Origin: Candidatus Cybelea sp. | GTDB lineage: Bacteria > Vulcanimicrobiota > Vulcanimicrobiia > Vulcanimicrobiales > Vulcanimicrobiaceae | NCBI GenBank assembly: GCA_049585055.1 | Contig: JBAUYZ010000068.1 | Span: forward strand, 15,528 to 79,527 | Direction of reading: 5' to 3' | DNA: 64,000 nucleotides | Shown: one piece after another, positions 1 to 64,000 of the stretch | Position numbering within the stretch: the first letter of the stretch is position 1 | Layout of the letters: every line of letters starts with the position of its first letter | Program-made: the position numbers and the translations under genes | Notes under the pieces: generated by a model | What the model was told of the DNA's origin: nothing | The model's database searches: none | The model's input: the letters and a program-made list of their open reading frames with translations, nothing else

Positions 1-279
1 GAGGACGTCGACTGCGAATTCGATCGAGCCGAGGTTGTCGTCGTTGAGAAAATTGCCGGCGACGCGAACGACGAAGAGCGCGCCGGGAGCTTGATCGAAG
101 ACCGTCTCGATCGGCACCCGCGAATCCGAGCAGCCGAGGACGGTCGCGAAAGGGCTCTGACCGCCGGCCAGCTCGGCGACGCGAGGCCCGTGCGGCTCGG
201 CCTGCGGCGTGCCGGCGACGAAGCGGGCGTTGCCGGCCTTGAGCAACTCGAGCGCTTCCGCGGGGGTGGTGCGAGGCAT
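1..279 (-). CDS. beta-class carbonic anhydrase, N-terminal 93 codons (gene runs off the left edge)
   Basis: My translation of the minus strand from the ATG at 277-279 gives MPRTTPAEALELLKAGNARFVAG...GQSPFATVLGCSDSRVPIETVFDQAPGALFVVRVAGN. The CSDSR and VxRxAGN motifs are beta-CA signatures. It is absent from the ORF track because there is no stop codon inside the window. Confidence 0.8.
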   Translation of the reverse strand, partial: MPRTTPAEALELLKAGNARFVAGTPQAEPHGPRVAELAGGQSPFATVLGCSDSRVPIETVFDQAPGALFVVRVAGNFLNDDNLGSIEFAVDVL

Positions 280-339
280 AGCAAGCGGCGCTTTCTCGCC
301 CGCACCCTTGCGCTCCCCGCCGTCCGTGTGGTAGTCTAA

Positions 340-522
340 CCGACGGCTCCAAAGACCGTAGCCGGCCGCAAGGCCTTAATGTTGACTACCGAGGAAGCGA
401 TCGTGAGAGTTTGCGGCATTGCAGGTGCGATGCGCAGTTCAAATGAGGCGCCCTCGAATGGGGCGCTTTTTGTTTAACCGCACATCTAACCGCACATCGC
501 TTTTTGCTGGAAACTAGGACGC
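340..522 (+). promoter_or_regulatory. rplJ 5' leader, possibly L10-leader-like with an attenuator
   Basis: A 180-nt untranslated region lies directly upstream of rplJ and contains a terminator-like hairpin. A tandem 12-mer, TAACCGCACATC x2, sits at about 474-497. Ribosomal L10 leaders occupy this position in many bacteria. Confidence 0.4.
446..475 (+). terminator. intrinsic terminator / attenuator hairpin upstream of rplJ
   Basis: The stem GCGCCC-tcgaatg-GGGCGC is followed by TTTTTGTTT. Confidence 0.55.
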
Positions 523-1053
523 ATGCCGACTACCCGTAAAGAGAGTACCGTCAACGAGCTGGCCGAAAAGCTCGCCGCAGCGAAGAATCTTTTCCTTACC
601 GACTACCAAGGGTTGACCGTCGACCAGATCACGCGCCTGCGCGGTGAGCTTCGTAAAGACGGAAATACCTACTCGGTGGTCAAGAACACGCTCTTCCGGA
701 TCGCGGCCGGCGATCTCGCCGGAGAATTGGAGCGGTTTCTTGCCGGTCCGACCGGCATCGTCTTTGCCGGTGCCGATCCGGTCGCGCCCGCGAAGGCGCT
801 CAAAACCTTCAGCGACACGGTCAAGAAAATAGCGGTCAAGGCCGCCTACATCGATGGCCGGGTCGTCGATGCCCAACAGGTCGAGAAGCTCGCTAAGCTT
901 CCGCCGAAGATCGAACTCATCGCAAGTCTCGTCGGCTCACTCGCCAATCCGCTTCGCGGGCTCGTTACGGTGCTCTCTGGAAATCAGAGCGGCCTCGTGC
1001 GCGTACTCGAGCGAATTCGCGAGCAAAAAACCGGCGCCACCGCAAACGCTTAA
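523..1053 (+). CDS. rplJ: 50S ribosomal protein L10
   Basis: A 176-aa ORF with the typical L10 N-terminus (VNELAEKLAAAKNLFLTDYQGLTVDQITRLRGELR). It lies immediately upstream of L7/L12. Confidence 0.95.
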   Translation: MPTTRKESTVNELAEKLAAAKNLFLTDYQGLTVDQITRLRGELRKDGNTYSVVKNTLFRIAAGDLAGELERFLAGPTGIVFAGADPVAPAKALKTFSDTVKKIAVKAAYIDGRVVDAQQVEKLAKLPPKIELIASLVGSLANPLRGLVTVLSGNQSGLVRVLERIREQKTGATANA

Positions 1054-1079
1054 TCGCTTAATAAGGATAACGACGTATC

Positions 1080-1448
1080 ATGGCAGTTGCCGAACTCATC
1101 GATCAAATCGATAAGCTCACCGTTCTCGAGCTGGCCGACCTGGTCAAACAGCTCGAAGAGAAATACGGCGTCTCCGCGGCCGCACCGGTCGCGATGATGG
1201 CCGCCGCTCCCGCGGCAGCCGCTCCGGAGGCCGAGAAGACCGAGTTCGACGTCATTCTCTCGGAGATCGGCGCGGAGAAGATCAAAGTCATCAAGGCCGT
1301 TCGCGAGCTCACGAGCCTCGGCCTCACCGAAGCCAAGGCATTCGTCGAGAGCGCTCCCAAGGCTGTGAAAGAGGGAGTCACTAAAGACGAAGCCGAGCAA
1401 GTGAAGAAGAAGCTCGAAGAAGCCGGCGCCAAGGTAGAGATCAAATAA
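1080..1448 (+). CDS. rplL: 50S ribosomal protein L7/L12
   Basis: A 122-aa ORF with an Ala/Pro hinge ([20 protein letters not shown]) and a conserved C-terminal domain ([34 protein letters not shown]). Confidence 0.97.
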
Positions 1449-1504
1449 CGCCGCAGGGCAACCAAGGCGTTCCGGCGTGGGCGCAACTGCTGCCGCTGCT
1501 GCTC

Positions 1505-1972
1505 GTGGCAGTGCTGCTCGCCTATCGCATGATACGTCCGCAGAAGATCAGCGTGACCCGTATGTGGATCACGCCGATCTTTCTCTGCGCATTAACGGGG
1601 TGGGCGATCTACGCCAACGACCTACTCAACCCGGCGCCGCTACTCGAGATCGCAGCCGGTCTCGCGATCGGCGCGATCGTCGGCATTCCGTTCGGGATAC
1701 TTCGCGGCATGCACACCGACGTTCGCCCGACCGAGCGGCGCGGCGTGATGTACCTCGGGTCATCGTGGGTAACGCTCGCGATTTTCATCGGCGCGTTCGG
1801 GCTGCGTTACGGCGTCCGCGAGCTGATGCCCCAGCGAGGAAGCCTCTCCGCCACGCTCGGCGACGGGCTGCTCGCGTTCGCGATTGCGTTCATCGTTGCG
1901 AGCTACGTGGTGATCTTGCGCAAGTACGAGCGCCTCGTGCCGAAAGCTGCGGCGGACGAACTAAAAGCGTAG
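1505..1972 (+). CDS. small multi-pass membrane protein (possibly DUF1453/CcdC-like)
   Basis: A 155-aa ORF with 4 hydrophobic segments and coding-like codon bias. The family assignment rests only on weak recollection. Confidence 0.5.
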   Translation: MAVLLAYRMIRPQKISVTRMWITPIFLCALTGWAIYANDLLNPAPLLEIAAGLAIGAIVGIPFGILRGMHTDVRPTERRGVMYLGSSWVTLAIFIGAFGLRYGVRELMPQRGSLSATLGDGLLAFAIAFIVASYVVILRKYERLVPKAAADELKA

Positions 1973-1985
1973 CCGGCGCTCCGAA

Positions 1986-2294
1986 TCACATAGCGAGGAG
2001 CAGCGACGCGAGCGGGCGCTGGATATTTCGATGGCCGTGGAGTACGCGCACTACATAGACGCGATTGCGCTCCGCGCGGTAGAAGATGACGTAGGGCAGC
2101 ACCGGAAAAGACCGGATGTCAGAACCAAACTCGGGCCGACGTCTGCCGGCGCCGGGGTTTCGCACAATGAGCCGTTCAAGCGTCGCGATGATTCGGTTCA
2201 TCAAACCTTCTGCGGCGCGGCTCCCTGCACGCTCCGTGTGATAAATCTCGATGTTATCGAGGTCGTCAGTCGCTTGCGCGCTGTACCGAATCAC
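1986..2294 (-). CDS. parE: ParE/RelE-family toxin
   Basis: A 102-aa ORF with YVIFYRAERNRVYVVRVLHGHRN, a typical ParE C-terminus. It overlaps the upstream antitoxin ORF. Confidence 0.8.
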   Translation of the reverse strand: MIRYSAQATDDLDNIEIYHTERAGSRAAEGLMNRIIATLERLIVRNPGAGRRRPEFGSDIRSFPVLPYVIFYRAERNRVYVVRVLHGHRNIQRPLASLLLAM

Positions 2295-2568
2295 CAGCGG
2301 TTTCTCTCTGCGAGGCAGATCTCGCCGTTCGGCGCCGGGCCAGCTCTGCGCGGAGCTCCGCGGAACTCAACGTCCTGCCGGCACGGATATCGGCTTCGCC
2401 TTCGGCGATAGCGTTGCGTAGCCACTCTAGCTTGCTCGCCTCTTCCTCCATCATCAGGCGTATGCCATCTCGGACGACTTCGCTTGCATGCGCGTATTCG
2501 CCGGAGGCAACCTTTGCATCGATGTAGGCTTCCAATTCCTCCGGAAGCGAGATGTTCTTTGTGCCCAT
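2266..2568 (-). CDS. parD: ParD-family antitoxin (PF03693-like)
   Basis: The 100-aa sequence MGTKNISLPEELEAYIDAKVASGEYAHASEVVRDGIRLMMEEE...LRNAIAEGEAD matches the ribbon-helix-helix ParD pattern. It is the first gene of the pair. Confidence 0.8.
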   Translation of the reverse strand: MGTKNISLPEELEAYIDAKVASGEYAHASEVVRDGIRLMMEEEASKLEWLRNAIAEGEADIRAGRTLSSAELRAELARRRTARSASQRETAGDSVQRASD

Positions 2569-2697
2569 GGAGCTACGGTAGCACTCTTGGCGTTTTTTGC
2601 CAAGTACCGCGGCTTTGTCTCCAAGATCAAAAAGAGACTGGGGTCAACAGCCTATAGCTGCGAGGCGGGGAGACATTCTACCGCGGGGAAGATTCGA

Positions 2698-4287
2698 ATG
2701 GGAGGAGACTGCGATAGCGCTATGCCACGTGCAAATCCCGCTGCTTCGTTCGAGGCTTCCGTGCGCCATCTCTTTCGTCATTTGGATGACGTTAAAGAGC
2801 TCAAGCGTAATCCATTAGTGCAACAAAGCGGGCTCGGCGTTATTCGAGCGCGGATCCAAGCTGGGGCGAAGGACTATTGCGACGCCGCTGGACCCGAAGA
2901 GCGGGTGCGAGTCCAGAGACGGCTCGCAATCTTGAATGGTTGCCTCCAAGGACGGTCGGTTAAAGAGGTGGCGACTCAGTTAGAAATGTCGCTGAGGCAA
3001 TGCTATCGCGAGCGTTCTCTAATCCATCGCTACGTCGCTGAGTTCTTGCGGCGCGATGATTTCAAAAGCGTTGAGCCAGTTGCGCATATTGAGAGTGCCT
3101 TCGAGATTCAAATGGAAAGGGCCGCAGCCCGCGCCGCAAACGGTGACTATCTTCCGGCAATGCGCAAATACAAATCATTAATCGATCAGGGCAGCGTTTG
3201 TCAAAAACTGCGGGCACTAATTGGCCGCGCCGAGCTTGAACTGGAGCTCGGAGACTTGCGGTCGGCCGAATCATCCGTCGCCGCTCTTTCGACGTGTTCT
3301 GCGCAAGCCGACGATCTCCCCATGGTTGAAAACAACGAGTCAGGAGTCTACCAGCAACTCCTTTCGGCGAGACTGGCCTGGGAGACGGGGTCATTTGGCG
3401 AAGCTTTACGCAAGCTTTCCTTGGCGAGGAGTGCTGCGGCTGAGTTCAGGGCAGCTCCCGCGGACTGCCTGAGAGCCCTTTATGCCGATATTACCATCGA
3501 ATCTGCAAATCGAGCGTTCGATTTAGGCGATTTTGAGGCCACTAAAGCGTTCCTCGCGATTGCCAGAGAGAGTAGCGATACGCTTTCGGGCCCAGCTCAA
3601 AGGACGGCCAATGTTTTGCTGATGGAGTCGACGTTGAGTTTTGTCAGCGTGCGCCCGGGTGAAGATATTCCGCTTCATGACCCGATCGCGTTGGCCAGCC
3701 GAGCGCATTCCGTTGCCCTGCAGTGCGGGTCCATAAAGTGGCGGTTGAGGGCGGAAATGTTTCTTACCGCCTTACAGCGAGCGACGGTTAACGTGATGCA
3801 GCGGGGCGAGCTAATTCTCTCCCTCGCGAAAAGCCTCCACAATCCGCGACTATTTGCCATGCTATCGCTCGAGCTCGCAGATATGCTTTTGGAGACGCCT
3901 TCTTGGCGGGAGGCCGATCGATTGATGCGGGTTACTCTGCCACGCGAGAGCTTTTACGCCGGCAGCTTCAGCATGCTCAAAGCCGTCTATCAACTAAAGG
4001 CGCGAGCTGCTCCGGCTGCTAAGAGACACGCACAAGTCGCTCATGCGGTCGCACGACGAGCCGCCGCCCCTAGATTTCAGGCCTCGACACTGCGTCTTCT
4101 GGGATGCTCGTCATACATGTTAGGCGAGCGCGAGCAGGCCGCGGACTACATTATCTCTGCTGTGTCGCTCGCCGAGCAGTACGGTAGCGCGCCGGCACGT
4201 CTGAAAACGTTTCGGACCGCCGCGCTGATTACGGGCAAACGAAAGTACGCGCGAGAGGCGGAGCGGCTCGCATCGGCCATTCAATAG
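2698..4287 (+). CDS. hypothetical regulator: N-terminal sigma-70 region-4/LuxR-like HTH plus about 400 aa of helical (TPR-like) repeats
   Basis: The track ORF is 2488-4287. I prefer the ATG at 2698, which clears parD. The segment GRSVKEVATQLEMSLRQCYRERSLIHRYV looks like an HTH, and the rest is Ala/Leu-rich helical repeat. Confidence 0.5.
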   Translation: MGGDCDSAMPRANPAASFEASVRHLFRHLDDVKELKRNPLVQQSGLGVIRARIQAGAKDYCDAAGPEERVRVQRRLAILNGCLQGRSVKEVATQLEMSLRQCYRERSLIHRYVAEFLRRDDFKSVEPVAHIESAFEIQMERAAARAANGDYLPAMRKYKSLIDQGSVCQKLRALIGRAELELELGDLRSAESSVAALSTCSAQADDLPMVENNESGVYQQLLSARLAWETGSFGEALRKLSLARSAAAEFRAAPADCLRALYADITIESANRAFDLGDFEATKAFLAIARESSDTLSGPAQRTANVLLMESTLSFVSVRPGEDIPLHDPIALASRAHSVALQCGSIKWRLRAEMFLTALQRATVNVMQRGELILSLAKSLHNPRLFAMLSLELADMLLETPSWREADRLMRVTLPRESFYAGSFSMLKAVYQLKARAAPAAKRHAQVAHAVARRAAAPRFQASTLRLLGCSSYMLGEREQAADYIISAVSLAEQYGSAPARLKTFRTAALITGKRKYAREAERLASAIQ

Positions 4288-4408
4288 AGTAGAGCGACTT
4301 TTTGCCAGAATGGGCCCGTTTGCCAAATACGTTCACTTTTTCGGCGCGGATTGTTAAGATGGTGAAGAGATCGCATTTAAGGTTAGAGTTGGCTCGCTTG
4401 GAGGAATC

Positions 4409-5713
4409 GTGACTATGGTCACCCGGATCATTTTGATTTTGTGCGCGGTCGTGATGGCCGGCTGCAGCGGCAGCGCACTTAATCGAGCTTTGCCAAACGG
4501 AGTGCCTTCGATTACGAGGACGCAGTTTGCCGGGCCAAATCGGGCGGCGTCGCCGGCGTTCGAACACCTCTTTAGCTTCAACGATACCAACGGCGCCCAG
4601 CCTGAAGGCGGCCTGGTTGAACTGGGTGGCGCATTATACGGCACGACGCAGCTGGGGGGCGATAGCGGGTGCTTCGGCGGCTATAGCACACCGGGGTGCG
4701 GAACGGTCTTTACAGTGTCGACCGCCGGCAAAGAAGTCGCGCTCTATAGTTTCAAGGGCGAGCCTGACGGCGCAATATCCTGGGCACCTCTCATAAGCGC
4801 TAATGGTAAGCTATTCGGCACGACGATTAAGGGTGGGAACAGTCCGTGCGACTCCAGTGACAACGTGCCGGGTTGCGGTACCGTTTTCGAAATTACGCCG
4901 TCGGGTGGGGAGACGGTACTTCATAGTTTTCAGGGTGGCAGCGACGGCGCGACGCCGTCATTTTGGTCTCCGCTCGTCTTCGTGAAAGGCGCGATTTACG
5001 GAGTCACAGAGCAGGGTGGGGCAAATAATGCAGGTACCTTTTTCAGAGTAACGATGTCGGGTAAGGAGAGCGTTCTTTACAGCTTCAAGGCCCAATCTTC
5101 CGAATCGGATCCACGCAGCATCGTTTTTAGTAACGGGGCCTTCTACGGCGTCTCATTTGGCCAGGGAAGGACGTACAGCCCGAACTATGGCAGCGTCTTC
5201 CGAGTCACCATGTTAGGTAAAGAAAAAATAATTCACAGTTTTCAGGGTGCACCGGACGGAGCGAATCCGACCGGGCAGCTCGTCGCATCGGGGAATATGC
5301 TCTACGGCGTGACGACCAGCGGAGGCACGGGTAAATGCTATCCCTACGGCTGCGGAACCGTCTTTGGTGTGACAATTGGCGGCAAGGAAAGAGTCTTACA
5401 TCGGTTTGACTATCTTCGAACGGCAGATGGCGCGCTGCCGTACTCGGGTCTGGTCTTGCTGCACGGCGCTCTCTATGGTGCGACGGCCTCCGGAGGAGAG
5501 AAGAACAATGACGGGGGCGTCGTTTTCAAGGTGACGACGTCGGGAGCGGAGACCATACTGTATCGTTTTGGATTGTACGATAGGAACGGCACGTCTCCGG
5601 ACGGGGGCGTGACGGCGGTCGGCAACACGCTCTACGGCACCACGAGCTACGGCGGGAAGGTTAAGTCCGGCAACAAGGTCGGATACGGAACCGTCTTTAA
5701 GCTAAGATCGTAA
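4409..5713 (+). CDS. GloVer (Gloeo_Verruco, TIGR03803-type) tandem-repeat lipoprotein
   Basis: It has a lipobox (VVMAGC) followed by about 7 repeats of GG...GCGTVF.V...G.E.VLYSF.G..DGA.P...L....G.LYGTT. Confidence 0.8.
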   Translation: MTMVTRIILILCAVVMAGCSGSALNRALPNGVPSITRTQFAGPNRAASPAFEHLFSFNDTNGAQPEGGLVELGGALYGTTQLGGDSGCFGGYSTPGCGTVFTVSTAGKEVALYSFKGEPDGAISWAPLISANGKLFGTTIKGGNSPCDSSDNVPGCGTVFEITPSGGETVLHSFQGGSDGATPSFWSPLVFVKGAIYGVTEQGGANNAGTFFRVTMSGKESVLYSFKAQSSESDPRSIVFSNGAFYGVSFGQGRTYSPNYGSVFRVTMLGKEKIIHSFQGAPDGANPTGQLVASGNMLYGVTTSGGTGKCYPYGCGTVFGVTIGGKERVLHRFDYLRTADGALPYSGLVLLHGALYGATASGGEKNNDGGVVFKVTTSGAETILYRFGLYDRNGTSPDGGVTAVGNTLYGTTSYGGKVKSGNKVGYGTVFKLRS

Positions 5714-6568
5714 CGTTGCCGGCGTGACGCCGGTAAGGCGTTTCATGCAGCGCGCCATGTGGCTCTGGTCGGCGAAACCGGCCTGCAGGGCGACGTCGCT
5801 GAGCGCAAGACGTTCACGGACGATTAGATCGGTTGCATACTCGACGCGACTGCGGATGACGTATTGATGGACCGGCATGCCCGCGGTTCGTTTGAAGACG
5901 ACGCGAAAGTGTGAGGGGCTCATATCGACGAGTTGCGCGAGTTGAGCCAGCGAGAGCTCGTCGCTCAGGTGCTCGTGGATGTAGTCGACGACGCGCTGCA
6001 GACGGCGGCGCGAAAAACGTTGGTCGCAGCGTGCCGCTCCGGCGGGGGCGTACGCGCGCAGCAGATGCGAGGCGAGCGCGAGGCCGAGGCTCTCGCCGTA
6101 AAGACGGCCGAGGGGTTCGGAGGTTTCCAACTCGGCCTTCACCGCCCAGCCGATGTGTTCGATGCGCGGATCGCGGACGTGCAGTTGCGGTGCGACGGCA
6201 ACGCGATCGAGATTCACGCCCATCGCTTCGGCGGCGGAGTGCATCAGCAGCGGTCCGAGATACATCGTGAGCTTGACCGTCGCCGACTCGGTCTCCCAGA
6301 TGCGCGGCACGCCGGGCGGAACGATCTTGACGTCGCCGGGCACCTGCAGACGCCGCAGCGTTTTGCCGTCGCAGCGGCTGGTAACCAAGAGCGGTCGCCC
6401 GACCTGCATGCTGACGTTGTGGCGTACGTACTGATCCTTGGAGAAGCCGGCCGACGCTTCGTAGAGAATCGCTTCGAAGCCATTCCAATGCCGATCTTTG
6501 CTCGACGCGCGCGCGCGAAAAAGCATCTCGCGATCCTCGTGCCGGGCCCAGGCGCGTTCTTGCCACAT
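5702..6568 (-). CDS. AraC-family transcriptional regulator
   Basis: The C-terminus is a double AraC HTH (LSLAQLAQLVDMSPSHFRVVFKRTAGMPVHQYVIRSRVEYA...FADQSHMARCMKRLTGVTP). I moved the start to the ATG at 6568 (MWQERAW). The longer track ORF has an Arg-rich N-terminal extension. Confidence 0.85.
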   Translation of the reverse strand: MWQERAWARHEDREMLFRARASSKDRHWNGFEAILYEASAGFSKDQYVRHNVSMQVGRPLLVTSRCDGKTLRRLQVPGDVKIVPPGVPRIWETESATVKLTMYLGPLLMHSAAEAMGVNLDRVAVAPQLHVRDPRIEHIGWAVKAELETSEPLGRLYGESLGLALASHLLRAYAPAGAARCDQRFSRRRLQRVVDYIHEHLSDELSLAQLAQLVDMSPSHFRVVFKRTAGMPVHQYVIRSRVEYATDLIVRERLALSDVALQAGFADQSHMARCMKRLTGVTPATLRS

Positions 6569-6624
6569 GTCGAGGACCAAGTAACGCAGCGGGGCGGTCG
6601 ATCGTGACCGCCCCGTTCGCGTTC

Positions 6625-7944
6625 TTACGGGGTCAATAGACGGCTGCGAAGCATCCGGCGTAGAGCGTCGGGCAGACGCGGCCGGCGTACCGGCGCGCCC
6701 GCACGAAGGCCGGCCATGCCGCCGGCCGGCGTTGCCATGAAGGCCGGCGATTCGCTGCCGCAAGCACCGCTCGAGAGAACGCACGCGCCCCCGGTGATCG
6801 CGCCGCTATCGTTAATGTCGTTGGCGAAGATCAGATAGAGCGGCGAACTCGGCGGGATCAGCGTGTTGAGATCGGTCATCGTGCCGTTTTGCCAGATGAA
6901 CGCGCGGGCGCTCGATGGCCCGAACGATTCGCCGACCACCTGTCCGGTGTTGTTGATGCCGAGTGCTTCGCTATTCGTATCGCCGGGAAGCGTGCCGAGG
7001 TTCTGCATTCCCCCGCTCTTCGTCCAGAGAAATGCGACCGGATTCGGCGTGCCGTCTTGGTCGCCCGGCAAGTCGGCGAATCCGACGACGACGCCGTGAT
7101 TGTTGATTGCCATCGGCGTATTCCAAGAAACGCCGCCCAGACTTCCAAGTCGATGCACGCGTCCGTTCTCCCAGATCACCGCGTGACGGGCGGTGAAACG
7201 CCCCACGGCTTGATCGCACTTTCCGGAGATGCCGACGATCTGTCCGCGATCGTTGATCTCGGTTGCCGCGCCGTCGAGATCGCCCGGGTAGGGTGGCAGC
7301 TCGCGAATCTTCGTTCGACCCCACGGCTGGTAGACGACCGCTTCGAATCCGAGCACTTGCGGGCTCGTGCAGGTGCGATCGTGCTTGCGCGTCTCGGCCC
7401 AGCCGACGATCCTTCCGGCGTTGTTGGCGCCGGCGGCGAATCCGTTGTTGCCGCCGAGGGTTGGAAGCTGCAGCATGCGCCCGAGATGCCACGCGAAACC
7501 GCGGCAGATGCGTCCGCTGGGCGGCGGCGGGAAGAAGGCGCCCGCACACGACCAGACTTCACCGAGCTGTTGCGGTGCGCTGGTTTCGGAGATGCCGCTG
7601 ATGAGGCCGTTGTCGTTCTTGACGGGCCACTCGACGGCGCTGTTCGGGCCGCCGAGCGTGCCGAGATCGGTGGGAGCGCCGCCGTTTTGCCAGAGCGCGG
7701 CGTGAATGTAGGCACTCGAGGTTAGGGTTGAGAGACCGGTCACCCAGCCCGGATTATTGATGCTGCTGCCGGCGGCAAACGAGCCGCCGAGCGGCTGGAG
7801 CTGCGTAACCGTGTATTGCGATGACGATTGCGCGGAGTTCGCCGGAGGCACGGTGCCCACTCCGGGCGGTCCTCCGCCCGCCGACGATTGGCATCCGGCC
7901 AGAATCGTCAGCGCCAACGTGCAAGCTGCAATGCGAAATTTCAT
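6625..7944 (-). CDS. HAF-family (TIGR02913-type) extracellular repeat lipoprotein
   Basis: It has a lipobox (TILAGC) and repeated motifs: INN.GQVVG / INDRGQIVG / INDSGAITG, AFLW..GGM.NLGTL and AFIWQNGTMTDLNTL. Confidence 0.8.
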   Translation of the reverse strand: MKFRIAACTLALTILAGCQSSAGGGPPGVGTVPPANSAQSSSQYTVTQLQPLGGSFAAGSSINNPGWVTGLSTLTSSAYIHAALWQNGGAPTDLGTLGGPNSAVEWPVKNDNGLISGISETSAPQQLGEVWSCAGAFFPPPPSGRICRGFAWHLGRMLQLPTLGGNNGFAAGANNAGRIVGWAETRKHDRTCTSPQVLGFEAVVYQPWGRTKIRELPPYPGDLDGAATEINDRGQIVGISGKCDQAVGRFTARHAVIWENGRVHRLGSLGGVSWNTPMAINNHGVVVGFADLPGDQDGTPNPVAFLWTKSGGMQNLGTLPGDTNSEALGINNTGQVVGESFGPSSARAFIWQNGTMTDLNTLIPPSSPLYLIFANDINDSGAITGGACVLSSGACGSESPAFMATPAGGMAGLRAGAPVRRPRLPDALRRMLRSRLLTP

Positions 7945-8139
7945 CGGACTCCTCCATTAACGAGTATGGGAGGAGCGTAGCAGTGGTTGGAGGCGCTGTC
8001 GCCCACGTTCCGACGCTTCGGAGTACAAACGGACGGAGTTCGGCTAATGCGACGATAAGTACGGTATCCGATGGAACTGACGGCGATCGCCCGAAGATCC
8101 TTAGGCGTCGATCCGTTCTCGGATCAAGGAGCAAGGCAA

Positions 8140-9126
8140 GTGAAGGGCTTGGATTTCGGCCGCTATGTGTTAGGCGGCTTTGCTGCTGCGGCGATACTCG
8201 CGGGATGCGCCCTTCCCCTGAGCCTGTCGAAGGGTCAGGGTGACACGCAACAGCCCCCAGGCGCGTGGCTCCCGACGGCTTCTCAATCGGCCAGCCCGAA
8301 CAGACACGCCGTTTTAGCTGTGGCGAAATCGTTGCTGTATGTGGCGGATAGAACGACCGGTAGCGTCTACGTTCGAGCACTGCCGGGCGGTGCGCTCGTC
8401 CAAACGCTCTCAGGATTCCTCGAACCATACGGCGACTGCACCGACACCAAGGGCGACGTTTATATTACGGATTACGGAACGAGGGTCATTCGCGAGTACG
8501 CCCATGGTGCGGCGAACCCGATTCGCATCTTAACCGAGAGATACAGACCTTGGAGCTGCGCCGTTGATCCGCTAACTGGAGACTTGGCGGCGGCGAATGC
8601 CACGAACGAAGGTAGTCGAGGAATCGTGGCCATTTATTCGAGCGCCAAAGGCAGACCGGTTTACCGTTTTCGCAAGGGCCTTAGTTTTTTCTATTGCGCA
8701 TACGACAGCCAGGGAAACCTATTTCTCGACGGCCTCGGCCCAAGCGGAACGAGTGACGTCGGCCTGGTCGAACTTCGCAAGGGTCAAAGCGCCTTTACGA
8801 CGATCGCCCTCAATCAGAGTTTCACTTCGATCGGAGGCCTCGCGTGGAGAGGCACGCAAATGGCGGTCGGCGATCCAAAAAGTCAAATCATTTACAGTTT
8901 CAAGATGAGCGGGCAAAAGGGGGTCAAAACGGGTGGTACGCTCCTTACCGGCTCGGGCGAGCTAGGAGCGTTTTCGATCGCAAACAACGACGTCTACGTG
9001 CCGGCGGAGATCAAGGAATATCAGGGAGTCGTTCGAGTTTATCATTACCCGGCTGGCGGCCGACCGTATAGTACGTGGTTCGGTTTCGCCCTACCCACCG
9101 GTGTAGCGGTCAGCACGGTCAAATGA
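8140..9126 (+). CDS. family-A propeller-like lipoprotein (copy A1)
   Basis: A GTG start lies 8 nt after AAGGAG and aligns at nucleotide level with the start of copy A4. Lipobox AILAGC is present. Hallmark motifs are EYAHGAANP...CAVDPLTGDLA and C-terminal YHYPAGG. Confidence 0.8.
   Translation: MKGLDFGRYVLGGFAAAAILAGCALPLSLSKGQGDTQQPPGAWLPTASQSASPNRHAVLAVAKSLLYVADRTTGSVYVRALPGGALVQTLSGFLEPYGDCTDTKGDVYITDYGTRVIREYAHGAANPIRILTERYRPWSCAVDPLTGDLAAANATNEGSRGIVAIYSSAKGRPVYRFRKGLSFFYCAYDSQGNLFLDGLGPSGTSDVGLVELRKGQSAFTTIALNQSFTSIGGLAWRGTQMAVGDPKSQIIYSFKMSGQKGVKTGGTLLTGSGELGAFSIANNDVYVPAEIKEYQGVVRVYHYPAGGRPYSTWFGFALPTGVAVSTVK
8209..8252 (+). repeat. in-frame hairpin element after the lipobox codon
   Basis: CCCTTCCCCTGAGCCTGTCGAAGGGTC at 8210-8236 is identical to 9199-9225 and 13050-13076. 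It is followed by AGGGTGACACG, which resembles the intergenic repeat end TCAGGATGACACG. Confidence 0.75.
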
Positions 9127-10568
9127 GTTGGAGCGCGAATTTCGGCCGCTTAGCGACCGGCTGCTGCGTGGCTGCGGCAATGCTAGGAGGGTGCGGTGCC
9201 CTTCCCCTGAGCCTGTCGAAGGGTCCGGATGACGTGCAGCCGCCGATCGGCGTGCCGGGTGCGATGCCGCCGCGCATTAAGGATGCAGAGATCAGCCGAC
9301 CGACGAGCACGCTGAAACACATTGTGGTTGTGATTCAGGAGAATCGAACTTTCAACGATTTGTTCGCGAAGTTTCCTGGTGCCGACGGAACGACTCGAGG
9401 TCGACTTAAGAATACAAGCGGTCGCGGTTACACGTACATCGCGCTCAAAGAAGTCAATCTAGACGAGCATTGTGATTTCGGCCACGGGTACCAGGGCTTT
9501 CTGAAAAACTACGACGAGGGCGCGATGGATGGCTTTGGCCTGGTGGGCAATAAGTGTAACGGTAATCACCGAGCAGCATACCAGTACGTAAATCCTTCGC
9601 AGATTCAACCCTATTGGGACATGGCCCAGCAATACGTTCTTGGCGATCATATGTTTCAGACACAAGGCAGCGGAAGCTTTACTGCCCATCAAGACTTGAT
9701 CGCCGGGGCAACCATTATCGATCCGTACAAGACTGTAAGTCTGGTGGACTTTCCGACGCACACGCCGTGGGGCTGTGACGCGCCGCCGGGAAGCACGACG
9801 CCGAAACTGATTTGGACTGGCTCGCAGATTGTGAGCGGCCAAGGGCCGTTTCCGTGCCTCGGCTACTCAACGCTGCGCGATCTCCTCGATGCTAAAGGCG
9901 TGACGTGGAGGTACTACTCGCCCCCGATTCTAGGCCATCAACAACCTGAGGGTCGACTCTGGAATGCATTCGACGCGATCGACGCCGTACGGCACAGCAA
10001 AGAATGGGGCACGAACGTCACGTTTTCGAACGCTCTAATCTTTAAAGACATAACGAAGAACCAACTGCCGGCAGTGTCGTGGGTGATTCCGGATCGCGAG
10101 GAATCGGACCATCCGCAGTCGCCGTTCGGCGACGACGGCCCGTCATGGGTGGCGAGCATCGTCAACGCCATCGGAACGACGGCCTATTGGAACAACACGG
10201 CAATCGTCGTCGTGTGGGACGATTGGGGCGGTTTTTACGATCAGGTTTCGCCGCCGCTCACCGATCACTGGGGCGGCCTCGGATTTCGCGTGCCAATGAT
10301 CGTCGTTTCGGCCTATGCGCGGGAGCATCATAAGGGACAGCCCGGTTACATTACGCATACCAATTATGAGTTCGGAAGCATCCTGAAGTTCATCGAGCAC
10401 ACATTCGATCTGGGCACGCTGCATACGACCGATGAACGCGCCACCGGCATCGGCGACTGCTTCGACTTCACGCAGTCGCCGCGCACGTTCACAAAGATTC
10501 CATCGAGCAAGACCACGGAGTACTTCCTGCACACGCCGCCGTCGCAACTGCCGGTCGACACGGAATAG
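9123..10568 (+). CDS. phosphoesterase-family lipoprotein (PF04185; phospholipase C / AcpA-like acid phosphatase), PE1
   Basis: Motifs present: IVVVIQENRTFNDLF, SDHPQSP, GPSWVASIVNAIG, VVWDDWGGFYDQVSPP and FRVPMIVVSAYA. The ATG at 9123 overlaps the A1 stop codon (ATGA). Confidence 0.9.
   Translation: MSWSANFGRLATGCCVAAAMLGGCGALPLSLSKGPDDVQPPIGVPGAMPPRIKDAEISRPTSTLKHIVVVIQENRTFNDLFAKFPGADGTTRGRLKNTSGRGYTYIALKEVNLDEHCDFGHGYQGFLKNYDEGAMDGFGLVGNKCNGNHRAAYQYVNPSQIQPYWDMAQQYVLGDHMFQTQGSGSFTAHQDLIAGATIIDPYKTVSLVDFPTHTPWGCDAPPGSTTPKLIWTGSQIVSGQGPFPCLGYSTLRDLLDAKGVTWRYYSPPILGHQQPEGRLWNAFDAIDAVRHSKEWGTNVTFSNALIFKDITKNQLPAVSWVIPDREESDHPQSPFGDDGPSWVASIVNAIGTTAYWNNTAIVVVWDDWGGFYDQVSPPLTDHWGGLGFRVPMIVVSAYAREHHKGQPGYITHTNYEFGSILKFIEHTFDLGTLHTTDERATGIGDCFDFTQSPRTFTKIPSSKTTEYFLHTPPSQLPVDTE
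9198..9237 (+). repeat. in-frame hairpin element after the lipobox codon
   Basis: The same 27-mer as at 8210 and 13050. It encodes ALPLSLSKGPDDV between GCG and QPPIG. Confidence 0.75.
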
Positions 10569-10604
10569 CTAGTCTTTGCACCGAGCGGCTAGGCCGCGGC
10601 GGGC

Positions 10605-10871
10605 TTACGGCGCGAAGCCGTTACCATAATAGGCCGCATTCGGTGTTTTGAGGTGCCCCGCGCCAAGCGCGGTTATCACTTTTCCGTGATCGACATCAAC
10701 CTCGAGAGCTTCTGCGGGCTCTGAAGAGCTTTGGACTACGGCCCAGACGTGGTTGTGGTAAGTATGAAAGTGGCAGTTACCATTTCCAAAGCCGTAGCCC
10801 GGTGGGAGATCAATCCTATGCGACGTTTTGTACCAGTCCTTGCCGATTGTGACATAGGCGATTTTGTTCAA
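10605..10871 (-). CDS. hypothetical 88-aa protein
   Basis: ORF only, with no recognisable motif. It could be a decayed tail of the gene at 10944-11525. Confidence 0.3.
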   Translation of the reverse strand: MNKIAYVTIGKDWYKTSHRIDLPPGYGFGNGNCHFHTYHNHVWAVVQSSSEPAEALEVDVDHGKVITALGAGHLKTPNAAYYGNGFAP

Positions 10872-10943
10872 TCGACCAAAGACTAGATGCCGATTCGATG
10901 TCGTGAAGCCGCATTACTTGTGGGGGAAATCCCGATTGCATTA

Positions 10944-11525
10944 CTATCGTTGTGTACAAAACTTTGCCACTGACGGGGATACCCGCCATGGTAGCGGTGC
11001 TAGGCGATTTCTTAGGACCTTGTAAGTATGCTCGAAGCGCGTTGAGCCATAGGGATACCTGACTATGGCCTGCTGGAACCCTCCGGCCGATTCACTTTCA
11101 ACGTAAAGGTTGTCGTCAACATCAACCGTCATCGTAGAAGAGAACCCGGGCGGATGATATTCGGCAATTTGGTAGTCAAGGCGATGCGTATACTCGCGCA
11201 CGGAGGAGAAGTTGTTCTTGGTGAACACGTCTGCGTAGACATGCCCTCGGCTGTCGGTGACGACGTCGACCGGGGCAAGAGTCTTGAAGGTCTTTTCGGC
11301 GACCTTATTGCCTGCTGGATCGAACGCGATGATAGCGTGCAGTCCAGGGTCGGCAACGTACAGGTAGCTGGAAACCGCGCCGGGCTCGGCGTGCGCTGCG
11401 ATCGCGGAGGTTTGCGGAACCTGGCCGGTCGCGCCGATCGGCGGCTGGGCTCCGGCGCAGCCCGCCAGCATCGCCACAGCCATACCGCTGCACAATGTGT
11501 AACGGCTAAAATGCAAGTTCTTCAT
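10944..11525 (-). CDS. short family-A-related lipoprotein (copy A2, 193 aa, possibly truncated)
   Basis: It has the leader AMLAGCAGAQPPIGATGQVPQ, followed by YLYVADPG...REYTH...VRYPYG blades. It ends at roughly half the family length. Confidence 0.55.
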   Translation of the reverse strand: MKNLHFSRYTLCSGMAVAMLAGCAGAQPPIGATGQVPQTSAIAAHAEPGAVSSYLYVADPGLHAIIAFDPAGNKVAEKTFKTLAPVDVVTDSRGHVYADVFTKNNFSSVREYTHRLDYQIAEYHPPGFSSTMTVDVDDNLYVESESAGGFQQAIVRYPYGSTRFEHTYKVLRNRLAPLPWRVSPSVAKFCTQR

Positions 11526-11579
11526 ATGCCTTGCTCATTGATCCGTGAATGGATCGGCGACCTCGAATTAGCGCGCATC

Positions 11580-12646
11580 CTATCCGTGCGGAGCGCGGCT
11601 GATCGTCACGCCCAATAAGCCGCTCAATTTGGGTACTTTTTTCGTTGGGCGGCCTGCTGCCGGATAATGCCAAAAGCCAAGTTGGCCTTCGACATGCCCC
11701 GTCGGTACGAGAACCGCATTTCCCTCGATCCAAGACTGAACTAGGCCATGCGCCAACCATTTCCTAAGTTTCGTGGTCCCCACTATCGTTGCCGTCGAGC
11801 CGGAAAAGCTCAAGCGATGAAGTTCGTATGATCTCTTATCTTGCTCCGCCAGGCTGATATACTTTCCATCCCATTGGATCTGTCTCGGTTCGGTGATGCT
11901 CTTGCGTAAGCTGAAGGTCGAAAACGAGCTGGAGCCTTTCGGAAGGTCCGCGAGATATATCTGATCGCCGCCTCCCGTACCGTCAACGAAGAGATTCCCC
12001 TTATCGTCGTAGCCGCAAAAATAGTAGTTTGAGAATTCGGGGTCCCGATAGACGGTTGGAGCGCCCGTTGCCTTCTTGTAGATCGCCACGTACCCTGGAC
12101 CACCGACGCTGTTGATGCTTGAGACTGCAAGGTTTCCGGTTAGTGAATCAACTGCGCATCCGAATGGCCACGTTTGCTTCTCAGGGAACGTTTGAATTGG
12201 TTGACTTCCGCCGTGCGCGTATTCGTAGACGTAGCCTTGCTTTCCGCCGTCGAGCGACGCCACGAAGACATCACCGGATGAGTCTGAGCACAGCCCCTGT
12301 TGGGACAGCGTATTGGCCGGCGCAAAGGACTCGATGAAGCGTCCTTCTGGGTACGATAAGATGTCAATAGCATCGCCCGAGGAGGCGGCGTAAATTAGGT
12401 CACCGGTGGTTTGACGAACAAGCTGAGGTTGCATTGGAGACGCCTGGAAGTAGTCTCTGCGCGCGCAGCGATCGGCGACTGCGTTCCCCCGCACCCTGCC
12501 AGAATTGCCGCAGCAGCAAAGCCGCGTAGATGAAATGAGAAGGCCGGTCCCCAAAAGGGCGACTTGCTAAAAGCGCCTTTGCGCACTCGAAGTGCATTGA
12601 AAGGGGACCGACGCATGAAGCAAAGCATAGCAGACCCGGGACGCAA
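11580..12646 (-). pseudogene. family-A lipoprotein (copy A3) with signal peptide and body in different frames
   Basis: The body ORF 11580-12554 contains YEYAHGGSQP...CAVDSLTGNLAV and WHYPAGG. The lipoprotein leader (GFAAAAILAGCGGTQSPIAA) sits in ORF 12395-12646. The two frames meet at a (GC)4 tract at 12459-12466. Confidence 0.7.
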
Positions 12647-12976
12647 AACAAAGCCTGCGCGGCGACCTGCAATTCAGCGAGCCGGGTTCGCGATCGGGGC
12701 CGACGTCAGCGACAATTCAGCGAAATCTGCGTGCTTGCCCGCGTCGCGCTCGAGGCGGGAACGCACTCCGAGCCGGTCACTAAGAGCAGCCAACGCTTGC
12801 TGCGAAAACCCCGTATAGCCAGCTATATGCCGAAAGCCGTGGCCAGCGTCGTTGCCGCCGCAAAGAGAAGCGAGGAAAAGGGCCGCGCCGCCACGCGCGA
12901 TGTCGCGCGGAGCCTGGGGGCTGAGCACCGAACGTTCTTAACCGCCGGTCCGTTCATGCAGCGAGGAGCAATGCAG

Positions 12977-13987
12977 ATGAAGAGCTTGGATTTTAGACAC
13001 TACGTGTTAGGCGGCTTTGCTGCTGCCGCATTGCTGGCAGGGTGCGGCGCCCTTCCCCTGAGCCTGTCGAAGGGTCAGAGTGACACCCAGCCGCCGATCG
13101 GCGCGCCGAGCGCGATGCGGCAAAGTCGCGCAATCGCTACGCACGCCGAGCGCAGCAGATCGTGGATGCTGCCGGAAGCGAAGAGCGAGGACTTGCTTTA
13201 CGTCTCAGACTATCAGAACGGAGTAATCGTCCTCTCCTACACACCGCCGCGGTTAAAGTACGTAGGATTCCTCTCTGAGCCGCAATGGGGCGAAGGCGAG
13301 TGCGTCGACAAAGCTCAGAACGTTTTTATCACCGGTAGCGCATATGACATTGTAGAGTACGCACACGGCGCGACGACCCCGAAAGCGATCCTAACCGATC
13401 CATTTGCTCTTCCCTTGAGTTGTTCTGTCGACCCAACGACCGGAAACCTCGCCGTCGTTGGCTACCCCGATCAGTTTCACAAAATTTACGGAGCTGCAAT
13501 CTTCAAAAAGGCGCGCGGGAAGCCCACGCTCTACGAGGACACAGGCTTCGCTGCTTTCGCGTGCACTTACGATAACGAAGGTAACCTGTTTCTCGACGGC
13601 AGCCTAACGAGCAGTGTCGCCATAGCTAAGTTGCAAAAAGGCAGTAGCACCTTTACAAACATTCCGCTCGAGCAATCGTTCAATGCGGTCGGCGGTATAC
13701 AGTGGGATGGTCAGTACGTCGCGGTTGGCGATTACTACAATGCAGTGATTTATGAGTTCGAGATCAACGGAAGCAGCGCGACGAAAGTTGGCTCCACGCC
13801 TTTAGGCGGCTCGGGTACGGTTCTACAGTTCTTCATTGACCGTGGCAGAGTGATCGTGCCCAGCACCTTTCAAAATTACTCCGGTTTCGTGAAGATCTTC
13901 GACTATCCAGCGGGCGGCGCAGCCAAGAGAACGCATGACGTTGGCAGCCCTAACGGAACCGTCGTTAGCCGCGCGCGACGCCACTAA
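12977..13987 (+). CDS. family-A propeller-like lipoprotein (copy A4)
   Basis: The ATG lies 8 nt after GAGGAG. The leader is MKSLDFRHYVLGGFAAAALLAGCG. Hallmarks EYAHGATTP...CSVDPTTGNLAV and FDYPAGG are present. Confidence 0.85.
   Translation: MKSLDFRHYVLGGFAAAALLAGCGALPLSLSKGQSDTQPPIGAPSAMRQSRAIATHAERSRSWMLPEAKSEDLLYVSDYQNGVIVLSYTPPRLKYVGFLSEPQWGEGECVDKAQNVFITGSAYDIVEYAHGATTPKAILTDPFALPLSCSVDPTTGNLAVVGYPDQFHKIYGAAIFKKARGKPTLYEDTGFAAFACTYDNEGNLFLDGSLTSSVAIAKLQKGSSTFTNIPLEQSFNAVGGIQWDGQYVAVGDYYNAVIYEFEINGSSATKVGSTPLGGSGTVLQFFIDRGRVIVPSTFQNYSGFVKIFDYPAGGAAKRTHDVGSPNGTVVSRARRH
13049..13088 (+). repeat. in-frame hairpin element after the lipobox codon
   Basis: The identical 27-mer (13050-13076) followed by AGAGTGACACC. 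It encodes ALPLSLSKGQSDT. Confidence 0.75.
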
Positions 13988-14151
13988 GTCTTAAAAGCAG
14001 GAGCAGCGAGTGGGCAAAGACCGATGAAGATTTCAAGCCTCGGCCGTTATGCACTCGTATCCCTTTCCGCAGAACGGGTACTGACACTACGTAAGAGCTC
14101 CGTCAAAAGTCAGGATGGAAGTAATGCTTGTGATAACCGAGCGCGATGACG

Positions 14152-14233
14152 TTATTGCCCTGAAGCCCAAATCTGACCGGGCCCGCCGATCGGTGGCTGC
14201 GATCCACCGCTATGCCCGAGCTCTGCAGACCGT
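14152..14233 (-). pseudogene. remnant of a family-A leader
   Basis: Directly 3' of copy A5, the minus strand reads ...GGSQPPIGGPGQ followed by a stop. This is the family's post-lipobox motif with no body attached. Confidence 0.35.
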
Positions 14234-15211
14234 TCACTTGAGGCTAACCGCTTCTCCGGACGGCGCTTGGTCGGAAAAGCTTTTGACCGGAGAACCACCG
14301 GCGGGAAACCGCCAGAACCCGAAGGCTCGTACCGAGTCATACGCGATCGGCCCGATAACCGTGCTACCCTGAATCCAAAATTGCGCGCGTGCGTACGAAA
14401 GTTGGAGCGTTGTCTTGCTGACTTTCGTTCCGGAGCTTCCACTCAGCGCGAAGCGATAGATGACCGATGGGCTAGAAGAGCCCGTGCCGAGGTCTGCGAT
14501 TGCGAGGTATTTCCCATCCCACTGCATCGAACCCGCGGCGCTGATAGTTTGATCGAGGGTTATCGTCGTAAAAGTCTTGCTGCCCTTTTGCAGCTCCGCG
14601 AGCCTAAAGCCTCCGCTGGAGCCCCCTCCATCAACAAAAAGGTCGCCGTTCTTGTCGTATGTACAAAAGGTAATGGATTGCATGTCGGGATCTGCGTACG
14701 ACTTGGCGTAGCGCCAGCCTCGCTTTTGGCTGTACGGGAAGATGACGATCCCGCCTCCGAAGCCCTCGGTGACGGCCAGAGTCTCGCTGGTCGGGTCCAC
14801 CGAGCAGTCAACAGCCGCGTACGGATCGTTGAGCGTAACCTTCGGCGTTATTGCACCATGAGCATAAACCAGTATCTGCGTCCCAAAGAGGCCTGCCGGG
14901 ATAAATACGTTATTCGCCCTATCAGTGCAAAGATAGAGCCCACCGACTCCGAGCGAGCCGAGCAGACCGCCGCGAGGATACGTGTAGACGTTGACTTCAT
15001 TCCCCAGTGCGATGTAGAGAAGGTCGCGTCCCTTCGCCTCGGGCCGCATCCACGATCCGCCATGCCCGGCGTGCATTGCGATCGTGCCGTTTTGCGGCAT
15101 CGAGCCTGATCCTACGATCGGCGGCTGCGATCCGCCGCACCCGGCCAGCATCGCCGTAGCGATGAAAATGCTGAGCGCAACGTGGCCACAATCTGAGCTC
15201 TTCACCTGCAT
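14234..15211 (-). CDS. family-A propeller-like lipoprotein (copy A5)
   Basis: The leader is AMLAGCGGSQPPIVGSGSMPQ. Hallmarks VYAHGAITP...CSVDPTSETLAV and WRFPAGG are present. Confidence 0.85.
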   Translation of the reverse strand: MQVKSSDCGHVALSIFIATAMLAGCGGSQPPIVGSGSMPQNGTIAMHAGHGGSWMRPEAKGRDLLYIALGNEVNVYTYPRGGLLGSLGVGGLYLCTDRANNVFIPAGLFGTQILVYAHGAITPKVTLNDPYAAVDCSVDPTSETLAVTEGFGGGIVIFPYSQKRGWRYAKSYADPDMQSITFCTYDKNGDLFVDGGGSSGGFRLAELQKGSKTFTTITLDQTISAAGSMQWDGKYLAIADLGTGSSSPSVIYRFALSGSSGTKVSKTTLQLSYARAQFWIQGSTVIGPIAYDSVRAFGFWRFPAGGSPVKSFSDQAPSGEAVSLK

Positions 15212-15548
15212 TGCTCCCTCGCTCCGATAAATCGATAGGCGGCTTGGAACATTCGGCGCTTAGCGCCGAGCCCCCGCAGGTAATGGGCATCGTGATCGCA
15301 TGTGTATTAAGTAGGCGCGTTCGTAGGGCAGGCTGTTCAAGCGATCGCAAGGGGTATCGCATGACGTTGTGCCAGCTGCGCGCCCGGAGGCTAAAAGCGC
15401 CGCGGAGCCCTGCGCGGCCATAGTCGCGGCTACTTATCGGATGTTGCGAATGGGGCCATTGTAAAGGCAGCGCTGCAATGCGACACGTTGAGATGCTTAG
15501 GCGAGCCGGCTCGTACGAACTGCGCGATCAACGCGTCGGTACAGGGCG

Positions 15549-15722
15549 TTACGTGGTGTGACCGGCGCCCGCGACGATTATCTGCCGAGCGTTGGTTAGG
15601 AATCGCAGTGCCTCCGTTGCGAATCGCGGCGGCGTCGTCGGATCATCCGAGCCGCTAATCAACAGGATGCGCAAGTCGCTGCGAACACCCTCGATCCTGA
15701 GCTGAACTACCGAGGGCCTTAT
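15549..15722 (-). pseudogene. C-terminal remnant of an alpha/beta hydrolase
   Basis: My translation is IRPSVVQLRIEGVRSDLRILLISGSDDPTTPPRFATEALRFLTNARQIIVAGAGHTT followed by a stop. This is the typical hydrolase tail carrying the catalytic His. An in-frame stop lies upstream and there is no N-terminal part. Confidence 0.45.
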
Positions 15723-15846
15723 CTAGTATGAGCGGCCTGCTCCATCCAGCATCTGCGGTAGAAGCGGGAAAGCAGGCGCGACCGGAAGTTCTTAAGCCCT
15801 TATGTCGTGACTTTCGTCTCGGGATAAGAGGATCAAGTGATCGGGC

Positions 15847-16410
15847 TTGAAACAACAAAATGGGATAGGCGGGGCGAAGCAAGGTCTGACCGCTGCATCA
15901 TTGGAGGCGACAAGCCGAATGGGAAGCGAGGAAACCCAAGGGGACTACATCGGCCGGGTTAAGCAGTATCAGAACTGGTACGATGGCAAGGCTGTGAAAT
16001 GCAAATCGCGGTATCTCTCCATGCGGGTTATCGCCGTTGTGGGAGCTCTGCTCGTTCCGGTAACCGTGAATTTACCCGACATCTCGCCTCACCTCGCCGT
16101 TGGTAAGCCTGTCAGCACGCTGTTGGGAATTGTAATCGCGGCCACCGTCTCTCTGGAAGGTGTGTATCACTACCGCGAACAGTGGAAGAACTACCGCTCG
16201 ACCGAACAGTACTTAGGTCGCGAGCTTGTCTATTACGAGACCGGTACCGGACCTTACGATCATATCACCGCCGAGATTGCATTCCGGCTTCTCGTAGATC
16301 GCGTCGAGAGGGCGATTGCTGCGGAGAACGCATCGACTTTGAGCGTGATGACACTGGCTAATACCCAGGGAGGGTCAGCGTCATCCTCTTTGACCCCGCC
16401 GGGCGGCTAG
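15847..16410 (+). CDS. DUF4231 / SLATT-family two-TM protein
   Basis: KQYQNWYDGKAVKCKSRYLSMRVIAVVGALLVPV is followed by a second TM segment and then YHYREQWKNYRSTEQYLGRELVYYETGTGPY, which fits the DUF4231 pattern. The real start may be the ATG at 15919. Confidence 0.65.
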   Translation: MKQQNGIGGAKQGLTAASLEATSRMGSEETQGDYIGRVKQYQNWYDGKAVKCKSRYLSMRVIAVVGALLVPVTVNLPDISPHLAVGKPVSTLLGIVIAATVSLEGVYHYREQWKNYRSTEQYLGRELVYYETGTGPYDHITAEIAFRLLVDRVERAIAAENASTLSVMTLANTQGGSASSSLTPPGG

Positions 16411-16550
16411 ATCCTCCGCCGATCTGCGGGCGCCACCAACTCAAATCTGATGTCGATCGCAGCCGAGCCAGTCAAGAAGGTATCTCGTCTTGAAAGCTGC
16501 GGCCTCACGCCTCGCACGTGGGCCGACGCTGCTCGTGTTAGAATCACGGA

Positions 16551-17063
16551 GTGGAAAACCACTCCATTAGTACCTCGACCGTGAACTGGAGGCCAAAGCA
16601 TGGGCTGATCGGGTTGGTAATCTGCGTCCTCTGTGCGGAAGGGGTAGTCGCCGGGTTGGACCGATCATGTATGCTTTCATTCAACCTTGGCATCTTGGCT
16701 GGACAACTGCTAGTTTTGAATATGTTTGGCGCTCCAGAAATAATGGGTATGGTGGCTGGAATTCCGGCATTCTTAATCGCGGCGTTCCCCGACAACGTGA
16801 ATTTACGTCGCGATGGACTCTTCCTTGCGTTTACTTTACTAGCGATCGTAGCGATCGCTCTTGTCGCAGCCATGCGCGCAGGTTGGCAGGGATTTCTACT
16901 CTTCGTCGCGCTCATTGGCGCAGGATCACTACTGGGCTTTTGGACGCGAGCGTTGGAAGAGTTCCGGCAGTTCTGGTTGCCCATTGGCATTTTGTTGGCT
17001 CTCTCAGTAGCGGGCGTCATTTTCTTATATGGACACTATGGCCAGAACAACTGTTGGCCGTGA
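16551..17063 (+). CDS. hypothetical multi-pass membrane protein
   Basis: A 170-aa ORF with 4-5 hydrophobic helices. Local GC content is visibly lower than in the flanks. Confidence 0.5.
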   Translation: MENHSISTSTVNWRPKHGLIGLVICVLCAEGVVAGLDRSCMLSFNLGILAGQLLVLNMFGAPEIMGMVAGIPAFLIAAFPDNVNLRRDGLFLAFTLLAIVAIALVAAMRAGWQGFLLFVALIGAGSLLGFWTRALEEFRQFWLPIGILLALSVAGVIFLYGHYGQNNCWP

Positions 17064-17561
17064 AGGCTCGCGCAGCCACCCCGTTTCGCCCCGCAGCGCA
17101 CCAAGCGGCAATGCGACCGGCGCCCCATGAACGTTCCCTCTTTTGTCTAGCGGTGCGCGACACTCACGGTTACGCCGTACGCCGACGTCACAGAGATCGT
17201 GTTCACCGGCGACCCGCCGGCCGGATAGTTTGCCCTGTATCCAGAACTGCGCTACCATCTTCACGCCCTTAAGGACCGCCGCGCAAACTGCGAGGTTCGC
17301 GATCAGTGGGTCCGCAGAGCAGCTCCCCCGGGCGCTCAAGGTCGCAATCGGGCTAGCGCCGTCGTGGGCGAACTCGTAAAGGCACTGGGACGTCGAGATG
17401 AAGACGTCACCGACCTTATTCGAACACGCATGATCCGGCGATGAAAAATATCCCAGCGTTCCGTGCGCTTTGGCTCTTGGGTAGCTGTACACGAAGACCG
17501 CTTCCGGAGAGGTTACCGCGTAAAGCAAGTCTTGGTCGTAGCCGTCCGGCCTGCTCGGCAA
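17025..17561 (-). pseudogene. decayed family-A copy with an internal deletion
   Basis: QDLLYAVT...YEFAHDGASPIATL...CSADPLIANLAV jumps directly to AQFWIQG, a late-family motif. There is no signal peptide and the tail is Arg-rich. Confidence 0.5.
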
Positions 17562-17780
17562 TCCGTCGCGATCGGCGTGCTTGGCGACCGCGCTCCGTGA
17601 CTCCTCGATCCGTGAACGGATCTGACTCGTAGAACGTTCGGACCTTAGCGCCGTGCTCCCGCGCAGCGTAGCTTTCGGTGGTCGGATCGCTACTCTAGCT
17701 CTTACGGCTGCGAAGCGAGTACGGCCGAGCCGCTGATGAAGCTGACGAGTGCCGCGAGGTTCGAGAGTGACATGGTTATC

Positions 17781-17877
17781 CGTTCGTCCTTCGTGGTTCG
17801 TCCTTCGTCCTTCGACTCCGGCGCTTCGCGCCTGCGCTCAGGATGACACAGCTTGGCGCCTGCGCTCAGATGACACA
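17781..17877 (+). repeat. REP/MITE-like intergenic element (CCTTCG xN, CCTTCGAC, hairpin, GCTCAGGATGACAC; 1.5 copies)
   Basis: The sequence reads ...TCCTTCGACTCCGGCGCTTCGCGCCTGCGCTCAGGATGACACAG CTTGGCGCCTGCGCTCAGATGACACAG. Confidence 0.85.
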
Positions 17878-17904
17878 GTCTGGCGGAGCTACGTCAGAGT
17901 TTCG

Positions 17905-20022
17905 CTAGCGGAGGAAGGCTACTAGTAGGAGGGCGACGATGTTGAGGACTTTGATCATTGGGTTGATTGCGGGGCCGGCGGTGTCTTTGTAGGGATCGCC
18001 GACCGTGTCGCCGGTGACGGCTGCCTGATGCGCGATCGAGCCTTTGCCGCCGTAGTTTCCGTCTTCGATGTATTTCTTGGCGTTATCCCAGGCGCCGCCG
18101 CCCGATGTAAACGAGATCGCGACGAAGAAGCCCGTGACGATCGAACCCAGGAGAATGCCGCCCATCATCTGCGCGCCGGTATCGCCGGGGAAGACGCCGG
18201 TGAATGAGAGGATGACGACGAGCAACGGAACGCCGACCGGAATCAATGCCGGAACGATCATCTCGCGCAGCGCCGCTCGCGTGACGATGTCGACGGTCGT
18301 TGCATAGTTCGGCCGCGCGGTGCCTTCCATGATGCCGGGAATCTCGCGGAACTGACGGCGCACTTCCTCGACGACCGAACTGGCGGCGCGTCCGACGGAC
18401 TGCATCGAGAGCGACGCGAAGAGATAGGGAAGGAGGCCGCCGATGAAGAGTCCGGTGAGCACGAACGGATTGCCGATTGCGAAGAGATTGCGAACGCCGT
18501 TGGTACAGGCGATCGTCGGCACGCCCGGGCACTTGTGGTTGATCAGTTGCTGCAGGAACGAGGCGAAGAGGACGATCGCGGCGAGCGCGGCCGAGCCGAT
18601 CGCGTAGCCCTTGGTGACGGCCTTGGTCGTATTGCCGACGGCGTCGAGCGGATCGGTGACGGCGCGCACGTCGTCCGGCATATCGGCCATCTCGGCGATG
18701 CCGCCGGCGTTGTCGGTGATCGGGCCGAACGAGTCGATCGCGACGATGATTCCCGCCATTGAGAGCATCGACATCACGGCGATGCCGACGCCGTAGACGC
18801 CCGCCATCGCGTAGCTGACCAGGATGCCCACCACGATGACGATTGCGGGTAGTGCCGTCGCCTGCATCGAGACCGCGAGACCGGCGATGATGTTCGTCGC
18901 GTGACCGGTGAGCGAAGCCTTTGCGATCGAGCGTACCGGTCCGAACTGCGTGCCGGTATAGTATTCGGTTATGAGCGTGATAAGCGCCGTGATAACGATG
19001 CCGACGACCGCACAGATGAATATGCTGTTCTGGCCGATGCCCGCGGCAACGGCCTCCGGCGCGCCGAAGACACGCTGCGTGGCAAAGTAGAAGCCGATCA
19101 GCGCGAGAATGCTGGCGACCACCATTCCACGGTAAAGCGCGGCCATGATCTTCGTTTTGCGGACCTGGCCGACGCCGACGAAGATGACGCCGACGATCGA
19201 AGCGACGATCGAGACTGCGCCGAGTAGGAGCGGGAACGTGGTTGCGTTCGGAATCGCCGCGCCGAAGAGCAGATTGCCGAGCAGCATCGCGGCGACCGTC
19301 GTAACGCAGTACGTCTCGAAGAGGTCGGCCGCCATGCCGGCGCAGTCGCCGACGTTGTCGCCCACGTTATCGGCAATGACGGCCGGGTTGCGCGGATCGT
19401 CTTCAGGAATTCCGGCTTCGACTTTTCCGACCAGGTCGGCGCCGACGTCGGCGGCCTTCGTATAGATTCCGCCGCCAAGACGCGCAAATACGGAGATCAG
19501 CGAGCATCCGAAAGCGAGCCCGACCATCGCGTTGAGCGACGTGGCGGAATCGCCGTTGTTGACGGCTTGGAGTATCGCGTAATACCCAGAGACGGCGAGC
19601 AGTCCCAGACCGACGACCAACATGCCGGTAACCGAGCCACCGCGAAATGCGACGTTGAGCGCCGGCGTAAGGCCGCCGCGCGCCGCTTCGGCCGTGCGAA
19701 CGTTCGCGCGCACCGACACGACCATCCCGATGAAACCGGCAGCTCCCGAAAGGATGGCGCCGATCAAGAAACCGATGGCGGCTTCCTTGCCGAGCGTCGG
19801 AGCGAAGAGTATCACGATCGCGAGAACGATTGCGACGATCCCGATCGTCATATACTGACGCTGGAGAAATGCCATCGCGCCTTCTTGGATCGCGAGGGCG
19901 ATCTCGCGCATGCGCTCGTTGCCGGCGGGCTGGGCGATCACCCAGAAGGTCAGCGCGATGCCGTAGAGCACCGCGAGGGCTCCGCCGATAAGTCCGGTGT
20001 CGATCGCTGTCTGTGCGGTCAT
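17905..20022 (-). CDS. hppA: membrane-bound H+-translocating pyrophosphatase (K+-independent type)
   Basis: A 705-aa ORF with [20 protein letters not shown] and [15 protein letters not shown] (Lys rather than Ala) is the published K+-independence signature. Confidence 0.95.
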
Positions 20023-20039
20023 GATTTTCCTTAAGTTTT

Positions 20040-20066
20040 AGTAAAAATACGGCCCGAAAGGGCCGA
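20040..20066 (-). terminator. terminator-like hairpin inside the hppA 5' leader
   Basis: The minus strand reads CGGCCC-tttc-GGGCCG then TATTTTTAC. It sits about 20 nt upstream of the hppA RBS/ATG, and there is no upstream co-oriented gene for it to terminate. Confidence 0.4.
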
Positions 20067-20192
20067 CTAGCCCGCCTACTCCCTTTGGTTGCGCAAGTCC
20101 TCGCAGGCGGTCGCCGAAAGTTCGGGTGATGCACGGAGGCGAGAGCACGGAACTCCTCATCGTCGGCCACGGCTCCGCGAGGGGGACCTGCC

Positions 20193-20906
20193 GTGGCTAA
20201 GCCGCTACCCGACCGCGAGCAGATCATCCATCAGTACTTGCACCTGGTGAAGTACGTAGCGGATCGGCTCTCGGCCAACCTCCCCGCGAACGTTGACACC
20301 AACGACCTCGTCAACGACGGTGTCTTCGGACTGATCGATGCGATCGAAAAGTTCGACGCTGCTCGAGCCGTCAAATTCGAAACCTACGCAATCGCGCGTA
20401 TCACCGGGGCGATGCTCGACGCGTTGCGCTCCCTCGACTGGGTTCCACGGACGGTTCGGCAACGGGTGCGCGAGGTTCGCCGAGCGTTCGAAGGTTTGGA
20501 GTTCGAGCTGGGACGCGATCCCACCGATGCAGAGCTCGCTTGCAGGCTGCACGTGTCGGTGCAAGAACTCGACCGCGTTCGCCAGCGCGCGCGCGCGACG
20601 AGCATGCTTTCGCTCGAAGAGCCGGTGCGCAGCGGCGACGACCGCGATCGCTTCGTCGGCGACACGCTCCCGGATATTGAGAGCGACGTCGAGCGGGCGC
20701 TCGAGCGCGTGGAATCCCTTCGCGAACTCGTCCGGGCGGTCGAAGCGCTGTCGGCTGACGAGCGTACGGTGATTCGCCGCTACTACTTTAAAGCGCAGAC
20801 GCTCAGGAAGATCCGGGACGAGCTCGGCATTTCGGAATCGCGCGTCTCACAGATCCACGCACAAGCCGTCGTGCGTCTTCGCCAATATCTCCAACAGGCA
20901 GAGTAG
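20193..20906 (+). CDS. fliA: FliA/WhiG-type (sigma-28 family) RNA polymerase sigma factor
   Basis: GTG start after GAGGGGGA. Regions 2, 3 and 4 are recognisable (DLVNDGVFGLIDAIEKFD..., RTVIRRYYFKAQTLRKIRDELGISESRVSQIHAQAV). Confidence 0.85.
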   Translation: MAKPLPDREQIIHQYLHLVKYVADRLSANLPANVDTNDLVNDGVFGLIDAIEKFDAARAVKFETYAIARITGAMLDALRSLDWVPRTVRQRVREVRRAFEGLEFELGRDPTDAELACRLHVSVQELDRVRQRARATSMLSLEEPVRSGDDRDRFVGDTLPDIESDVERALERVESLRELVRAVEALSADERTVIRRYYFKAQTLRKIRDELGISESRVSQIHAQAVVRLRQYLQQAE

Positions 20907-20981
20907 GGAACGCAGTCCGGCCAAAAAATGCTGCAAAATGCGCCTGAGAAACAATCGTCAATCCCAGGCGGTACTGCCAAT

Positions 20982-22049
20982 ATGAGGACATCGGTTTTCG
21001 GCATGCTTTTGGTCATGCTTTGTTGCGGGCAGACGCCGCCTATCAACGGTCTTGCTGCGGTAGCAGACCGCGCAGCCGAAAGGGCGATGACGATCAAGCT
21101 CGCTCCCGGCGTCGTCGTCCTCGTCGCATCCCATGGTCGAGTGATTTTCCTGCGCGGGTACGGGGTACGCGACCTGAAAAGCCGACGCCCGGTCACTCCG
21201 AACACGCACTTCGAGATTGGCTCGGTCACGAAGCAGTTTACTGCCGCGGCGATCATGCAGCTGCTCAACGCCGGTAAGCTATCGCTCGAGGACACCTTGA
21301 GCAAGTACGTCCCAACATATACCGCCGGCGCCTCAGTTACGATACAGCAGCTTCTTTGGCAAACGTCGGGTATTCCGAACTACGTCGAAAATCCCGATAT
21401 TATGAAGATAGCTTCGACGGTGCAACCGTCTCTTGCGGGCGTTTTGAACTTGATCGCGCACAAGCCATTACGATTCACCCCTGGGACAGAATGGGCGTAC
21501 AGTAACACAAACTATTTTCTATTGGCCCACATCATCGAGGTCACATCGGGCGAGACATACCAGCAATATCTTCGCGAATACATCTTCAAACGCGCTGGTA
21601 TGAGCGACACCGGCTTCGTCTCCGACGAACCTCGACTCGCCGACATGGCTCGTGGTTACCTGACGTCGGTTGGAGCAGTCGTGCCATCGCCGAGGTTCTT
21701 CAGCGGATGGGCCGCCGGAGCGGGTGATATTGTTTCAACGGCGCCGGACATGAACAGGTGGGACGATGCGCTTCTTGCCGGCAAGCTCGTTCCCATGCGC
21801 TACGTCGGTATGATGCGCACCTCGGGCAAGCTGAAATCGGGAAGCTCAACGGGTTACGGCATGGGCTGGTACATCCACGAGCCTAAAAACGGCGCGGTTA
21901 TCATATGGCACAACGGTGGGACCTTCGGATTCAGCGCCGACAACAACACCTACCCGAGTAGCGACGCAACGATCATTGTGATGGATAACAACATCGCGGC
22001 CGATGCCGAAAACGTAGCCGCAGAGATTTCTGTAGGAATACATTTGTAA
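20982..22049 (+). CDS. serine hydrolase, beta-lactamase/PBP (class C-like) family
   Basis: Motifs SVTKQF (SxxK) and YSNTNY (YxN) are present, with a signal peptide from the ATG at 20982. The track ORF starts at 20928. Confidence 0.85.
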   Translation: MRTSVFGMLLVMLCCGQTPPINGLAAVADRAAERAMTIKLAPGVVVLVASHGRVIFLRGYGVRDLKSRRPVTPNTHFEIGSVTKQFTAAAIMQLLNAGKLSLEDTLSKYVPTYTAGASVTIQQLLWQTSGIPNYVENPDIMKIASTVQPSLAGVLNLIAHKPLRFTPGTEWAYSNTNYFLLAHIIEVTSGETYQQYLREYIFKRAGMSDTGFVSDEPRLADMARGYLTSVGAVVPSPRFFSGWAAGAGDIVSTAPDMNRWDDALLAGKLVPMRYVGMMRTSGKLKSGSSTGYGMGWYIHEPKNGAVIIWHNGGTFGFSADNNTYPSSDATIIVMDNNIAADAENVAAEISVGIHL

Positions 22050-22102
22050 TGCGGCGCGCCCCGCGCTATGGTCAACGTTCCGCTGGGCACCGCGGTCAGC
22101 CG

Positions 22103-23164
22103 CTAGGTTTCGCCGTCGAAGTAGTCGAGGGTTGGACTCGCCCTCACGATGATCGAATCGGCGCCTTTGATGAACGGCGATAACGTGCCCAGCAGCAGCT
22201 TGTCGGAGTCGGGATAGTAGCAGGCTTCGACGTCTTCGGCTCGCGCGAGGAGCAGCACCGTCGCGGGAGCGCCGCTTTCGTTGAGGAGTTGATGCGTGCC
22301 GCTTTCACCGACCGGTAACGCGATGAAATCGCCCTTTCGGCAACGAATCGTTCCCGAGAGAGTGCGGACGCTCGGCTCGCCGTCGATCACGAAGAAGAGC
22401 TCCTCCTCACGCGCGTGGCCGTGCAGCGGGCAGAAGCGCTGCCCCGGATCGAGCGTGCTGACGCGATAGCCGAGCTTGCGGGCACCGATCGCGAAGCCGA
22501 CCTCGGCATCGAGGCATGCGAACTGCGTGGGCTGATCTGAATGCTCGGCGCGTTCGCCAAGAAACTCGAGCTCGTCGAGATTGATTCGCAGCACTTCGGC
22601 GCCGGCGCGAGCGTAGAGAAGCTCGTAGAGCGCCTCGTAGGCGCCGGAGAGCAACGAGTGGCCGCGACTCAATAGCAGCCGCTGCGGGTTCTCCCGGAGG
22701 ATCGCGCGCAGACCGAGCGCGGCTTTGCGCTGGTCGGCGTACGCGCCGGCGTCGGCCATTGCGAGCGCGCCGGCCGGTGCGCCGGCGAGCGAATCTCCGG
22801 CGACGACGGTGCGCCGTTCGGGAAGGCTGAGAACGAACTCATCCTCGCGCCACTGATCGGGAAGCCGGATCGCGACGACGCCCGAAGCGATGCATTCGCG
22901 GTGCCCCGGGCGAGCAACCACGGGAGCTCCGTATCGCTCGGCCAGCTCTTGCGCCGTCCGGGCGCGATCGGGCGACATGACCACGATGCAAGAAATGCCG
23001 CCGAGCCGTGTGATGGCCTCGTGCGTCGCTGCATCGAACGGCAGCGGATCGACGAGCACGTTGCCGTCCTCGGTGACGAGAAAATGGCTCGCGGCGACGA
23101 AAGGCGGCTCGGGCAAGAGGTGCGCGAAGAGGTAGATGCCGGGAATAGAAAGCGGTTGCAGCAT
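22103..23164 (-). CDS. two-domain protein: MBL-fold-like N-terminus plus C-terminal cupin
   Basis: The C-terminal sequence PLHGHAREEELFFVIDGEPSVRTLSGTIRCRKGDFIALPVGESGTHQL is a cupin motif. The N-terminal assignment is weak, as I saw no HxHxDH motif. Confidence 0.6.
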   Translation of the reverse strand: MLQPLSIPGIYLFAHLLPEPPFVAASHFLVTEDGNVLVDPLPFDAATHEAITRLGGISCIVVMSPDRARTAQELAERYGAPVVARPGHRECIASGVVAIRLPDQWREDEFVLSLPERRTVVAGDSLAGAPAGALAMADAGAYADQRKAALGLRAILRENPQRLLLSRGHSLLSGAYEALYELLYARAGAEVLRINLDELEFLGERAEHSDQPTQFACLDAEVGFAIGARKLGYRVSTLDPGQRFCPLHGHAREEELFFVIDGEPSVRTLSGTIRCRKGDFIALPVGESGTHQLLNESGAPATVLLLARAEDVEACYYPDSDKLLLGTLSPFIKGADSIIVRASPTLDYFDGET

Positions 23165-23186
23165 GGTGGGCGCAGTAGTACTACGT

Positions 23187-23846
23187 ATGCAAGAGACTCA
23201 CCCGCACCGCGAAACGCGCATTCTCCCGGCGCTCGCAGTACTCGTGCTTCCGGTCTTCTTCGCGGCGTTACCGGGACGGTACCAGCTGATGCCGCGGGGA
23301 ATCCCGTTCGCCACCGGCCTCGCGCTTGCGATCCCGATGCTGCTTGCTGGGTTCTTTCCAGCGAATCGGTCCTTCATGCGCCTCGAGCGTCTCACGGCGG
23401 CGATCCTAATTCCTCTTGCCGCGTGCGTCAGCATTGCGCTGCTGGCGCTGCTCTTCATCAATATGGTGAAAGCGCACTCGGAGATCAGCGGGATAACGCT
23501 GCTCACGACGTCGGTTGCGATTTGGGTCAACAACATCGTCATCTTCGCGTTGGCCTACTGGCAAATCGATCGCGGCGGGCCCGCGGGACGCTCGAGCGGC
23601 TGGCACGGCCGCTCGGATTTCACGTTTCCGCGCGGAGATCCGTGCGATAATTTTCCGGACGACTGGCAACCGCACTTTGCCGACTACTTGGCGCTTGCGT
23701 TCAATACGGCGACGGCGTTCAGTCCGACCGACGTGCTGCCGCTGCGGCCTCGCGCGAAGATGCTGATGATGACCGAGAGTTTCATCTCGCTCGTGACCGT
23801 CGTCGCGGTCGGAGCGCGCGCGATCAACATTCTCGGCAGCGGCTAG
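23187..23846 (+). CDS. DUF1345-like membrane protein
   Basis: Multi-TM protein with FALAYWQIDRGGP and ADYLALAFNTATAFSPTDV, which resemble DUF1345. I chose the start at ATG 23187 to avoid a head-to-head overlap. The track ORF begins at 23136. Confidence 0.55.
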   Translation: MQETHPHRETRILPALAVLVLPVFFAALPGRYQLMPRGIPFATGLALAIPMLLAGFFPANRSFMRLERLTAAILIPLAACVSIALLALLFINMVKAHSEISGITLLTTSVAIWVNNIVIFALAYWQIDRGGPAGRSSGWHGRSDFTFPRGDPCDNFPDDWQPHFADYLALAFNTATAFSPTDVLPLRPRAKMLMMTESFISLVTVVAVGARAINILGSG

Positions 23847-23894
23847 AAGAGTAATCCGTTAGGTGCTACGATGGAGTGTGAAAGGAGCTATCCG

Positions 23895-24425
23895 GTGAAC
23901 AGTTTGATTCTGAGCCGCTATGCATTGAGCGTTTGCGTCGCTGGGACACTGGCGGGATGCGGCGGATCGCAAGGAGCGATCGGCCAATCGGGGGGAGGAC
24001 GGACGCCGACGGGAGTCCCCGCAGTCTCGCCCCTCACCGCCACGCAAGAAGAGATGTACTCCAAACACTTCTACGCCGGGCAGTGCGTGCACAACGGCTC
24101 GCATACGAAGCTCGCGTTCAAAGCTCACGGCAGGGCCTCCGGTAAGTTTCCCGGTTCGTTCACGACCCATGGAACTATCTCATGTGTCGTTTACAGTTCC
24201 CAGAGTAGCAGTTGGAGCTTCAGCGAACGATTTACAGTTACATCCGGAAGTCAAACGGTCCACGGGACGATCCAAGGAAGCGGGCGTCATAGCTTTCAAT
24301 GGAGCCCATGCAACGATTTTAGGAATGCCAACTTGAGATACGAGATCGGAAGCGAAAAAGGAAGAGCCGAAGTTGGCATTGTTTATGGTAATAGGGAGCA
24401 CTTCAAGGCGATACTGCTGTTCTAG
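23895..24425 (+). CDS. small hypothetical lipoprotein
   Basis: GTG lies 7 nt after AGGAG. The leader is VCVAGTLAGCGGSQGAIG. The body has lower GC content and no known motif. Confidence 0.55.
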   Translation: MNSLILSRYALSVCVAGTLAGCGGSQGAIGQSGGGRTPTGVPAVSPLTATQEEMYSKHFYAGQCVHNGSHTKLAFKAHGRASGKFPGSFTTHGTISCVVYSSQSSSWSFSERFTVTSGSQTVHGTIQGSGRHSFQWSPCNDFRNANLRYEIGSEKGRAEVGIVYGNREHFKAILLF

Positions 24426-24502
24426 AACGCGCGCAAGCTTGGTTTAGAGACTCCTCGAGCCCGGCGAGGGCGGCGTGGAGATCGGCGGCCTCAGGGACTC
24501 AC

Positions 24503-25006
24503 TTAGGGTCTTGACATGAAGTCGGGTTTGAGGCTAGTGAAGTCGATCGGCACGGAAACGTGCTCTTGAACGATCAGCCATTTGCCGTTGATTTTTCGCA
24601 GAACGTCGGTAACGCGAACCGTCATCGCGTGCAAGTTACCCATGCTTCCGGTAATCGATTGAATACTGCGGGTGTAAGCAACGTCGCCACTTACCGTCAC
24701 GGAGAGGTCCGCGATCGAAAAGGTTGGATTGCCTTTGATCGAAGCAAAGAATGCCTTCCAATCAGCACGATAATCATCCCAGCCCACGTGCTCGCGCGGG
24801 GTGCCAACGTCGAAGACAAAGAGCGTATTGTCATGGATGTAAGGTAACATTAGGGCTTCGAGGTCTTTGTGCCGAAACGCGATGGCAAACTGCTGGTAGA
24901 GCGCGGCGATCGCGGCATTGTCGTTCGACTGCGCGTCGGCGCGCGATGCAATCGCACTTCCGGCAATGGCCATGGCAAGAAAGGAAAAGAGAAGCAGTTT
25001 CTTCAT
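24503..25006 (-). CDS. secreted NTF2-like (SnoaL/DUF4440-type) protein
   Basis: The signal peptide is MKKLLLFSFLAMAIAGSAIASRADA, followed by AIAALYQQFAIAFRHKDLEAL...INGKWLIVQEHVS. The ATG at 25006 is preceded by GGAGGC. Confidence 0.65.
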   Translation of the reverse strand: MKKLLLFSFLAMAIAGSAIASRADAQSNDNAAIAALYQQFAIAFRHKDLEALMLPYIHDNTLFVFDVGTPREHVGWDDYRADWKAFFASIKGNPTFSIADLSVTVSGDVAYTRSIQSITGSMGNLHAMTVRVTDVLRKINGKWLIVQEHVSVPIDFTSLKPDFMSRP

Positions 25007-25200
25007 GAGGTAGCCTCCGAACGTAAGGAAACGTAGTCTGACCCTTCGCATTCGCGAGGCAAGTTCTGAGCTCCCGGAAGCACCTTGGATCTGGGCCGGG
25101 CGCGACGAACATTGCATTTACGCAGCATGGCCAGCGCCGGCGCTGCCGCCAGCAGCATCGGCACGGTGGCTAGCCCGATCAATTGTAGCAGCAACTTGCC

Positions 25201-25246
25201 CGTCCTTCGACTGCGCTCGCTTCGCTCGCTCCGCTCAGGATGACAC
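25201..25246 (+). repeat. REP/MITE-like intergenic element
   Basis: The sequence is CGTCCTTCGACTGCGCTCGCTTCGCTCGCTCCGCTCAGGATGACAC. Confidence 0.85.
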
Positions 25247-25351
25247 GAGGGAAATTCCGCGGCTAGTCAGGCCTTACGTAGAGGAGGGCCACTAAGCTGT
25301 ATGCTGGCTCAGGACGACTAAGGCGCACGCTGCGCTGCGATAATCGCGCGT

Positions 25352-27814
25352 TTATTGCTTAGCATCGGCGATGATCGAGGCGGCCATGTCCCAAGCTTCG
25401 TCTTCGTCGAGCCGTGCTCCGGCCTCGGTCAAGCGCACGAAGTCGTCGGCGCTGAGACGGTCGCGCAACAACGCTTCGAGGTCGCGGCGCTCGCGCTCGT
25501 CGGAGGGATCGTGAAAGCGACGCGCTTCGAACCAGGCGGCGGAGTATCCGAGCAGTTCCGCGGCCGCTTCGAAATCGTGTTGCATTGCGCTCAATCGCGC
25601 CGTATTCCGCACCGCTCGGGCCACCATCAAGCCGTCATCGCCGGCGCGCTGCGCTGCGTCGACCGCCGCACTGAGATCCTGCGCCGCGCCGCGGGGATCG
25701 TTTACGTGCAGCCGGTAGACCGCCATGTTGTTGAGCGTCGTCGCCTCGAGATACGTCAAATTCTCGCGCCGAAAAACAGCGAGGCATTCACCGGCGTGGC
25801 GCAAGGCACTCTCGAGGTCCCCTTCCAAGAAGAAGGCTTCGGCGATGTTGTTCTGTGTGACCGCGGCGCGCCCGGTGTCGCCGCGCGCCGTCGATATTTC
25901 GCGGGCCTTCCCCCACGCGGTGCGCGCGGCTTCGAGCTGCCATTGATAGTTGAGCAGGTAGCCTTCTTGAAAGTAGAGCGAACCCAAGAAATCGGAATCG
26001 TCGAGACCGAGCTCGTGGTAGAGTGCGCGAGCGAGGCGGTGCGCTTCTAGCGCTTCGGGAGTGCGCCCAAGCTGCGCGAGGGCATAACTGCGTCGCTGGT
26101 AGGCTTGCAGCAGCGTCTTGCTTCGCAAACCGGCGCCCCCCAGCACTTTTATGGCGCCCTCCGCCGCGTCGAGAGCTTCGGCTCCGAGCGTCACCAGCGC
26201 AACTTCGATCAGCATCTCGGCTTTGAGCTCCGGACCGATGCGCGCGATTGCCAATACTTCCCGAGTGTGTTTCACGAGCTCGTGGCGAAAGTTTTGAACC
26301 AAGAACTCGCGCGCATCTCTGAGAATGCCGGCCGCAATCTCCGGTGCGTTTGCATTCGTCAGAGACCAGGTGAGCGCTGCGCGGATGTTTTCGGCATCCG
26401 CGCGCAAGAGCGAGAGGCGGTGTTTAGAGCCGGCGATCGAGCGACTTCGCTGCGCCAACGCCGCTACGAACTCGGCGTGGCGCCGGGCGATCGCTTCTCG
26501 CTCGTTTAACTCGTCGAGTCGTTCGGCGGCGTAGGCGCGTGTCGACTCGAGAAGATCGTAGCGCTGCGCGTCGTCGCCGATCTGAGCGACCACGAGAGAC
26601 TTGTCGACGAGGGAACCGAGCAGATCCAAGACCTCGTGAGATTCGGCCATCTCGCCGCTTAGAGGAGGCAGATCGTCGAAGAGGCTCGTGGCGCCCGTCA
26701 AGGTCCAGCCGCCGGCGAAGAGCGAGAGCCGCCGGAGCAGGCGTCGTTCTTCGTCGGTGAGCAAGTCGTAGCTCCAGTCGATCAGGGCGCGCATCGTTTT
26801 CTGGCGCGGTAACGCGTCTTCGCCGGCCGCAATCAGCACGCGAAAACGTTCGTCGAGCTCGCGGAGGAGCCGCGCGGCTGGGAGATCGGTCACCCTGGCC
26901 GCGGCAAGTTCGATCGCCAACGGAATGCCGTCCAAACGCTTACAGATCGCAGCGATCGTTTCGCCGTCGCCGTCGGTGGCGTCGAACGACGGATCGGCCG
27001 AGCGCGCGCGCCGGTTGAAGAGCGCGACGGCGTCGTCGACCGCGAGTGGCGGCATGCGATAGACGTACTCGCCGGAGACGTGAAGCTGCTCTCGACTCGT
27101 CGCCAGAACCCTCACGAGCGGGCATTGGATGAGAATCGCTTTGGTTACGCGAGCCGCTTCGTCGACGAGGTGCTCGCAGTTGTCCAAGACGAGGAGCAGC
27201 TCCTTATTGCGAAGCCGCCGCTGCAGCGTTTCCACCACCGGTGTATCGGCCTGTTGCGCCACGCCGGCGGCAAAGGCAACGGCTCCAGCAACCAGCTTTG
27301 GATCGGCCAGAGACGCAAGTTCGACGAACCAGACGCCATCGCGAAATCGTTCGACGAGCCCGGCCGCGACCTCGACGGCCGTGCGGCTCTTCCCGATGCC
27401 TCCCATACCGGCCAGCGTTACGAACCGCTTTTCAGCCAGGAGCGAACGAAGGCTCGTGACGATATCGTCGCGCCCGATCAGCTCTGGAAGCTGCCGCGGA
27501 AGATTATCTCGACGGGCGGCGGGGCGTTCGCTCGAGGGGCTCCGGTCGGGCAAGCGTTGCCGCCCGGGTCCGCGGAGCCGCCCGCGCTCGGCGGCAATGC
27601 GCAGGCGGTTGTACTCTTCGCCTTGGATCTTGAGTGCCTCGACGATCAGCACGAACGTGTCGCGCTGCGGCGCGCGGCGCGTGCCGCGCTCGTAGGCTCC
27701 AACGGCTTGCACGCTGATGCGTGCGCGCTTGGCGAGTTGTTCTTGCGAGAGACCGGCTTGGGCCCGCAGCTTCTTGAGCAGCGTTCCGAAGTCCGGAGCG
27801 AGAGCGTCGAGCAC
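25352..27814 (-). CDS. STAND NTPase: XRE-type HTH + NB-ARC-like P-loop + TPR array
   Basis: Recognisable parts: HTH (LRAQAGLSQEQLAKRARISVQAVGAYERG), Walker A (GMGGIGKS), Walker B (LLVLDNCEHL), and a long C-terminal TPR-like region. Confidence 0.85.
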   Translation of the reverse strand: MLDALAPDFGTLLKKLRAQAGLSQEQLAKRARISVQAVGAYERGTRRAPQRDTFVLIVEALKIQGEEYNRLRIAAERGRLRGPGRQRLPDRSPSSERPAARRDNLPRQLPELIGRDDIVTSLRSLLAEKRFVTLAGMGGIGKSRTAVEVAAGLVERFRDGVWFVELASLADPKLVAGAVAFAAGVAQQADTPVVETLQRRLRNKELLLVLDNCEHLVDEAARVTKAILIQCPLVRVLATSREQLHVSGEYVYRMPPLAVDDAVALFNRRARSADPSFDATDGDGETIAAICKRLDGIPLAIELAAARVTDLPAARLLRELDERFRVLIAAGEDALPRQKTMRALIDWSYDLLTDEERRLLRRLSLFAGGWTLTGATSLFDDLPPLSGEMAESHEVLDLLGSLVDKSLVVAQIGDDAQRYDLLESTRAYAAERLDELNEREAIARRHAEFVAALAQRSRSIAGSKHRLSLLRADAENIRAALTWSLTNANAPEIAAGILRDAREFLVQNFRHELVKHTREVLAIARIGPELKAEMLIEVALVTLGAEALDAAEGAIKVLGGAGLRSKTLLQAYQRRSYALAQLGRTPEALEAHRLARALYHELGLDDSDFLGSLYFQEGYLLNYQWQLEAARTAWGKAREISTARGDTGRAAVTQNNIAEAFFLEGDLESALRHAGECLAVFRRENLTYLEATTLNNMAVYRLHVNDPRGAAQDLSAAVDAAQRAGDDGLMVARAVRNTARLSAMQHDFEAAAELLGYSAAWFEARRFHDPSDERERRDLEALLRDRLSADDFVRLTEAGARLDEDEAWDMAASIIADAKQ

Positions 27815-27849
27815 GTCCGAGCCTACTGCGGCGCGCTGACGGGTCCTGC

Positions 27850-28206
27850 TTGCCCGTCTTGCGAGCAGGGCAGCAAACGTGTGGCTTAGTTGTTTCGTTG
27901 GGTGTGCTTACGTCACACGTCCTGCTGGCGATCAGCGAGTTCGATGCCAAACTCTACGTTTATAAGGGGTGCGCTCCCGCGTGTACGCTGGCCGCGGGCC
28001 TATACTCGCTGGAAGGCGAGTCGGTCTATGGGCATTTGAACGAGAAATCGAATACCTTTGCAACGGCTGATTTTGAATCCGGTAGCGTCGACGTGTATGC
28101 TTACACGCCGAGCAGCCTCACGTATCAGTAAAGTTTCAATAACGGTCTCTCGGGGTCGACCCTTTATCCCATCGGCATTACGTATAACCGGCGTCCGAAA
28201 GAGTAG
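27850..28206 (+). pseudogene. C-terminal remnant of a propeller-type lipoprotein with an in-frame stop
   Basis: The sequence ...GSVDVYAYTPSSLTYQ is followed by TAA at 28129-28131, then continues in frame as SFNNGLSGSTLYPIGITYNRRPKE. There is no credible N-terminus. Confidence 0.35.
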
Positions 28207-28211
28207 GGAGC

Positions 28212-28290
28212 GTCCTTCGCCCTTCGACTACGCGCCTGTGGCGCTACGCTCAGGATGACACGCGGCTGTGGCGCTACGCTCAGATGACGC
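28212..28290 (+). repeat. REP/MITE-like element (1.5 copies)
   Basis: The sequence is GTCCTTCGCCCTTCGACTACGCGCCTGTGGCGCTACGCTCAGGATGACACG CGGCTGTGGCGCTACGCTCAGATGACGCG. The core GCGCC-tgt-GGCGC forms a hairpin. Confidence 0.85.
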
Positions 28291-29514
28291 GAAACTAAGG
28301 CCGCGCGTTTCTTTGCGCACGAGATAACCGAGCAGCGCGAGCACGAAGACCGAGGCGAAGACGCCGGCGGTAACGATGGCCATCGCGGCGGCGTAGTTCG
28401 GAGCGCCGTTGGATAGCGGGATTTTGGTCGCGAGAATAGCTTCCATCTGCGCGACGCCCGCGACGAGCAGGTTCCCAAGCTGATACGTGAAGCCGGGAAA
28501 CGTGCCGCGTACTTCGCCCGGCGAGAGTTCGTTCAGATGCGCGGGAATAACGCCCCAGCATCCTTGCACGGCAAGTTGGATGAGGAAGGCGCCGAGCGCG
28601 AGCGACGCGATCGTCGAGCTGAAGATCCAGAGCGGTATCACGCAGGCGCCGGCCACCGAGCAGAATATGACCGCGATGCGGCGGCCGAAGCGCTCCGAGA
28701 GCGTGCCGAAGCCGATGCTACCGATGATCGCACCGATCGCGCCGACGATCGGGAGCAGCGACGTGGTGCCGGTCGAGAAGCCGTGCTGCTTTTGCAGAAA
28801 CGTTGCGTAGAGATCTTGGGTGCCGTGCGACATCGCGTTAAGCGCGGCCATGAAAGCGATCGCGTAGAGGAAGAGCGGCCAATGCGCCAGGATCGATTTC
28901 AGCAGGAAGTTCGGCGCGACGGCGATGCGCTGCGCACGCCCTTCGAGCCAGACGGGCGACTCCGGGACTCCGGTGCGGATGTAGAAGATGAGCAGCGCCG
29001 GCAGCGCGCCGATGATGAAGAGCGCGCGCCAATCCCAATGCGTGAAGGTGAAGACGAAATAGTAAACCCCGGCAGCGAGGAGAAAGCCCCACATGTAGCC
29101 GCTCTGCAGCATGCCGCCGATCAGCCCGCGGCGGTGGGGCGGCAGCATTTCCATCGTGAGCGCCGCACCCAATCCCCACTCGCCGCCCATCGCAACGCCG
29201 TAGAGCGCGCGTAAGACGAGAAAGACGGTGAAGTTCGGCGAAAAGGCCGTGGCCAACTGGATTATCGAGTAAAAGCCGATGTCGATCATCAGCGGCGTGC
29301 GCCGTCCGTAGCGGTCGCCGAGCCATCCGAAGATGAGCGCGCCGATCGGCCGGCACATGAGCGTAAGCGTGAGCGCGAACGCGACCTCGGCGACGGTTTT
29401 ATCGAAGGTCGTCGCGATGCGCGTGATGACGAAGGTGAGAAGAAGAAAGTCGAACGCGTCGAGCATCCATCCAAGGAAGCTCGCGACGAACGTTCTGCGG
29501 GCGGCGGAAGTCAC
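28228..29514 (-). CDS. MFS transporter
   Basis: A 428-aa, 12-TM-like protein with GDRYGRR and ERFGRR loop motifs. The last roughly 20 codons and the stop codon lie inside the repeat at 28212-28290. Confidence 0.85.
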   Translation of the reverse strand: MTSAARRTFVASFLGWMLDAFDFLLLTFVITRIATTFDKTVAEVAFALTLTLMCRPIGALIFGWLGDRYGRRTPLMIDIGFYSIIQLATAFSPNFTVFLVLRALYGVAMGGEWGLGAALTMEMLPPHRRGLIGGMLQSGYMWGFLLAAGVYYFVFTFTHWDWRALFIIGALPALLIFYIRTGVPESPVWLEGRAQRIAVAPNFLLKSILAHWPLFLYAIAFMAALNAMSHGTQDLYATFLQKQHGFSTGTTSLLPIVGAIGAIIGSIGFGTLSERFGRRIAVIFCSVAGACVIPLWIFSSTIASLALGAFLIQLAVQGCWGVIPAHLNELSPGEVRGTFPGFTYQLGNLLVAGVAQMEAILATKIPLSNGAPNYAAAMAIVTAGVFASVFVLALLGYLVRKETRGLSFASSERSATAACHPERSATGA

Positions 29515-29690
29515 CGGGCTCGCTGAGCTAAAGCTTCAGCGCAAAGACGGAGCCGCCCCAGCTATATTTGACCGTGCGCGCCGCGATCGCGAGGCACGCC
29601 GAGAAAATCTGGAAATGCAGCACGGGTCTTCCTCCAATGCAGTAGGGCCGAGGAGGTTCTGCGTGCGCTTGGCGACTCCGCTCCCGGGTT

Positions 29691-29930
29691 TGTGGTTCGT
29701 GGTTCGACTACGCTCCCTGCGGTCGCTGCGCTCACCATGACACGGCTGCGGTCGCTGCGCTCACCATGACACGTTGGGGGTCGCTGCGCTCACCATGACG
29801 CGGCTGCGGTCGCTGCGCTCACCATGACACGTTTGGAGCTATGCGCTCCTTCGACTACGGCGCTGCGCGCCTACGCTCAGGATGACACATGCGGTACTTC
29901 AGCGCTGCGCGCCTACGCTCAGGATGACAC
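29691..29930 (+). repeat. compound repeat: about 4 tandem units of variant GGTCGCTGCGCTCACCATGACAC, then 2 standard GCGCCTACGCTCAGGATGACAC units
   Basis: Read directly from the sequence. The units abut one another with no unique spacers. Confidence 0.85.
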
Positions 29931-29950
29931 CTCAGCGGGCGCTGCGGGTG

Positions 29951-30886
29951 TTAGGGGGAGCTGGCGGGAGAGGTTGTTGGGGAGGGGGTTGGTGAGGGCG
30001 TGGGCGTTGTGCCGGGCGGGATCTGCGCGCCGTAGAGCGCGAGCAGCCAAATCTGAGTGTGGCGCACGGTGACCTTCGGAACGTTGAAGGCAAACTGTAC
30101 CGTGTTGCCCTGCGGCGTCGTGAACTTCTGATAGCTCGCGATGAGTTGATCCATGCGCTTGCCGCGCTGCACCGTCTCGTTAAAAAGCTGGAGTGCGAAG
30201 ACGCGGCCGTTATACTGCAACGTCGGAAGCGTGTACTGCGTCGAGGCGCCACCATTGAGGACGAAGTCCGTGTTGCTCTGCAGACGGATCGCCACGACCG
30301 GCGTGATGTGCATGAAGAGCGGATTCGGATTGCTCATGTTCGGCACGTCGTGCGGCAGCGTTTCGACTTGTAGCGTCATCATGCCGGCGGGTGCGGGTGT
30401 GGGCGTTGCGCTGTCGCTATTATCGTCGCTGCTGTCGTCCGACGAATCCGATGACGAGCTTGGCTGGGGCGTCGGGCTCGCGGTCGGCGCCGCGCTGCTC
30501 TTCGCGCCGGGTGAACCTTTGGGGGCGGGCGTCGGCATGTTGAAGGCAAGCGTACAGTTGTACTGCTGGTTGAACTGCTGGATGGCGGGGCACTTCATGC
30601 CGCTGGGGCCTTGGCCGATCGGATATTGCGCTTCGTTGGGCGCGAGCGTTGCGCCGGGATTGGTGAGCTCTTCTTGTCCGTTGGCGCCGACGTTTGGACC
30701 GGCCATTTGATTGCCTAAGCCGTTGCCCATACCGCCTGCACCGGGCATACCGCCGTTCGACATTGAGCCGGGTTGCGAAACGGGCGGGGTCATGTCACCC
30801 ATCCCGCCGCTGTCAAGGCCTTGTCCTTGGCAGGAAGCCAATAGTAGTGCGAGTCCAGCCAATACGGCGCGAGCGTCCAACTTCAT
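29951..30886 (-). CDS. hypothetical lipoprotein with Gly/Met-, Ser/Asp- and Pro/Thr-rich low-complexity linkers
   Basis: Lipobox LLLASC is present. The start lies 4 nt downstream of the thrS stop, so co-transcription is likely. Confidence 0.6.
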   Translation of the reverse strand: MKLDARAVLAGLALLLASCQGQGLDSGGMGDMTPPVSQPGSMSNGGMPGAGGMGNGLGNQMAGPNVGANGQEELTNPGATLAPNEAQYPIGQGPSGMKCPAIQQFNQQYNCTLAFNMPTPAPKGSPGAKSSAAPTASPTPQPSSSSDSSDDSSDDNSDSATPTPAPAGMMTLQVETLPHDVPNMSNPNPLFMHITPVVAIRLQSNTDFVLNGGASTQYTLPTLQYNGRVFALQLFNETVQRGKRMDQLIASYQKFTTPQGNTVQFAFNVPKVTVRHTQIWLLALYGAQIPPGTTPTPSPTPSPTTSPASSP

Positions 30887-30890
30887 CGTT

Positions 30891-32612
30891 TTATTGTTTC
30901 GCCTCGATGACTCTCTGCAACTCTTCGACGAATGCGTCGACCAAAACCGTGCGCTTCTCTTCCACGCCGCGCTGATTCACGTTCACCGTACCGTCCGAAA
31001 CCTCTTGTTTGCCAGCAACTAAGATGTACGGCACTTTCTGAGTCTTCCAATGCCTGATCTTATACCCGAGCTTCTCGTTGCTTTCGTCAACCTCGACCCG
31101 AAAGCCCGCTCCTTGCAGTCTTGCTTCCACCTCACGAGCATAGGCCACTTGATCCTGGGAAATGGCTGTGACGACGACTTGAATCGGTGCCAACCAGGCG
31201 GGGAACGCCCCTCCGTAGTGCTCGATGAGGATACCGAATAAACGTTCCAGGGAGCCTGCAAGTGCCCGATGGATCATGACCGGCCGGTGGTCTTGACCGT
31301 CGGCGGCTCGGAACTTGAGGCCGAAGCGAGCGGGCAAAATAAAGTCGACCTGTACGGTCCCCAGCTGCCACCAGTGCCCGATCGCGTCGCGAACGTTGAT
31401 ATCGAGCTTCGGCCCGTAGAAGGCGCCGCCGGCCTCGTCGACGTCGTACGGCAAGGCGTAACGAGCGAGTGCTTTGCGAATCGCTTCTTCGGCGACCGCG
31501 TCGGTCTGCATGCGATCGCGCTCTTCGCGGCGCGAGAGCACGTATTGCATCTCGGCGAAGCCGAACGCGTCCATCAAGCGCCGCGCTTCGTCGAGCGTGC
31601 GCTCGAACTCGTTCTGGAGCTGGTCGGGCGTGCAGAAGATGTGCGCGTCGTCTTGCGTGAAGCCGCGCACCCGCGTGAGGCCGTGCAGCACGCCGGAGCG
31701 CTCGAAGCGATAGACCGTGCCGAACTCAGAGTAGCGCAGCGGAAGATCGCGATAACTGCGCAGCCGGCTTTCGTAGATGAGAATGTGACCGGGGCAGTTC
31801 ATCGGCTTGAGCCGGAACCGCTGCGTCTCGACTTCGATCGGGCCGAACATATTCTCAGCAAAGTTTTCGAGGTGTCCCGAGATCTCGTAAAGACGTTCGC
31901 TGACGACGTGCGGCGTGACGACGGGTTGATAGCCGCGCTCGCGCAAGCCTTGGCGAATGAAGTCTTCGACGATGCCGCGCACGATCGCGCCCTTGGGATG
32001 CCAGAAAACGAGTCCGCCGCCGGCCTGCTCTTCGATCGAGAAAAGGTCGAGTTCGGCGCCGAGCTTGCGGTGGTCGCGGCGTTGCGCTTCTTCGACCCGC
32101 GCGAGATGGGCGGCGAGGTCGGCCTCCGAACGCCAGGCCGTGCCGTAGATGCGCTGCAGCATCGGTTTGCGTTCGTCGCCGCGCCAGTAAGCGCCGGCGA
32201 CGCTGGTGAGCTTGAATGCGCCGATGGCGCCGGTCGAGTCGGCGTGGCCGCCGCGGCAGAGATCGGTGAACTCGCCGATCGTGTAGAGCGTGACCGGTTG
32301 GTCGTCGGGGATCTCGCGGGCGATCTCGACCTTATACGAATTGCGGGCGAAGGCGTCGATCGCTTCGGCTCGAGTGACGGTTCGCCCGGTCATCGGGTAA
32401 TCGGCCGCAACGATCTCGTCCATGCGTTTGCGCAGGCGTTCGAGGTCTTCGGGCGTGAACGGCTCGGCGCGGTCGAAATCGTAGTAAAAGCCGTTCTCGA
32501 TCGCGGGACCGATCGTCGGCCTCGCATCGGGAAAGAGGTCCTGGACCGCGTAAGCGAGCACGTGAGCGGCCGTGTGGCGCAGCTCCGCAAGGGAAGGCCT
32601 CTGGTCATCCAT
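30891..32612 (-). CDS. thrS: threonine--tRNA ligase (no TGS domain)
   Basis: Motifs FRLKPMNCPGH, RVRGFTQDDAHIF and an anticodon-binding tail are present. The protein starts about 12 aa before the HTAAH editing-domain motif. At 573 aa it is about 60 aa shorter than the canonical enzyme. Confidence 0.93.
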   Translation of the reverse strand: MDDQRPSLAELRHTAAHVLAYAVQDLFPDARPTIGPAIENGFYYDFDRAEPFTPEDLERLRKRMDEIVAADYPMTGRTVTRAEAIDAFARNSYKVEIAREIPDDQPVTLYTIGEFTDLCRGGHADSTGAIGAFKLTSVAGAYWRGDERKPMLQRIYGTAWRSEADLAAHLARVEEAQRRDHRKLGAELDLFSIEEQAGGGLVFWHPKGAIVRGIVEDFIRQGLRERGYQPVVTPHVVSERLYEISGHLENFAENMFGPIEVETQRFRLKPMNCPGHILIYESRLRSYRDLPLRYSEFGTVYRFERSGVLHGLTRVRGFTQDDAHIFCTPDQLQNEFERTLDEARRLMDAFGFAEMQYVLSRREERDRMQTDAVAEEAIRKALARYALPYDVDEAGGAFYGPKLDINVRDAIGHWWQLGTVQVDFILPARFGLKFRAADGQDHRPVMIHRALAGSLERLFGILIEHYGGAFPAWLAPIQVVVTAISQDQVAYAREVEARLQGAGFRVEVDESNEKLGYKIRHWKTQKVPYILVAGKQEVSDGTVNVNQRGVEEKRTVLVDAFVEELQRVIEAKQ

Positions 32613-32741
32613 CCGCTCGCCCTTCGCCCTGTGCGAAGCGCAGTCCTGAGCGGCGCCTGGTGAGACCGCTTCAGGCAGGGCCTTAACGTGGCGTTAATCG
32701 GCATGACGATAAACTAGAGCGTACCTACTCTCTATAAGGAG

Positions 32742-33776
32742 TTGTCTGTGAGAGCATTCCTGGTTCGCTGCTTCACCACGGTCGTCGTTGCCGCGGCCCT
32801 GACCCTGCCGGCCGTCGCGGCAACCCAGCTCACCGGTGCCGGATCGAGCTTCGACTACCCGTTTTTCTCGAAAGCCTTCTACATCTATAGTGAGAAGAAT
32901 CCGGAGGCGACGGTCAACTACCAGTCGATCGGCAGCGGCGGCGGCATCCAGCAGTTCACCGCCAAGAACGTCGACTTCGGTGCGACGGACGTGCCGATGA
33001 ACGCCGCGGAGCTCGCGCGCGCCGGTCAACCGGTGCTGCAGATACCGGTGGCGCTCGGCGGCGCGGCGGTCGCTTACAACGTACCCGGCGTGACCGCGAC
33101 GATTCGGTTGACCCGCCAGGTGCTCGTCGACATCTACCTGGGCAAGGTGCTCAAGTGGAACGATCCGCAGATCGCCAAACTGAACCACGGGGTCAATCTT
33201 CCCGACATGCCGATCGTCGTCGTGCACCGTTCCGATGGCTCGGGAACCAGTTATATCTTCACCGATTTCTTGAGCCGGGTTTCGGCCGAGTGGAAGAACA
33301 AGGTCGGCGTCGGTAAGAGCGTTTCGTGGCCGGCCCCAAGCGCGATCGGCGCCAAAGGGAACGAAGGTGTCGCGGGCCAGATTCGCAGCACCCCGGGAGC
33401 GATCGGTTACGTCGAACTGGCGTACGTCCTGGAAAATCATATGCCGGCGGCGATCTTGCAGAATCGCGCCGGGAAGTGGGTTGGCTGCACTCCCGAGAAC
33501 GTCGCGGCCGCCGCGGCTACCAAACCGAACGTGAGTCCCACGAACTTCTCGATCACCGACGCAGCGGGCGCGAGCTCGTATCCTATCTCGGGCTACTCCT
33601 GGGTCGTAGTCTACAAGAAACCGGCGGACGCAACGCGCGCCAAGGCACTCTACGACGTGCTCTCCTGGCTGGTCGGTCCCCAGGGACAATCGAATGCGAA
33701 GTCGGTCGACTACGTACCGTTGCCGGTAAACGTGCAGAACGCGGCCTCGGCAACGCTACGCCAAATGCAGCGCTGA
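32742..33776 (+). CDS. pstS: phosphate ABC transporter substrate-binding protein
   Basis: Motifs GAGSSFDYPFF, GSGGGIQQF and RSDGSGTSYIFTDFL are present. The likely start is the GTG at 32748, 6 nt after AAGGAG. Confidence 0.93.
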   Translation: MSVRAFLVRCFTTVVVAAALTLPAVAATQLTGAGSSFDYPFFSKAFYIYSEKNPEATVNYQSIGSGGGIQQFTAKNVDFGATDVPMNAAELARAGQPVLQIPVALGGAAVAYNVPGVTATIRLTRQVLVDIYLGKVLKWNDPQIAKLNHGVNLPDMPIVVVHRSDGSGTSYIFTDFLSRVSAEWKNKVGVGKSVSWPAPSAIGAKGNEGVAGQIRSTPGAIGYVELAYVLENHMPAAILQNRAGKWVGCTPENVAAAAATKPNVSPTNFSITDAAGASSYPISGYSWVVVYKKPADATRAKALYDVLSWLVGPQGQSNAKSVDYVPLPVNVQNAASATLRQMQR

Positions 33777-33780
33777 TTGC

Positions 33781-33976
33781 CGTTCGCCCTTCGTCCTTCG
33801 CCCTTCGACTTCGCTCGCTACGCTCGCTGCGCTCAGGATGACACAATTCGAGGTGACACGTTCGAGATGACACGTTTGGGATGACACGTTTGGGATGATA
33901 CGTTTGGGATGATACGTCCGAGATGACTGGTCCTTCGACTCCGCATCGCTTCGCGATGCTACGCTCAGGATGACAC
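33781..33976 (+). repeat. REP/MITE-like compound element filling the pstS-pstC gap, including about 7 tandem 14-nt GATGACACGTTTGG-type units
   Basis: A standard unit at 33781-33845 is followed by GGTGACACGTTCGA GATGACACGTTTGG GATGACACGTTTGG GATGATACGTTTGG GATGATACGTCCGA GATGACTGG, then a second standard unit ending at 33976. Confidence 0.9.
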
Positions 33977-33977
33977 G

Positions 33978-34916
33978 GTGGTAGAGCCGCAGTTTAGGCG
34001 CGTAGCGCGTTTCGTTAGTCCCGCCGATCGCGGCTTTGCTGCGGTGGTCTACGGCGGAAGCATTCTCTTTGCAGTGTTGATCGTCGGCCTCTTTGTCGAG
34101 CTGGTGCTCGGATCGTGGCCCTCGATTGTGACGTTCGGGCCCTCGTTCATTTGGAAGAGTTCCTGGGATCCGATAACGAGTAAGTTCGGGGCGCTCCCGA
34201 TGATCTACGGGACCGTGGTGACGTCGTTCATCGGGATCATCCTGGCCGCATTCGTCGGGATCATGGCGGCCGTCTTTCTCGCCGACTTCGCGCCGCGGTG
34301 GCTCGCGACGCCGCTCTCGTTCTTGATCGAGCTGCTGGCGGCGGTCCCGAGCGTCGTCTACGGCTTGTGGGGGCTCTTCGTGCTCTCGCCGTTCGTACGC
34401 ACCGTCATCGGACCGGCGCTCCAACACGTCCTGGGATGGACTCCGCTCTTCTCGGGGCCGATCTACGGCGTGGGCCTGCTGACCGCGGGCATTATTCTCG
34501 CCTTGATGATCGTTCCGACCGTCACGGCGATCTCGCGCGACGTGATCGCGGCGATACCGCGCGACCTGCGCGAAGCCTCAATGGCGCTCGGCTCGACGAG
34601 ATGGGAGACCGCGACGCGCGTGGTACTGCCCGCCGCGCGCGTGGGAATCTTCGGAGCTTGCGTACTCGCGCTGGGCCGCGCGCTCGGCGAGACGATCGCG
34701 GTGACGATGGTGATCGGCAACCGGCCGGAGATCTCCGCCTCACTCTTCGCGCCGTCGTATACGCTGGCTAGCGTAATCGCCAACGAGTTCACCGAGGCGA
34801 CGACCAGCATTTACATCAGCGCGCTGATCGAGTTGGGTCTGATCCTCTTCGTGGTGAGCATCGTCGTCAACGCGCTCGCGCGGTTCATGATCTGGAGCGT
34901 TCGGGGATCGCGATGA
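33978..34916 (+). CDS. pstC: phosphate ABC transporter permease PstC
   Basis: SWPSI lies near the N-terminus and the EAA-type loop [14 protein letters not shown] is present. The GTG start is 7 nt after AGGA, which belongs to the last repeat copy. Confidence 0.92.
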
Positions 34917-35773
34917 GCCTGCGCTATCAGCGGCTCGGTTACCGGAGGGCATACGGGTCGATCGGAACGGCGCTCGCTCTTTGCTGCGCGGCGCTTGCCG
35001 CCGGCGCGCTGCTCGCGATTCTCGGTTACGTCGTGGTGCAGGGCGCGGGCGCGATCAACTGGGCCTTTCTCACGCAGCTGCCGCACCCGATCGGCGTGCC
35101 GGGCGGGGGCGTCGGCAACGGCATACTCGGAACGATCATCATCATCGGCCTCGCGACGGCGATGGCCGTGCCGGTCGGCTTGCTCACCGGAATCTATCTC
35201 GCGCTCTTCGGACGAGGTGCGATTCCCGAAGCGCTGCGGTTTCTCTCCGACGTGCTCTCGGGTGTGCCGAGTATCGCAATCGGGCTCTTCGCGTACGCGG
35301 TGCTCGTCGCGCCGCTCAAACACTTCTCCGCAATCGCCGCGTCGTTCGCATTCATGATGCTGATGCTGCCGCTGCTCGTGCGGACGTCCGAGCAGGCGAT
35401 TCGCTCGGTGCCGCAGACCGTTCGCGAAGGCGCGCTCGCGCTGGGCATGTCAAACTTTCGCGCAACGGTTCACATCGTGCTGCCGACTGCGCGACCGGCG
35501 ATCATCACGGCGCTCTTGTTGGCGATCGCGAGAGTAACCGGCGAGACGGCGCCGCTGCTCTTTACCGCATTCGGCACTCAGTTCTGGGAGACGAATCCGA
35601 ACCACCCGATGGCGGTGCTCGCGCTGCAAGTCTTCAACTACGCGATCTCGCCCTATCCCAGCTGGCAGGCGCAGGCGTGGGCCGGCGCGCTCCTGCTCGT
35701 GGTCGCGGTCTTCATCTTGAGCTTGGGAGCACGCCTGATGCTCCGGCGCGCCATGCGGGGGCTCGACAGTTGA
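34913..35773 (+). CDS. pstA: phosphate ABC transporter permease PstA
   Basis: ATGA overlap with pstC. The EAA loop [15 protein letters not shown] is present. Confidence 0.92.
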
Positions 35774-35805
35774 CGGTCACCGAGGCGGCGGTCGGCGGTG
35801 CGGTG

Positions 35806-36576
35806 ATGAGCGATGCAGTGATGGCGACGCAGGAGTTGAGCGCGTATTACGGCGAGCGCAAAGCCGTCGGCGACGTCTCGATCGGATTCACGCGCAAGGC
35901 CGTGACGGCGCTGATCGGTCCGTCGGGGTGCGGGAAGACGACGCTCTTGCGATGCCTGAACCGGATTCATGAAGTGGGATTCGACGCGCGCGTGCAGGGG
36001 CGCGTGCTGCTCGACGGCCAGGATATCTATGCCGGCGGGATCGATCCGATGTCGATCCGCCGGCGCGTCGGAATGGTTTTTCAGCGCCCGAATCCCTTTC
36101 CGACGCTCTCGATTCTCGACAATACGCTGGTATGCGCGGCGAAGGGTCTCAATCGCCGGCAGAGGCTCGAATGCGCGGAGAAGGCCCTGCGAGCGGCGGC
36201 GCTCTGGGAAGAGGTAAAAGACAAGCTGCGCAGCAGCCCGTTGCGTCTCTCGGGCGGACAGCAGCAGCGGCTCTGCATTGCGCGCGCGGTCGCCGCGGAG
36301 CCGGATGTCTTGCTGATGGACGAGCCGACCGCCTCGCTCGACCCGATTGCGACGGCGATCATCGAGGAGCTGATGGCATCGCTCGCCGAGGAGTTTACAA
36401 TCGTGGCCGTGACGCATAACATGCAGCAAGCCGCACGCGTCTCAGATCGCACGGCGTTCATGCTCGCCGACGAAAGCGGCGTGGGAAAGTTGATCGAGAT
36501 CGACGACACGGCGAAGCTCTTCACCAAACCCAGCGACCGCAGAACCGAAGACTACATCACGGGCCGGTTCGGCTAA
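35806..36576 (+). CDS. pstB: phosphate ABC transporter ATP-binding protein
   Basis: Motifs [23 protein letters not shown] and LLMDEPTSALD-like are present. The in-frame ATG at 35806 gives 256 aa. The track ORF 34981-36576 is an artefactual 5' extension across pstA. Confidence 0.93.
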
Positions 36577-36610
36577 AAGGCGCGGTCCCACGTCCCGCGA
36601 ACCGCCGTGC

Positions 36611-36655
36611 CGCCCTTCGACTGCGCGCCTGCGGCGCTACGCTCAGGATGACACG
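36611..36655 (+). repeat. REP/MITE-like intergenic element (single consensus-like copy)
   Basis: The sequence is CGCCCTTCGACTGCGCGCCTGCGGCGCTACGCTCAGGATGACACG. Confidence 0.85.
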
Positions 36656-36683
36656 GGGTGAGCGAGCGCTAAATCGGGGGGCG

Positions 36684-38075
36684 TTAGAAGTCGTCGTCGG
36701 GGGTGTTGTAGTCGATGGGCTGGTTTTCGAAATACGAGGCTGAGTATTTTGTTCGGATTTGCGTGAACGGACGCGGTTTGCGGTTGAAGCTGAAGCAGTC
36801 CGTGAGATCGTGCGAACGAACGTCGGTTCGTCCGAGCGATCCGAGATCGAACGTCTTCTCGATGAACTTCAGAATGCTGCCGAACTCGTAACGGACGTGA
36901 GAGACGTGCCCTTGCTTCGCATACGGCGAGATTACGATCAGCGGCACACGGAAGCCGTCCTCATAAGAGTTGTAGACCGTCGGCGGGACGTGGTCGTACC
37001 ATCCGCCCCAGTCATCCCAGATCACGAAAATCGCCGTGTTGCTCCAATACGGACTGTTGCCGATCGCGTTCACGATCGAGGCTACCCACGATGGACCGGT
37101 GCCGTTATTCTTAGCGGGATGATCCGACTCGTCCGAGCTCGGAGTGACGAACGTGACGTCGGAGAGTTGGCCGGCTGCGACGTCTTTCAAGACCTTCGAC
37201 GAGGGCCAAACTACGTTCTGGTACGACCGGCCTTGCCAGATTGGCTTGAGCGCGTCGACCGCGTGCCACTCTCCGGAGCCGTGAAACTCCTGATAGTAGT
37301 GCCAACTGACGCCCTTGACGTTCATTAGCCGGAAGATCGAGTCGCGAACGAAGCAGGGAAATACGGCCGTCGCTTCGTTTCCTTTCGGGTCGATCGTCAC
37401 GACCGTCGCGTCTTGTAGCGAATCGCATCCGCCTTGACGCTGACGCCCTTGCGGGTCGCTGGGGTTCTCGGCGGCCTTGAGGTTGGATCGATCGCTGATT
37501 GCCGACGTTGCGCTGACGATATACTGGTGCGCCGGGAAACTGGGACCCTGATTCGTCTGGAACATCCGGTCGCCGAAGGTGTACTGCCCGGCGAGGTCCC
37601 AGTACGGCTGGACGTCGCCGCGCGGCACGTACCCGTATGAAGCGACGTCGGCTCGCGGGCACTTGTAGCTGCTCTTCGAGTAACAGTTTTCGGTCTCGGT
37701 GTCAAAGCCGTCCATCTGCCCGTTGGCGTCGTCCTGCACCCAGGCCGAATGCTTGTGCGAGATATCGTAGGGTGCGGTCAGCGGAGTCGAGACGAGCTGC
37801 ACCGTCTGCCCGCGCGAGTTCTTCCCGGACTGCACGGTGTCGGCGCCCGGAAATCCGTTGAAGAGATTATCGACCGACCGATTCTCTTGAACGATGACAA
37901 CGACGTGCTTGATGCGATGCGCGTCGGGCTGTACGTCGGGCCGCAGTTGGATCAGCTGCGGGACGTTCTGCGGGGTGCCGAGCGGCGTTCCAAACGGAGA
38001 AGAACATCCGGCCGTCGCGAGCATCGCGGCAACGAGAACTGCTCCCGCTAGTCTACTTACACGGAATTGGATCAT
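36684..38075 (-). CDS. phosphoesterase-family lipoprotein (PF04185), PE2
   Basis: Lipobox ATAGC is present, with IKHVVVIVQENRSVDNLF, SDESDHP, GPSWVASIVNAIG, IWDDWGGWYDHVPP and FRVPLIVISPYA. Confidence 0.9.
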   Translation of the reverse strand: MIQFRVSRLAGAVLVAAMLATAGCSSPFGTPLGTPQNVPQLIQLRPDVQPDAHRIKHVVVIVQENRSVDNLFNGFPGADTVQSGKNSRGQTVQLVSTPLTAPYDISHKHSAWVQDDANGQMDGFDTETENCYSKSSYKCPRADVASYGYVPRGDVQPYWDLAGQYTFGDRMFQTNQGPSFPAHQYIVSATSAISDRSNLKAAENPSDPQGRQRQGGCDSLQDATVVTIDPKGNEATAVFPCFVRDSIFRLMNVKGVSWHYYQEFHGSGEWHAVDALKPIWQGRSYQNVVWPSSKVLKDVAAGQLSDVTFVTPSSDESDHPAKNNGTGPSWVASIVNAIGNSPYWSNTAIFVIWDDWGGWYDHVPPTVYNSYEDGFRVPLIVISPYAKQGHVSHVRYEFGSILKFIEKTFDLGSLGRTDVRSHDLTDCFSFNRKPRPFTQIRTKYSASYFENQPIDYNTPDDDF

Positions 38076-38135
38076 CGCCGTAAGATTTGCGTCGCGAACG
38101 GCCCGATGCCCTGCGTTACGGTTGCGAGCGAGCGG

Positions 38136-39206
38136 TTACTTTGTGCTCACGGCTGCACCGAGCGGTTCGACGAGGCCGGCGCCGGCGTTGTAGTTGGTCG
38201 GTGTGCCGCCCGCATCGTATGGCCAGCGGTTCGCCGTGGTCGCGGTATAACCGCACGATTCATAATCGGAACCGGCGATATATCGCTGACCGTTCGCGGC
38301 GATGACGCCTCCGGCGAGGTCGCAGACCGCGCCGCCCTGGTAGTTGGTAAGGTTGGTCGTGCCGGTAATCGTTGCGGTCGAACCCGAGAGGGAGAGCCAA
38401 TAGATGCACGAGGATGGGCTGCCGCCGCACGCCTGATCGCCGAGCGCAAGGTAATTGCCGCTGCGGTACCACTGAATCATGCCCGATACATGGAGCGTCC
38501 CGCCGCTCAGGCTTATCAACTGCGTGGTGCTGCCGCCGGCCGGAAGTTCGGCGAAATAGCTGGTGACGCGGCTCGAATCCATTCCGTCGAAGAAGAGGTT
38601 GCCCGCGTTATCGTAGCCGACGAAGAAGTAGAGATAAAAGCTGGGGTTCGTATAGGTCGTGGGGGTGCCCGACGCGTTGGCGAAGACCATCAGGTTGCCG
38701 GCGCCTCCGCTCGTGCTTTCGATATTCGTGACGGCGAGGTCGTTGGTCGATTTGTTGACCGCGCAGCCGGCCGGATACTCGCCGTACACGCTGAGCGTCT
38801 TGAGCAGCGCTCCGGTGCGCGAGTAGAGCTGCATCGCCGAAGCGCCGGTGTTTGCGACCCAGATGTTCCCGCCGGCATCGGCGCAGTCGCCTTCGGGGAA
38901 ACTGAGCCCGGTGAGTTGCCCCTTGAGTGCCATGCCCGGCATGGTAAAGATGTCGACGTCGCCGGCGCCATAATCGGAAATGAAGAGCAAGCGCGGCGCG
39001 AGCTTCGCGTCGGGCGCTATCCAACTGGCGCGGTGATTCAGGCGCGCGGCGGAGACGGATCGCGGCGCCGGTGCCGGCGCCATTGCGCCGCGGATAGTCG
39101 CGGGCGAGACGGCGGCGGGCGTGGACCCTTGCTGCGAGGCGTTGCCGCAGGCCGCGAGCATGGCTGCGGCGGCGGCGAGTGAGATCGAAATGGCGAGCTT
39201 CTTCAT
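38136..39206 (-). CDS. family-A-related propeller-like lipoprotein (copy A7, divergent)
   Basis: Lipobox MLAACG is present. The blocks CAVNKSTNDLAVTN, FFVGYDNAGNLFFDG and AELPAGGSTTQLISL align with the A-family blocks. It lies 60 nt upstream of PE2 on the same strand. Confidence 0.75.
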   Translation of the reverse strand: MKKLAISISLAAAAAMLAACGNASQQGSTPAAVSPATIRGAMAPAPAPRSVSAARLNHRASWIAPDAKLAPRLLFISDYGAGDVDIFTMPGMALKGQLTGLSFPEGDCADAGGNIWVANTGASAMQLYSRTGALLKTLSVYGEYPAGCAVNKSTNDLAVTNIESTSGGAGNLMVFANASGTPTTYTNPSFYLYFFVGYDNAGNLFFDGMDSSRVTSYFAELPAGGSTTQLISLSGGTLHVSGMIQWYRSGNYLALGDQACGGSPSSCIYWLSLSGSTATITGTTNLTNYQGGAVCDLAGGVIAANGQRYIAGSDYESCGYTATTANRWPYDAGGTPTNYNAGAGLVEPLGAAVSTK

Positions 39207-39281
39207 GCATAAGGATTCAATTAGACGACCGCTTCCCCTGTATGGGCGGCAGCATCGTCCGTAGGAGTCGCGTCGTTCGTT

Positions 39282-40730
39282 TTGGAAGCCGGGATACAGG
39301 AGGAAACGCTGGTTTCCAAGCTGTTGCTCGTACCGATTCTCGCCGGTCTCGTGTTCTGCGCGGGCTGCTCGTCATACGGCAGCCTCTCGCCCCGCGGCGC
39401 GGCCTCGCTGCCCATGCGGGGAGAGCGTTCCGCGGCGCGGGCAACCGGGGATGTGGTGCGGCGGCATATCAAGCACGTCATCGTGATCATCCAGGAGAAC
39501 CGAAGCTTCGAGAACCTCTTCGCCGGATATCCCGGAGCCGACGCGCCGATGACCGGCTGTGCGCGGGGAAGCGCCCCCGATTTCGTAGAGCACTCCGGCG
39601 CTATGGTTCATTGTCCAAAAGGCGATACGGCCGTGCCGCTCCACCAAGTGACCTTTAAGAACAACCCCGATCTTCCGCATAACTGGGGCGCTGCGATCCG
39701 GGATTGGGACGACGGCAAGATGGATGGCTTCTCCGAGTTTGGGAAGAAACCGGACGCGGCCTACGCGTATCTCGAGCGCTCCCAGGTTGCGCCGTACTGG
39801 ACGATGGCCGCGCAGTACGTGCTCGCCGACAAGATGTTTCCGACCGAGTTCGGCGGGAGCTTCACCGCGCATCTGACCCTGGTCGCCGGCACCGACGATC
39901 TCGAGCTTCCGTCGACCGCCGAAGTCGATTTTCCCAATGCCGCGCCCGACGACTGCGATTCACCGCCCGGCACGAAGAGCTCGTACATTACCGAAAACCG
40001 CACGGTCCATTACTACAAGGGCCCGTTCCCGTGCTTCGATCAGTTCAATACGATCGCCGAGGTGCTCGATAAGGCGAGCGTTTCGTGGAAGATCTACGCG
40101 ACGCGCGTGCTCGACGGCGGATTCTGGGAGCCGTTCGAGGGGATCAAGTACGTGCGCTACGGTCCCGACTGGCCGGGTGATATCGTCGCTCCGCAGACGA
40201 GGATTTTGACGGATCCGGCGAGCGGCAACTTGGCCGACGTAAGCTGGGTGACGCCCGACTACGCCGACTCCGATCACCCGGCGCATCATAGCGATCGAGG
40301 ACCGTCGTGGGTTGCCTCGATCGTGAACGCAATCGGCGAGAGTTCCTACTGGCGTTCGAGCGCGATCGTGATTCTGTGGGACGATTGGGGCGGCTTTTAC
40401 GATGACGCCTCCCCGCCGCAGCTCGACTATCGCGGGCTTGGCATTCGGGTGCCCTGTCTAATCGTGTCGCCGTATGCGAAGCAGGGTCACGTTTCGAGCG
40501 CGCAATACGAGTACGGCAGCATTCTTCGATTCATCGAAGAGGTTAACGGCCTCCGCGCGGGCAGCATCGGACCGGTTAAAAAGGGCTATACGGACGGCCG
40601 CGCGACCGGCCTCGAAGATGCCTTCGACTTCAACCAAAAACCGCGCGCGTTCTCGCCGATTCCGACGAAGTATCCGGCCTCGTATTTCCTGCACGAGCGG
40701 CCCTCGAACGAACCGCTCGATACGGAGTAG
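39282..40730 (+). CDS. phosphoesterase-family lipoprotein (PF04185), PE3
   Basis: Lipobox FCAGC is present, with IKHVIVIIQENRSFENLF, ADSDHP, GPSWVASIVNAIG, LWDDWGGFYDDASPP and IRVPCLIVSPYA. The exact start is uncertain: TTG at 39282 or CTG at 39309 after AGGAGG. Confidence 0.88.
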   Translation: MEAGIQEETLVSKLLLVPILAGLVFCAGCSSYGSLSPRGAASLPMRGERSAARATGDVVRRHIKHVIVIIQENRSFENLFAGYPGADAPMTGCARGSAPDFVEHSGAMVHCPKGDTAVPLHQVTFKNNPDLPHNWGAAIRDWDDGKMDGFSEFGKKPDAAYAYLERSQVAPYWTMAAQYVLADKMFPTEFGGSFTAHLTLVAGTDDLELPSTAEVDFPNAAPDDCDSPPGTKSSYITENRTVHYYKGPFPCFDQFNTIAEVLDKASVSWKIYATRVLDGGFWEPFEGIKYVRYGPDWPGDIVAPQTRILTDPASGNLADVSWVTPDYADSDHPAHHSDRGPSWVASIVNAIGESSYWRSSAIVILWDDWGGFYDDASPPQLDYRGLGIRVPCLIVSPYAKQGHVSSAQYEYGSILRFIEEVNGLRAGSIGPVKKGYTDGRATGLEDAFDFNQKPRAFSPIPTKYPASYFLHERPSNEPLDTE

Positions 40731-40733
40731 GCC

Positions 40734-42065
40734 GTGCGTCTCTACCTCATGCTGATCGTCGCTTTGAGCCTCTCCGCTTGCAGCGGCCCGTCGCGCTCGG
40801 TCCCGCCGGCAGAGGACGCGAGCCGCGGCGAGGTGCGCCGTCTCGACGCCGCGACGCCGATCAAGCACGTCGTGATCATCGTTCAGGAGAACCGAACCGT
40901 CGACAATCTTTTCAACGGCTTTCCCGGTGCCGATACGGTTCGCAGCGGTCGAACCTCGGAGGGGCGCGTCGTCGCGTTACGGCCGATCCACCTGGACGGC
41001 TACGTTGCGATCGCGCACGCACACGACACGTTCGTCACCGAGTACGCGGCCGGGAGAGTCGACGGCTTCAATCTTGCCAAGACCTGGTGCTCGCACCACG
41101 CGCAGTGTCAGCCGACGCCCTACGGGTACGTTCCGAAGACGGACGTCGAGCCGTACTGGGATATGGCGCGCGAGTACACGCTGGCGGATCATCTCTTTCA
41201 AACCAACCAAGGCCCGAGTTTCCCCGCGCACCAGTACTTGGTGAGCGGGACGTCGACGATCAGCAACGACTCGCTGCTTCGCGCCGCCGAGAACGCGTCG
41301 ATGCCAAACGGAAAAGGCACGGGCGGCTGCGATTCACCGACGGGATCGCACGTTGCGGTGATCGATCCGCAAGGAGAACAGCGGTGGAGGGTCTACCCCT
41401 GTTTCGACCGCCTTTCGCTGATGGGAGAAGCGAACCACGACGCACTTAGCTGGCGATACTATCAGGCGGTCAAAGGCGCGGGCATATGGAACGCGCCCGA
41501 TGCGCTACGAGCCATACGATACAGCAACTCGTACGAGAACGTGGTCGCGCCGTCGAAACGCATTCTGGAGGACGTTGCTCGGGGAGATTTGGCGAATATT
41601 ACGTGGGTGACTCCGACGCTGCACGAGTCGGATCACGCGGGGTCGAATAAGGGAACCGGCCCGTCGTGGGTAGCCTCGGTCGTGAACGCGATCGGTGAGA
41701 GCCCGTATTGGAAGTCGACCGCGATCTTCGTTCTCTGGGACGATTGGGGCGGTTGGTACGATCACGTCGCACCGAAACAGGAGAACTCGTACGAGCTCGG
41801 TTTTCGCGTGCCGCTGCTCGTTATCTCGCCATATGCCAAGCCGCACTACGTCTCGCACGTTCCGCACGAATTCGGAAGCATCTTGAAGTTCGCGGAAGAG
41901 ACGTTCGGCCTGCCCTCGATGAAAACGACCGACGAACGGTCGGACGATCTTTCGGACTGCTTCAACTTTCACGCGCTCCCGCGCAAGTTTACGAAAATCC
42001 GCGCCAAGTACTCATCGCAGTACTTTCTGCACCAGCCGGCGGACCGAGAATCCCCCGCCGATTAG
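40734..42065 (+). CDS. phosphoesterase-family lipoprotein (PF04185), PE4
   Basis: GTG start 3 nt after the PE3 stop. Lipobox LSLSAC is present, with IKHVVIIVQENRTVDNLF, HESDHA, LWDDWGGWYDHVAP and FRVPLLVISPYA. Confidence 0.9.
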   Translation: MRLYLMLIVALSLSACSGPSRSVPPAEDASRGEVRRLDAATPIKHVVIIVQENRTVDNLFNGFPGADTVRSGRTSEGRVVALRPIHLDGYVAIAHAHDTFVTEYAAGRVDGFNLAKTWCSHHAQCQPTPYGYVPKTDVEPYWDMAREYTLADHLFQTNQGPSFPAHQYLVSGTSTISNDSLLRAAENASMPNGKGTGGCDSPTGSHVAVIDPQGEQRWRVYPCFDRLSLMGEANHDALSWRYYQAVKGAGIWNAPDALRAIRYSNSYENVVAPSKRILEDVARGDLANITWVTPTLHESDHAGSNKGTGPSWVASVVNAIGESPYWKSTAIFVLWDDWGGWYDHVAPKQENSYELGFRVPLLVISPYAKPHYVSHVPHEFGSILKFAEETFGLPSMKTTDERSDDLSDCFNFHALPRKFTKIRAKYSSQYFLHQPADRESPAD

Positions 42066-42204
42066 GAGCTTCTCTACCTAGGCCGCCGCGGCGCGGTGAC
42101 GTTTTCGAACGGATTATGCGGTAGAGTGGCATCTGGCCGCTTCCTTTCGCCCCGGCGAGGGAGAATGGGCCAAGGCAAACGACTCTACTTTTTGGAGGAA
42201 ACCA

Positions 42205-43170
42205 GTGAAAATCATCAGCTCGATCGTTGCCGCCACGCTCCTGGCGGGCTGCGGCGCCGGATTGAATCCCGCTCCCCCGGCAACGACCGTCGCGGACTCC
42301 TCGCTCTCGAGGCCCGACGCAGGCGTGCACGTCTTCACCGCCAACCGCGACAACCCGGGCGTTCTCTCGTTCTCCAACAAGGCGAACGGGAACGTCGCGC
42401 CGGCGCATACGATTGCGGGTTCGAAGACGAAGCTCAATTCACCCGACGCGCTCGCCCTCGATTCGAAGGGCAACATTTACGTGGCAAACGACGGCGCGAA
42501 CACCGTGCAGGTCTTTGCTTCGAACGCCAACGGCAACGTCAAACCGAAGCGGCAGATCGGTGGGACGAAGTCCCAGCTCGGGCCGACCGAGGGTCTTACA
42601 ATCGATCACTCGGGGAATCTCTGGGCATCGAACTACCAAGGGAACGCGGTTACCGAGTACGCCGCGGGCGCGCATGGGAACGTTGCGCCGATCGATACCA
42701 TCAGCGGGAACAAAACGCAGCTCGCTACCCCAGTCGGAATGGCGATAGATAAGAGCGGCCGGCTTTGGGTGGCCAACAAAGGCTCGAGCAGCGTCACCGC
42801 CTTCGCGAATGGCGCGAGCGGCAACGTCGTGCCGGTGGTAACCATCAGCGGCAACAACACGGGTTTGAGCGGTCCGTTCGCGATTGCGTTCGATTCGACC
42901 GGGCGGCTTTTGGTTGCCGACGAAGGCGCCGGCGTCTTCGTCTTCGCAAAGGGCGCGAGCGGCAACGTCGCGCCGGTGCAGCACATCACCGGGCTTCTCT
43001 ATCCGACCGGCGTCACCGCCGACGCAAAAGACCGCATCTGGGCGGCCGATTTCTCCGGCAACGCGATCGTCGAATATGCCAAGAACGCCAACGGAAGCGC
43101 GACGCCGATGAGGACGATCCAAGGCTCGAGCACGGGCCTCGATGCGCCCTGCTACATCGCGTTATTCTAA
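42205..43170 (+). CDS. six-blade propeller-like lipoprotein, 'GNVAP' repeat family (B1)
   Basis: GTG start after GGAGGA, with lipobox LLAGC. It contains six repeats of about 48 aa, each with [NHS]G[ND][VA].P....I.G..T.L..P.G...D..G...VA. Confidence 0.8.
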   Translation: MKIISSIVAATLLAGCGAGLNPAPPATTVADSSLSRPDAGVHVFTANRDNPGVLSFSNKANGNVAPAHTIAGSKTKLNSPDALALDSKGNIYVANDGANTVQVFASNANGNVKPKRQIGGTKSQLGPTEGLTIDHSGNLWASNYQGNAVTEYAAGAHGNVAPIDTISGNKTQLATPVGMAIDKSGRLWVANKGSSSVTAFANGASGNVVPVVTISGNNTGLSGPFAIAFDSTGRLLVADEGAGVFVFAKGASGNVAPVQHITGLLYPTGVTADAKDRIWAADFSGNAIVEYAKNANGSATPMRTIQGSSTGLDAPCYIALF

Positions 43171-43195
43171 GCCAACTGGAATACAGGAGCAGCCG

Positions 43196-44170
43196 ATGAG
43201 AATCTTCATTGCATCGATGGTCGCTCTGGCGTTGACGGGATGCGGCGGGGGTGCCACCCCCGCCCTTCTCGGCGCCGATTCGACGGCGCGGTCGCAGGCC
43301 GCGCGGCCGAATGCCGGGATGCGAATCTACACCGCAAATCGCAACACCGGGAGCGTCATCGCCTTCGCCGCGAACGTCTCCGGCAACGTCTCGCCGGTGG
43401 TGACGATCGCCGGATCGAGCACGACGTTGACGAACCCCGATTCGATCGCATTGGATGCCGCGGGAAATATCTATACCGCAAACGACAGCGGCACGACGGT
43501 TGCCGTTTTCTCGCCGCACGCCAACGGCAACGTCGCGCCGAAAAGAACCATCGGCGGATCGAAGTCGCATCTCGGGCCGACCGAAGGGCTCTTGATCGAT
43601 CCCTCCGGAAACCTTTGGGTAACCGATTTTCGCGACAATGCGATTACCGAGTATGCGGCCGGAGCACACGGAAACGTGACCCCGATCGACACCATCAGCG
43701 GCAGCGACACGCAACTCGACACGCCGACCGGGATGGCAATGGACTCAAGCGGCCGTCTCTTCGTCGCGAATCCGTATGGGCCGTACGCCGGATCGATCGT
43801 CGCATTTGCAAGCGGGGCGAGCGGCGATGCGACGCCGGTCGTTTCCATTAGCGGCAGCAACACGGGCCTCAGCCGGCCGTACGCGCTCTCCTTCGACTCG
43901 ACCGGCCGGCTGCTGGTCGCCGATGAAGATAACGGCGTGCTGATCTTCGCAAGCGGTGCGAATGGGAACGTGGCGCCGGTAGCGACGATCTCGGGGATGT
44001 CCATGGTCGACGGGATCGCGACCGACGCGCAGGACCACGTCTACGCGGCGGGATACCTCGGCCCGATAAACGAGTATCATTCGAATGCGCACGGCAACGC
44101 GACGCCGATTCGCTCGATTGCGGGTTCGAACACAACCATCAACGGAGCGGCGCATTTGGTCGTTCGCTAG
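43196..44170 (+). CDS. six-blade propeller-like lipoprotein, 'GNVAP' repeat family (B2)
   Basis: ATG after CAGGAG, with lipobox LALTGC. It has the same six-repeat layout as B1, blade for blade. Confidence 0.8.
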   Translation: MRIFIASMVALALTGCGGGATPALLGADSTARSQAARPNAGMRIYTANRNTGSVIAFAANVSGNVSPVVTIAGSSTTLTNPDSIALDAAGNIYTANDSGTTVAVFSPHANGNVAPKRTIGGSKSHLGPTEGLLIDPSGNLWVTDFRDNAITEYAAGAHGNVTPIDTISGSDTQLDTPTGMAMDSSGRLFVANPYGPYAGSIVAFASGASGDATPVVSISGSNTGLSRPYALSFDSTGRLLVADEDNGVLIFASGANGNVAPVATISGMSMVDGIATDAQDHVYAAGYLGPINEYHSNAHGNATPIRSIAGSNTTINGAAHLVVR

Positions 44171-44231
44171 AATCTAAGGATGACACGCGGGGCCGCTCCG
44201 CGAATTGCTCCCAGTCAAGGAGGACGCGGCT

Positions 44232-44972
44232 GTGTTTGAAGGTCGAGTAGCAGTGGTTACCGGCGGTACTCGTGGCATCGGTGCCGCCATTACCGAGTGT
44301 CTTGTGGATAATGGGGCTTCCGTCGCGGCCGGCTACAACCGCGGCCGCGAGAGCGCCGAAAAGTTCGCAGGGCAGATGACGGAAAAGGGCGCGAAGGTTT
44401 CGATCCATCAGGGCCGGGTCGACGACCGCGACGATTGCAATCGCGTCGTCAAAGAGGTGATGGACCGCTTTGGGCGCGTCGACTACCTGATCAACAATGC
44501 GGGCATTACCGTCGACAAGACGGTGCGCAAGATGACGATCGCCGATTGGCGTCAGGTGCTCGAGGTCAACCTCTCGGGCGCCTTTCAAATGACCAAGGCG
44601 GTGCTCGAGCACATGATCGAACGCGGCTCGGGGCGGATTGTGAACATCAGCTCGGTCATCGGCGAGACCGGCAATATCGGGCAGGCGAACTACGCTGCGT
44701 CGAAGGCCGGTTTGTTCGGATTCAGCAAGAGCCTGGCCCTGGAGATGGCGCAGCGCGGAATCACCGTAAACTGCGTCGCGCCGGGTTTCATCGCGACCGA
44801 GATGGTCGCGGCAATCCCCGAAGCCGCGCTTGCAAAGGTGGTCGAGAAGATTCCGCAGCGGCGTCTCGGACGCCCCGATGAGGTCGCGCGAGTCGTTCGT
44901 TTCTTGCTCGAGGACGACTCGAGCTATATTACCGGCGCGGTCTTCAGCATCAACGGCGGGCTCGATATGTGA
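44232..44972 (+). CDS. acetoacetyl-CoA reductase-like SDR (PhaB/FabG type)
   Basis: Motifs TGGTRGIG, NNAGIT, GQANYAASKAG and ITVNCVAPGFIATEM are present. GTG at 44232 lies 8 nt after AAGGAGG. Confidence 0.85.
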   Translation: MFEGRVAVVTGGTRGIGAAITECLVDNGASVAAGYNRGRESAEKFAGQMTEKGAKVSIHQGRVDDRDDCNRVVKEVMDRFGRVDYLINNAGITVDKTVRKMTIADWRQVLEVNLSGAFQMTKAVLEHMIERGSGRIVNISSVIGETGNIGQANYAASKAGLFGFSKSLALEMAQRGITVNCVAPGFIATEMVAAIPEAALAKVVEKIPQRRLGRPDEVARVVRFLLEDDSSYITGAVFSINGGLDM

Positions 44973-45036
44973 CTCGGCGAGCTCACGCCGGCCGGCCCTA
45001 GAGGTTTTGGAAGGCGGCGTTGGGTAAATCTAGCGC

Positions 45037-45792
45037 GTGGATAGTTTACCTCTCAGAGAACGCGTTGGAGTCGTCACCGGGGGATCGCGCGGCATCGGCG
45101 GGGCGATCAGCACCCTACTCGCCGAGGATGGAGCGACGGTCGCCATACTCGGATTACCCGAAGACAAAGCTCGGACCCAGCATCTCGCGGCGCGCCTCAA
45201 CGGCGCTGCCCCGAGGCTGCACTTCTACGAAACGGACGTCGCGAACTACGATCGCTGTCAGGAGGCGGTGGCGGCGGTGCTGCGCGAGCACGGTCGCATC
45301 GACATGCTCGTGAACAATGCGGGCATCACCCGAGATCACACCGTCCGCAAGATGACGGTCGACGAATGGGAAGCGGTCCTGCAGGTGAATCTGTCGGGGC
45401 CGTTTTTTATGATCAAGGCCGTGCTGGATTCGATGGTCGAGCGAGGATACGGGCGGATCGTCAACATTAGCTCGGTCGTGGGGGTGAGCGGGAACTTCGG
45501 CCAGGCAAACTACGCCGCCGCCAAGGCCGGGCTGATCGGCCTGACCAAGACCGTCGCGCGGGAGGTCGCCAAGCGCGGAATCACCGTCAACGCGGTCGCG
45601 CCCGGTTTCATCGACACCGACATGACTCGCGCGATGCCGCTGGCAGCGATTGAGAACGCCATCGAGCAGACGCCGCGAGCGAGGCTCGGAAAGCCCGACG
45701 AGGTAGCGCAGCTGGTGCGCTTCCTGCTCGACGAAAAGGCCGGCTACATCACGGGCGCGGTGTACAATATCAACGGCGGATGGTACATGTAG
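45037..45792 (+). CDS. acetoacetyl-CoA reductase-like SDR (PhaB/FabG type), second copy
   Basis: Motifs TGGSRGIG, NNAGITRD, GQANYAAAKAG and ITVNAVAPGFIDTDM are present. Confidence 0.85.
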   Translation: MDSLPLRERVGVVTGGSRGIGGAISTLLAEDGATVAILGLPEDKARTQHLAARLNGAAPRLHFYETDVANYDRCQEAVAAVLREHGRIDMLVNNAGITRDHTVRKMTVDEWEAVLQVNLSGPFFMIKAVLDSMVERGYGRIVNISSVVGVSGNFGQANYAAAKAGLIGLTKTVAREVAKRGITVNAVAPGFIDTDMTRAMPLAAIENAIEQTPRARLGKPDEVAQLVRFLLDEKAGYITGAVYNINGGWYM

Positions 45793-45793
45793 C

Positions 45794-47554
45794 GTGATGA
45801 ACCAAACGATGGCGCCGGAAGAGCTGAGCTACGGCATCGACGTCACCGGGCTCGATCCCGCGTCGCTGACCGATGCGCTTCGGGCGGTGATCGCCGACGT
45901 GATGATGGATCCGATGCGGATGAGCACCTGGCTCGCCGGCTTCGCACTCGCGGAACAGAACGTCGGGCTGCGAATGCTGCAGCGTTTGAGCGGGATGCCG
46001 TCCTTCGACAGCGGCCCCTTCGACGGGCTCAGGAGCCGCGCTCAGGATGACAAGGTCTCAGACAAACGGTTCGCGGATGCGGAGTGGAGCAGCAATCCAT
46101 TTCTGGCCGGGCTGGTGGAAGATTACAAGGCGCGTACGCAGGCGGCTCTGCAGCTGGTCGATTCCGCGCGGCTGCCCGAGGCGACGCGCCGTAAGGCGCG
46201 CTTCGCGATGCAGCTCATGTGCGACGCCGTTGCGCCGAGCAACGTGCCGTGGATAAACCCGGGCGTCGTCAAAGAGGCGACCGAGACCGGCGGTATGAGT
46301 CTCGTACGCGGCTTGCAGAATTTTCTCGACGACGTCAAAAACAACGGCGGGTATCCGCGTCAAGTCGACAAGTCGGGTTTTCGTTTGGGCGAACAACTGG
46401 CGGCGACCCCGGGGCGAGTCGTGATGCGCAACGAGCTGATAGAGCTCATTGCCTACGAGCCGCAGACGCCGCAAGTGCACGAGATCCCGCTGCTCTGCAG
46501 CCCGCCCTGGATCAACAAGTACTACATCATGGATTTGGCTCGGGGGCGCTCGTTCGTCGAGTGGGCCGTGCAACACGGTCATCAGACGTTCATGATCTCC
46601 TACCGGAACCCCGACGAAACGATGTCGCACTACACGATGGATCACTACCTGCGCGAGGGCGTGCTCGCCGCGATCGACGCCGTGCAGGAGATCACCGGAG
46701 CGCCTCAGCTCAACATCACCGCGCTCTGTCTTGGCGGCACGCTCGCGCTGATCGCGATGGCCTACCTTGCGGCGCACGGTCAAGGGAACCGCGTCGCGTC
46801 GGCGACGCTCACCAACACGCTGGTCGATTTCAGCATTCCCGGAGAGCTCGGGGTTTTCACCGACGAGGACACGATCGCGCGCCTCGAAAAACGGATGCGC
46901 GAGCGCGGGTATCTGGAGCCCGCGGAAATGGCGCGGACGTTCGATTGGATGCGTTCGAGCGATTTGATCTGGAGCTACGTCGTGAATAACTGGTTCAAAG
47001 GCAAGCAGCCCTCGGCGTTCGACATTCTGGCTTGGAACAACGATTCGACGCGAATGCCGGTCGAGATGCATTCGGAGTATCTGCGGGCCTGCTACCTGTA
47101 TAACGCAATCGTGAAGCCGGGAGCTTTCGTGATCGGCGACACGCCGATCGATCTGGGAAAGGTCGTCGCGCCGCTCTACGTACTCGGTGCGGAGAACGAC
47201 CATATCGCGCCGTGGCGCGCGACGTATCTGACGACGCAGCACGTCGGCGGCGAGTCGAAATACGTGCTGACCAATGCGGGGCATATCGCCGGCATCGTCA
47301 ATCCTCCCGGCGGCAAGAAGACTTGGCACTACGTAAAGCCGCGGGTTGCGCGGGGCGAGACGGCGGACGAGTGGCTGGAGAGCGCCGACCGCTACCAGGG
47401 CTCGTGGTGGCAGGATTGGGCGGAGTGGGCGCAGACGCACGGCGGCGCGATGCGCGCGCCGTACTCTATCCCGGATGGAGAACCGGCTCCCGGGCGTTAC
47501 GTGGCCAACGAGTCGGGCGACTTGTTCGCACCGCGCATTGAGGCGAAATCATGA
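45794..47554 (+). CDS. phaC: class I poly(R)-hydroxyalkanoate synthase
   Basis: Motifs DKRFADAEWSSNPF, PLLCSPPWINKYYIMDL and FMISYRNPD are present, with a lipase-box-like ALCLGGT carrying the catalytic Cys. The protein is 586 aa. Confidence 0.92.
   Translation: MMNQTMAPEELSYGIDVTGLDPASLTDALRAVIADVMMDPMRMSTWLAGFALAEQNVGLRMLQRLSGMPSFDSGPFDGLRSRAQDDKVSDKRFADAEWSSNPFLAGLVEDYKARTQAALQLVDSARLPEATRRKARFAMQLMCDAVAPSNVPWINPGVVKEATETGGMSLVRGLQNFLDDVKNNGGYPRQVDKSGFRLGEQLAATPGRVVMRNELIELIAYEPQTPQVHEIPLLCSPPWINKYYIMDLARGRSFVEWAVQHGHQTFMISYRNPDETMSHYTMDHYLREGVLAAIDAVQEITGAPQLNITALCLGGTLALIAMAYLAAHGQGNRVASATLTNTLVDFSIPGELGVFTDEDTIARLEKRMRERGYLEPAEMARTFDWMRSSDLIWSYVVNNWFKGKQPSAFDILAWNNDSTRMPVEMHSEYLRACYLYNAIVKPGAFVIGDTPIDLGKVVAPLYVLGAENDHIAPWRATYLTTQHVGGESKYVLTNAGHIAGIVNPPGGKKTWHYVKPRVARGETADEWLESADRYQGSWWQDWAEWAQTHGGAMRAPYSIPDGEPAPGRYVANESGDLFAPRIEAKS
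45999..46052 (+). repeat. REP/MITE-like sequence in frame inside phaC
   Basis: The sequence GTCCTTCGACAGCGGCCCCTTCGACGGGCTCAGGAGCCGCGCTCAGGATGACAAG encodes SFDSGPFDGLRSRAQDDK, just upstream of the conserved DKRF...W..NP motif. Confidence 0.65.
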
Positions 47555-47922
47555 GCGACGATGAAAAGAACGCCGCCGGCGGCGCCTGGCGCAGCCTTGG
47601 CGACTTCATACGCGGCCAGCGGGAGCTGGCGAATCTCTCGATGCGGCAGCTCGCCGAAATCGCGAAGATTTCGAACCCGTATCTGAGCCAGGTCGAACGC
47701 GGCCTCTACAAGCCTTCAGCCGACGTTCTCAAGAACATCGCCAACGCGCTGCAGATCTCGGCCGAGACGATGTACACGCAGGCGGGGCTGCTCGACGACT
47801 CGCCAACCCGCGAAGAGAGCCATCACGGCGTCGAGCATGCGATAAAAATCGATCCGCGCCTTACCACCGACCAGAAAGAAGCGATCATCCGCATCTACCG
47901 GAGCTTCGTCGGAAGAGAGTAG
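47551..47922 (+). CDS. XRE-family HTH protein translationally coupled to phaC
   Basis: ATGA overlap with the phaC stop. The HTH is LSMRQLAEIAKISNPYLSQVERGLYKPSADVLKNIANAL. Confidence 0.8.
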   Translation: MSDDEKNAAGGAWRSLGDFIRGQRELANLSMRQLAEIAKISNPYLSQVERGLYKPSADVLKNIANALQISAETMYTQAGLLDDSPTREESHHGVEHAIKIDPRLTTDQKEAIIRIYRSFVGRE

Positions 47923-47932
47923 TCGTCGTCGA

Positions 47933-48277
47933 TCAAAGGCGCTTTCTACGTCTGCGCGGACGTGATCTGTCGGATTCTTTGATGGCTTGGTATTGCGGAT
48001 AGCCTTCGGCGAGGCGAAGGAGAAGAGCTCGTAATTCTTTGGCTGCCGGGTAGAGCGGGTCGAGCGTGAGAGTACGGACCGCCCGCTGACTCGAAGCGAT
48101 CAGGCCCTCGCGTTCCAAGTTATCGAGCGCTCGCTGTATCGACGAAATGGGCGTACCTGAATGCCTCGAGAGTTCCGCAGGGTAGGTTTCCCCCAGGACA
48201 GCGATGAGGAGGAGGAGCCGCGTGCGCAACTCGCTGCCGAAGATCGACGAGGCGGGAAGATTGGAGGTTCGGTCCAT
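47933..48277 (-). CDS. winged-helix (ArsR/MarR-like) transcriptional regulator
   Basis: The sequence is RTRLLLLIAVLGETYPAELSRHSGTPISSIQRALDNLEREGLIAS. It is divergent from the phasin-like gene. Confidence 0.7.
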   Translation of the reverse strand: MDRTSNLPASSIFGSELRTRLLLLIAVLGETYPAELSRHSGTPISSIQRALDNLEREGLIASSQRAVRTLTLDPLYPAAKELRALLLRLAEGYPQYQAIKESDRSRPRRRRKRL

Positions 48278-48279
48278 AC

Positions 48280-48319
48280 GTATACTGATTAGTATAGCGG
48301 ACTATACTGAGGTGTATAG
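48280..48319. promoter_or_regulatory. operator-like array of GTATA[CG]/CTATAC hexamers
   Basis: Hexamers: GTATAC at 48280, GTATAG at 48292, CTATAC at 48302, GTATAG at 48314. They form the inverted repeats GTATAG-N4-CTATAC and CTATAC-N6-GTATAG. A fifth GTATAC overlaps the -10 element at 48391. Confidence 0.5.
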
Positions 48320-48367
48320 CTATGCTGCCTGAGTACGCAAGTGGAGCAAAATTCGGCATGCCATCAG

Positions 48368-48397
48368 TTGACAGATGCAGCATGTGCTTGGTATACT
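48368..48397 (+). promoter_or_regulatory. sigma-70-like promoter for the phasin-like gene
   Basis: TTGACA (48368-48373), an 18-nt spacer ending in TGg, then TATACT (48392-48397). Confidence 0.55.
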
Positions 48398-48440
48398 TAG
48401 CACAACCAATAAGGATACCGATGAGGAGAATCAGTTCACC

Positions 48441-48779
48441 ATGGCCGTCAACGTTTCAGAGTACATGAACAAGTTTCAGCAAGAGAGTCTCGCCGCGATG
48501 AAAGAGACGCAAGAGGCGGGCCTCAAGGCGATGAGCTCGTTCCGCGAGTTCGGCAAGGAGCTCAACGAGAAGCCCGGCACGATGCCGACGTTCGAGAACA
48601 TGCCGACCCCGACCCAGCTCGTCGAGTTCTCGTTCGGCTTCGCCAGCCAGCTGCTCGAGATGCGCAAGACCTTCGCGCTTCGCATCGCCGAGATGATGGT
48701 TGAGACGCAGAAGCAGACCGAGGCAACCTTCAACGCCGCGACGATGGCGAACAAGCCGTCCTCGGCTCCCGTCAAGTAA
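48441..48779 (+). CDS. phasin-like small helical protein
   Basis: A 112-aa Ala/Glu/Lys/Met-rich amphipathic sequence located next to phaC. The ATG at 48441 lies downstream of the predicted promoter, and the track start at 48375 falls inside that promoter. The assignment rests on context rather than a motif. Confidence 0.5.
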   Translation: MAVNVSEYMNKFQQESLAAMKETQEAGLKAMSSFREFGKELNEKPGTMPTFENMPTPTQLVEFSFGFASQLLEMRKTFALRIAEMMVETQKQTEATFNAATMANKPSSAPVK

Positions 48780-48804
48780 ATCGTTCGAGCCCTCTCTATC
48801 GAGC

Positions 48805-48839
48805 GACCGCCCGGCAAACGCCGGGCGGTCTTTTCTTTT
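48805..48839 (+). terminator. intrinsic terminator
   Basis: GACCGCCCGGC-aaac-GCCGGGCGGTC followed by TTTTCTTTT. Confidence 0.85.
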
Positions 48840-48858
48840 GCCCCACGAAGAGCGCGCG

Positions 48859-49749
48859 ATGAACGCGTCAACGACGATCACGATCGGCAACGAGCTCTCC
48901 GTCAAGCGCCTCGGCTACGGGGCGATGCGGCTCTGCGGACCACTGATCATGGGCTGGCCGCAAGATCGCGAGAATGCGCTGCGCGTGCTGCGGCGCGCGA
49001 TCTCACTCGGCGTGAATTTCATCGATACGGCCGATGCGTACGGCCCGCACATCAACGAGGAGCAGATCGCGCAGGCGCTCCATCCGTATCCGAGCGATCT
49101 CGTTATCGCAACCAAGGGCGGCTGCACGCGTCCCGATGGGCGCTGGGAACGTGACGGGCGGCCGGAGCACCTGAAAGAAGCGTGCGAGGGGAGTCTGCGG
49201 CGCTTACGGGTCGATCGCATCGACCTCTATCAGCTCCACGCGGTCGATACGGAGGTTCCGCTCGAAGAACAGGCCGGTGCGTTGAAGGAGCTGCAAGAGG
49301 CCGGGAAGATCCGTTTCGTCGGGCTTTCGAACGTGGATCTGGAGCAGGTGCAGCGAGCGCAGCGCGTCGTGAAGATCGCGTCGGTGCAGAACAACTACAA
49401 CGTCGGCCATCGTCTCAGCGAGCCGGTTCTGGAGTATTGCGAGCGCAACGGGATCGTTTTCATCCCGTACTTTCCGCTCGACGGCGGGGACTTGGCGGAG
49501 GTCGAAATGCTGACCGCAATCGCGCAAGCTCACGGCGCGACGATCTGGCAGGTCGGGTTGGCGTGGCTGCTCGCGCACTCGCCGGCGTTGGCGCCGATAC
49601 CGGGAACGTCGTCGCTCGATCATCTCGAGGAGAACGTCGCTGCGTCGGCATTAAAGCTGAGTGACGAGGAGGTGGCGATGCTCGATGCGCCCTTCGCCCT
49701 TCGTCCTTCGTCCTTCGACTCGCTGACGCTCGCTCAGGATGACACGTGA
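48859..49749 (+). CDS. aldo/keto reductase
   Basis: Motifs GYGAMRL, IDTADAYG, LVIATKGG and LRRLRVDRIDLYQLH are present. The C-terminal sequence APFALRPSSFDSLTLAQDDT and the stop codon are encoded by the repeat. Confidence 0.88.
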   Translation: MNASTTITIGNELSVKRLGYGAMRLCGPLIMGWPQDRENALRVLRRAISLGVNFIDTADAYGPHINEEQIAQALHPYPSDLVIATKGGCTRPDGRWERDGRPEHLKEACEGSLRRLRVDRIDLYQLHAVDTEVPLEEQAGALKELQEAGKIRFVGLSNVDLEQVQRAQRVVKIASVQNNYNVGHRLSEPVLEYCERNGIVFIPYFPLDGGDLAEVEMLTAIAQAHGATIWQVGLAWLLAHSPALAPIPGTSSLDHLEENVAASALKLSDEEVAMLDAPFALRPSSFDSLTLAQDDT

Positions 49750-49817
49750 GACGCTCGCTCAGGATGACACGGGGGGCTACGCTCGTGATGACACGGGGGC
49801 TACGCTCGCGATGACAG
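49688..49817 (+). repeat. REP/MITE-like compound element (CCTTCG x4, then about 4 GCTC[AG][GT]GATGACA units)
   Basis: Read directly from the sequence. It fills the whole convergent gap between the AKR gene and PE5. Confidence 0.85.
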
Positions 49818-49820
49818 GTG

Positions 49821-51281
49821 TTACTGGGTGTCGGGGGGGTCGGTCGAGAGGGGTTGGTGTAGGAAGTATGGTTGCGGGTACTTTGACGGGATCACTTTGA
49901 ACTTGCGCGGGGGCATGCTGAAGTTGAAGGCGGTGCCGATGCTGGTGGAACGCGCGTCGTTGCGGCCGAGCGTGCCGAGGTTCCAGTTGTCTTCGATGAA
50001 GTGAAGGATGCTGCCGAACTCGTAGACCGTGTGCTCGACGTGCGGTTTGACGTAGGGCGAAACGACGAGCATCGGAACCCGAAATCCCGGGCCACCCTGC
50101 CAGTTTCGCGGGCGGGGCGGAGCGACGTGGTCGTAGAGGCCGCCCCAGTCGTCCCAGACGACGACGACCGCGGTCGAGTTCCAATAGCTGCTCTTGCCGA
50201 TCGCGTTGACGATCGATGCGACCCACGAGGGTCCCGTATCTTTACTCGCGCCGGGATGATCGGAGTTGGGCGTGTTCGGCGTAATCCACGATACCGCCGG
50301 GAGCCGATGCTTGGAGATATCGGTGAAGATGTCGACCGGCGTTCGTGTGACGTTCGTTTGCCACTGCGAGCTGTACCGGACGGCGTGAATGGCGTCGAAG
50401 GCGCTCCAGATGCCGGGCGTATTGCCGCGGCCCGGATCGCTCTTTTCGTACTTTAGAACCTTCACGGCATAAAACTTCCACGAGACGGATTTGGCGTCGA
50501 GCAGATCGCGCAGCGTCGTGTAGGTAAAGCATGGGAAGGGTCCGGCGTAAGGATGGACGGTGCCGTCGCGCTTAATGACTGCCGTGACGAGGCGATGCGA
50601 TCCCGTTTTGAGTCCGTCGCAGCCCCACGGGAACCAGGTCGGATTATCGATTAGCGCCTCGTCGGACGAGAGCTTGGTGCCGCCGGCGATGAGCTCTTGA
50701 TGCGCGGTAAAGCTCCCGCTGCCTTGGTCTTGAAAGGTGTGATCGGCCAGAACGTATTGCTTGGCCATGTCCCAATACGGTGCGATGTCGGCCGGATTGA
50801 CGTATTGGTAGGGATAGGTGCATGCGGGCCCGCCGCCGCCGCCGGCACCGATCTGTTCTTTGTCGAATCCGTCCATCTTGTTCTTATCGCGCTCGGTTTG
50901 AAATCCGCTGTAATTATGATTGAGATCTTTTCCGGTTTGCAGTCCAAAGCCGCTCGGAAATCCCACACCGAGCAGACTTACCTCAGTGAGCGGGACCGTG
51001 GTCTCTCGCGGTACGGGCGTGGGACAACCCCAGGATGACGGGATCGGCTCGGCTTTACCGACTTTCGTACCGTCGGCGCCGGGAAACGTCGCGAAGAAGT
51101 TGTCGAAACTGCGGTTCTCCTGAATGACGATGATGACGTGCGCGATCGGCGTGCTCGCCGCGGCGTCGCGCATTGCGGGAAGCACCGTGCTTCCTTGGGA
51201 GAACTTGCTGCCCGAGCAAGCGAGGACGCCGCCGGCTACGCCGGCAAGGAGAAGCAAAAAGCTCGCGCGGGGTGGTCTCAT
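49821..51281 (-). CDS. phosphoesterase-family lipoprotein (PF04185), PE5
   Basis: Lipobox VLACSG is present, with IAHVIIVIQENRSFDNFF, NSDHP, GPSWVASIVNAIG, VVWDDWGGLYDHVAPP and FRVPMLVVSPYV. It is most similar to PE1. Confidence 0.9.
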   Translation of the reverse strand: MRPPRASFLLLLAGVAGGVLACSGSKFSQGSTVLPAMRDAAASTPIAHVIIVIQENRSFDNFFATFPGADGTKVGKAEPIPSSWGCPTPVPRETTVPLTEVSLLGVGFPSGFGLQTGKDLNHNYSGFQTERDKNKMDGFDKEQIGAGGGGGPACTYPYQYVNPADIAPYWDMAKQYVLADHTFQDQGSGSFTAHQELIAGGTKLSSDEALIDNPTWFPWGCDGLKTGSHRLVTAVIKRDGTVHPYAGPFPCFTYTTLRDLLDAKSVSWKFYAVKVLKYEKSDPGRGNTPGIWSAFDAIHAVRYSSQWQTNVTRTPVDIFTDISKHRLPAVSWITPNTPNSDHPGASKDTGPSWVASIVNAIGKSSYWNSTAVVVVWDDWGGLYDHVAPPRPRNWQGGPGFRVPMLVVSPYVKPHVEHTVYEFGSILHFIEDNWNLGTLGRNDARSTSIGTAFNFSMPPRKFKVIPSKYPQPYFLHQPLSTDPPDTQ

Positions 51282-51422
51282 AACGGGACCTTCGACGCGT
51301 ATCGGGCGCGTGCTGCACGATATTATGATTCAAAGGTGACTTCGGTTACTTGCCCGTGCAGGCTGGGTACGAAGGTCCGCGAAACCGAGGCAGACGCATC
51401 CCGGCTCTTTGGTGAGGTAAGC

Positions 51423-52580
51423 ATGGTTTATCTGAACAAAATTGCGATGTCGTTCATCGCAGGCTCGCTGCTCGTCTTGACGGCGTGTAACGCGCACAGC
51501 ATTCCGTCGACGGCTACGTCGATGTCGTCGTTTTCGTCGGCCGACTCATCGGTCGTTACGAACGTCGACACGACCTCGATGTTAAAGAAGTTTAAGAAGA
51601 ACGTCCCGATCGGATCGACGGTCGATCCGAAGAACGGCGATATGGGGCCGCGCGGAGCCTCCATCGTCGCTACCGGATTTGGCGGTTTGAAGAAGGGCCA
51701 AGTTCTGAACTGTAATTTCGACGATAAGACCGGTGCCGCCGCTAAGGGCATGACGATCGAAAAACTTGGTCCGAGCCCCGGAAAACCCGCTACGTTTGCG
51801 ACGAATACGAAGATGTTGGGCTGCGCCGACGATTCGGTGAGTCCGGCCAGCGACGACGTGTACGCGGCCGGTTTCGGCAGCGGGCTCATCGTGCAGTTCA
51901 AGCCGAGCGGCAAGGTCGGAAAGACCTGGGGCAAGCCGATGGTACATCCGATCTCGGTTGTGGATGCGGCCTGTACGGGCGGCGTCTCGCACTGCGGCTA
52001 CTCGGCGGAGTACGTTTACGCCAGCGACGCGGCTATCGGGGGCATCGTTTCGTTCAGCGTCAACTTTTACGGAAACCGAAAGGCGACCGAAGTGATCAGC
52101 GGCTTCGCCGTCAACAAGAAGAGCGGTTGGAGCGCGCTCGGGCCGGCCGGCCTTGCCTTCGATTCGAACAAGAAAGGCACGCTCTACGCGGTCGACGGCG
52201 TCGACAACACGGTCGTCACGTTCAACAATGCGACCGAACTGCTCGTCCCCAGTGAAATCGTCGTAAAAAAAGGCGGCAAGACGTTCACTTGCAAGTATCC
52301 CAAGACGACGTGCGGTAAGCTAATCCATGCGGGTGCGCCGCTCAACGCGCCGGTGGCGATGACGCTGCTTCCCAACGGAAATCTGATCGTGGCGAACTCA
52401 AAGGGCGGTAACACGCTGGTAGAACTGACGCCGACGGGTAAGATCCTCGCGACGAAGGTGGTGGACACGAGCACGACGGCGGGTATCTTCGGCCTGCGCG
52501 CTTCCGGAACGAACGACAGCGACACGGTGCTGTACTACACGGATAGGAACGACAACAAACTGCACGAGCTCGAGCAGTAG
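51423..52580 (+). CDS. hypothetical lipoprotein, propeller/NHL-like C-terminal half
   Basis: The ATG follows GGTGAGG. The leader is MVYLNKIAMSFIAGSLLVLTAC. Segments TLYAVDGVDNTVVTF, NGNLIVANSKGGNTLVELTPTG and VLYYTDRNDNKLHELE are present. Confidence 0.65.
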   Translation: MVYLNKIAMSFIAGSLLVLTACNAHSIPSTATSMSSFSSADSSVVTNVDTTSMLKKFKKNVPIGSTVDPKNGDMGPRGASIVATGFGGLKKGQVLNCNFDDKTGAAAKGMTIEKLGPSPGKPATFATNTKMLGCADDSVSPASDDVYAAGFGSGLIVQFKPSGKVGKTWGKPMVHPISVVDAACTGGVSHCGYSAEYVYASDAAIGGIVSFSVNFYGNRKATEVISGFAVNKKSGWSALGPAGLAFDSNKKGTLYAVDGVDNTVVTFNNATELLVPSEIVVKKGGKTFTCKYPKTTCGKLIHAGAPLNAPVAMTLLPNGNLIVANSKGGNTLVELTPTGKILATKVVDTSTTAGIFGLRASGTNDSDTVLYYTDRNDNKLHELEQ

Positions 52581-52581
52581 G

Positions 52582-53841
52582 TTACGGCGTCAAAGCAAAG
52601 ATCGTTCCGTAACCGCGGTGGCCGCCGAAAATGGTGGCGCCGTATAACGCGCCGTTGAGCGTGAGCAGCCCGGGTGCCGGTACCTTGCCGCCCGAATTGC
52701 AGTCGAAGGCATACGCGATGCGTTCGGCACCCGATTGGCTGACTTGAAATACCGTCCCGCCGTCGCTCCCCGAGACGCCGCAGACGTTGCCTCCTGAGGA
52801 GGTACCGTAGAGCATTCCGCCGTCGGCAACCAACGTACCCTGCGGGTAGAGACCGTCGGGCGCTCCTTTGAAGGCATAGAGCACCGACTCGGAACCCGAA
52901 GCACTCGTCTCGAAGACGGTTCCGCAGTTGCATGCCGACCCGCCCTGCGTCGTCGTTCCGTAGAGCCGGCCTTTACGCAGGATCAATCCGCCTGACGGAT
53001 TGCCGCCGTCGGGTCCGCCCCCGAACCGATAGAGCACCGTCTCGTTGCCCGCAGCACTCACTTGGAAGATCGTCCCGCAGTCGTTGCCGCAACCGTTTCG
53101 GCCGCCAAGGTAGGTGGTTCCGTACAGAGTACTGCCGACCGCGAGCAGCGCTCCTTCGGGGAGCGCGCCGTCGTCGCCGCCGGTGAAGCGGTGCAGTACG
53201 CGTTCGTGACCTGCGGTGTCGATTGCGAAGAGCGTGCCGCACCCGTTGGCAAAGAAGTTGCGGCACATTCGGTTTCGTCCGCCGACCCAAGTGACGCCGT
53301 AAAGCGTATGGTCGAGCCGAGTTAGGCCGACGATCGGCGCGACGCCGTCGGAGCCACCTTTGAAACGGTAGAGCACTCGCTCTTGACCGGAGGTCGTGAC
53401 CGAAAAGACAGTTCCGCATCCAGGGATGCCGAACGGAGTCTGCGGGCAGTGGCGCCCTCCGGCGCCGGTCGTTCCATAGAGCGCGCCCTTCACGGCGATA
53501 AGCCCACCGTTAGGCGATCGTCCATCGGAGCCGCCCGCAAAACTATAGATCACGCGCTCCACACCCGAAATGCTGATGGAAAAGATGGTGCCGTCGTCGT
53601 GCGTACCGCCGTGTTGCGTCGTGCCGTAGAGGGCGCCGTTAAATGCGGTGAGCGCACCGGTCGGCGTGGACCCATCTTTGGTCGGGCTCTTGAAGTCGTA
53701 GAGGTTGACGTAGCCGCCGCTCGTTAGCAACCGCGCCGCGGACGAGTCGGCCGAGACGGGTGGAGTTGAGTTCGCGCGATCCGCGCAGCCTCCGAGCATT
53801 ATCGCTGCGACGCAGACGGCGCCGAATCGGAAGGATTGCAT
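52582..53841 (-). CDS. GloVer tandem-repeat lipoprotein (second copy)
   Basis: The ATG at 53841 gives MQSFRFGAVCVAAIMLGGC. About 7 repeats of GCGT(V/I/L)F.(V/I)...G.ERVLY.F.GG.DG..P.G.L....G.LYGTT follow. Confidence 0.8.
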   Translation of the reverse strand: MQSFRFGAVCVAAIMLGGCADRANSTPPVSADSSAARLLTSGGYVNLYDFKSPTKDGSTPTGALTAFNGALYGTTQHGGTHDDGTIFSISISGVERVIYSFAGGSDGRSPNGGLIAVKGALYGTTGAGGRHCPQTPFGIPGCGTVFSVTTSGQERVLYRFKGGSDGVAPIVGLTRLDHTLYGVTWVGGRNRMCRNFFANGCGTLFAIDTAGHERVLHRFTGGDDGALPEGALLAVGSTLYGTTYLGGRNGCGNDCGTIFQVSAAGNETVLYRFGGGPDGGNPSGGLILRKGRLYGTTTQGGSACNCGTVFETSASGSESVLYAFKGAPDGLYPQGTLVADGGMLYGTSSGGNVCGVSGSDGGTVFQVSQSGAERIAYAFDCNSGGKVPAPGLLTLNGALYGATIFGGHRGYGTIFALTP

Positions 53842-53925
53842 GGGGGTCGGTACCTTCGAGCAGACTGCGCGCCGTTCCCCGAGGGGTGCGAAACCCCGGT
53901 CGCGGGTGAGCCGGTCGTTAGCAGT

Positions 53926-54792
53926 ATGAAGATTCGCATCGTGCCCGCGCGGCAATTACTCGAAGGCGGCGGCTTCGTCGTCCATCGCCCGTTCCCGGTC
54001 GACGGCCTCTCGTACGTCGATCCGTTTCTCTTGGTCGACGAGATGGGACCGGCGGAGTACGGCCCCGGTGAGGCAATCGGAGCTCCGGACCACCCGCATC
54101 GCGGCTTCGAAACGGTGACGTACATGATCGACGGCGCGATGCAGCACGAGGATTCGCACGGACATCGCGGTGAGATCCGCAGCGGAGACGTGCAGTGGAT
54201 GACGGCGGGCGCGGGCGTGGTTCATTCGGAGATGCCGGCGCCAGACATCCTCGAGCGGGGCGGGAAGATGCACGGCTTTCAGATTTGGGTGAATCTTCCG
54301 AGAGAGCGGAAGATGGCGCAGCCGCGTTATCAGGAGTACGCCAGCGCGCAGCTCCCGGAATACCGGCAAGGCGGGCGCTGGGTGCGCGTGATCGCCGGGG
54401 AAGCCGACGGACGCCGCTCGCCGATCGAGACGAGCATTCCGACGACGATGCTGCACGTGCGGCTCGATGCCGGAAGCTCGGCCTCGTTTGCGATCGCGCC
54501 GGGCTCGAACGCAATCGTCCACGTGATCTCCGGCGCCGGAACGGTGTCGAACGACGAGGTGAGCGCGCACGAGGTGGCGATCGTCGAAGATTCGCCGGCG
54601 CAGCTCGAGCTTGCGGCGGGCCAGGACGGTTTCGAGTTTCTGCTGTTGGCGGGCCTGCCGATCGGCGAACCGGTTGCGAGATACGGACCATTCGTGATGA
54701 ACACTGTCGACGAGGTGAGGCGCGCGTTTGACGATTTTCACGCGGGGCGGTTTGGTGAAATCGGGACGTCTGCCCCGGGAGCGCCGTCGTGA
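53926..54792 (+). CDS. pirin-family protein
   Basis: Motifs HPHRGFETVTYMIDG and GDVQWMTAGAGVVHSEMP are present. The ATG at 53926 gives MKIRIVPARQ. Confidence 0.9.
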   Translation: MKIRIVPARQLLEGGGFVVHRPFPVDGLSYVDPFLLVDEMGPAEYGPGEAIGAPDHPHRGFETVTYMIDGAMQHEDSHGHRGEIRSGDVQWMTAGAGVVHSEMPAPDILERGGKMHGFQIWVNLPRERKMAQPRYQEYASAQLPEYRQGGRWVRVIAGEADGRRSPIETSIPTTMLHVRLDAGSSASFAIAPGSNAIVHVISGAGTVSNDEVSAHEVAIVEDSPAQLELAAGQDGFEFLLLAGLPIGEPVARYGPFVMNTVDEVRRAFDDFHAGRFGEIGTSAPGAPS

Positions 54793-54837
54793 GCCGCAGA
54801 GGCTAACGCATGGCCGCTCCGAAGCAATTCGGCGACG

Positions 54838-55233
54838 ATGCGGCGACAGTGGAGATTCGACCCGTGCGCCTCCGAAGCGGCCGATCGAGTTCGCTCGGAG
54901 ATCCGGCAGGCCCTGGAGACCCACGAGCGCGAGGACGCGATCGTGCGCTTGGACATCATCTACGCAGAGATCGTTTCCAATGCGGTTCGCCACGCGCCGG
55001 GCGTATTGGAAGTGCGCGTAGAGTGTGGGGCGCGCGGCGGCGACGTGACGCTGCACGTGATGGATCGTGGACCGGGATATCGCGTAAACCCGAGGCTTCC
55101 CAGCGATCTCTTTAGCGAGACCGGACGCGGCCTCTTCATCATTTCGATGCATGCCGATCACTTCACCGTGGAGCGGCGCCACGGCGGCGGCAGCCACGCG
55201 CGCATTGTGCTGCGGGCGCTTTCGGTCGTGTAA
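54838..55233 (+). CDS. RsbW/SpoIIAB-like anti-sigma-factor kinase (HATPase_c_2)
   Basis: The sequence is IYAEIVSNAVRHAPG...LHVMDRGPGY...TGRGLFIISMHADHFTVE. Confidence 0.7.
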   Translation: MRRQWRFDPCASEAADRVRSEIRQALETHEREDAIVRLDIIYAEIVSNAVRHAPGVLEVRVECGARGGDVTLHVMDRGPGYRVNPRLPSDLFSETGRGLFIISMHADHFTVERRHGGGSHARIVLRALSVV

Positions 55234-55245
55234 AGGAGGGAGTTC

Positions 55246-56127
55246 ATGGATTTCGCCTACCATGTGGTCGACGTCTTTACGACGACGCCAATGCAGGGCA
55301 ACGCGCTCGCCGTATTTCCGGATGCAACCGGAATGGAGAGCGCGACGATGCAGCGCGTCGCTCGCGAGCTCAACCTTTCGGAGACGACGTTCGTCCTTCC
55401 GCGAGAATCGCAGGACGGCGCGACGCGGGTGAGGATCTTTACGCCGGCCGCGGAGCTGCGGTTTGCGGGCCACCCGACGATCGGCACGGCCTTCGTGATG
55501 CGCCGGCTCGGCATCGTCGACCGGCACGTCGAGTCGTTCGCGTTGAACGAGAACGTGGGGCGCGTGCCGATTCGCGTCGACGCGGGCGAAGACCCGATTC
55601 TGTGGCTGACGACGCCGCCGATTCGGAAGCTTGCGGAGTTTTCGCGCGATCGCTGCGCCAGGGCGCTGAGCTTGAGCCCCGACCGGCTGGCGGCGGGCGT
55701 TCCGTGCGAACAGCTCTCGGCGGGAAGCCCGCTGATCTTCGTGGCGGTCAAGGATCGCGCGGCCGTCGACGCAGCGCAGCTCGATGGTGCCGTGTACACG
55801 GATTTGCTGCGAGCATCGAGAGAGGCCACGTCGATCTTCGTCTTCGCAGCGACCGAGCACGGCGCGTACTCGCGCATGTTCGCACCGCAGTTCGGCATTA
55901 TCGAGGATCCTGCGACGGGAGGCGCGACCGGGCCGCTCGCGGCCTTTATGATGAAGCACGGCATCGTCGGGAGCGCAGACGGGACCAAGTTCGTCAGCGA
56001 GCAGGGAGTGAAGATGGGGCGCCGCAGCCTGCTGCACGTGTTCGTCCACGGCGAGAGCGGACGCGACGGGATCGAAGTCGGCGGGAACGTGGTGCACGTC
56101 GCCGAGGGGACGATGCGGCTGCCATGA
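55246..56127 (+). CDS. PhzF-family isomerase
   Basis: The sequence is HVVDVFTTTPMQGNALAVFPDA...RELNLSETTFV...FAGHPTIG. Confidence 0.88.
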   Translation: MDFAYHVVDVFTTTPMQGNALAVFPDATGMESATMQRVARELNLSETTFVLPRESQDGATRVRIFTPAAELRFAGHPTIGTAFVMRRLGIVDRHVESFALNENVGRVPIRVDAGEDPILWLTTPPIRKLAEFSRDRCARALSLSPDRLAAGVPCEQLSAGSPLIFVAVKDRAAVDAAQLDGAVYTDLLRASREATSIFVFAATEHGAYSRMFAPQFGIIEDPATGGATGPLAAFMMKHGIVGSADGTKFVSEQGVKMGRRSLLHVFVHGESGRDGIEVGGNVVHVAEGTMRLP

Positions 56128-57449
56128 TCGCGGTTGTCGCTCTCGTAGCCGCCGTAGCTTCGCCGGTGCAGAGCGGCGAGTGGGCCGGATACATGCAACG
56201 CGGCGCATCACGGCTGCAAGTTACGATCGAAATGCCGTCCGGGGAAACGGCCTCGGCGTTCTTCTCGGCGCCCGCCCTTGGGGCGATCGAGATACCGTTA
56301 CGCAACGTAACGCTGAGGCAAAGCGTGCATTGGGAGCTGACCGGCGATACATCGACGACTGAGTTCGACGGCACGGTAAACGGCACGACGATCACGGGGA
56401 CGTTCCGCGATCCGGCGGGTAATGGGAGCTTCTTGCTGCAGCTCGCGTCTTTGTCGACCGAGAAGCCTTACCAAAAGCAGGAAGTGAATTTTCAAAACGG
56501 GCCGGTTACTCTCGCCGGAACCGTCTATGCACCGAAGGGCACCGGGAAGCATCCGGCGATGATCTTCGTTCACGGGTCGGGTGCCGAAGGGCGCTGGGGC
56601 GCGGCCTATTTGGCCGATTACGTCGCAAGACGCGGAATCGTGGCGCTAATTTATGACAAGCGCGGCGTCGGCGCCTCGACGGGCGATTGGCGTGCTTCGA
56701 CGATGGAGGACCTTATCGGTGACGCGCGCGCCGGCGTTGCCCTCCTGGCGCGCCGCGCGGACGTCGACCAGAATAACATCGGCGTGTACGGTCACAGTCA
56801 AGGCAGTACCATAGCGCCCGCAATTGCGCAAAACAATCCCAACGTCGCATGGATCATCGCCGCCGACGGTTACGTCGGGCCCAACTACCAACAGGATCTC
56901 TATCGCGTCGATCGCATGCTTTCGAAGCGCTACTCCGGTACGGACCTTGCGCAGGCGGAGCGCGTCTACGCGGAGATGGTGGATCTCGCGCGTTCCGGCG
57001 CGTCACTGCAGCCCCTGTACTCCGACGTGCAACGATACAAGAACGCGCCCTGGCTCGCGGACCTCGGCATTCCGTCGGAGGACAACTGGGTGTGGGCTTG
57101 GTATCGCAAAACCGGCAACTACAACAACCAATCCGCGTGGGCCACCGTCCGCGTTCCCGTGCTGATCATCTTCGGCGCCGACGACCAACTCGTTCCCCTG
57201 CAAAGCATCGCCGCGACGACTGCGATCTTACGGGAGAACGGCGACCGCAACGTTCTCGTGCACGTCTTTCCAAAAGCCGACCACACGTTGCACGTTCCGC
57301 CTGCATCCTCGTCAGGATGGCCGAGCCTCCCCGATGGCTTTCCACAGATCATTGTGGATTTCGCAACGCACGCTTCGGCCGCGACCTCGTCAGTGCCGGC
57401 TCTTGGCGCAGGTTACGCCGTCGCCCGCGGCTACGCAGAGCTCGCATGA
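56124..57449 (+). CDS. alpha/beta hydrolase (S9/dienelactone-hydrolase-like)
   Basis: ATGA overlap with phzF. Motifs HGSGAEGR, the nucleophile elbow GHSQGS and a late DH are present. The track ORF 55602-57449 is an artefactual 5' extension. Confidence 0.8.
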   Translation: MIAVVALVAAVASPVQSGEWAGYMQRGASRLQVTIEMPSGETASAFFSAPALGAIEIPLRNVTLRQSVHWELTGDTSTTEFDGTVNGTTITGTFRDPAGNGSFLLQLASLSTEKPYQKQEVNFQNGPVTLAGTVYAPKGTGKHPAMIFVHGSGAEGRWGAAYLADYVARRGIVALIYDKRGVGASTGDWRASTMEDLIGDARAGVALLARRADVDQNNIGVYGHSQGSTIAPAIAQNNPNVAWIIAADGYVGPNYQQDLYRVDRMLSKRYSGTDLAQAERVYAEMVDLARSGASLQPLYSDVQRYKNAPWLADLGIPSEDNWVWAWYRKTGNYNNQSAWATVRVPVLIIFGADDQLVPLQSIAATTAILRENGDRNVLVHVFPKADHTLHVPPASSSGWPSLPDGFPQIIVDFATHASAATSSVPALGAGYAVARGYAELA

Positions 57450-57785
57450 CGCTGAAATCGTTAAAGCCGCTCAACCTCCTTGGGATGCCGATATGGGCAG
57501 GCCTACCGAGGATTTGTTTTGCGATCGTTGCCGTGCGCATTGGATCCGACGGGTCGATTGAGAACGCGCAGATTTTTCGCTCCAGCGGCGACCTCCATTT
57601 TGACCAGTCTTTTAGTTCGGGCTGCGCGTCACTCGACTTACAAAGCCAAAGTGAGCGGTTGCAAACCTGTTGAAAACACGATTCTTTTTAAGACGAGCCT
57701 TACCGGAGGTTATGCGCCCGGTCCCAATGATAAGCCGACGCCTCCGCGTTGGCTGGCCGACCTCACCCCATCCCCGCCTCCCTAA
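57446..57785 (+). pseudogene. frameshifted TonB C-terminal-domain remnant
   Basis: Frame 1 reads VAVRIGSDGSIENAQIFRSSGDLHFDQ. Frame 2 continues AARHSTYKAKVSGCKPVENTILFKTSL. Together they resemble a TonB_C domain split by a frameshift. Confidence 0.4.
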
Positions 57786-57815
57786 GCATTCCGCGGCGAA
57801 ATCCAAATGCAGCGG

Positions 57816-58238
57816 CTAGTGGGGATTAGCATTCGGCGCCTTTGAACGTCGCAGGTTCCATAACCCGTGCGCTGAGACGATAGCGGAGAAGACGGAGGTC
57901 ACGGCGAGCGCGAGGAGAGTCCAAACGAAGAAGAACGCTCCACTGGACTCAGCGAGCGTGCCGGCCAGTCCTCCTGCTCTGTTCACGTGAACGGTGAAAA
58001 CCACCATGCCCGCGAGCGATCCGAGGAGCATGATCGCGTACCCCGACCGCCGCTCGGCGAGCACCAGCGCCCCGTATAGCCAGATGACGAGGATAGCGAT
58101 TACCACGACGTTTGAGACCGGTGACCTATCGGTGCCATAGACGATGTCATCCGTCAAGTGAAGGGAGAGGAGGATGATCGAGAGCAGAGACATGATGGTT
58201 AAGAGATTGTTGCGCTTCATACGGGATAAGATTAGCAT
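57816..58238 (-). CDS. hypothetical 4-TM membrane protein
   Basis: A 140-aa hydrophobic ORF in a lower-GC stretch. Confidence 0.5.
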   Translation of the reverse strand: MLILSRMKRNNLLTIMSLLSIILLSLHLTDDIVYGTDRSPVSNVVVIAILVIWLYGALVLAERRSGYAIMLLGSLAGMVVFTVHVNRAGGLAGTLAESSGAFFFVWTLLALAVTSVFSAIVSAHGLWNLRRSKAPNANPH

Positions 58239-58331
58239 ATTTTAGCTGCGGACTTTTTCACCCCATTTGCGATCGGATACGCGCTCTTGAGCCGGTCGCG
58301 GTTCTCCTCACCAAGTGGAGAGTGTACGGAC

Positions 58332-58613
58332 TCAGGCGGGGACGTCTTCATCATCGACACGGGGCAGCTCAGATCTGGGAGTATGGTCACGGCGCGAAAA
58401 GCCCGAAGAACATCCTGGACGATAGTCTAAGATGTACGTGTTGCCCGTCGTCACGACGTAGAGCAGGTCGCCACTTGACCCCGACGGTTGATGTGCTCGG
58501 CTTTGCGTTGACGTGGCCGGCGGTACGGCATCGCTCTGCGTCCCGCCACATCCGGCGAGAAGCGCGACGCTGAGGGCAGTTACTAGGCCCCGGATGATCG
58601 ACGCTGATCGCAT
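58332..58613 (-). pseudogene. N-terminal fragment of a family-A lipoprotein
   Basis: The sequence LSVALLAGCGGTQS...SSGDLLYVVTTGNTYILDYRPG then diverges and stops after 93 aa. Confidence 0.5.
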
Positions 58614-58724
58614 GGTATCGCTCCTACGGCCTCCCGTTGAATGCCGCTAAGCATCTGTGCGGGGGCTTGAGCCTGAATCCCGAACGGTCTAAGCCGGTGC
58701 GGTTGCATCAGAGGAGTAAGGCAG

Positions 58725-59726
58725 ATCAGGAGCTTGGATTTTGGGCGCTGCATATGCGGCTTTGCTGCTGCGGCGATGCTTGCCGGTTGCGGTGGATTGC
58801 AGGCGCCGATAAACGTGCCGGGCGCGATGCCGCAAAGCCGGACGGTCGCACATCGCGCCGGGCGCGCCGGATCGTGGATGGCGCTGGAAGCGAAGGGCGA
58901 GGACCTGATTTATCTTTCCGAATACGCGAGCGGCACCAACGCGGTCTACGTTTATGCGTATCATTCGGGTAAGTTTGTAGGACAACTCACCGGATTCGAC
59001 ACGGCCCAGGGGCTGTGTGTTGATCGAGCCGGGGACGTCTTCGTGACTGAATTATATGGTCAGGATATCGTCAAATATGCGCATGGAGGCACGAAGCCTA
59101 AGGCACGTTTGAAAGATGCAGGTTTCGCTCCGGGTGCGTGTGACGTTGATCCGACAACTGGTGACCTCGCAGTGGCGAACTATTGCGGACAATCCGTTTC
59201 CGATTGCATTGGATCAAACGCTGGGGATCTCGTCGTCTACCCGAAAGCGCGAGGGACGCCCGAAAGCTATCACAATAAGGCCGTGTCGACTTATTTGTTC
59301 TGTGGGTACGACTCGATGGGAAACCTTTACGCTGATGGCGGCGGATCACCGGGCTATCCCGGATTCGAATTTGTAGGCCTCCGCCACCGAACCAAGAAGC
59401 TGCGTACCATTACGCTGGATCAGAGTATTTCGGGGACGGGAGGCGTTCAATGGGACGGATCTCATGTGGTGGTCGGTGACGCTTCGTATCGAATCCTCTA
59501 TCAGTTTTCGATCAATGGATCGAGGGGAACCAAGATCGGTTCGACTACTCTTCGGAATACTTCATTCGAGCAGTTTTGGATCACCCAAAACAAAGTGCTG
59601 TCGACGGCTGCTACGTACCGCAGGTCCTGGGTTCAGTTCTTCGACTATCCAGCGGGCGGCGATTACACAGGGCGATTCAACGCCCATCGCGCCTACGGGA
59701 TTACGGTTAGTCGCGCAGGGCGCTGA
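58725..59726 (+). CDS. family-A propeller-like lipoprotein (copy A9) with a non-canonical start
   Basis: Hallmarks FAAAAMLAGCGGLQAPINVPGAMPQ, KYAHGGTKP...CDVDPTTGDLAV and FDYPAGG are present. ATC occupies the position where copy A4 has ATG, 8 nt after GAGGAG. The next candidate start is TTG at 58734. Confidence 0.7.
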   Translation: MRSLDFGRCICGFAAAAMLAGCGGLQAPINVPGAMPQSRTVAHRAGRAGSWMALEAKGEDLIYLSEYASGTNAVYVYAYHSGKFVGQLTGFDTAQGLCVDRAGDVFVTELYGQDIVKYAHGGTKPKARLKDAGFAPGACDVDPTTGDLAVANYCGQSVSDCIGSNAGDLVVYPKARGTPESYHNKAVSTYLFCGYDSMGNLYADGGGSPGYPGFEFVGLRHRTKKLRTITLDQSISGTGGVQWDGSHVVVGDASYRILYQFSINGSRGTKIGSTTLRNTSFEQFWITQNKVLSTAATYRRSWVQFFDYPAGGDYTGRFNAHRAYGITVSRAGR

Positions 59727-59814
59727 TTGTCGAGGCCCCACGCTCACGCTGATGGCAACGTGATCAAGACGGTCAAGGATTTGGCAGTGCTGTAAATGGC
59801 GAGATGGTTACAAT

Positions 59815-59848
59815 AATGAGAGGCGACGCATATGCGCCGCCTCTCATT
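59815..59848. repeat. 34-nt near-perfect palindrome
   Basis: AATGAGAGGCG-a-CGCATATGCG-c-CGCCTCTCATT. No T-tract follows it. Confidence 0.8.
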
Positions 59849-59861
59849 ACTTAACGGTTAC

Positions 59862-59940
59862 GCTCCGCGTTTTTATTGACGATCTTGGCTACCTGCCGTT
59901 CTCACTGGAGGAGGCCAGCTACTTCTTCTTAGCAGAGCGC
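59862..59940 (+). mobile_element. short remnant resembling the IS21-family IstB Walker-B region
   Basis: It translates to RVFIDDLGYLPFSLEEASYFF, compared with the IstB pattern LLI(L/I)DELGYLPF. Only about 25 codons remain and no intact transposase is present. Confidence 0.35.
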
Positions 59941-60154
59941 GCCTGGAAATCTGGCGCGCTTTTGCTACTCGGCGGCATGCGTGGACGGGACCTCGGGCTC
60001 GATTCTCGGCGCTCTCGGGAGAAACGATGTCGGACAGCGAATCGACCTGGCCAAGGGACGGCGTTTGTTAATGAGAAGAGCAGGGTGCAAGGCAATGCGA
60101 CGAATCTTTAACAATATGAGCCGGAGACAATCGTCGGGTAAGTCGTAGGGCGCT

Positions 60155-61882
60155 ATGGCCTTTGAGGATGATAACCCCACGATCGACTGCGCGTACTGCG
60201 GTCATAAGATAAGCGCTCAGGCTCGCTTCTGTAGGCGCTGTGGCAACGCGACGAACAGCGCGCCTCCAACTTGTGCGAAGTGCGGCGCTGTCGCTGAGGC
60301 CACCGATGCCCGCTTTTGCTCAGAATGCGGTGCCGCGCTGCATTCGTCGGTGCCAGACTCTGAAACGAGGCCATTGATTGTAGCGACGCCGGTTCGAAGA
60401 AGCGCGCCCGCCGAGCCCCTGCCGATCTCCTCGCTATCGCCCGCACCGCCAAAGTACAACCTTTGGCTGTGGGTTCTCGCCTTAGTCATCGTTGCTGCTG
60501 GCGCTTTCGCTGCCACACACACCGACAAAGTCGCGGCTTGGTTACACGCCCCTAGCGGTCAACAAGCGCGCGTCAACCAAAAAAGCCCAGCGGCGATGCG
60601 GGCTGCAGTACAGAGTTTCTATAACGCGATAAACCACAGGGACTTCCAGCGCGCATATTCGCTGGTATCCCAGTCGTTTCGTGCGTTCAAGCCGTACGAC
60701 CAATTTGTTGAAGGTTACTTCGCGACTCAAAGCATTAGCATCTCAACCGGCACGCCTACTGGCGATTTTGTGCCGACTACCATTAATGCTACGGATAAAG
60801 CCCCAAGTGGAACGAGATCACGAACTTTCGAGGGCGGTTGGCATGTCATTTGGAGCAATGGGAGCTATCGTCTCGACAGTGGCGCATTCCGCACCGTGGC
60901 TGACACGGCGCCACAACCTACGTCCTCGGGCGTTGAAGGAGCCACGAATAAGACGGGTCTGACGTTAGGTAGTGCTGGCGACGAATCCGTAGCTATGGTT
61001 GCGACACCGGATACGGAATGTGCCGTGCTTAAAGAGTTGGTGGTGCTCCACGATGAATTCGCGAACGGTTCTATCGATGAGCAAACGGCCTCACGACGCC
61101 TGCGTAGCGTTCCAGGATACGCCGAAGTGAAAGCTGGCTCAAGCATTGAGCGGACGGGGCCGGAGACAAGCATCACGTGCGCTGGCATGGAAGGGATACC
61201 GCTGGAACTCGTGCCCGTCCGAGTTCTTGACGGACCGCAGGCAGGCACTAGCGGATTTGCGGTGCCTGCGAATATACAAACCCACAACGACGGCTTGGGC
61301 AGCAGTTCTGAAGCGATCAACGCCGCTGTCTCTACAGAGAGCGCTACTCCGCAGAGTGCGTCGCAAGGTGCATCTACCGGAGCTAACAGCAATTGCCCGG
61401 AGCAGCAGCATATTAAAGACTTCATCCTCGACCACCCGCCCGTTCCGGCGCCACCGTCCGACACCGGGCTCGGCTACTTCGCACAGCGGGTGTCTCAACT
61501 AAGCGTCGCACAACAGCAGATTGTGTACCAGCGGTCCGTAGCCTATAACCCCTTGTCGGCTACGGGGGATGACATCGTTAAGGTGCTTGCAAACCACTGC
61601 AGACTTGCGGATCTGGAGTCGCTCGCCGGGCGGACGAAGAACCCGACGGCGGCCTGGAAAACCGCCGACTATGCGCCCAACGTGCAAAACGCGGACGATG
61701 TGAGTAAGGCGTCTGCTGACTTGGTCGGTGGAGAGATGGCGGCTGAACTCGCGGTCGAAGCCCGCGGTCTTGTCAGCGAAGTCGTCGTAGAACGCCTGTA
61801 CGCTGCATTTGAACCCGTGATTCCACTTTCAACTATTCCGATGAAGTTCAGGGAGGGTTCGGTCACAGCGCTTACGCGCTAA
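60155..61882 (+). CDS. double zinc-ribbon, single-pass membrane protein with a large C-terminal domain
   Basis: Two CxxC...CxxC ribbons are present (CAYCGHKISAQARFCRRCG and CAKCGAVAEATDARFCSECG). One TM segment (LWLWVLALVIVAAGAFAA) follows, then a roughly 430-aa domain with no motif I recognise. Confidence 0.7.
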   Translation: MAFEDDNPTIDCAYCGHKISAQARFCRRCGNATNSAPPTCAKCGAVAEATDARFCSECGAALHSSVPDSETRPLIVATPVRRSAPAEPLPISSLSPAPPKYNLWLWVLALVIVAAGAFAATHTDKVAAWLHAPSGQQARVNQKSPAAMRAAVQSFYNAINHRDFQRAYSLVSQSFRAFKPYDQFVEGYFATQSISISTGTPTGDFVPTTINATDKAPSGTRSRTFEGGWHVIWSNGSYRLDSGAFRTVADTAPQPTSSGVEGATNKTGLTLGSAGDESVAMVATPDTECAVLKELVVLHDEFANGSIDEQTASRRLRSVPGYAEVKAGSSIERTGPETSITCAGMEGIPLELVPVRVLDGPQAGTSGFAVPANIQTHNDGLGSSSEAINAAVSTESATPQSASQGASTGANSNCPEQQHIKDFILDHPPVPAPPSDTGLGYFAQRVSQLSVAQQQIVYQRSVAYNPLSATGDDIVKVLANHCRLADLESLAGRTKNPTAAWKTADYAPNVQNADDVSKASADLVGGEMAAELAVEARGLVSEVVVERLYAAFEPVIPLSTIPMKFREGSVTALTR

Positions 61883-62010
61883 GGACGCCGTTAGACGGGG
61901 CCGCAACAGCAGCGCGCTTGTCGAAGCGTTGCTACCCGTGCGCGAAATCGACTCTCTTCCAGCAACCAAAAAAAGCGCGCATCGCCTTATTTCGCGGGCC
62001 TTTTTAAACT

Positions 62011-62082
62011 TGGGCGGTATAAGGATTGAACTTATGACCTCTTCCGTGTCAAGGAAGCGCTCTCCCACTGAGCTAACCGCCC
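62011..62082 (-). tRNA. tRNA-Val (anticodon GAC)
   Basis: The reverse complement folds as a cloverleaf: GGGCGGT-TA-GCTC-AGTGGGA-GAGC-G-CTTCC-TTGACAC-GGAAG-AGGTC-ATAAG-TTCAATC-CTTAT-ACCGCCC-A. CCA is not encoded. Confidence 0.9.
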
Positions 62083-62135
62083 GAAAACGTTCCACCAGAT
62101 TCGCAGCAGAGCGCCGCGACCCTCCAACCGAGCGT

Positions 62136-62164
62136 TTGACAAGGCAATCTCGGCATGATAGAGT
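62136..62164 (+). promoter_or_regulatory. near-consensus sigma-70 promoter with extended -10
   Basis: TTGACA, a 17-nt spacer ending in TGa, then TAGAGT. Confidence 0.55.
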
Positions 62165-62197
62165 GGCGCGTATTACTCGCTCGTCAAAGGAGGCTCG

Positions 62198-62284
62198 ATG
62201 AACAATATGCGTCAGTTCACCTCCACCACGCCGTTCAACGGTGTGGGGTCGGCGTGCGTTGGACCTTCGTCCTTGAAACCTTAA
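62198..62284 (+). CDS. 28-codon mini-ORF (MNNMRQFTSTTPFNGVGSACVGPSSLKP)
   Basis: AAGGAGG lies 4 nt upstream of the ATG. The ORF sits between a strong promoter and a strong terminator. It is below the track's size cut-off. Confidence 0.4.
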   Translation: MNNMRQFTSTTPFNGVGSACVGPSSLKP

Positions 62285-62315
62285 GTACGGCTCGAGCGGC
62301 GAGCTCGTTAGGACG

Positions 62316-62350
62316 AAGGCCTCCGCGATCGACCGGAGGCCTTTTCATTT
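62316..62350 (+). terminator. intrinsic terminator
   Basis: AAGGCCTCCG-cgatcgac-CGGAGGCCTT followed by TTCATTT. Confidence 0.8.
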
Positions 62351-62385
62351 CTCAATTTCTGCACTCATGCTTATCGAGGTGAATC

Positions 62386-62583
62386 ATGGAACTCTGGCTA
62401 GAGGCCGAGATCCGGATTCGCCGTGACGACGCCTTGGAAAACGCCCGCTGGAGGCGGTCGGCTCGCCTCGCGCGCAGCGGACGAAGTTCAGGGGCCCGCA
62501 CTCGTCTTGCCGACGGTGCGCAGGCGGTGAGTGAAGCGCTGGCAGTGCTGGCGCGCAACTTGCGGAACGGCGAAGCCGCGTAA
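62386..62583 (+). CDS. hypothetical 65-aa Arg/Ala-rich protein
   Basis: An ORF with GAGGTG 4-5 nt upstream. No motif is recognisable. Confidence 0.3.
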   Translation: MELWLEAEIRIRRDDALENARWRRSARLARSGRSSGARTRLADGAQAVSEALAVLARNLRNGEAA

Positions 62584-62588
62584 ACGGC

Positions 62589-63995
62589 TTACGGGAGGGC
62601 GTGCTCGACGTTGGTGTCGGCGCCCTCCCATTCTTTTTCGAAGCGAGCGCGAACCGTCGCGGCTCGATCGCTCTGACCGCTCGCGGCGAGCGCTTGCGAT
62701 AAGCCGAAGAGCGCGCGAGGATCGTTGCGATAGGCAGCCAGCGCATCGCCGAACGCCGCGATCGCTCCGGCGGCGTCGTTGCGGCGAAGTCTCATCGCGC
62801 CGAGAGCTTCATCGGCGGGAAAGATCGGAATCAACTCGCCGCTAAAGGCATCGCGTTGGTTCGCGGCACTTTCCTCGATCAGGCGTTCCGCCTCGTCGTA
62901 TTTTGCGTCGGCTTCGGAGAGCCGCGCAAGAAAGAGTTGCGGCATGTAGCCTTGGGCTGCGTTTGAAGCTGGAATCTTTGCGGCGAGGGCGTGCGCCTCC
63001 GCGACGCGGCCTAAGTGCAGCGCCGCGAGCCCGCGGACGCTCGTTGCGGCGAATTCGTTTCCGTCGGCAGCGTACGCCGTGTCGTAGCGACCGAACCGCA
63101 GCGCGGTAAAGGCGTCGAAACTCGTTTCAAAAGCGGCGCTCATGCGACCGCTCCAGCGTTGAGCAACCGCGTAGTTCCCGAGCATCATCGCGGCGGAGTA
63201 ACCGACGGCGACGTCGTGTTTGGCGTACTGCTCGGAATGATCGGCGCCGCCTCCGTCCGCAGTGAGCTGCGACATGAGCAGGAAGGCGCGTTCGCTGGAG
63301 CGCAAGGCGGCGGCGTAATTTCCTGTCTCGAGCCAGTAATGCGCGGGCATGTGCGCGAGGTGCTCGGCTTGCGGCGGGAATGCATCGGCATCGAGCCGTT
63401 CTGCACAAGGCAGCGCGGGCGTTCGGTCCGGCGCGAGATCGTAGAGGTGGATGCAGAGATGGTTGGCCATCACGTTCACGGGGTCGTCGCGCAGAACTTT
63501 GGCGACGAGCGAGAGCGCCTGGCGCGACTCGTCGCTGGCCGGCGCGCCACTCTGCCACCCGAGGCCGCCGTGCTCGAGAAGCGCTTCGGCGGCAAGGAGG
63601 TCCACGTTTTCGTCCCGGGACGTCTGCGCAAAGGCGAGCATCGCTCCGCGATACGTCGCATCGTTCGCCGTCCAGTTTCGAAAGGAGCCCGCATAACGCG
63701 ACGCCATGATTTCGACGAGCCGGCGTTCTCCCGGCGGCAGAGCTTCCGCGAGCGCGGAGGCTTTCCGGATTGCGGCGGCCGCACGCGCGAAACGCTCGCC
63801 GGAAAGCGGCGTATTCAAATCGGGACCCGCTGCAAGCGCTTCACCCCAATAGGCCATCGCGAGCTGCGGGTCGAGTGCCGCAGCTTGGGAGAACGCTTGC
63901 GTTGCATCCGTGCCGTCGTACGCATAATAGAGGAAAAGCCCGCGATCGATCGCGGCTTGCGCTTGCGGATTGGCCGTGGGGACCGCAAGGTGCAC
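62589..63995 (-). CDS. TPR-repeat protein (N-terminus probably beyond the right edge)
   Basis: At least 468 aa of Ala/Leu-rich TPR-like helices. The track start is a GTG 5 nt from the window end, so the gene is probably truncated by the window. Confidence 0.6.
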   Translation of the reverse strand: MHLAVPTANPQAQAAIDRGLFLYYAYDGTDATQAFSQAAALDPQLAMAYWGEALAAGPDLNTPLSGERFARAAAAIRKASALAEALPPGERRLVEIMASRYAGSFRNWTANDATYRGAMLAFAQTSRDENVDLLAAEALLEHGGLGWQSGAPASDESRQALSLVAKVLRDDPVNVMANHLCIHLYDLAPDRTPALPCAERLDADAFPPQAEHLAHMPAHYWLETGNYAAALRSSERAFLLMSQLTADGGGADHSEQYAKHDVAVGYSAAMMLGNYAVAQRWSGRMSAAFETSFDAFTALRFGRYDTAYAADGNEFAATSVRGLAALHLGRVAEAHALAAKIPASNAAQGYMPQLFLARLSEADAKYDEAERLIEESAANQRDAFSGELIPIFPADEALGAMRLRRNDAAGAIAAFGDALAAYRNDPRALFGLSQALAASGQSDRAATVRARFEKEWEGADTNVEHALP

Positions 63996-64000
63996 CGACG

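Follow-up and report, generated by a model that had tools for sequence, protein, structure and literature searches.

The repeats dispersed through the 64-kb window (the whole stretch of DNA that was analysed) are probably, to judge from their sequence and that of an associated gene, recognition hairpins of a candidate Ssn-type nuclease. A dedicated enzyme very probably recognises the element in its single-stranded DNA form. The Ssn proteins, small endonucleases made of a single GIY-YIG domain, bind single-stranded DNA and cut it on one strand only (PMC11893778). SsnA, a 94-aa single-domain GIY-YIG protein encoded in an NTS-ssnA-NTS arrangement (PMC11893778; Chenal et al. 2025, Nat Commun), cuts only single-stranded DNA of one strand, upstream of the hairpin, and is inactive on double-stranded DNA and on RNA (PMC11893778). 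The first description of these nucleases dates from 2025; the present assignment would add an uncultivated soil phylum to the known hosts of such nuclease-repeat pairs.

The repeat family in the window and in the genome

Seventeen matches of GCTCAGGATGACAC (at most 2 mismatches) were found in the window against a shuffle expectation of 0.39 (0 of 100 shuffles reached 17). All 17 lie on the + strand, which bears out an earlier note on this DNA that had every copy reading in this direction. Each copy named in that note was found where it had been placed (Table 1), with the architecture described there: (CCTTCG)n is followed by CCTTCGAC, by a variable GC hairpin (loop TNC) and by GCTCAGGATGACAC, after which further 3' modules are frequent. 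Four intragenic copies are to be added to its list, one in phaC and three in lipoprotein leaders. The note had also seen no reverse copy; in agreement with this, the window contains no reverse 14-mer, but in each of the three lipoprotein composites a core unit in reverse orientation, CCCTGAGCCTGTCGAAGGG, is nested within a frame that reads forward. The hexamer iterations do not take the literal form CCTTCGCCTTCGAC, which is not enriched in the window because one variable base separates the hexamers (G[T/C]CCTTCG).

Table 1. Copies and derivatives of the repeat in the window
Position	Strand	Feature	Composition or setting
8209-8246	+	Composite copy in lipoprotein gene	GCCCTTC-[CCCTGAGCCTGTCGAAGGG]-TCAGGGTGACAC
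9198-9235		Sister composite of the 8209-8246 copy	Lipoprotein leader
13049-13088		Sister composite of the 8209-8246 copy	Lipoprotein leader
17781-17876	+	Long-form element, downstream of hppA stop	Hexamer array, core CCTTCGAC-TCCG-GCGC-TTC-GCGCC-TGCG-CTCAGGATGACAC, one extra 3' module
25202-25246	+	Long-form element	Inner arms GCTCGC/GCTCGC
25304-25320	+	Partial 3' module	CTCAGGACGAC
28212-28290	+	Long-form element	One 3' module
29692-29846	+	Variant unit with compensated basal stem	Four tandem 3' modules
29846-29930	+	Standard long-form element	One 3' module
33781-33976	+	Block filling the pstS-pstC spacer	Long-form unit (33781-33844), tandem array (33845-33929), second long-form unit (33930-33976)
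36611-36654	+	Single long-form element	Between convergent genes
44173-44186	+	Degenerate partial copy	3' end only (TCTAAGGATGACAC)
45999-46053	+	Element-derived sequence	In frame inside phaC (45794-47554)
49688-49813	+	Long-form element	Four-hexamer array, three further 3' modules

Individual copies differ in their inner parts and in their relation to genes. At the site orthologous to 17781-17876, the closed genome of a relative (G033) carries an element in the same orientation with a different inner stem. The inner arms of the element at 25202 contain tandem T.C/C.T mismatches on the + strand, equivalent to G.A/A.G on the complement. In the variant unit at 29692, the basal stem GGTTCGAC...CTCACCATGAC replaces CCTTCGAC...CTCAGGATGAC, and the same GG/CC swap also flanks ssn-like genes in other genera. 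The tandem array of the pstS-pstC block has a period of about 14 nt and ends in GATGACAC. The element at 28212 overlaps a minus-strand MFS transporter gene (28228-29514) at its 3' end, stop codon included, that at 49688 overlaps the 3' end of an aldo/keto reductase gene, and the composite at 8209 lies in frame directly after the lipobox cysteine. Copies tolerated in frame within proteins (lipoprotein leaders, phaC, gene termini) recall the Rickettsia palindromic elements; however, there is no sequence relation to these, and most copies here are intergenic.

About 140 loci of the family (141 counted) are present in the source genome, a 3.1-Mb Eremiobacterota/Vulcanimicrobiota MAG. The label of a REP/MITE-like dispersed family given in the earlier note is supported, and the elements are short, imperfect extragenic palindromes of high copy number. 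Adjacent inverted pairs number 11 in the source genome, and in a related genome (G178) most copies are found in such pairs, among which pairs of two unit types predominate. The family ranges over one taxonomic family within the Eremiobacterota/Vulcanimicrobiota, and a near-identical repeat core is found in Stella vacuolata (Alphaproteobacteria). The element shows a preference for the 3' ends of genes. Of the 89 intergenic loci of the source genome, 35 fall in convergent spacers, which make up only 19% of all spacers, a two-fold over-representation accompanied by under-representation in divergent spacers, and many copies abut or overlap stop codons. An Rfam search of the window matched no family to the element, only a tRNA reaching gathering score, and a literature search on repeats in Eremiobacterota returned nothing relevant. 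An autonomous element with these ends was rejected, as inverted copies enclose no transposase-like gene; what most of these pairs flank are ordinary genes or lipoprotein paralogues. Integron attC sites were likewise rejected: between the copies lie housekeeping genes in both orientations.

A GIY-YIG gene flanked by the repeats

Outside the window, contig C19 (50224-50517, minus strand) carries a gene for a 97-aa GIY-YIG protein that matches PF01541 over residues 4-76 (E = 2.9e-16) and matches no other domain. It is the one full-length copy in the source genome, where a weak partial match was also found on contig C84. The nearest solved structures are the UPF0213 proteins 1zg2 (4e-12) and 1ywl (1e-9), and none of the NCBIfam models matches the protein. 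A reverse element lies upstream of the gene and two forward elements lie downstream. This arrangement was analysed at 20 ssn-like loci, that of the source genome and 19 from related genomes. Reverse elements were present upstream at 18 of the 20 loci and forward elements downstream at 16, and 15 loci were flanked on both sides by inverted elements. The flanking variant is the host genome's own (for example CAGCGTGAC, CACCTCAGGGTGAC or the GG/CC swap), and in the closed relatives G033 and G040 an inverted element pair encloses each ssn-like copy. The orthologous ORFs are about 100-200 aa long, the length beyond the conserved 97-aa core corresponding to repeat-derived 5' extensions.

Gene and repeat also co-occur across genomes. 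The gene is present in 20 of the 24 genomes with at least 20 elements versus 1 of the 12 with 0-1 elements (Fisher p = 2.3e-5, a statistic that ignores shared ancestry). The exceptions are four genomes with 22-34 elements and no strong homologue, and one gene-bearing genome with a single element. In Stella vacuolata, a 49%-identical homologue adjoins CCTTCGACTGCGCTCAGGRTGA, of which that genome holds 11 copies.

The likeness to Ssn systems is drawn from domain, size and gene-repeat arrangement, the nuclease being known here from its sequence. Shared are a single-domain GIY-YIG protein of ~95 aa, its gene set between inverted hairpin repeats (SRM-ssnA-SRM), tens to hundreds of mostly intergenic repeats, co-occurrence of gene and repeat across genomes, and a repeat to which a conserved 5' GTCAT, with a stem-loop after it, gives a direction. 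The NTS of Neisseria meningitidis starts with CGTCAT (PMC11893778). By inspection, the elements follow the general SRM layout of GTCAT and then two 6-bp stem arms enclosing a loop. In contrast, the published degenerate SRM motif HGTCWYN(0-2)YYVSBRHN(0-5)WNVSBRGN(0-2)RNCYNB (PMC11893778) gave 22 sites in the source genome against 10 in a backwards-read control, none of the 22 being one of these elements. Because the published motif misses them, the elements would form a new variant of SRM elements, and SRM surveys probably undercount systems with this architecture. Further differences are the tandem G.A pairs in the basal stem, the nested GNA-triloop hairpin of most copies, the (CGAAGG)n tail, the tandem half-modules, a chromosomal domain of uniform orientation not described for NTS, and the host, which is here an uncultivated Eremiobacterota lineage.

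Direction and proposed fold of the element

The element has an intrinsic direction. Its complementary strand (5'-GTGTCATCCTGAG...CGAAGG) is laid out as 5'-GTGTCAT-CCTGAG-[loop or insert]-CGAAGG(CGAAGG)n. GTCAT would be the conserved single-stranded 5' part from which the direction arises, and the pairing of CCTGAG with CGAAGG would give a basal stem that has two G.A pairs at its centre. Long-form elements would have CGNAG-arm-GNA-arm'-CGNAG in place of the loop, as a second stem that ends in a C-GNA-G mini-hairpin.

That this complementary strand is the one that folds is suggested by its GNA triloops, by its tandem G.A pairs and by compensatory changes in the stem. Among the non-Watson-Crick positions of the inner arms, 42 of 50 are T.C/C.T on the forward strand, that is G.A/A.G on the complement; one outer pair is C.A 45 times and T.G once, giving G.T and A.C, respectively, on the complement. 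Every apical loop is TNC on the forward strand and hence GNA on the complement, with C-GNA-G present in 79 of 79 parsed copies. The basal stem occurs in compensated variants (CC/GG 158, GG/CC 7, GC/GC 7), and none of 2000 shuffles reached the observed level of pairing. The short inner hairpin is all that standard nearest-neighbour folding recovers (z-scores -1.6 to +1.9, the DNA folds of either strand being unexceptional), so that the extended structure is proposed from sequence statistics. Many copies have precisely GCGNAGC or CCGNAGG at the apical loop of the GTCAT strand, and the d(GCGNAGC) mini-hairpin has exceptional stability as DNA (PMC13037366, PMC3201870). The likeness concerns the C-GNA-G apical loop of the long form on that strand; the known mini-hairpins are physico-chemical motifs of single-stranded DNA phage and plasmid priming sites and not a dispersed repeat family. 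Here the G.A tandems, together with the GNA mini-hairpins, are sequence-level evidence of which strand folds and in what way, and would offer substrates on which a new cleavage specificity can be tested.

By homology with characterised Ssn proteins, the nuclease would cut the GTCAT strand when it is single-stranded. Element copies may spread or be exchanged through repair after such cuts, and tandem modules may arise from replication slippage on the hairpin. A point against the Ssn assignment is that a GIY-YIG nuclease is not known to join DNA strands, so that the assignment does not account for the multiplication of copies.

It is quite unlikely that the elements act mainly as RNA, as 3'-end hairpins that stabilise or terminate transcripts, with the association with the nuclease gene being secondary. 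Their distribution among convergent and divergent spacers and their contact with stop codons would suit such a role, and RNA also tolerates G.A tandems and G.U pairs. However, a strand-specific fold in the transcript predicts a fixed orientation to the upstream gene, whereas co-directional spacers give 24 versus 17. No T-run follows the hairpin, and intrinsic terminators were rejected on this basis; the Rfam search gave no match, and the predicted RNA and DNA folding energies are unexceptional. Moreover, characterised Ssn proteins do not bind RNA (PMC11893778), and a role in RNA leaves the repeat-flanked nuclease gene in about 20 genomes unaccounted for.

Orientation of the elements and the terminus-proximal domain

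In the earlier note the strand bias was said to fit a mechanism linked to replication direction, such as a RAYT/IS200-type single-stranded DNA transposase, or else an orientation-dependent function. That the elements are REP/BIME or IS200/IS605-derived miniature elements, moved by a Y1 HUH transposase (RAYT/TnpA) and oriented by insertion into the lagging-strand template, agrees with short extragenic palindromes in hundreds of copies, with adjacent inverted pairs of two unit types that resemble BIMEs, with the enrichment at 3' ends and with the uniform orientation within the window. Yet a search of the source genome (96% complete) for PF01797 gave no match, while control genomes gave the expected hits. 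This domain is found in only 6 of 121 genomes of the taxonomic family, unrelated to element counts: genomes that carry it include some with 0-1 elements, and the element-richest genomes lack it. Nor does the strand bias hold genome-wide, where 74 loci are on the + and 67 on the - strand and adjacent inverted pairs are common, and orientation shows no link to local GC skew in the source genome when the window's contig (C68) is excluded. In two closed relatives, whose replichores were taken from sampled GC-skew profiles, the forward motif lies on the G-rich strand at 28 of 58 loci (G033) and 39 of 71 loci (G040), and a replichore-linked orientation of the IS200/IS605 type was rejected. The Y1 transposase is largely refuted and, as an explanation of the family, highly improbable; REP/RAYT with a replication-coupled strand bias was a tempting misreading, corrected here. 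REP/BIME/REPIN-RAYT systems resemble the present one in that their extragenic palindromes lie at 3' ends and form inverted pairs from two kinds of unit, in that the enzyme gene is single-copy with its own repeats on either side, and in their long vertical persistence within a lineage, but the flanked gene here encodes a GIY-YIG nuclease, not known to join DNA, and there is no Y1 transposase.

The window is part of a conserved domain, about 290 kb long and close to the replication terminus, in which orientation is nearly uniform and to which the one-way reading is confined. In the collinear region of G040, 28 elements are on the + and 1 on the - strand over 290 kb (longest-run permutation p = 0.001), and in G033 the ratio in the same region is about 10:1. 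The all-plus orientation seen in the window is a property of this conserved terminus-proximal domain and not of the replichore. Chance, or the simple passing on of a few ancestral insertions with no force to orient them, is a rather unlikely source of the uniformity. It would be consistent with runs tests that were not significant in G033 and G040, with the orthology of some copies between species and with neighbours 1-15 kb apart outside contigs C68 and C46, which have the same orientation 20 times and different orientations 21 times, a count on which local orientation-preserving spread was rejected. Against it stand the polarity of the collinear region in G040 and in G033 and the turnover of positions between species, so that uniformity is kept despite gain and loss.

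It is conceivable, if unlikely, that the opposite orientation is selected against within the ~290-kb domain, or that the sites serve a polar chromosome function, the putatively cleavable GTCAT strand being always the leading-strand template. If true, the Ssn-repeat pair would be more than a selfish or transformation-related feature, namely a strand-aware one of the chromosome; the transformation model does not predict that the sites have a conserved polarity within a region. The elements vary by insertion, which speaks for their mobility: at the pstS-pstC site, 14 of 28 congeners have no element and the rest carry other variants, always in the same orientation, with filled and empty states scattered on the gene tree.

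Repeat elements in the window and beyond

When the motif GCTCAGGATGACAC was counted with up to 2 mismatches, 17 matches were found in the 64-kb window, compared to 0.39 expected from shuffles, and all 17 lie on the + strand. Both the repeats as a family and their uniform strand within the window, as claimed in the earlier note, are real, and the architecture described there was borne out by reading the window loci. From the 5' end, an element carries 1-5 G(T/C)CCTTC hexamer-type units, then CCTTCGAC and CTNCG; at the centre, a GC-rich variable arm and its complement enclose a TNC loop, and CTNCG and CTCAGGATGACAC follow. Additional 3' modules, (3' arm)-CTNCG-CTCAGGATGACAC, are often present in tandem. 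The short form, CCTTCGAC-ARG-CTCAGGRTGAC, is without the inner hairpin. Genes beside the elements are ordinary and lie on both strands; they include those for H+-pyrophosphatase, a STAND NTPase, an MFS transporter, ThrRS, PstS/PstC, a phosphoesterase, PhaC and an aldo/keto reductase. Coordinates are collected in the table.

Coordinates of individual elements and associated genes
Feature	Window	Other positions
In-frame copy in phaC, absent from the earlier note's list	45999-46053	
In-frame lipoprotein-leader copy with nested reverse core unit, absent from the earlier note's list	8209-8246	contigs C46:9050-33306 and C32 (further leader elements)
As preceding line	9198-9235	
As preceding line	13049-13088	
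820-aa HTH(XRE)-NB-ARC/STAND-TPR protein, between two element loci	25352-27814	
MFS transporter gene, elements on both sides	28228-29514	G033:238209-239412
One of the 7 GG/CC basal-stem variants	29692-29846	
Element 3' end at the pstC start	33930-33980	orthologous loci L085-L109

The genome to which the window belongs (C68:15528-79527) comprises 115 contigs (3.11 Mb, 96% complete) and has Vulcanimicrobiota/Eremiobacterota MAGs as its closest relatives. It carries 185 matches to the 14-mer (<=1 mismatch) at 141 loci, 74 on the + and 67 on the - strand, with 11 adjacent inverted pairs. The 89 intergenic loci occupy 35 convergent, 41 co-directional and 13 divergent spacers, against a baseline of 19%, 60% and 21%, respectively. 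With a looser pattern, elements were found in 60 of 151 genomes of the phylum, at up to 377 copies per genome; apart from 4 copies in one genome of another family, all carriers belong to one taxonomic family. The exact 14-mer is limited to the genus.

In many paralogous phosphoesterase-type lipoproteins, element-derived sequence is translated right behind the lipobox cysteine (for example ...GC-ALRQAQGDT..., ...SAVLSEAQRAESKGQDDT...), and contig C46 holds a tandem array of >15 such genes with translated element sequence. Nested forms, with a reverse core unit (TCCTGAGC...GTCGAAGG) within the loop of a forward unit, also occur at loci L103, L160 and L161 and among the matches in genomes G011 and G178; here the outer 5' part can pair with the inner 3' part, or the inner 5' part with the outer 3' part, but not both at once.

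The strand that probably folds, and the ssn-like gene

Inner arms of the 79 parsed long-form copies are Watson-Crick at 321 of 371 positions, and of the other 50, 42 are tandem mismatches that read T.C/C.T on the forward strand and G.A/A.G on the complement. The base preceding CCTTCGAC covaries with the R of CAGGRTGAC (Fisher p = 0.0003 in short forms); the pair is C.A in 45 cases compared to T.G in 1, or G.T versus A.C on the complement. Apical loops are TNC without exception and read C-GNA-G on the complementary strand. For the d(GCGNAGC) mini-hairpin, melting lies at 70-76 degrees C, and standard energy models miss this structure (PMC13037366, PMC3201870), consistent with the unremarkable folding energies predicted for the elements. 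Variants of the basal stem, NNTGAG...CGAAN'N', are compensated (CC/GG 158, GG/CC 7, GC/GC 7), and pairing at the observed level was reached in 0 of 2000 shuffles. The loop and each of the two CGNAG flanks contain one hypervariable N position, three in all.

Screening of the genes between inverted element copies identified a partner gene, a small ORF on contig C19 with the conserved core VKSYFVYMVRCADGSFYTGITNNVEYRVGQHN..., a GIY-YIG domain (PF01541, E = 2.9e-16). The genome carries 1 full-length copy and a weak partial match on contig C84. Read in the direction of the gene, the locus runs [GTGTCATCCTGAGC...GTCGAAGGGCGA] - ORF - [CCCTTCGTCCTTCGAC...GCTCAGGATGACAC, twice]. A strong homologue (E <= 1e-20) is encoded by most of the family's element-bearing genomes: the gene is present in 20 of 24 genomes with at least 20 elements compared to 1 of 12 with 0-1 elements (Fisher p = 2.3e-5). 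Among 20 loci (this genome's and 19 from related genomes), 18 have reverse-oriented elements upstream, 16 have forward-oriented elements downstream and 15 are flanked on both sides in this way, and the flanking repeats are the sequence variant of the respective genome. An inverted element pair encloses each of two ssn-like copies in the closed relatives G033 and G040. A homologue in Stella vacuolata (Alphaproteobacteria), 49% identical, adjoins CCTTCGACTGCGCTCAGGRTGA, of which that genome has 11 copies, indicating that the gene-repeat pair crosses phyla.

In N. meningitidis, SsnA, a GIY-YIG protein of 94 aa with a single domain (cd10448), binds the NTS repeat (CGTCATTCCCGCGMAVGCGGGAATCYRG) as ssDNA only and on one strand only, and cuts just 5' of the NTS hairpin (Chenal et al. 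2025, PMC11893778). The typical gene arrangement is NTS-ssnA-NTS, a homologue is encoded in 81% of the genomes that carry >200 such motifs, and repeat direction is set by a conserved upstream GTCAT-type sequence (PMC11893778). The complementary strand of our elements shows the same layout, GTGTCAT followed by CCTGAG-(loop)-CGAAGG, and on this basis we read the elements as a family of Ssn-related motifs, with the gene on C19 as the corresponding ssn. The published degenerate SRM motif matches no element copy here (22 sites in this genome compared to 10 in a backwards-read control), the solved structures closest to the C19 protein are those of UPF0213 proteins, and it matched no NCBIfam model; the pair is thus filed as a variant rather than a plain member. 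The best-supported reading, from sequence, is that an Ssn-type ssDNA nuclease would act with dispersed directional hairpin sites of a variant that the published motif misses.

Element orientation, replication and transposases

The earlier note had suggested that the strand bias would fit either a mechanism linked to replication direction, for example a RAYT/IS200-type transposase, or an orientation-dependent function; the RAYT and replication mechanism is not supported. PF01797 (Y1_Tnp) had no match in this genome, whereas control genomes matched. Among the 121 family genomes searched, it was present in just 6, some with 0-1 elements, and was not found in the element-richest ones, which makes a RAYT system as partner very unlikely. 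One closed family genome (G166:C1) carries five near-identical copies of a true IS200/IS605-type Y1 transposase together with 66 elements and an ssn-like gene, so the two systems can coexist independently. As to replication, GC skew in G033 (one contig, 3.15 Mb) is negative over 0-1.55 Mb and positive beyond, and the forward motif lies on the G-rich strand at 28 of 58 loci; a runs test of orientation was not significant and a block-scan permutation gave p = 0.056. In G040 (contig C3, 2.91 Mb), with the terminus taken from the skew maximum near 1.2 Mb, 39 of 71 loci are replichore-consistent, and 21 of 53 outside a run at 747-1037 kb. The orientation of the family is thus, in general, not set by the direction of replication.

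This run of G040 comprises 18 unbroken + loci (longest-run permutation p = 0.001), or 28 + compared to 1 - with a relaxed motif, and the window is collinear with 953-1047 kb of G040. The corresponding G033 region (235-650 kb, inverted) has about 10 - and 1 +, and on syntenic contigs of this genome orientation is consistent at 10/10 (C68), 3/3 (C10), 3/4 (C96) and 2/4 (C24) loci. Gene orientation does not account for this conserved polar domain: in G040 the domain holds 148 + and 85 - genes, and its elements lie in all spacer types. Within the domain, the forward motif is on the G-rich strand in each of the three genomes, so that, judged from GC skew, the GTCAT strand would be the leading-strand template. 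The mirror region beyond the terminus has no polarity. In G040:C3 and G033:C1, GC skew rises to as much as 0.06 in the few hundred kb around the inferred terminus and is far weaker, about 0-0.01, close to the inferred origin; in this genome, skew is highest on the contig that contains the window (+0.04).

Turnover of element sites

The pstS-pstC spacer is an empty site of 4-21 nt in 14 of 28 congeners. Filled spacers hold short, multi-module, nested or long forms in constant orientation, and 5 of the congeners with a non-empty spacer retain degenerate remnants only. Species with filled and with empty spacers are intermingled on a pstS+pstC tree, and sister pairs differ, implying that elements were gained or lost several times in a single genus. 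G033 occupies only part of the window's element sites; downstream of hppA, its element has the same place and orientation as in the window, with entirely different inner stems. In filled pstS-pstC spacers, the pstC start is immediately preceded, or even supplied, by the element 3' end (AGGATGAC...), and the PstC N-terminus differs between filled and empty species. In G033, the MFS transporter gene is inverted with respect to its neighbour, and the breakpoints of this rearrangement fall at element sites.

Follow-up and report, generated by a model that had tools for sequence, protein, structure and literature searches.

The question raised by this locus is whether the exported enzymes and propeller proteins found beside a phosphate importer serve phosphate supply or lie there by chance. 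The window, i.e., the whole 64-kb stretch of DNA analyzed, originates from a Candidatus Cybelea-like member of Baltobacteraceae (Eremiobacterota), an uncultured soil bacterium. The pst genes here adjoin a variable gene slot holding additional copies of AcpA-type enzymes and six-bladed propellers, and this arrangement probably aids phosphate scavenging from organic matter. It is an ordinary lineage-specific expansion and not a novel type of system; no new mechanism is needed, the enzyme family, the transporter and the type of regulation all being known already.

Gene content of the window

The identities of the genes were established directly, and their content and order agreed with the preliminary description (pstSCAB at 32742-36576; then PE2 and A7, both minus; then PE3, PE4, B1 and B2, all plus), as did the placement of PE1 and PE5 elsewhere in the window. 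The features were as follows:

32682-32700, plus strand: Pho-box-like element CTTAACGT-GGC-GTTAATCG, a pair of 8-bp direct repeats spaced by 3 bp
32742-33776, plus: pstS, periplasmic phosphate-binding protein (TIGR00975, 362 bits vs. cutoff 205; PF12849)
33978-34916, plus: pstC, permease (TIGR02138, 307 bits vs. cutoff 196)
34913-35773, plus: pstA, permease (TIGR00974, 251 bits vs. cutoff 193)
~35776-36576, plus: pstB, ATPase (TIGR00972, 337.3 bits, marginally under the cutoff of 343.2)
36577-36683: convergent spacer between pstB and PE2, with an interspersed repeat where L083, L027 and L163 hold a co-directional PF04185 gene, PE6
36684-38075, minus: PE2, lipoprotein-type phosphoesterase (PF04185, E = 2.6e-53)
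38136-39206, minus: A7, six-bladed family-A propeller and candidate lipoprotein, lying upstream of PE2 and sharing its strand
39207-39308: divergent promoter region between A7-PE2 (leftward) and PE3-PE4-B1-B2 (rightward), from a three-way alignment
39309-40730 (alternative start 39282), plus: PE3, lipoprotein-type phosphoesterase (PF04185, E = 1.3e-57)
40734-42065, plus: PE4, lipoprotein-type phosphoesterase (PF04185, E = 8.5e-49)
42205-43170, plus: B1, six-bladed NHL propeller and candidate lipoprotein (NHL 66 bits, SGL 60 bits)
43196-44170, plus: B2, 56% identical to B1 and its tandem paralogue, above the Pfam NHL and SGL cutoffs
8140-9126, plus: A1, family-A propeller and candidate lipoprotein, its stop overlapping the PE1 start (ATGA)
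9123-10568, plus: PE1, lipoprotein-type phosphoesterase (PF04185, E = 8.6e-54)
10944-11525, minus: family-A propeller fragment (within-window blastp)
11580-12554 (minus), 12731-13987 (plus), 14234-15211 (minus): family-A propeller paralogues with lipobox-like leaders (within-window blastp)
17025-17561 (minus), 58734-59726 (plus): further family-A propeller paralogues elsewhere in the window (within-window blastp)
49821-51281, minus: PE5, lipoprotein-type phosphoesterase (PF04185, E = 1.6e-58)

The four equivalog models of the PstSCAB importer were matched in operon order, with PstB alone slightly below its cutoff; the pstB start is probably GTG 35776 or ATG 35806. The signal peptide of PstS is an ordinary one (…PAVA|ATQ), and the protein is not a lipoprotein. 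As had been stated earlier, neither phoU nor phoBR lies nearby: PhoU, response regulators and histidine kinases were absent among the ~50 window ORFs scanned. The convergent PE2 gene lies 107 nt past pstB. In the spacer, homology to L083 extends over the initial ~25 nt past the pstB stop, after which a …GCTCAGGATGACAC… repeat takes the place of the gene; by this comparison, a sixth, pst-operonic PF04185 copy (PE6) is missing from the window itself. The density of five PF04185 genes per 64 kb is far above the proxy background of 2 genes per 629 kb of related genomes.

Class of the enzymes and fold of the propellers

A PF04185 profile search matched all five enzymes at 167-199 bits (cutoff 23) over profile positions 1-356. 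The proposed division into the subtypes PE1/PE5, PE2/PE4 and PE3 was borne out by identities of 48-51% for PE1/PE5, 57% for PE2/PE4 and 41-44% for PE3 relative to PE1/PE5, and the phylogeny separated a large clade containing PE3 and PE1/PE5 from the clade of PE2/PE4. Orthologues of PE2 in L001, L027 and L083 had an identity of 76-89%. PE3 likely starts at 39309 (CTG here, GTG or TTG in relatives), the alternative being TTG 39282.

When aligned to AcpA and phospholipase C (PLC) structures, with the residue roles taken from PMC9837106, all five enzymes retained the complete catalytic set (Glu/Asn of QEN, a hydroxyl nucleophile, two His and Asp-Asp/Glu). The QEN, H, G-S-F, SDHP and WDDWGG motifs were invariant, and the Ser aligned with Ser175 of AcpA; PE4 has no Asp equivalent to the auxiliary D76 of NPC4, with VAIAH at this place of the alignment. 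The enzymes are 443-497 aa long and consist of one domain, with no extra Pfam domain and no C-terminal domains. Their closest solved relative was AcpA 2D1G (profile E = 1e-44), also the best PDB match of PE3. The Ser nucleophile and the single domain of ~500 aa correspond to the AcpA-type architecture, and the scores against the acid phosphatase model TIGR03397 were 132-143 bits vs. a curated cutoff of 362.75. The nucleophile position was occupied by Thr in the four PLC structures read (8yk5, 9gy2, 9gye and NPC4, whose nucleophile is T158; PMC9837106), whereas the five enzymes have Ser, followed by T/P-A-H where the 8yk5 alignment has PNR. Against the PC-PLC model TIGR03396, they reached 104-138 bits (cutoff 580.25), with no Thr/PNR, C-terminal domains or Tat leader.

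Thus, judged from their sequences, the five enzymes are closer to Francisella AcpA than to phospholipases C. With F. tularensis AcpA (2D1G) and Burkholderia-type acid phosphatases, they share the fold family and a single domain of ~450-500 aa, and with AcpA also the conserved QEN and DD metal/base residues and the Ser nucleophile. They differ from AcpA in being only about 25-30% alike, in the motif after the nucleophile (S-F-T/P-A-H vs. S-T-P-G-A), and in being predicted lipid-anchored proteins with many paralogues, whereas AcpA-type enzymes are soluble and secreted. With the Pho-regulated PLCs (Pseudomonas PlcH/PlcN, TIGR03396; Burkholderia PLCs; plant NPC4), they have the catalytic domain in common; in contrast to these, their leader is of the lipoprotein type with no twin-arginine motif, and no Pho-box-like site lies upstream of their genes.

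All ten proteins read for their leaders, among them the five enzymes, carry a hydrophobic stretch followed by two small residues and Cys and are candidate lipoproteins. This leader agrees with the view that all five enzymes have lipoboxes; the −3 residue is non-canonical in PE2, PE3 and PE5. The only cultured Baltobacteraceae relative, V. alpinus, is diderm, with a growth optimum at pH 6 (PMC9758169). The enzymes may be placed at the surface; periplasmic placement is equally possible, since the cultured relative is diderm and PstS has an ordinary signal peptide.

The six-bladed propeller fold was found by AlphaFold2 models in A7 and B1, and the repeat signature of such propellers by Pfam NHL/SGL matches in B1 and B2. 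A7 (pLDDT 87, six blades; Pfam SGL/NHL matches below the cutoffs) had NHL-, YWTD- and TolB-type propellers as its best Foldseek matches. For B1 (pLDDT 92, six-bladed), these were the NHL domains of TRIM2/TRIM71, Pizza and the PknD sensor domain, and its structural neighbors were for the most part binding domains; a 6-phosphogluconolactonase ranked 32nd. In the alignment of family B, only Gly, Pro and Thr columns were invariant, with no invariant acidic or His residue. B2 is present in L163 and missing from L001 and L027. In the models, A7 and B1 are generic six-bladed NHL propellers whose nearest structures are non-enzymatic binding domains. The six-bladed fold and the NHL/SGL signatures of B1 and B2 are shared with TRIM2/TRIM71, the M. 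tuberculosis PknD sensor and SGL/YvrE-type lactonases. Unlike TRIM2/TRIM71 and PknD, the propellers of the window are putative lipoproteins that stand alone and lack a kinase or RING module; unlike the lactonases, family B shows no conserved residue in its alignment that would point to metal binding or catalysis, and family A falls under the Pfam thresholds. In M. tuberculosis, pknD presumably also adjoins pst genes.

The Pho-box-like element and the pst neighborhood in relatives

The Pho-box-like element, followed downstream by an A/T-rich −10-like TAAACT sequence, was present in one copy before pstS, both in the window and in each clade locus examined, and it was kept in 35+ pstS upstream regions. 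Its position weight matrix (PWM) score at pstS was 34.7, and the runner-up within the 64-kb window scored 10.4. A search for direct repeats upstream of each unit, proposed in the preliminary description and performed as a PWM scan, thus returned the box at pstS and none before the enzyme or propeller genes: no match of ≥12 preceded a PE, A or B gene, whether in the window or across ~2.5 Mb of related loci. This covered more than 150 enzyme and propeller genes of the related loci as well as the five enzymes of the window, and no other promoter motif shared by these genes was found. The divergent promoter region (39207-39308) contained conserved blocks and no Pho-box-like element, according to the three-way alignment and the PWM scan. 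Consequently, co-regulation of the five enzymes of the window is unproven, and their phosphate-responsive expression can only be supposed; in relatives, PE6 could be co-transcribed with pst. The single metatranscriptome examined contained only fragments from relatives.

The consensus of the cyanobacterial SphR box is CTTAACCT (PMC1906773). The element resembles this SphR/PhoB Pho box in its 8-3-8 layout, near-identical repeat consensus and position just upstream of a −10-like sequence, and differs in having two clear repeats instead of three or more. In the sequence at hand, it was found only at pstS. The CTTAAC/GTTAATCG box at pstS offers a practical starting point for delimiting the Pho regulon of a nearly uncultured phylum.

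A PF04185 gene within 5 kb past pstB was found in 8 of the 13 Cybelea-like pst loci, whereas ~0.2 would be expected from a proxy background of 1 PF04185 gene per 314 kb (2 in 629 kb of related genomes). According to the tree, these genes derive from at least seven PE lineages, and in L027, L083, L163 and L085 the gene is co-directional and begins 55-120 nt past pstB. Away from this clade comparison, only 2 of the 80 PE2/PE4-type loci in other genomes adjoin pst, and the remaining 78 (97%) lie elsewhere, some in plain housekeeping contexts; the pst-operonic PE6 likewise has close homologues (68-76% identity) at other places. The idea of a scavenging system tied to pst was partly supported, the clade loci with their four operon-like copies speaking for it and the PE2/PE4-type loci against it. 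As for the expanded organophosphate scavenging suggested earlier, the intact PF04185 enzymes with lipoprotein-like export leaders and the enrichment beside pst agree with it, and the restriction of the Pho box to pstS does not.

Readings of the arrangement

On balance, we consider it somewhat probable that lineage-expanded AcpA-type phosphoesterases and propellers fill the slot beside pst and feed PstSCAB. The pstSCAB operon, preceded by a conserved direct-repeat box of the PhoB/SphR type, adjoins a chromosomal slot of variable content that is bounded by pstB and an SDR-SDR-phaC block; under this proposal, the slot would have been filled repeatedly in the lineage by two expanded exported families, the Ser-nucleophile AcpA-type PF04185 enzymes and the six-bladed NHL propeller lipoproteins. 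Outside the cytoplasm of a diderm cell, in its periplasm or at its surface, the lipid-anchored enzymes would act as broad-range, acid-tolerant phosphoesterases freeing orthophosphate from organic phosphorus compounds; PstS would capture the freed phosphate and PstCAB import it. The propellers would probably be non-catalytic binding or scaffold partners, and facultative neighbors of the enzymes rather than obligate subunits.

Acidic peat, tundra and forest soils hold their phosphorus mostly in organic form and are rich in Eremiobacterota. If PstSCAB is fed by the many AcpA-like lipoproteins acting as acid phosphoesterases, soil phosphorus would be mineralized in part via a gene family unused as a marker. 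It is unlikely, yet conceivable, that Eremiobacterota of acidic soils poor in phosphorus harvest organic phosphorus mainly by AcpA-type lipoproteins, with NHL propeller lipoproteins as partners that bind the substrate; this apparatus would be modular, rapidly diversifying and genetically tied to pst. If so, a major source of acid phosphatase activity in soil would have been overlooked, one missed by the current markers phoC/phoN, phoD and phoX.

The proximity to pst could also be a coincidence, which we regard as rather unlikely: the stretch from pstB to SDR-phaC would be a general turnover hotspot where amplified, mobile PF04185 and propeller families land, and these proteins would have a role unrelated to phosphate supply, e.g., envelope maintenance or carbon foraging. 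The slot is indeed empty in L090, L092 and L098 and carries unrelated cargo in L093, L109, L111 and L118 (a nickel transporter, carboxylesterase, epimerase and alpha/beta hydrolase among relatives), and the region is marked by interspersed repeats and an IS-like ORF. The absence of Pho-box-like sites before any of the enzymes, the 97% of PE2-type loci located off pst and the size of the PE6-like subfamily, which alone has more than 6600 relatives, several per contig, point the same way. However, chance would have to account for the very large enrichment beside pst relative to the proxy background, for the number of PE lineages involved and for the operonic position past pstB in four genomes. 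In addition, phosphate limitation in soil Burkholderia strongly induces PF04185 paralogues of the AcpA and PLC types, several per genome, some of them lying next to pst genes (PMC13700237).

That induction includes PLC-type members of the superfamily and is also compatible with the enzymes being true phospholipases C or sphingomyelinases, attacking foreign membranes for nutrients or remodeling the cell's own phospholipids, and not general acid phosphatases. Most homologues are automatically annotated as 'phospholipase C', and TIGR03396 matches the catalytic domain with E = 1e-30 to 1e-40. Nevertheless, we find this quite improbable in view of the AcpA-like Ser in place of Thr, the missing PNR, AcpA as the closest solved relative, scores ~460 bits under the PC-PLC cutoff and the lack of the C-terminal domain, which NPC4 requires for lipid hydrolysis (PMC9837106). 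Contact between enzymes and propellers is a further matter. The proposal above treats them as facultative neighbors; an obligate two-part machine, in which each enzyme would work with a neighboring propeller lipoprotein, seems very improbable. PlcH-PlcR, an enzyme-plus-accessory pair, would be its model. The overlap of the A1 stop with the PE1 start fits such pairing, as do the 29 of 44 propeller genes lying within 2.5 kb of an enzyme gene (15.6 expected, p = 4e-5) and the propeller found within a 1.5-kb gap at 21 of 80 enzyme loci. Yet the other 59 loci have no adjacent propeller, PE5 has no propeller neighbor in the window, A7 orthologues occur without any PF04185 enzyme in L086 and L120, and order and strand vary, with 15 pairs on the same strand and 12 on opposite strands.

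Gene map of the pst region and the PF04185 enzymes

The gene map, based on the ORF listing and on Pfam and NCBIfam scans of the window, reproduced the gene content and order around pstSCAB given in the preliminary description. The four pst genes, all identified in these scans, form one plus-strand operon.

Genes of the pst region and the five PF04185 phosphoesterase genes (PE1-PE5) of the window; A, family-A propeller lipoprotein-like proteins; B, family-B NHL propellers
32742-33776, plus strand: pstS, pstSCAB operon
33978-34916, plus strand: pstC, pstSCAB operon
34913-35773, plus strand: pstA, pstSCAB operon
about 35776-36576, plus strand: pstB, pstSCAB operon
36684-38075, minus strand: PE2 (PF04185), convergent to pstB, 107 nt apart
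38136-39206, minus strand: A7, preceding PE2 on this strand
39282/39309-40730, plus strand: PE3 (PF04185)
40734-42065, plus strand: PE4 (PF04185)
42205-43170, plus strand: B1, propeller
43196-44170, plus strand: B2, propeller, tandem copy of B1
9123-10568: PE1 (PF04185), overlapping the stop of the family-A gene A1
49821-51281: PE5 (PF04185), isolated

A7 and PE3 are divergent and separated by a ~100-nt region. At the conserved PE3 start (39309), the window has CTG, the related loci L083 and L027 have GTG, and L001 has TTG; a GGAGGA Shine-Dalgarno sequence lies 5-6 nt upstream. Either this rare CTG is used as the start or translation begins at 39282 with an in-frame TTG. Of the about 50 window ORFs scanned, none was identified as PhoU, a response regulator or a histidine kinase, in agreement with the reported absence of phoU and phoBR near pst.

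All five PEs matched PF04185, the family including AcpA and phospholipases C (PLCs), from end to end (167-199 bits), as had been proposed, and the division into PE1/PE5, PE2/PE4 and PE3 was borne out by within-window blastp (48% and 57% identity for the two pairs, about 41% for PE3 to PE1/PE5). The nearest solved structure was Francisella AcpA (2D1G; E = 2e-24 with PE3 alone and 1e-44 with a five-sequence profile). The alignment revealed a QEN motif, a conserved His, a G-S-F nucleophile stretch, SDHP and WDDWGG as invariant across the five PEs, and these motifs correspond to residues to which catalytic roles have been assigned in AcpA and NPC4 (PMC9837106). The nucleophile Ser of the PEs aligned with AcpA Ser175, whereas Thr occupied this position in the four PLC structures with alignments read, namely 8yk5 (where PNR follows the Thr), 9gy2, 9gye and NPC4 (T158; PMC9837106). 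The PEs resemble AcpA in length and lack the C-terminal domains of the PLCs. Their scores against the NCBIfam models of Burkholderia-type acid phosphatase and of PC-PLC were far under the respective cutoffs. On the strength of these features, we interpret them as an AcpA-like branch of their own within PF04185, and they are probably active as enzymes. It should be noted that PE4 has Ala (VAIAH) at the equivalent of NPC4 D76, where the other four PEs have Asp (D-x-x-H); the activity of NPC4 falls when D76 is mutated (PMC9837106). For a single PE subtype, more than 6600 relatives were found at E <= 1e-30, often several per contig.

The lipoboxes ascribed to the five enzymes were recovered as lipobox-like leaders, since every PE, A and B protein whose N-terminus was read carried a hydrophobic leader ending in small-small-Cys. 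The best related loci came from MAGs labelled Candidatus Cybelea, Eremiobacteraeota or Vulcanimicrobiota, and Vulcanimicrobium alpinus, the only representative of the family in culture, has the envelope of a typical diderm, with a growth optimum of pH 6 (PMC9758169). PstS has an ordinary signal peptide without a lipobox, which fits a periplasmic location. Given this signal peptide and the diderm V. alpinus, the suggested surface location of the PEs is only one possibility, and membrane anchoring in the periplasm would be equally likely.

The window contains about 20 putative lipoproteins, including the A, B and PE families, o6625 (DUF3466), o29951 and two paralogues without Pfam match (4409-5713 and 52582-53955; 434 and 457 aa, 37% identical). 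A DUF4231/SLATT_1 two-transmembrane effector-like gene (15847-16410) lies amid the family-A lipoprotein genes. Between the PE1/A cluster and pst, an H+-translocating membrane pyrophosphatase (17905-20022; PF03030, 874 bits) represents a further phosphorus-related gene of the neighbourhood.

The slot downstream of pstB in related genomes

The transporter side was sampled as 80 metagenome loci centred on pstS relatives, about 40 of which formed a clade sharing the layout thrS<->pstSCAB … SDR-SDR-phaC. Comparison within this clade delimited a variable slot, extending from pstB to the first SDR gene.

Contents of the slot between pstB and the first SDR gene
Empty: L090, L092, L098
A7 orthologue alone: L086, L120
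Unrelated cargo (NicO nickel transporters, carboxylesterase, epimerase, 2-hydroxyacid dehydrogenase): L093, L109, L111, L118
PF04185 genes, with or without propellers: L083, L085, L095, L096, L100, L123, L001, L027, L163, window

A PE gene was found within 5 kb after pstB in 5 of the 10 metagenome loci having at least 5 kb of sequence there, and in 8 of 13 once the window, L001 and L027 were added. As a proxy background, PE genes situated over 5 kb away from the central one were counted in the 78 unrelated PE loci; there were 2 in 629 kb, which corresponds to an expectation of about 0.2 in 13 loci. Although this is a rough comparison, made among related loci and against a background of different genomes, the excess of PE genes beside pst in the clade is large. 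According to the tree, the pst-side PE genes belong to at least 7 lineages, and L085 carries two different PEs in the position after pstB, co-directional with it.

Three relatives carry a sixth PF04185 gene, PE6, in the same direction as pstB and about 55 nt downstream of it; PE6 has a Shine-Dalgarno sequence of its own.

Positions of PE6, co-directional with pstB
L083: 13680-15122
L027: 11407-12918
L163: 7001-8428

The pstS gene of L083 is 96% identical to that of the window, which has no PE6: the match to L083 persists for the first ~25 nt past the pstB stop, beyond which comes an interspersed repeat, and the place of PE6 (36577-36683) is occupied by about 80 nt containing this repeat. This suggests that PE6 may have been lost by repeat-associated deletion. 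A dedicated group of pst-operon PE orthologues was rejected as a general rule, and the operonic PE6 arrangement is limited to a narrow clade, because PE6 homologues of 68-76% identity sit in unrelated contexts. In L027, a long-read MAG, PE6 and pstB (12947-13600) are split by frameshifts, which are probably assembly errors and not signs of pseudogenes.

On the enzyme side, 80 loci centred on PE2 relatives in species-representative genomes were searched with the window proteins. Only L001 and L027, orthologous loci of close relatives, had pstSCAB nearby, and pst was absent near the PE in the other 78. One conserved subset of these 78 places the PE among DnaK/DnaJ, CoA-transferase, acyl-CoA dehydrogenase and lipoate genes; a recurrent ABC ATPase near PEs, considered as a phosphate system, belongs to this housekeeping block (DnaK/J, CoA transferase, LipAB). 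In L001, the two SDR genes are separated by an inserted 436-aa ORF (2794-4104) without Pfam match; this ORF, possibly an unclassified insertion element, has 19 occurrences distributed over 18 of the 80 loci.

The Pho-box-like element upstream of pstS

A Pho-box-like element of two 8-bp direct repeats with a 3-bp linker, CTTAACGT-GGC-GTTAATCG, was found at 32682-32700, upstream of pstS and ahead of a conserved -10-like block rich in A/T. Each clade locus whose sequence extended far enough had one copy of the consensus nCTTAACnTnnnGTTAATCGn upstream of its pstS, and weaker versions occurred at the more distant pstS loci L121 and L144. The element matches the cyanobacterial SphR Pho box CTTAACCT (PMC1906773) in both sequence and 8-3-8 direct-repeat layout. 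Its reading as an inverted repeat (TTAACG-N3-CGTTAA) was discarded, since relatives keep the direct repeats and not the palindrome.

With a position-weight matrix derived from 30 different sites, the pstS site scored 34.7 and the next best position in the window 10.4; in the roughly 2.5 Mb of loci retrieved, no PE, A or B gene had an upstream match of at least 12. The direct repeats sought upstream of each unit were found at pstS only, the exact TTAA-N7-TTAA and matrix scans upstream of the PE units being negative. The divergent A7/PE3 region has its own conserved blocks, and the promoters of PE and propeller genes had no motif in common beyond the homology of duplicated upstream regions. Because the box is confined to pstS, direct Pho control is plausible for pstSCAB and, via co-transcription with pst, for PE6 in relatives, whereas no support was obtained for such control of the five PEs of the window. 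A search of RNA runs returned none containing the PE3-PE4 stretch; the single metatranscriptome matched via pstS, with assembler contigs containing only 85-95% identical fragments from relatives, was uninformative on expression.

Propellers and the proposed scavenging of organic phosphate

Within-window blastp revealed eight copies or fragments of family A, plus the B1/B2 pair. The AlphaFold2 models, made from 40-43-sequence alignments, were six-bladed and confident (pLDDT 92 for B1 and 87 for A7). The first Foldseek matches in the PDB were NHL, YWTD and TolB-type propellers, including the TRIM2/TRIM71 NHL domains, the PknD sensor domain with its 'Pizza' derivatives, and LRP6, while SGL-class enzymes were scarcely present; the invariant columns of the B-family alignment were limited to Gly, Pro and Thr. 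Identification as PhoX was rejected, as the match spans one blade only (43 of 515 positions), and PhoX, phytase or lactonase enzymes were likewise set aside because the structural neighbours are binding domains. The best guess is that the propellers are binding or scaffold proteins, an enzymatic role being less likely. B2 is missing in L001 and L027 yet present in L163; therefore, the B1/B2 duplication is polymorphic inside the clade.

In the 80 PE2-centred loci, the A and B propellers were the sole unrelated families recurring around PE genes: 29 of 44 propeller genes lay within 2.5 kb of a PE versus 15.6 expected (p = 4e-5, a value that ignores the kinship of the loci), and 21 loci had a propeller within a 1.5-kb gap of a PE. 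Order and strand varied, and the majority of PE genes had no propeller neighbour.

In soil Burkholderia, the proteins that respond to Pi limitation with the strongest induction include PF04185 paralogues (AcpA and several PLCs), some of them encoded near pst genes (PMC13700237); therefore, the idea of a phosphate-scavenging system has good precedent. The Cybelea case would be a lineage-specific version of this known theme, set apart by the predicted lipid anchors, by how far the family has expanded, by NHL propeller lipoproteins that are loosely but significantly associated with it, and by the variable slot beside pst. The reading that we consider most likely, with moderate confidence, is that, in the Cybelea lineage, AcpA-like membrane-anchored PEs would constitute an organic-phosphate scavenging arsenal accumulated beside a pstSCAB operon under Pho-box control, and that the propellers would be their facultative binding partners. 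A less likely reading, and the main rival to this one, is that the post-pstB slot is a mere turnover hotspot collecting abundant families. The enrichment of PEs beside pst in the clade speaks for the scavenging system, and the lack of a Pho box at the PEs speaks against it; the PE-pst link holds in the clade but not at the great majority of PE2-centred loci. Overall, the gene arrangement described at the outset was confirmed, and its interpretation as a scavenging system found partial support.

In A1, PE1 and A3, the lipobox Cys is immediately followed by an identical 24-nt stretch, CTTCCCCTGAGCCTGTCGAAGGGT, encoding LPLSLSKG (8212-8235, 9201-9224 and 13052-13075, respectively). It resembles the interspersed intergenic repeat of the genome (…CCTGAGCCTGTCGAAGGG…CAGGrTGACA) and looks like an exonised repeat forming a lipoprotein tether.
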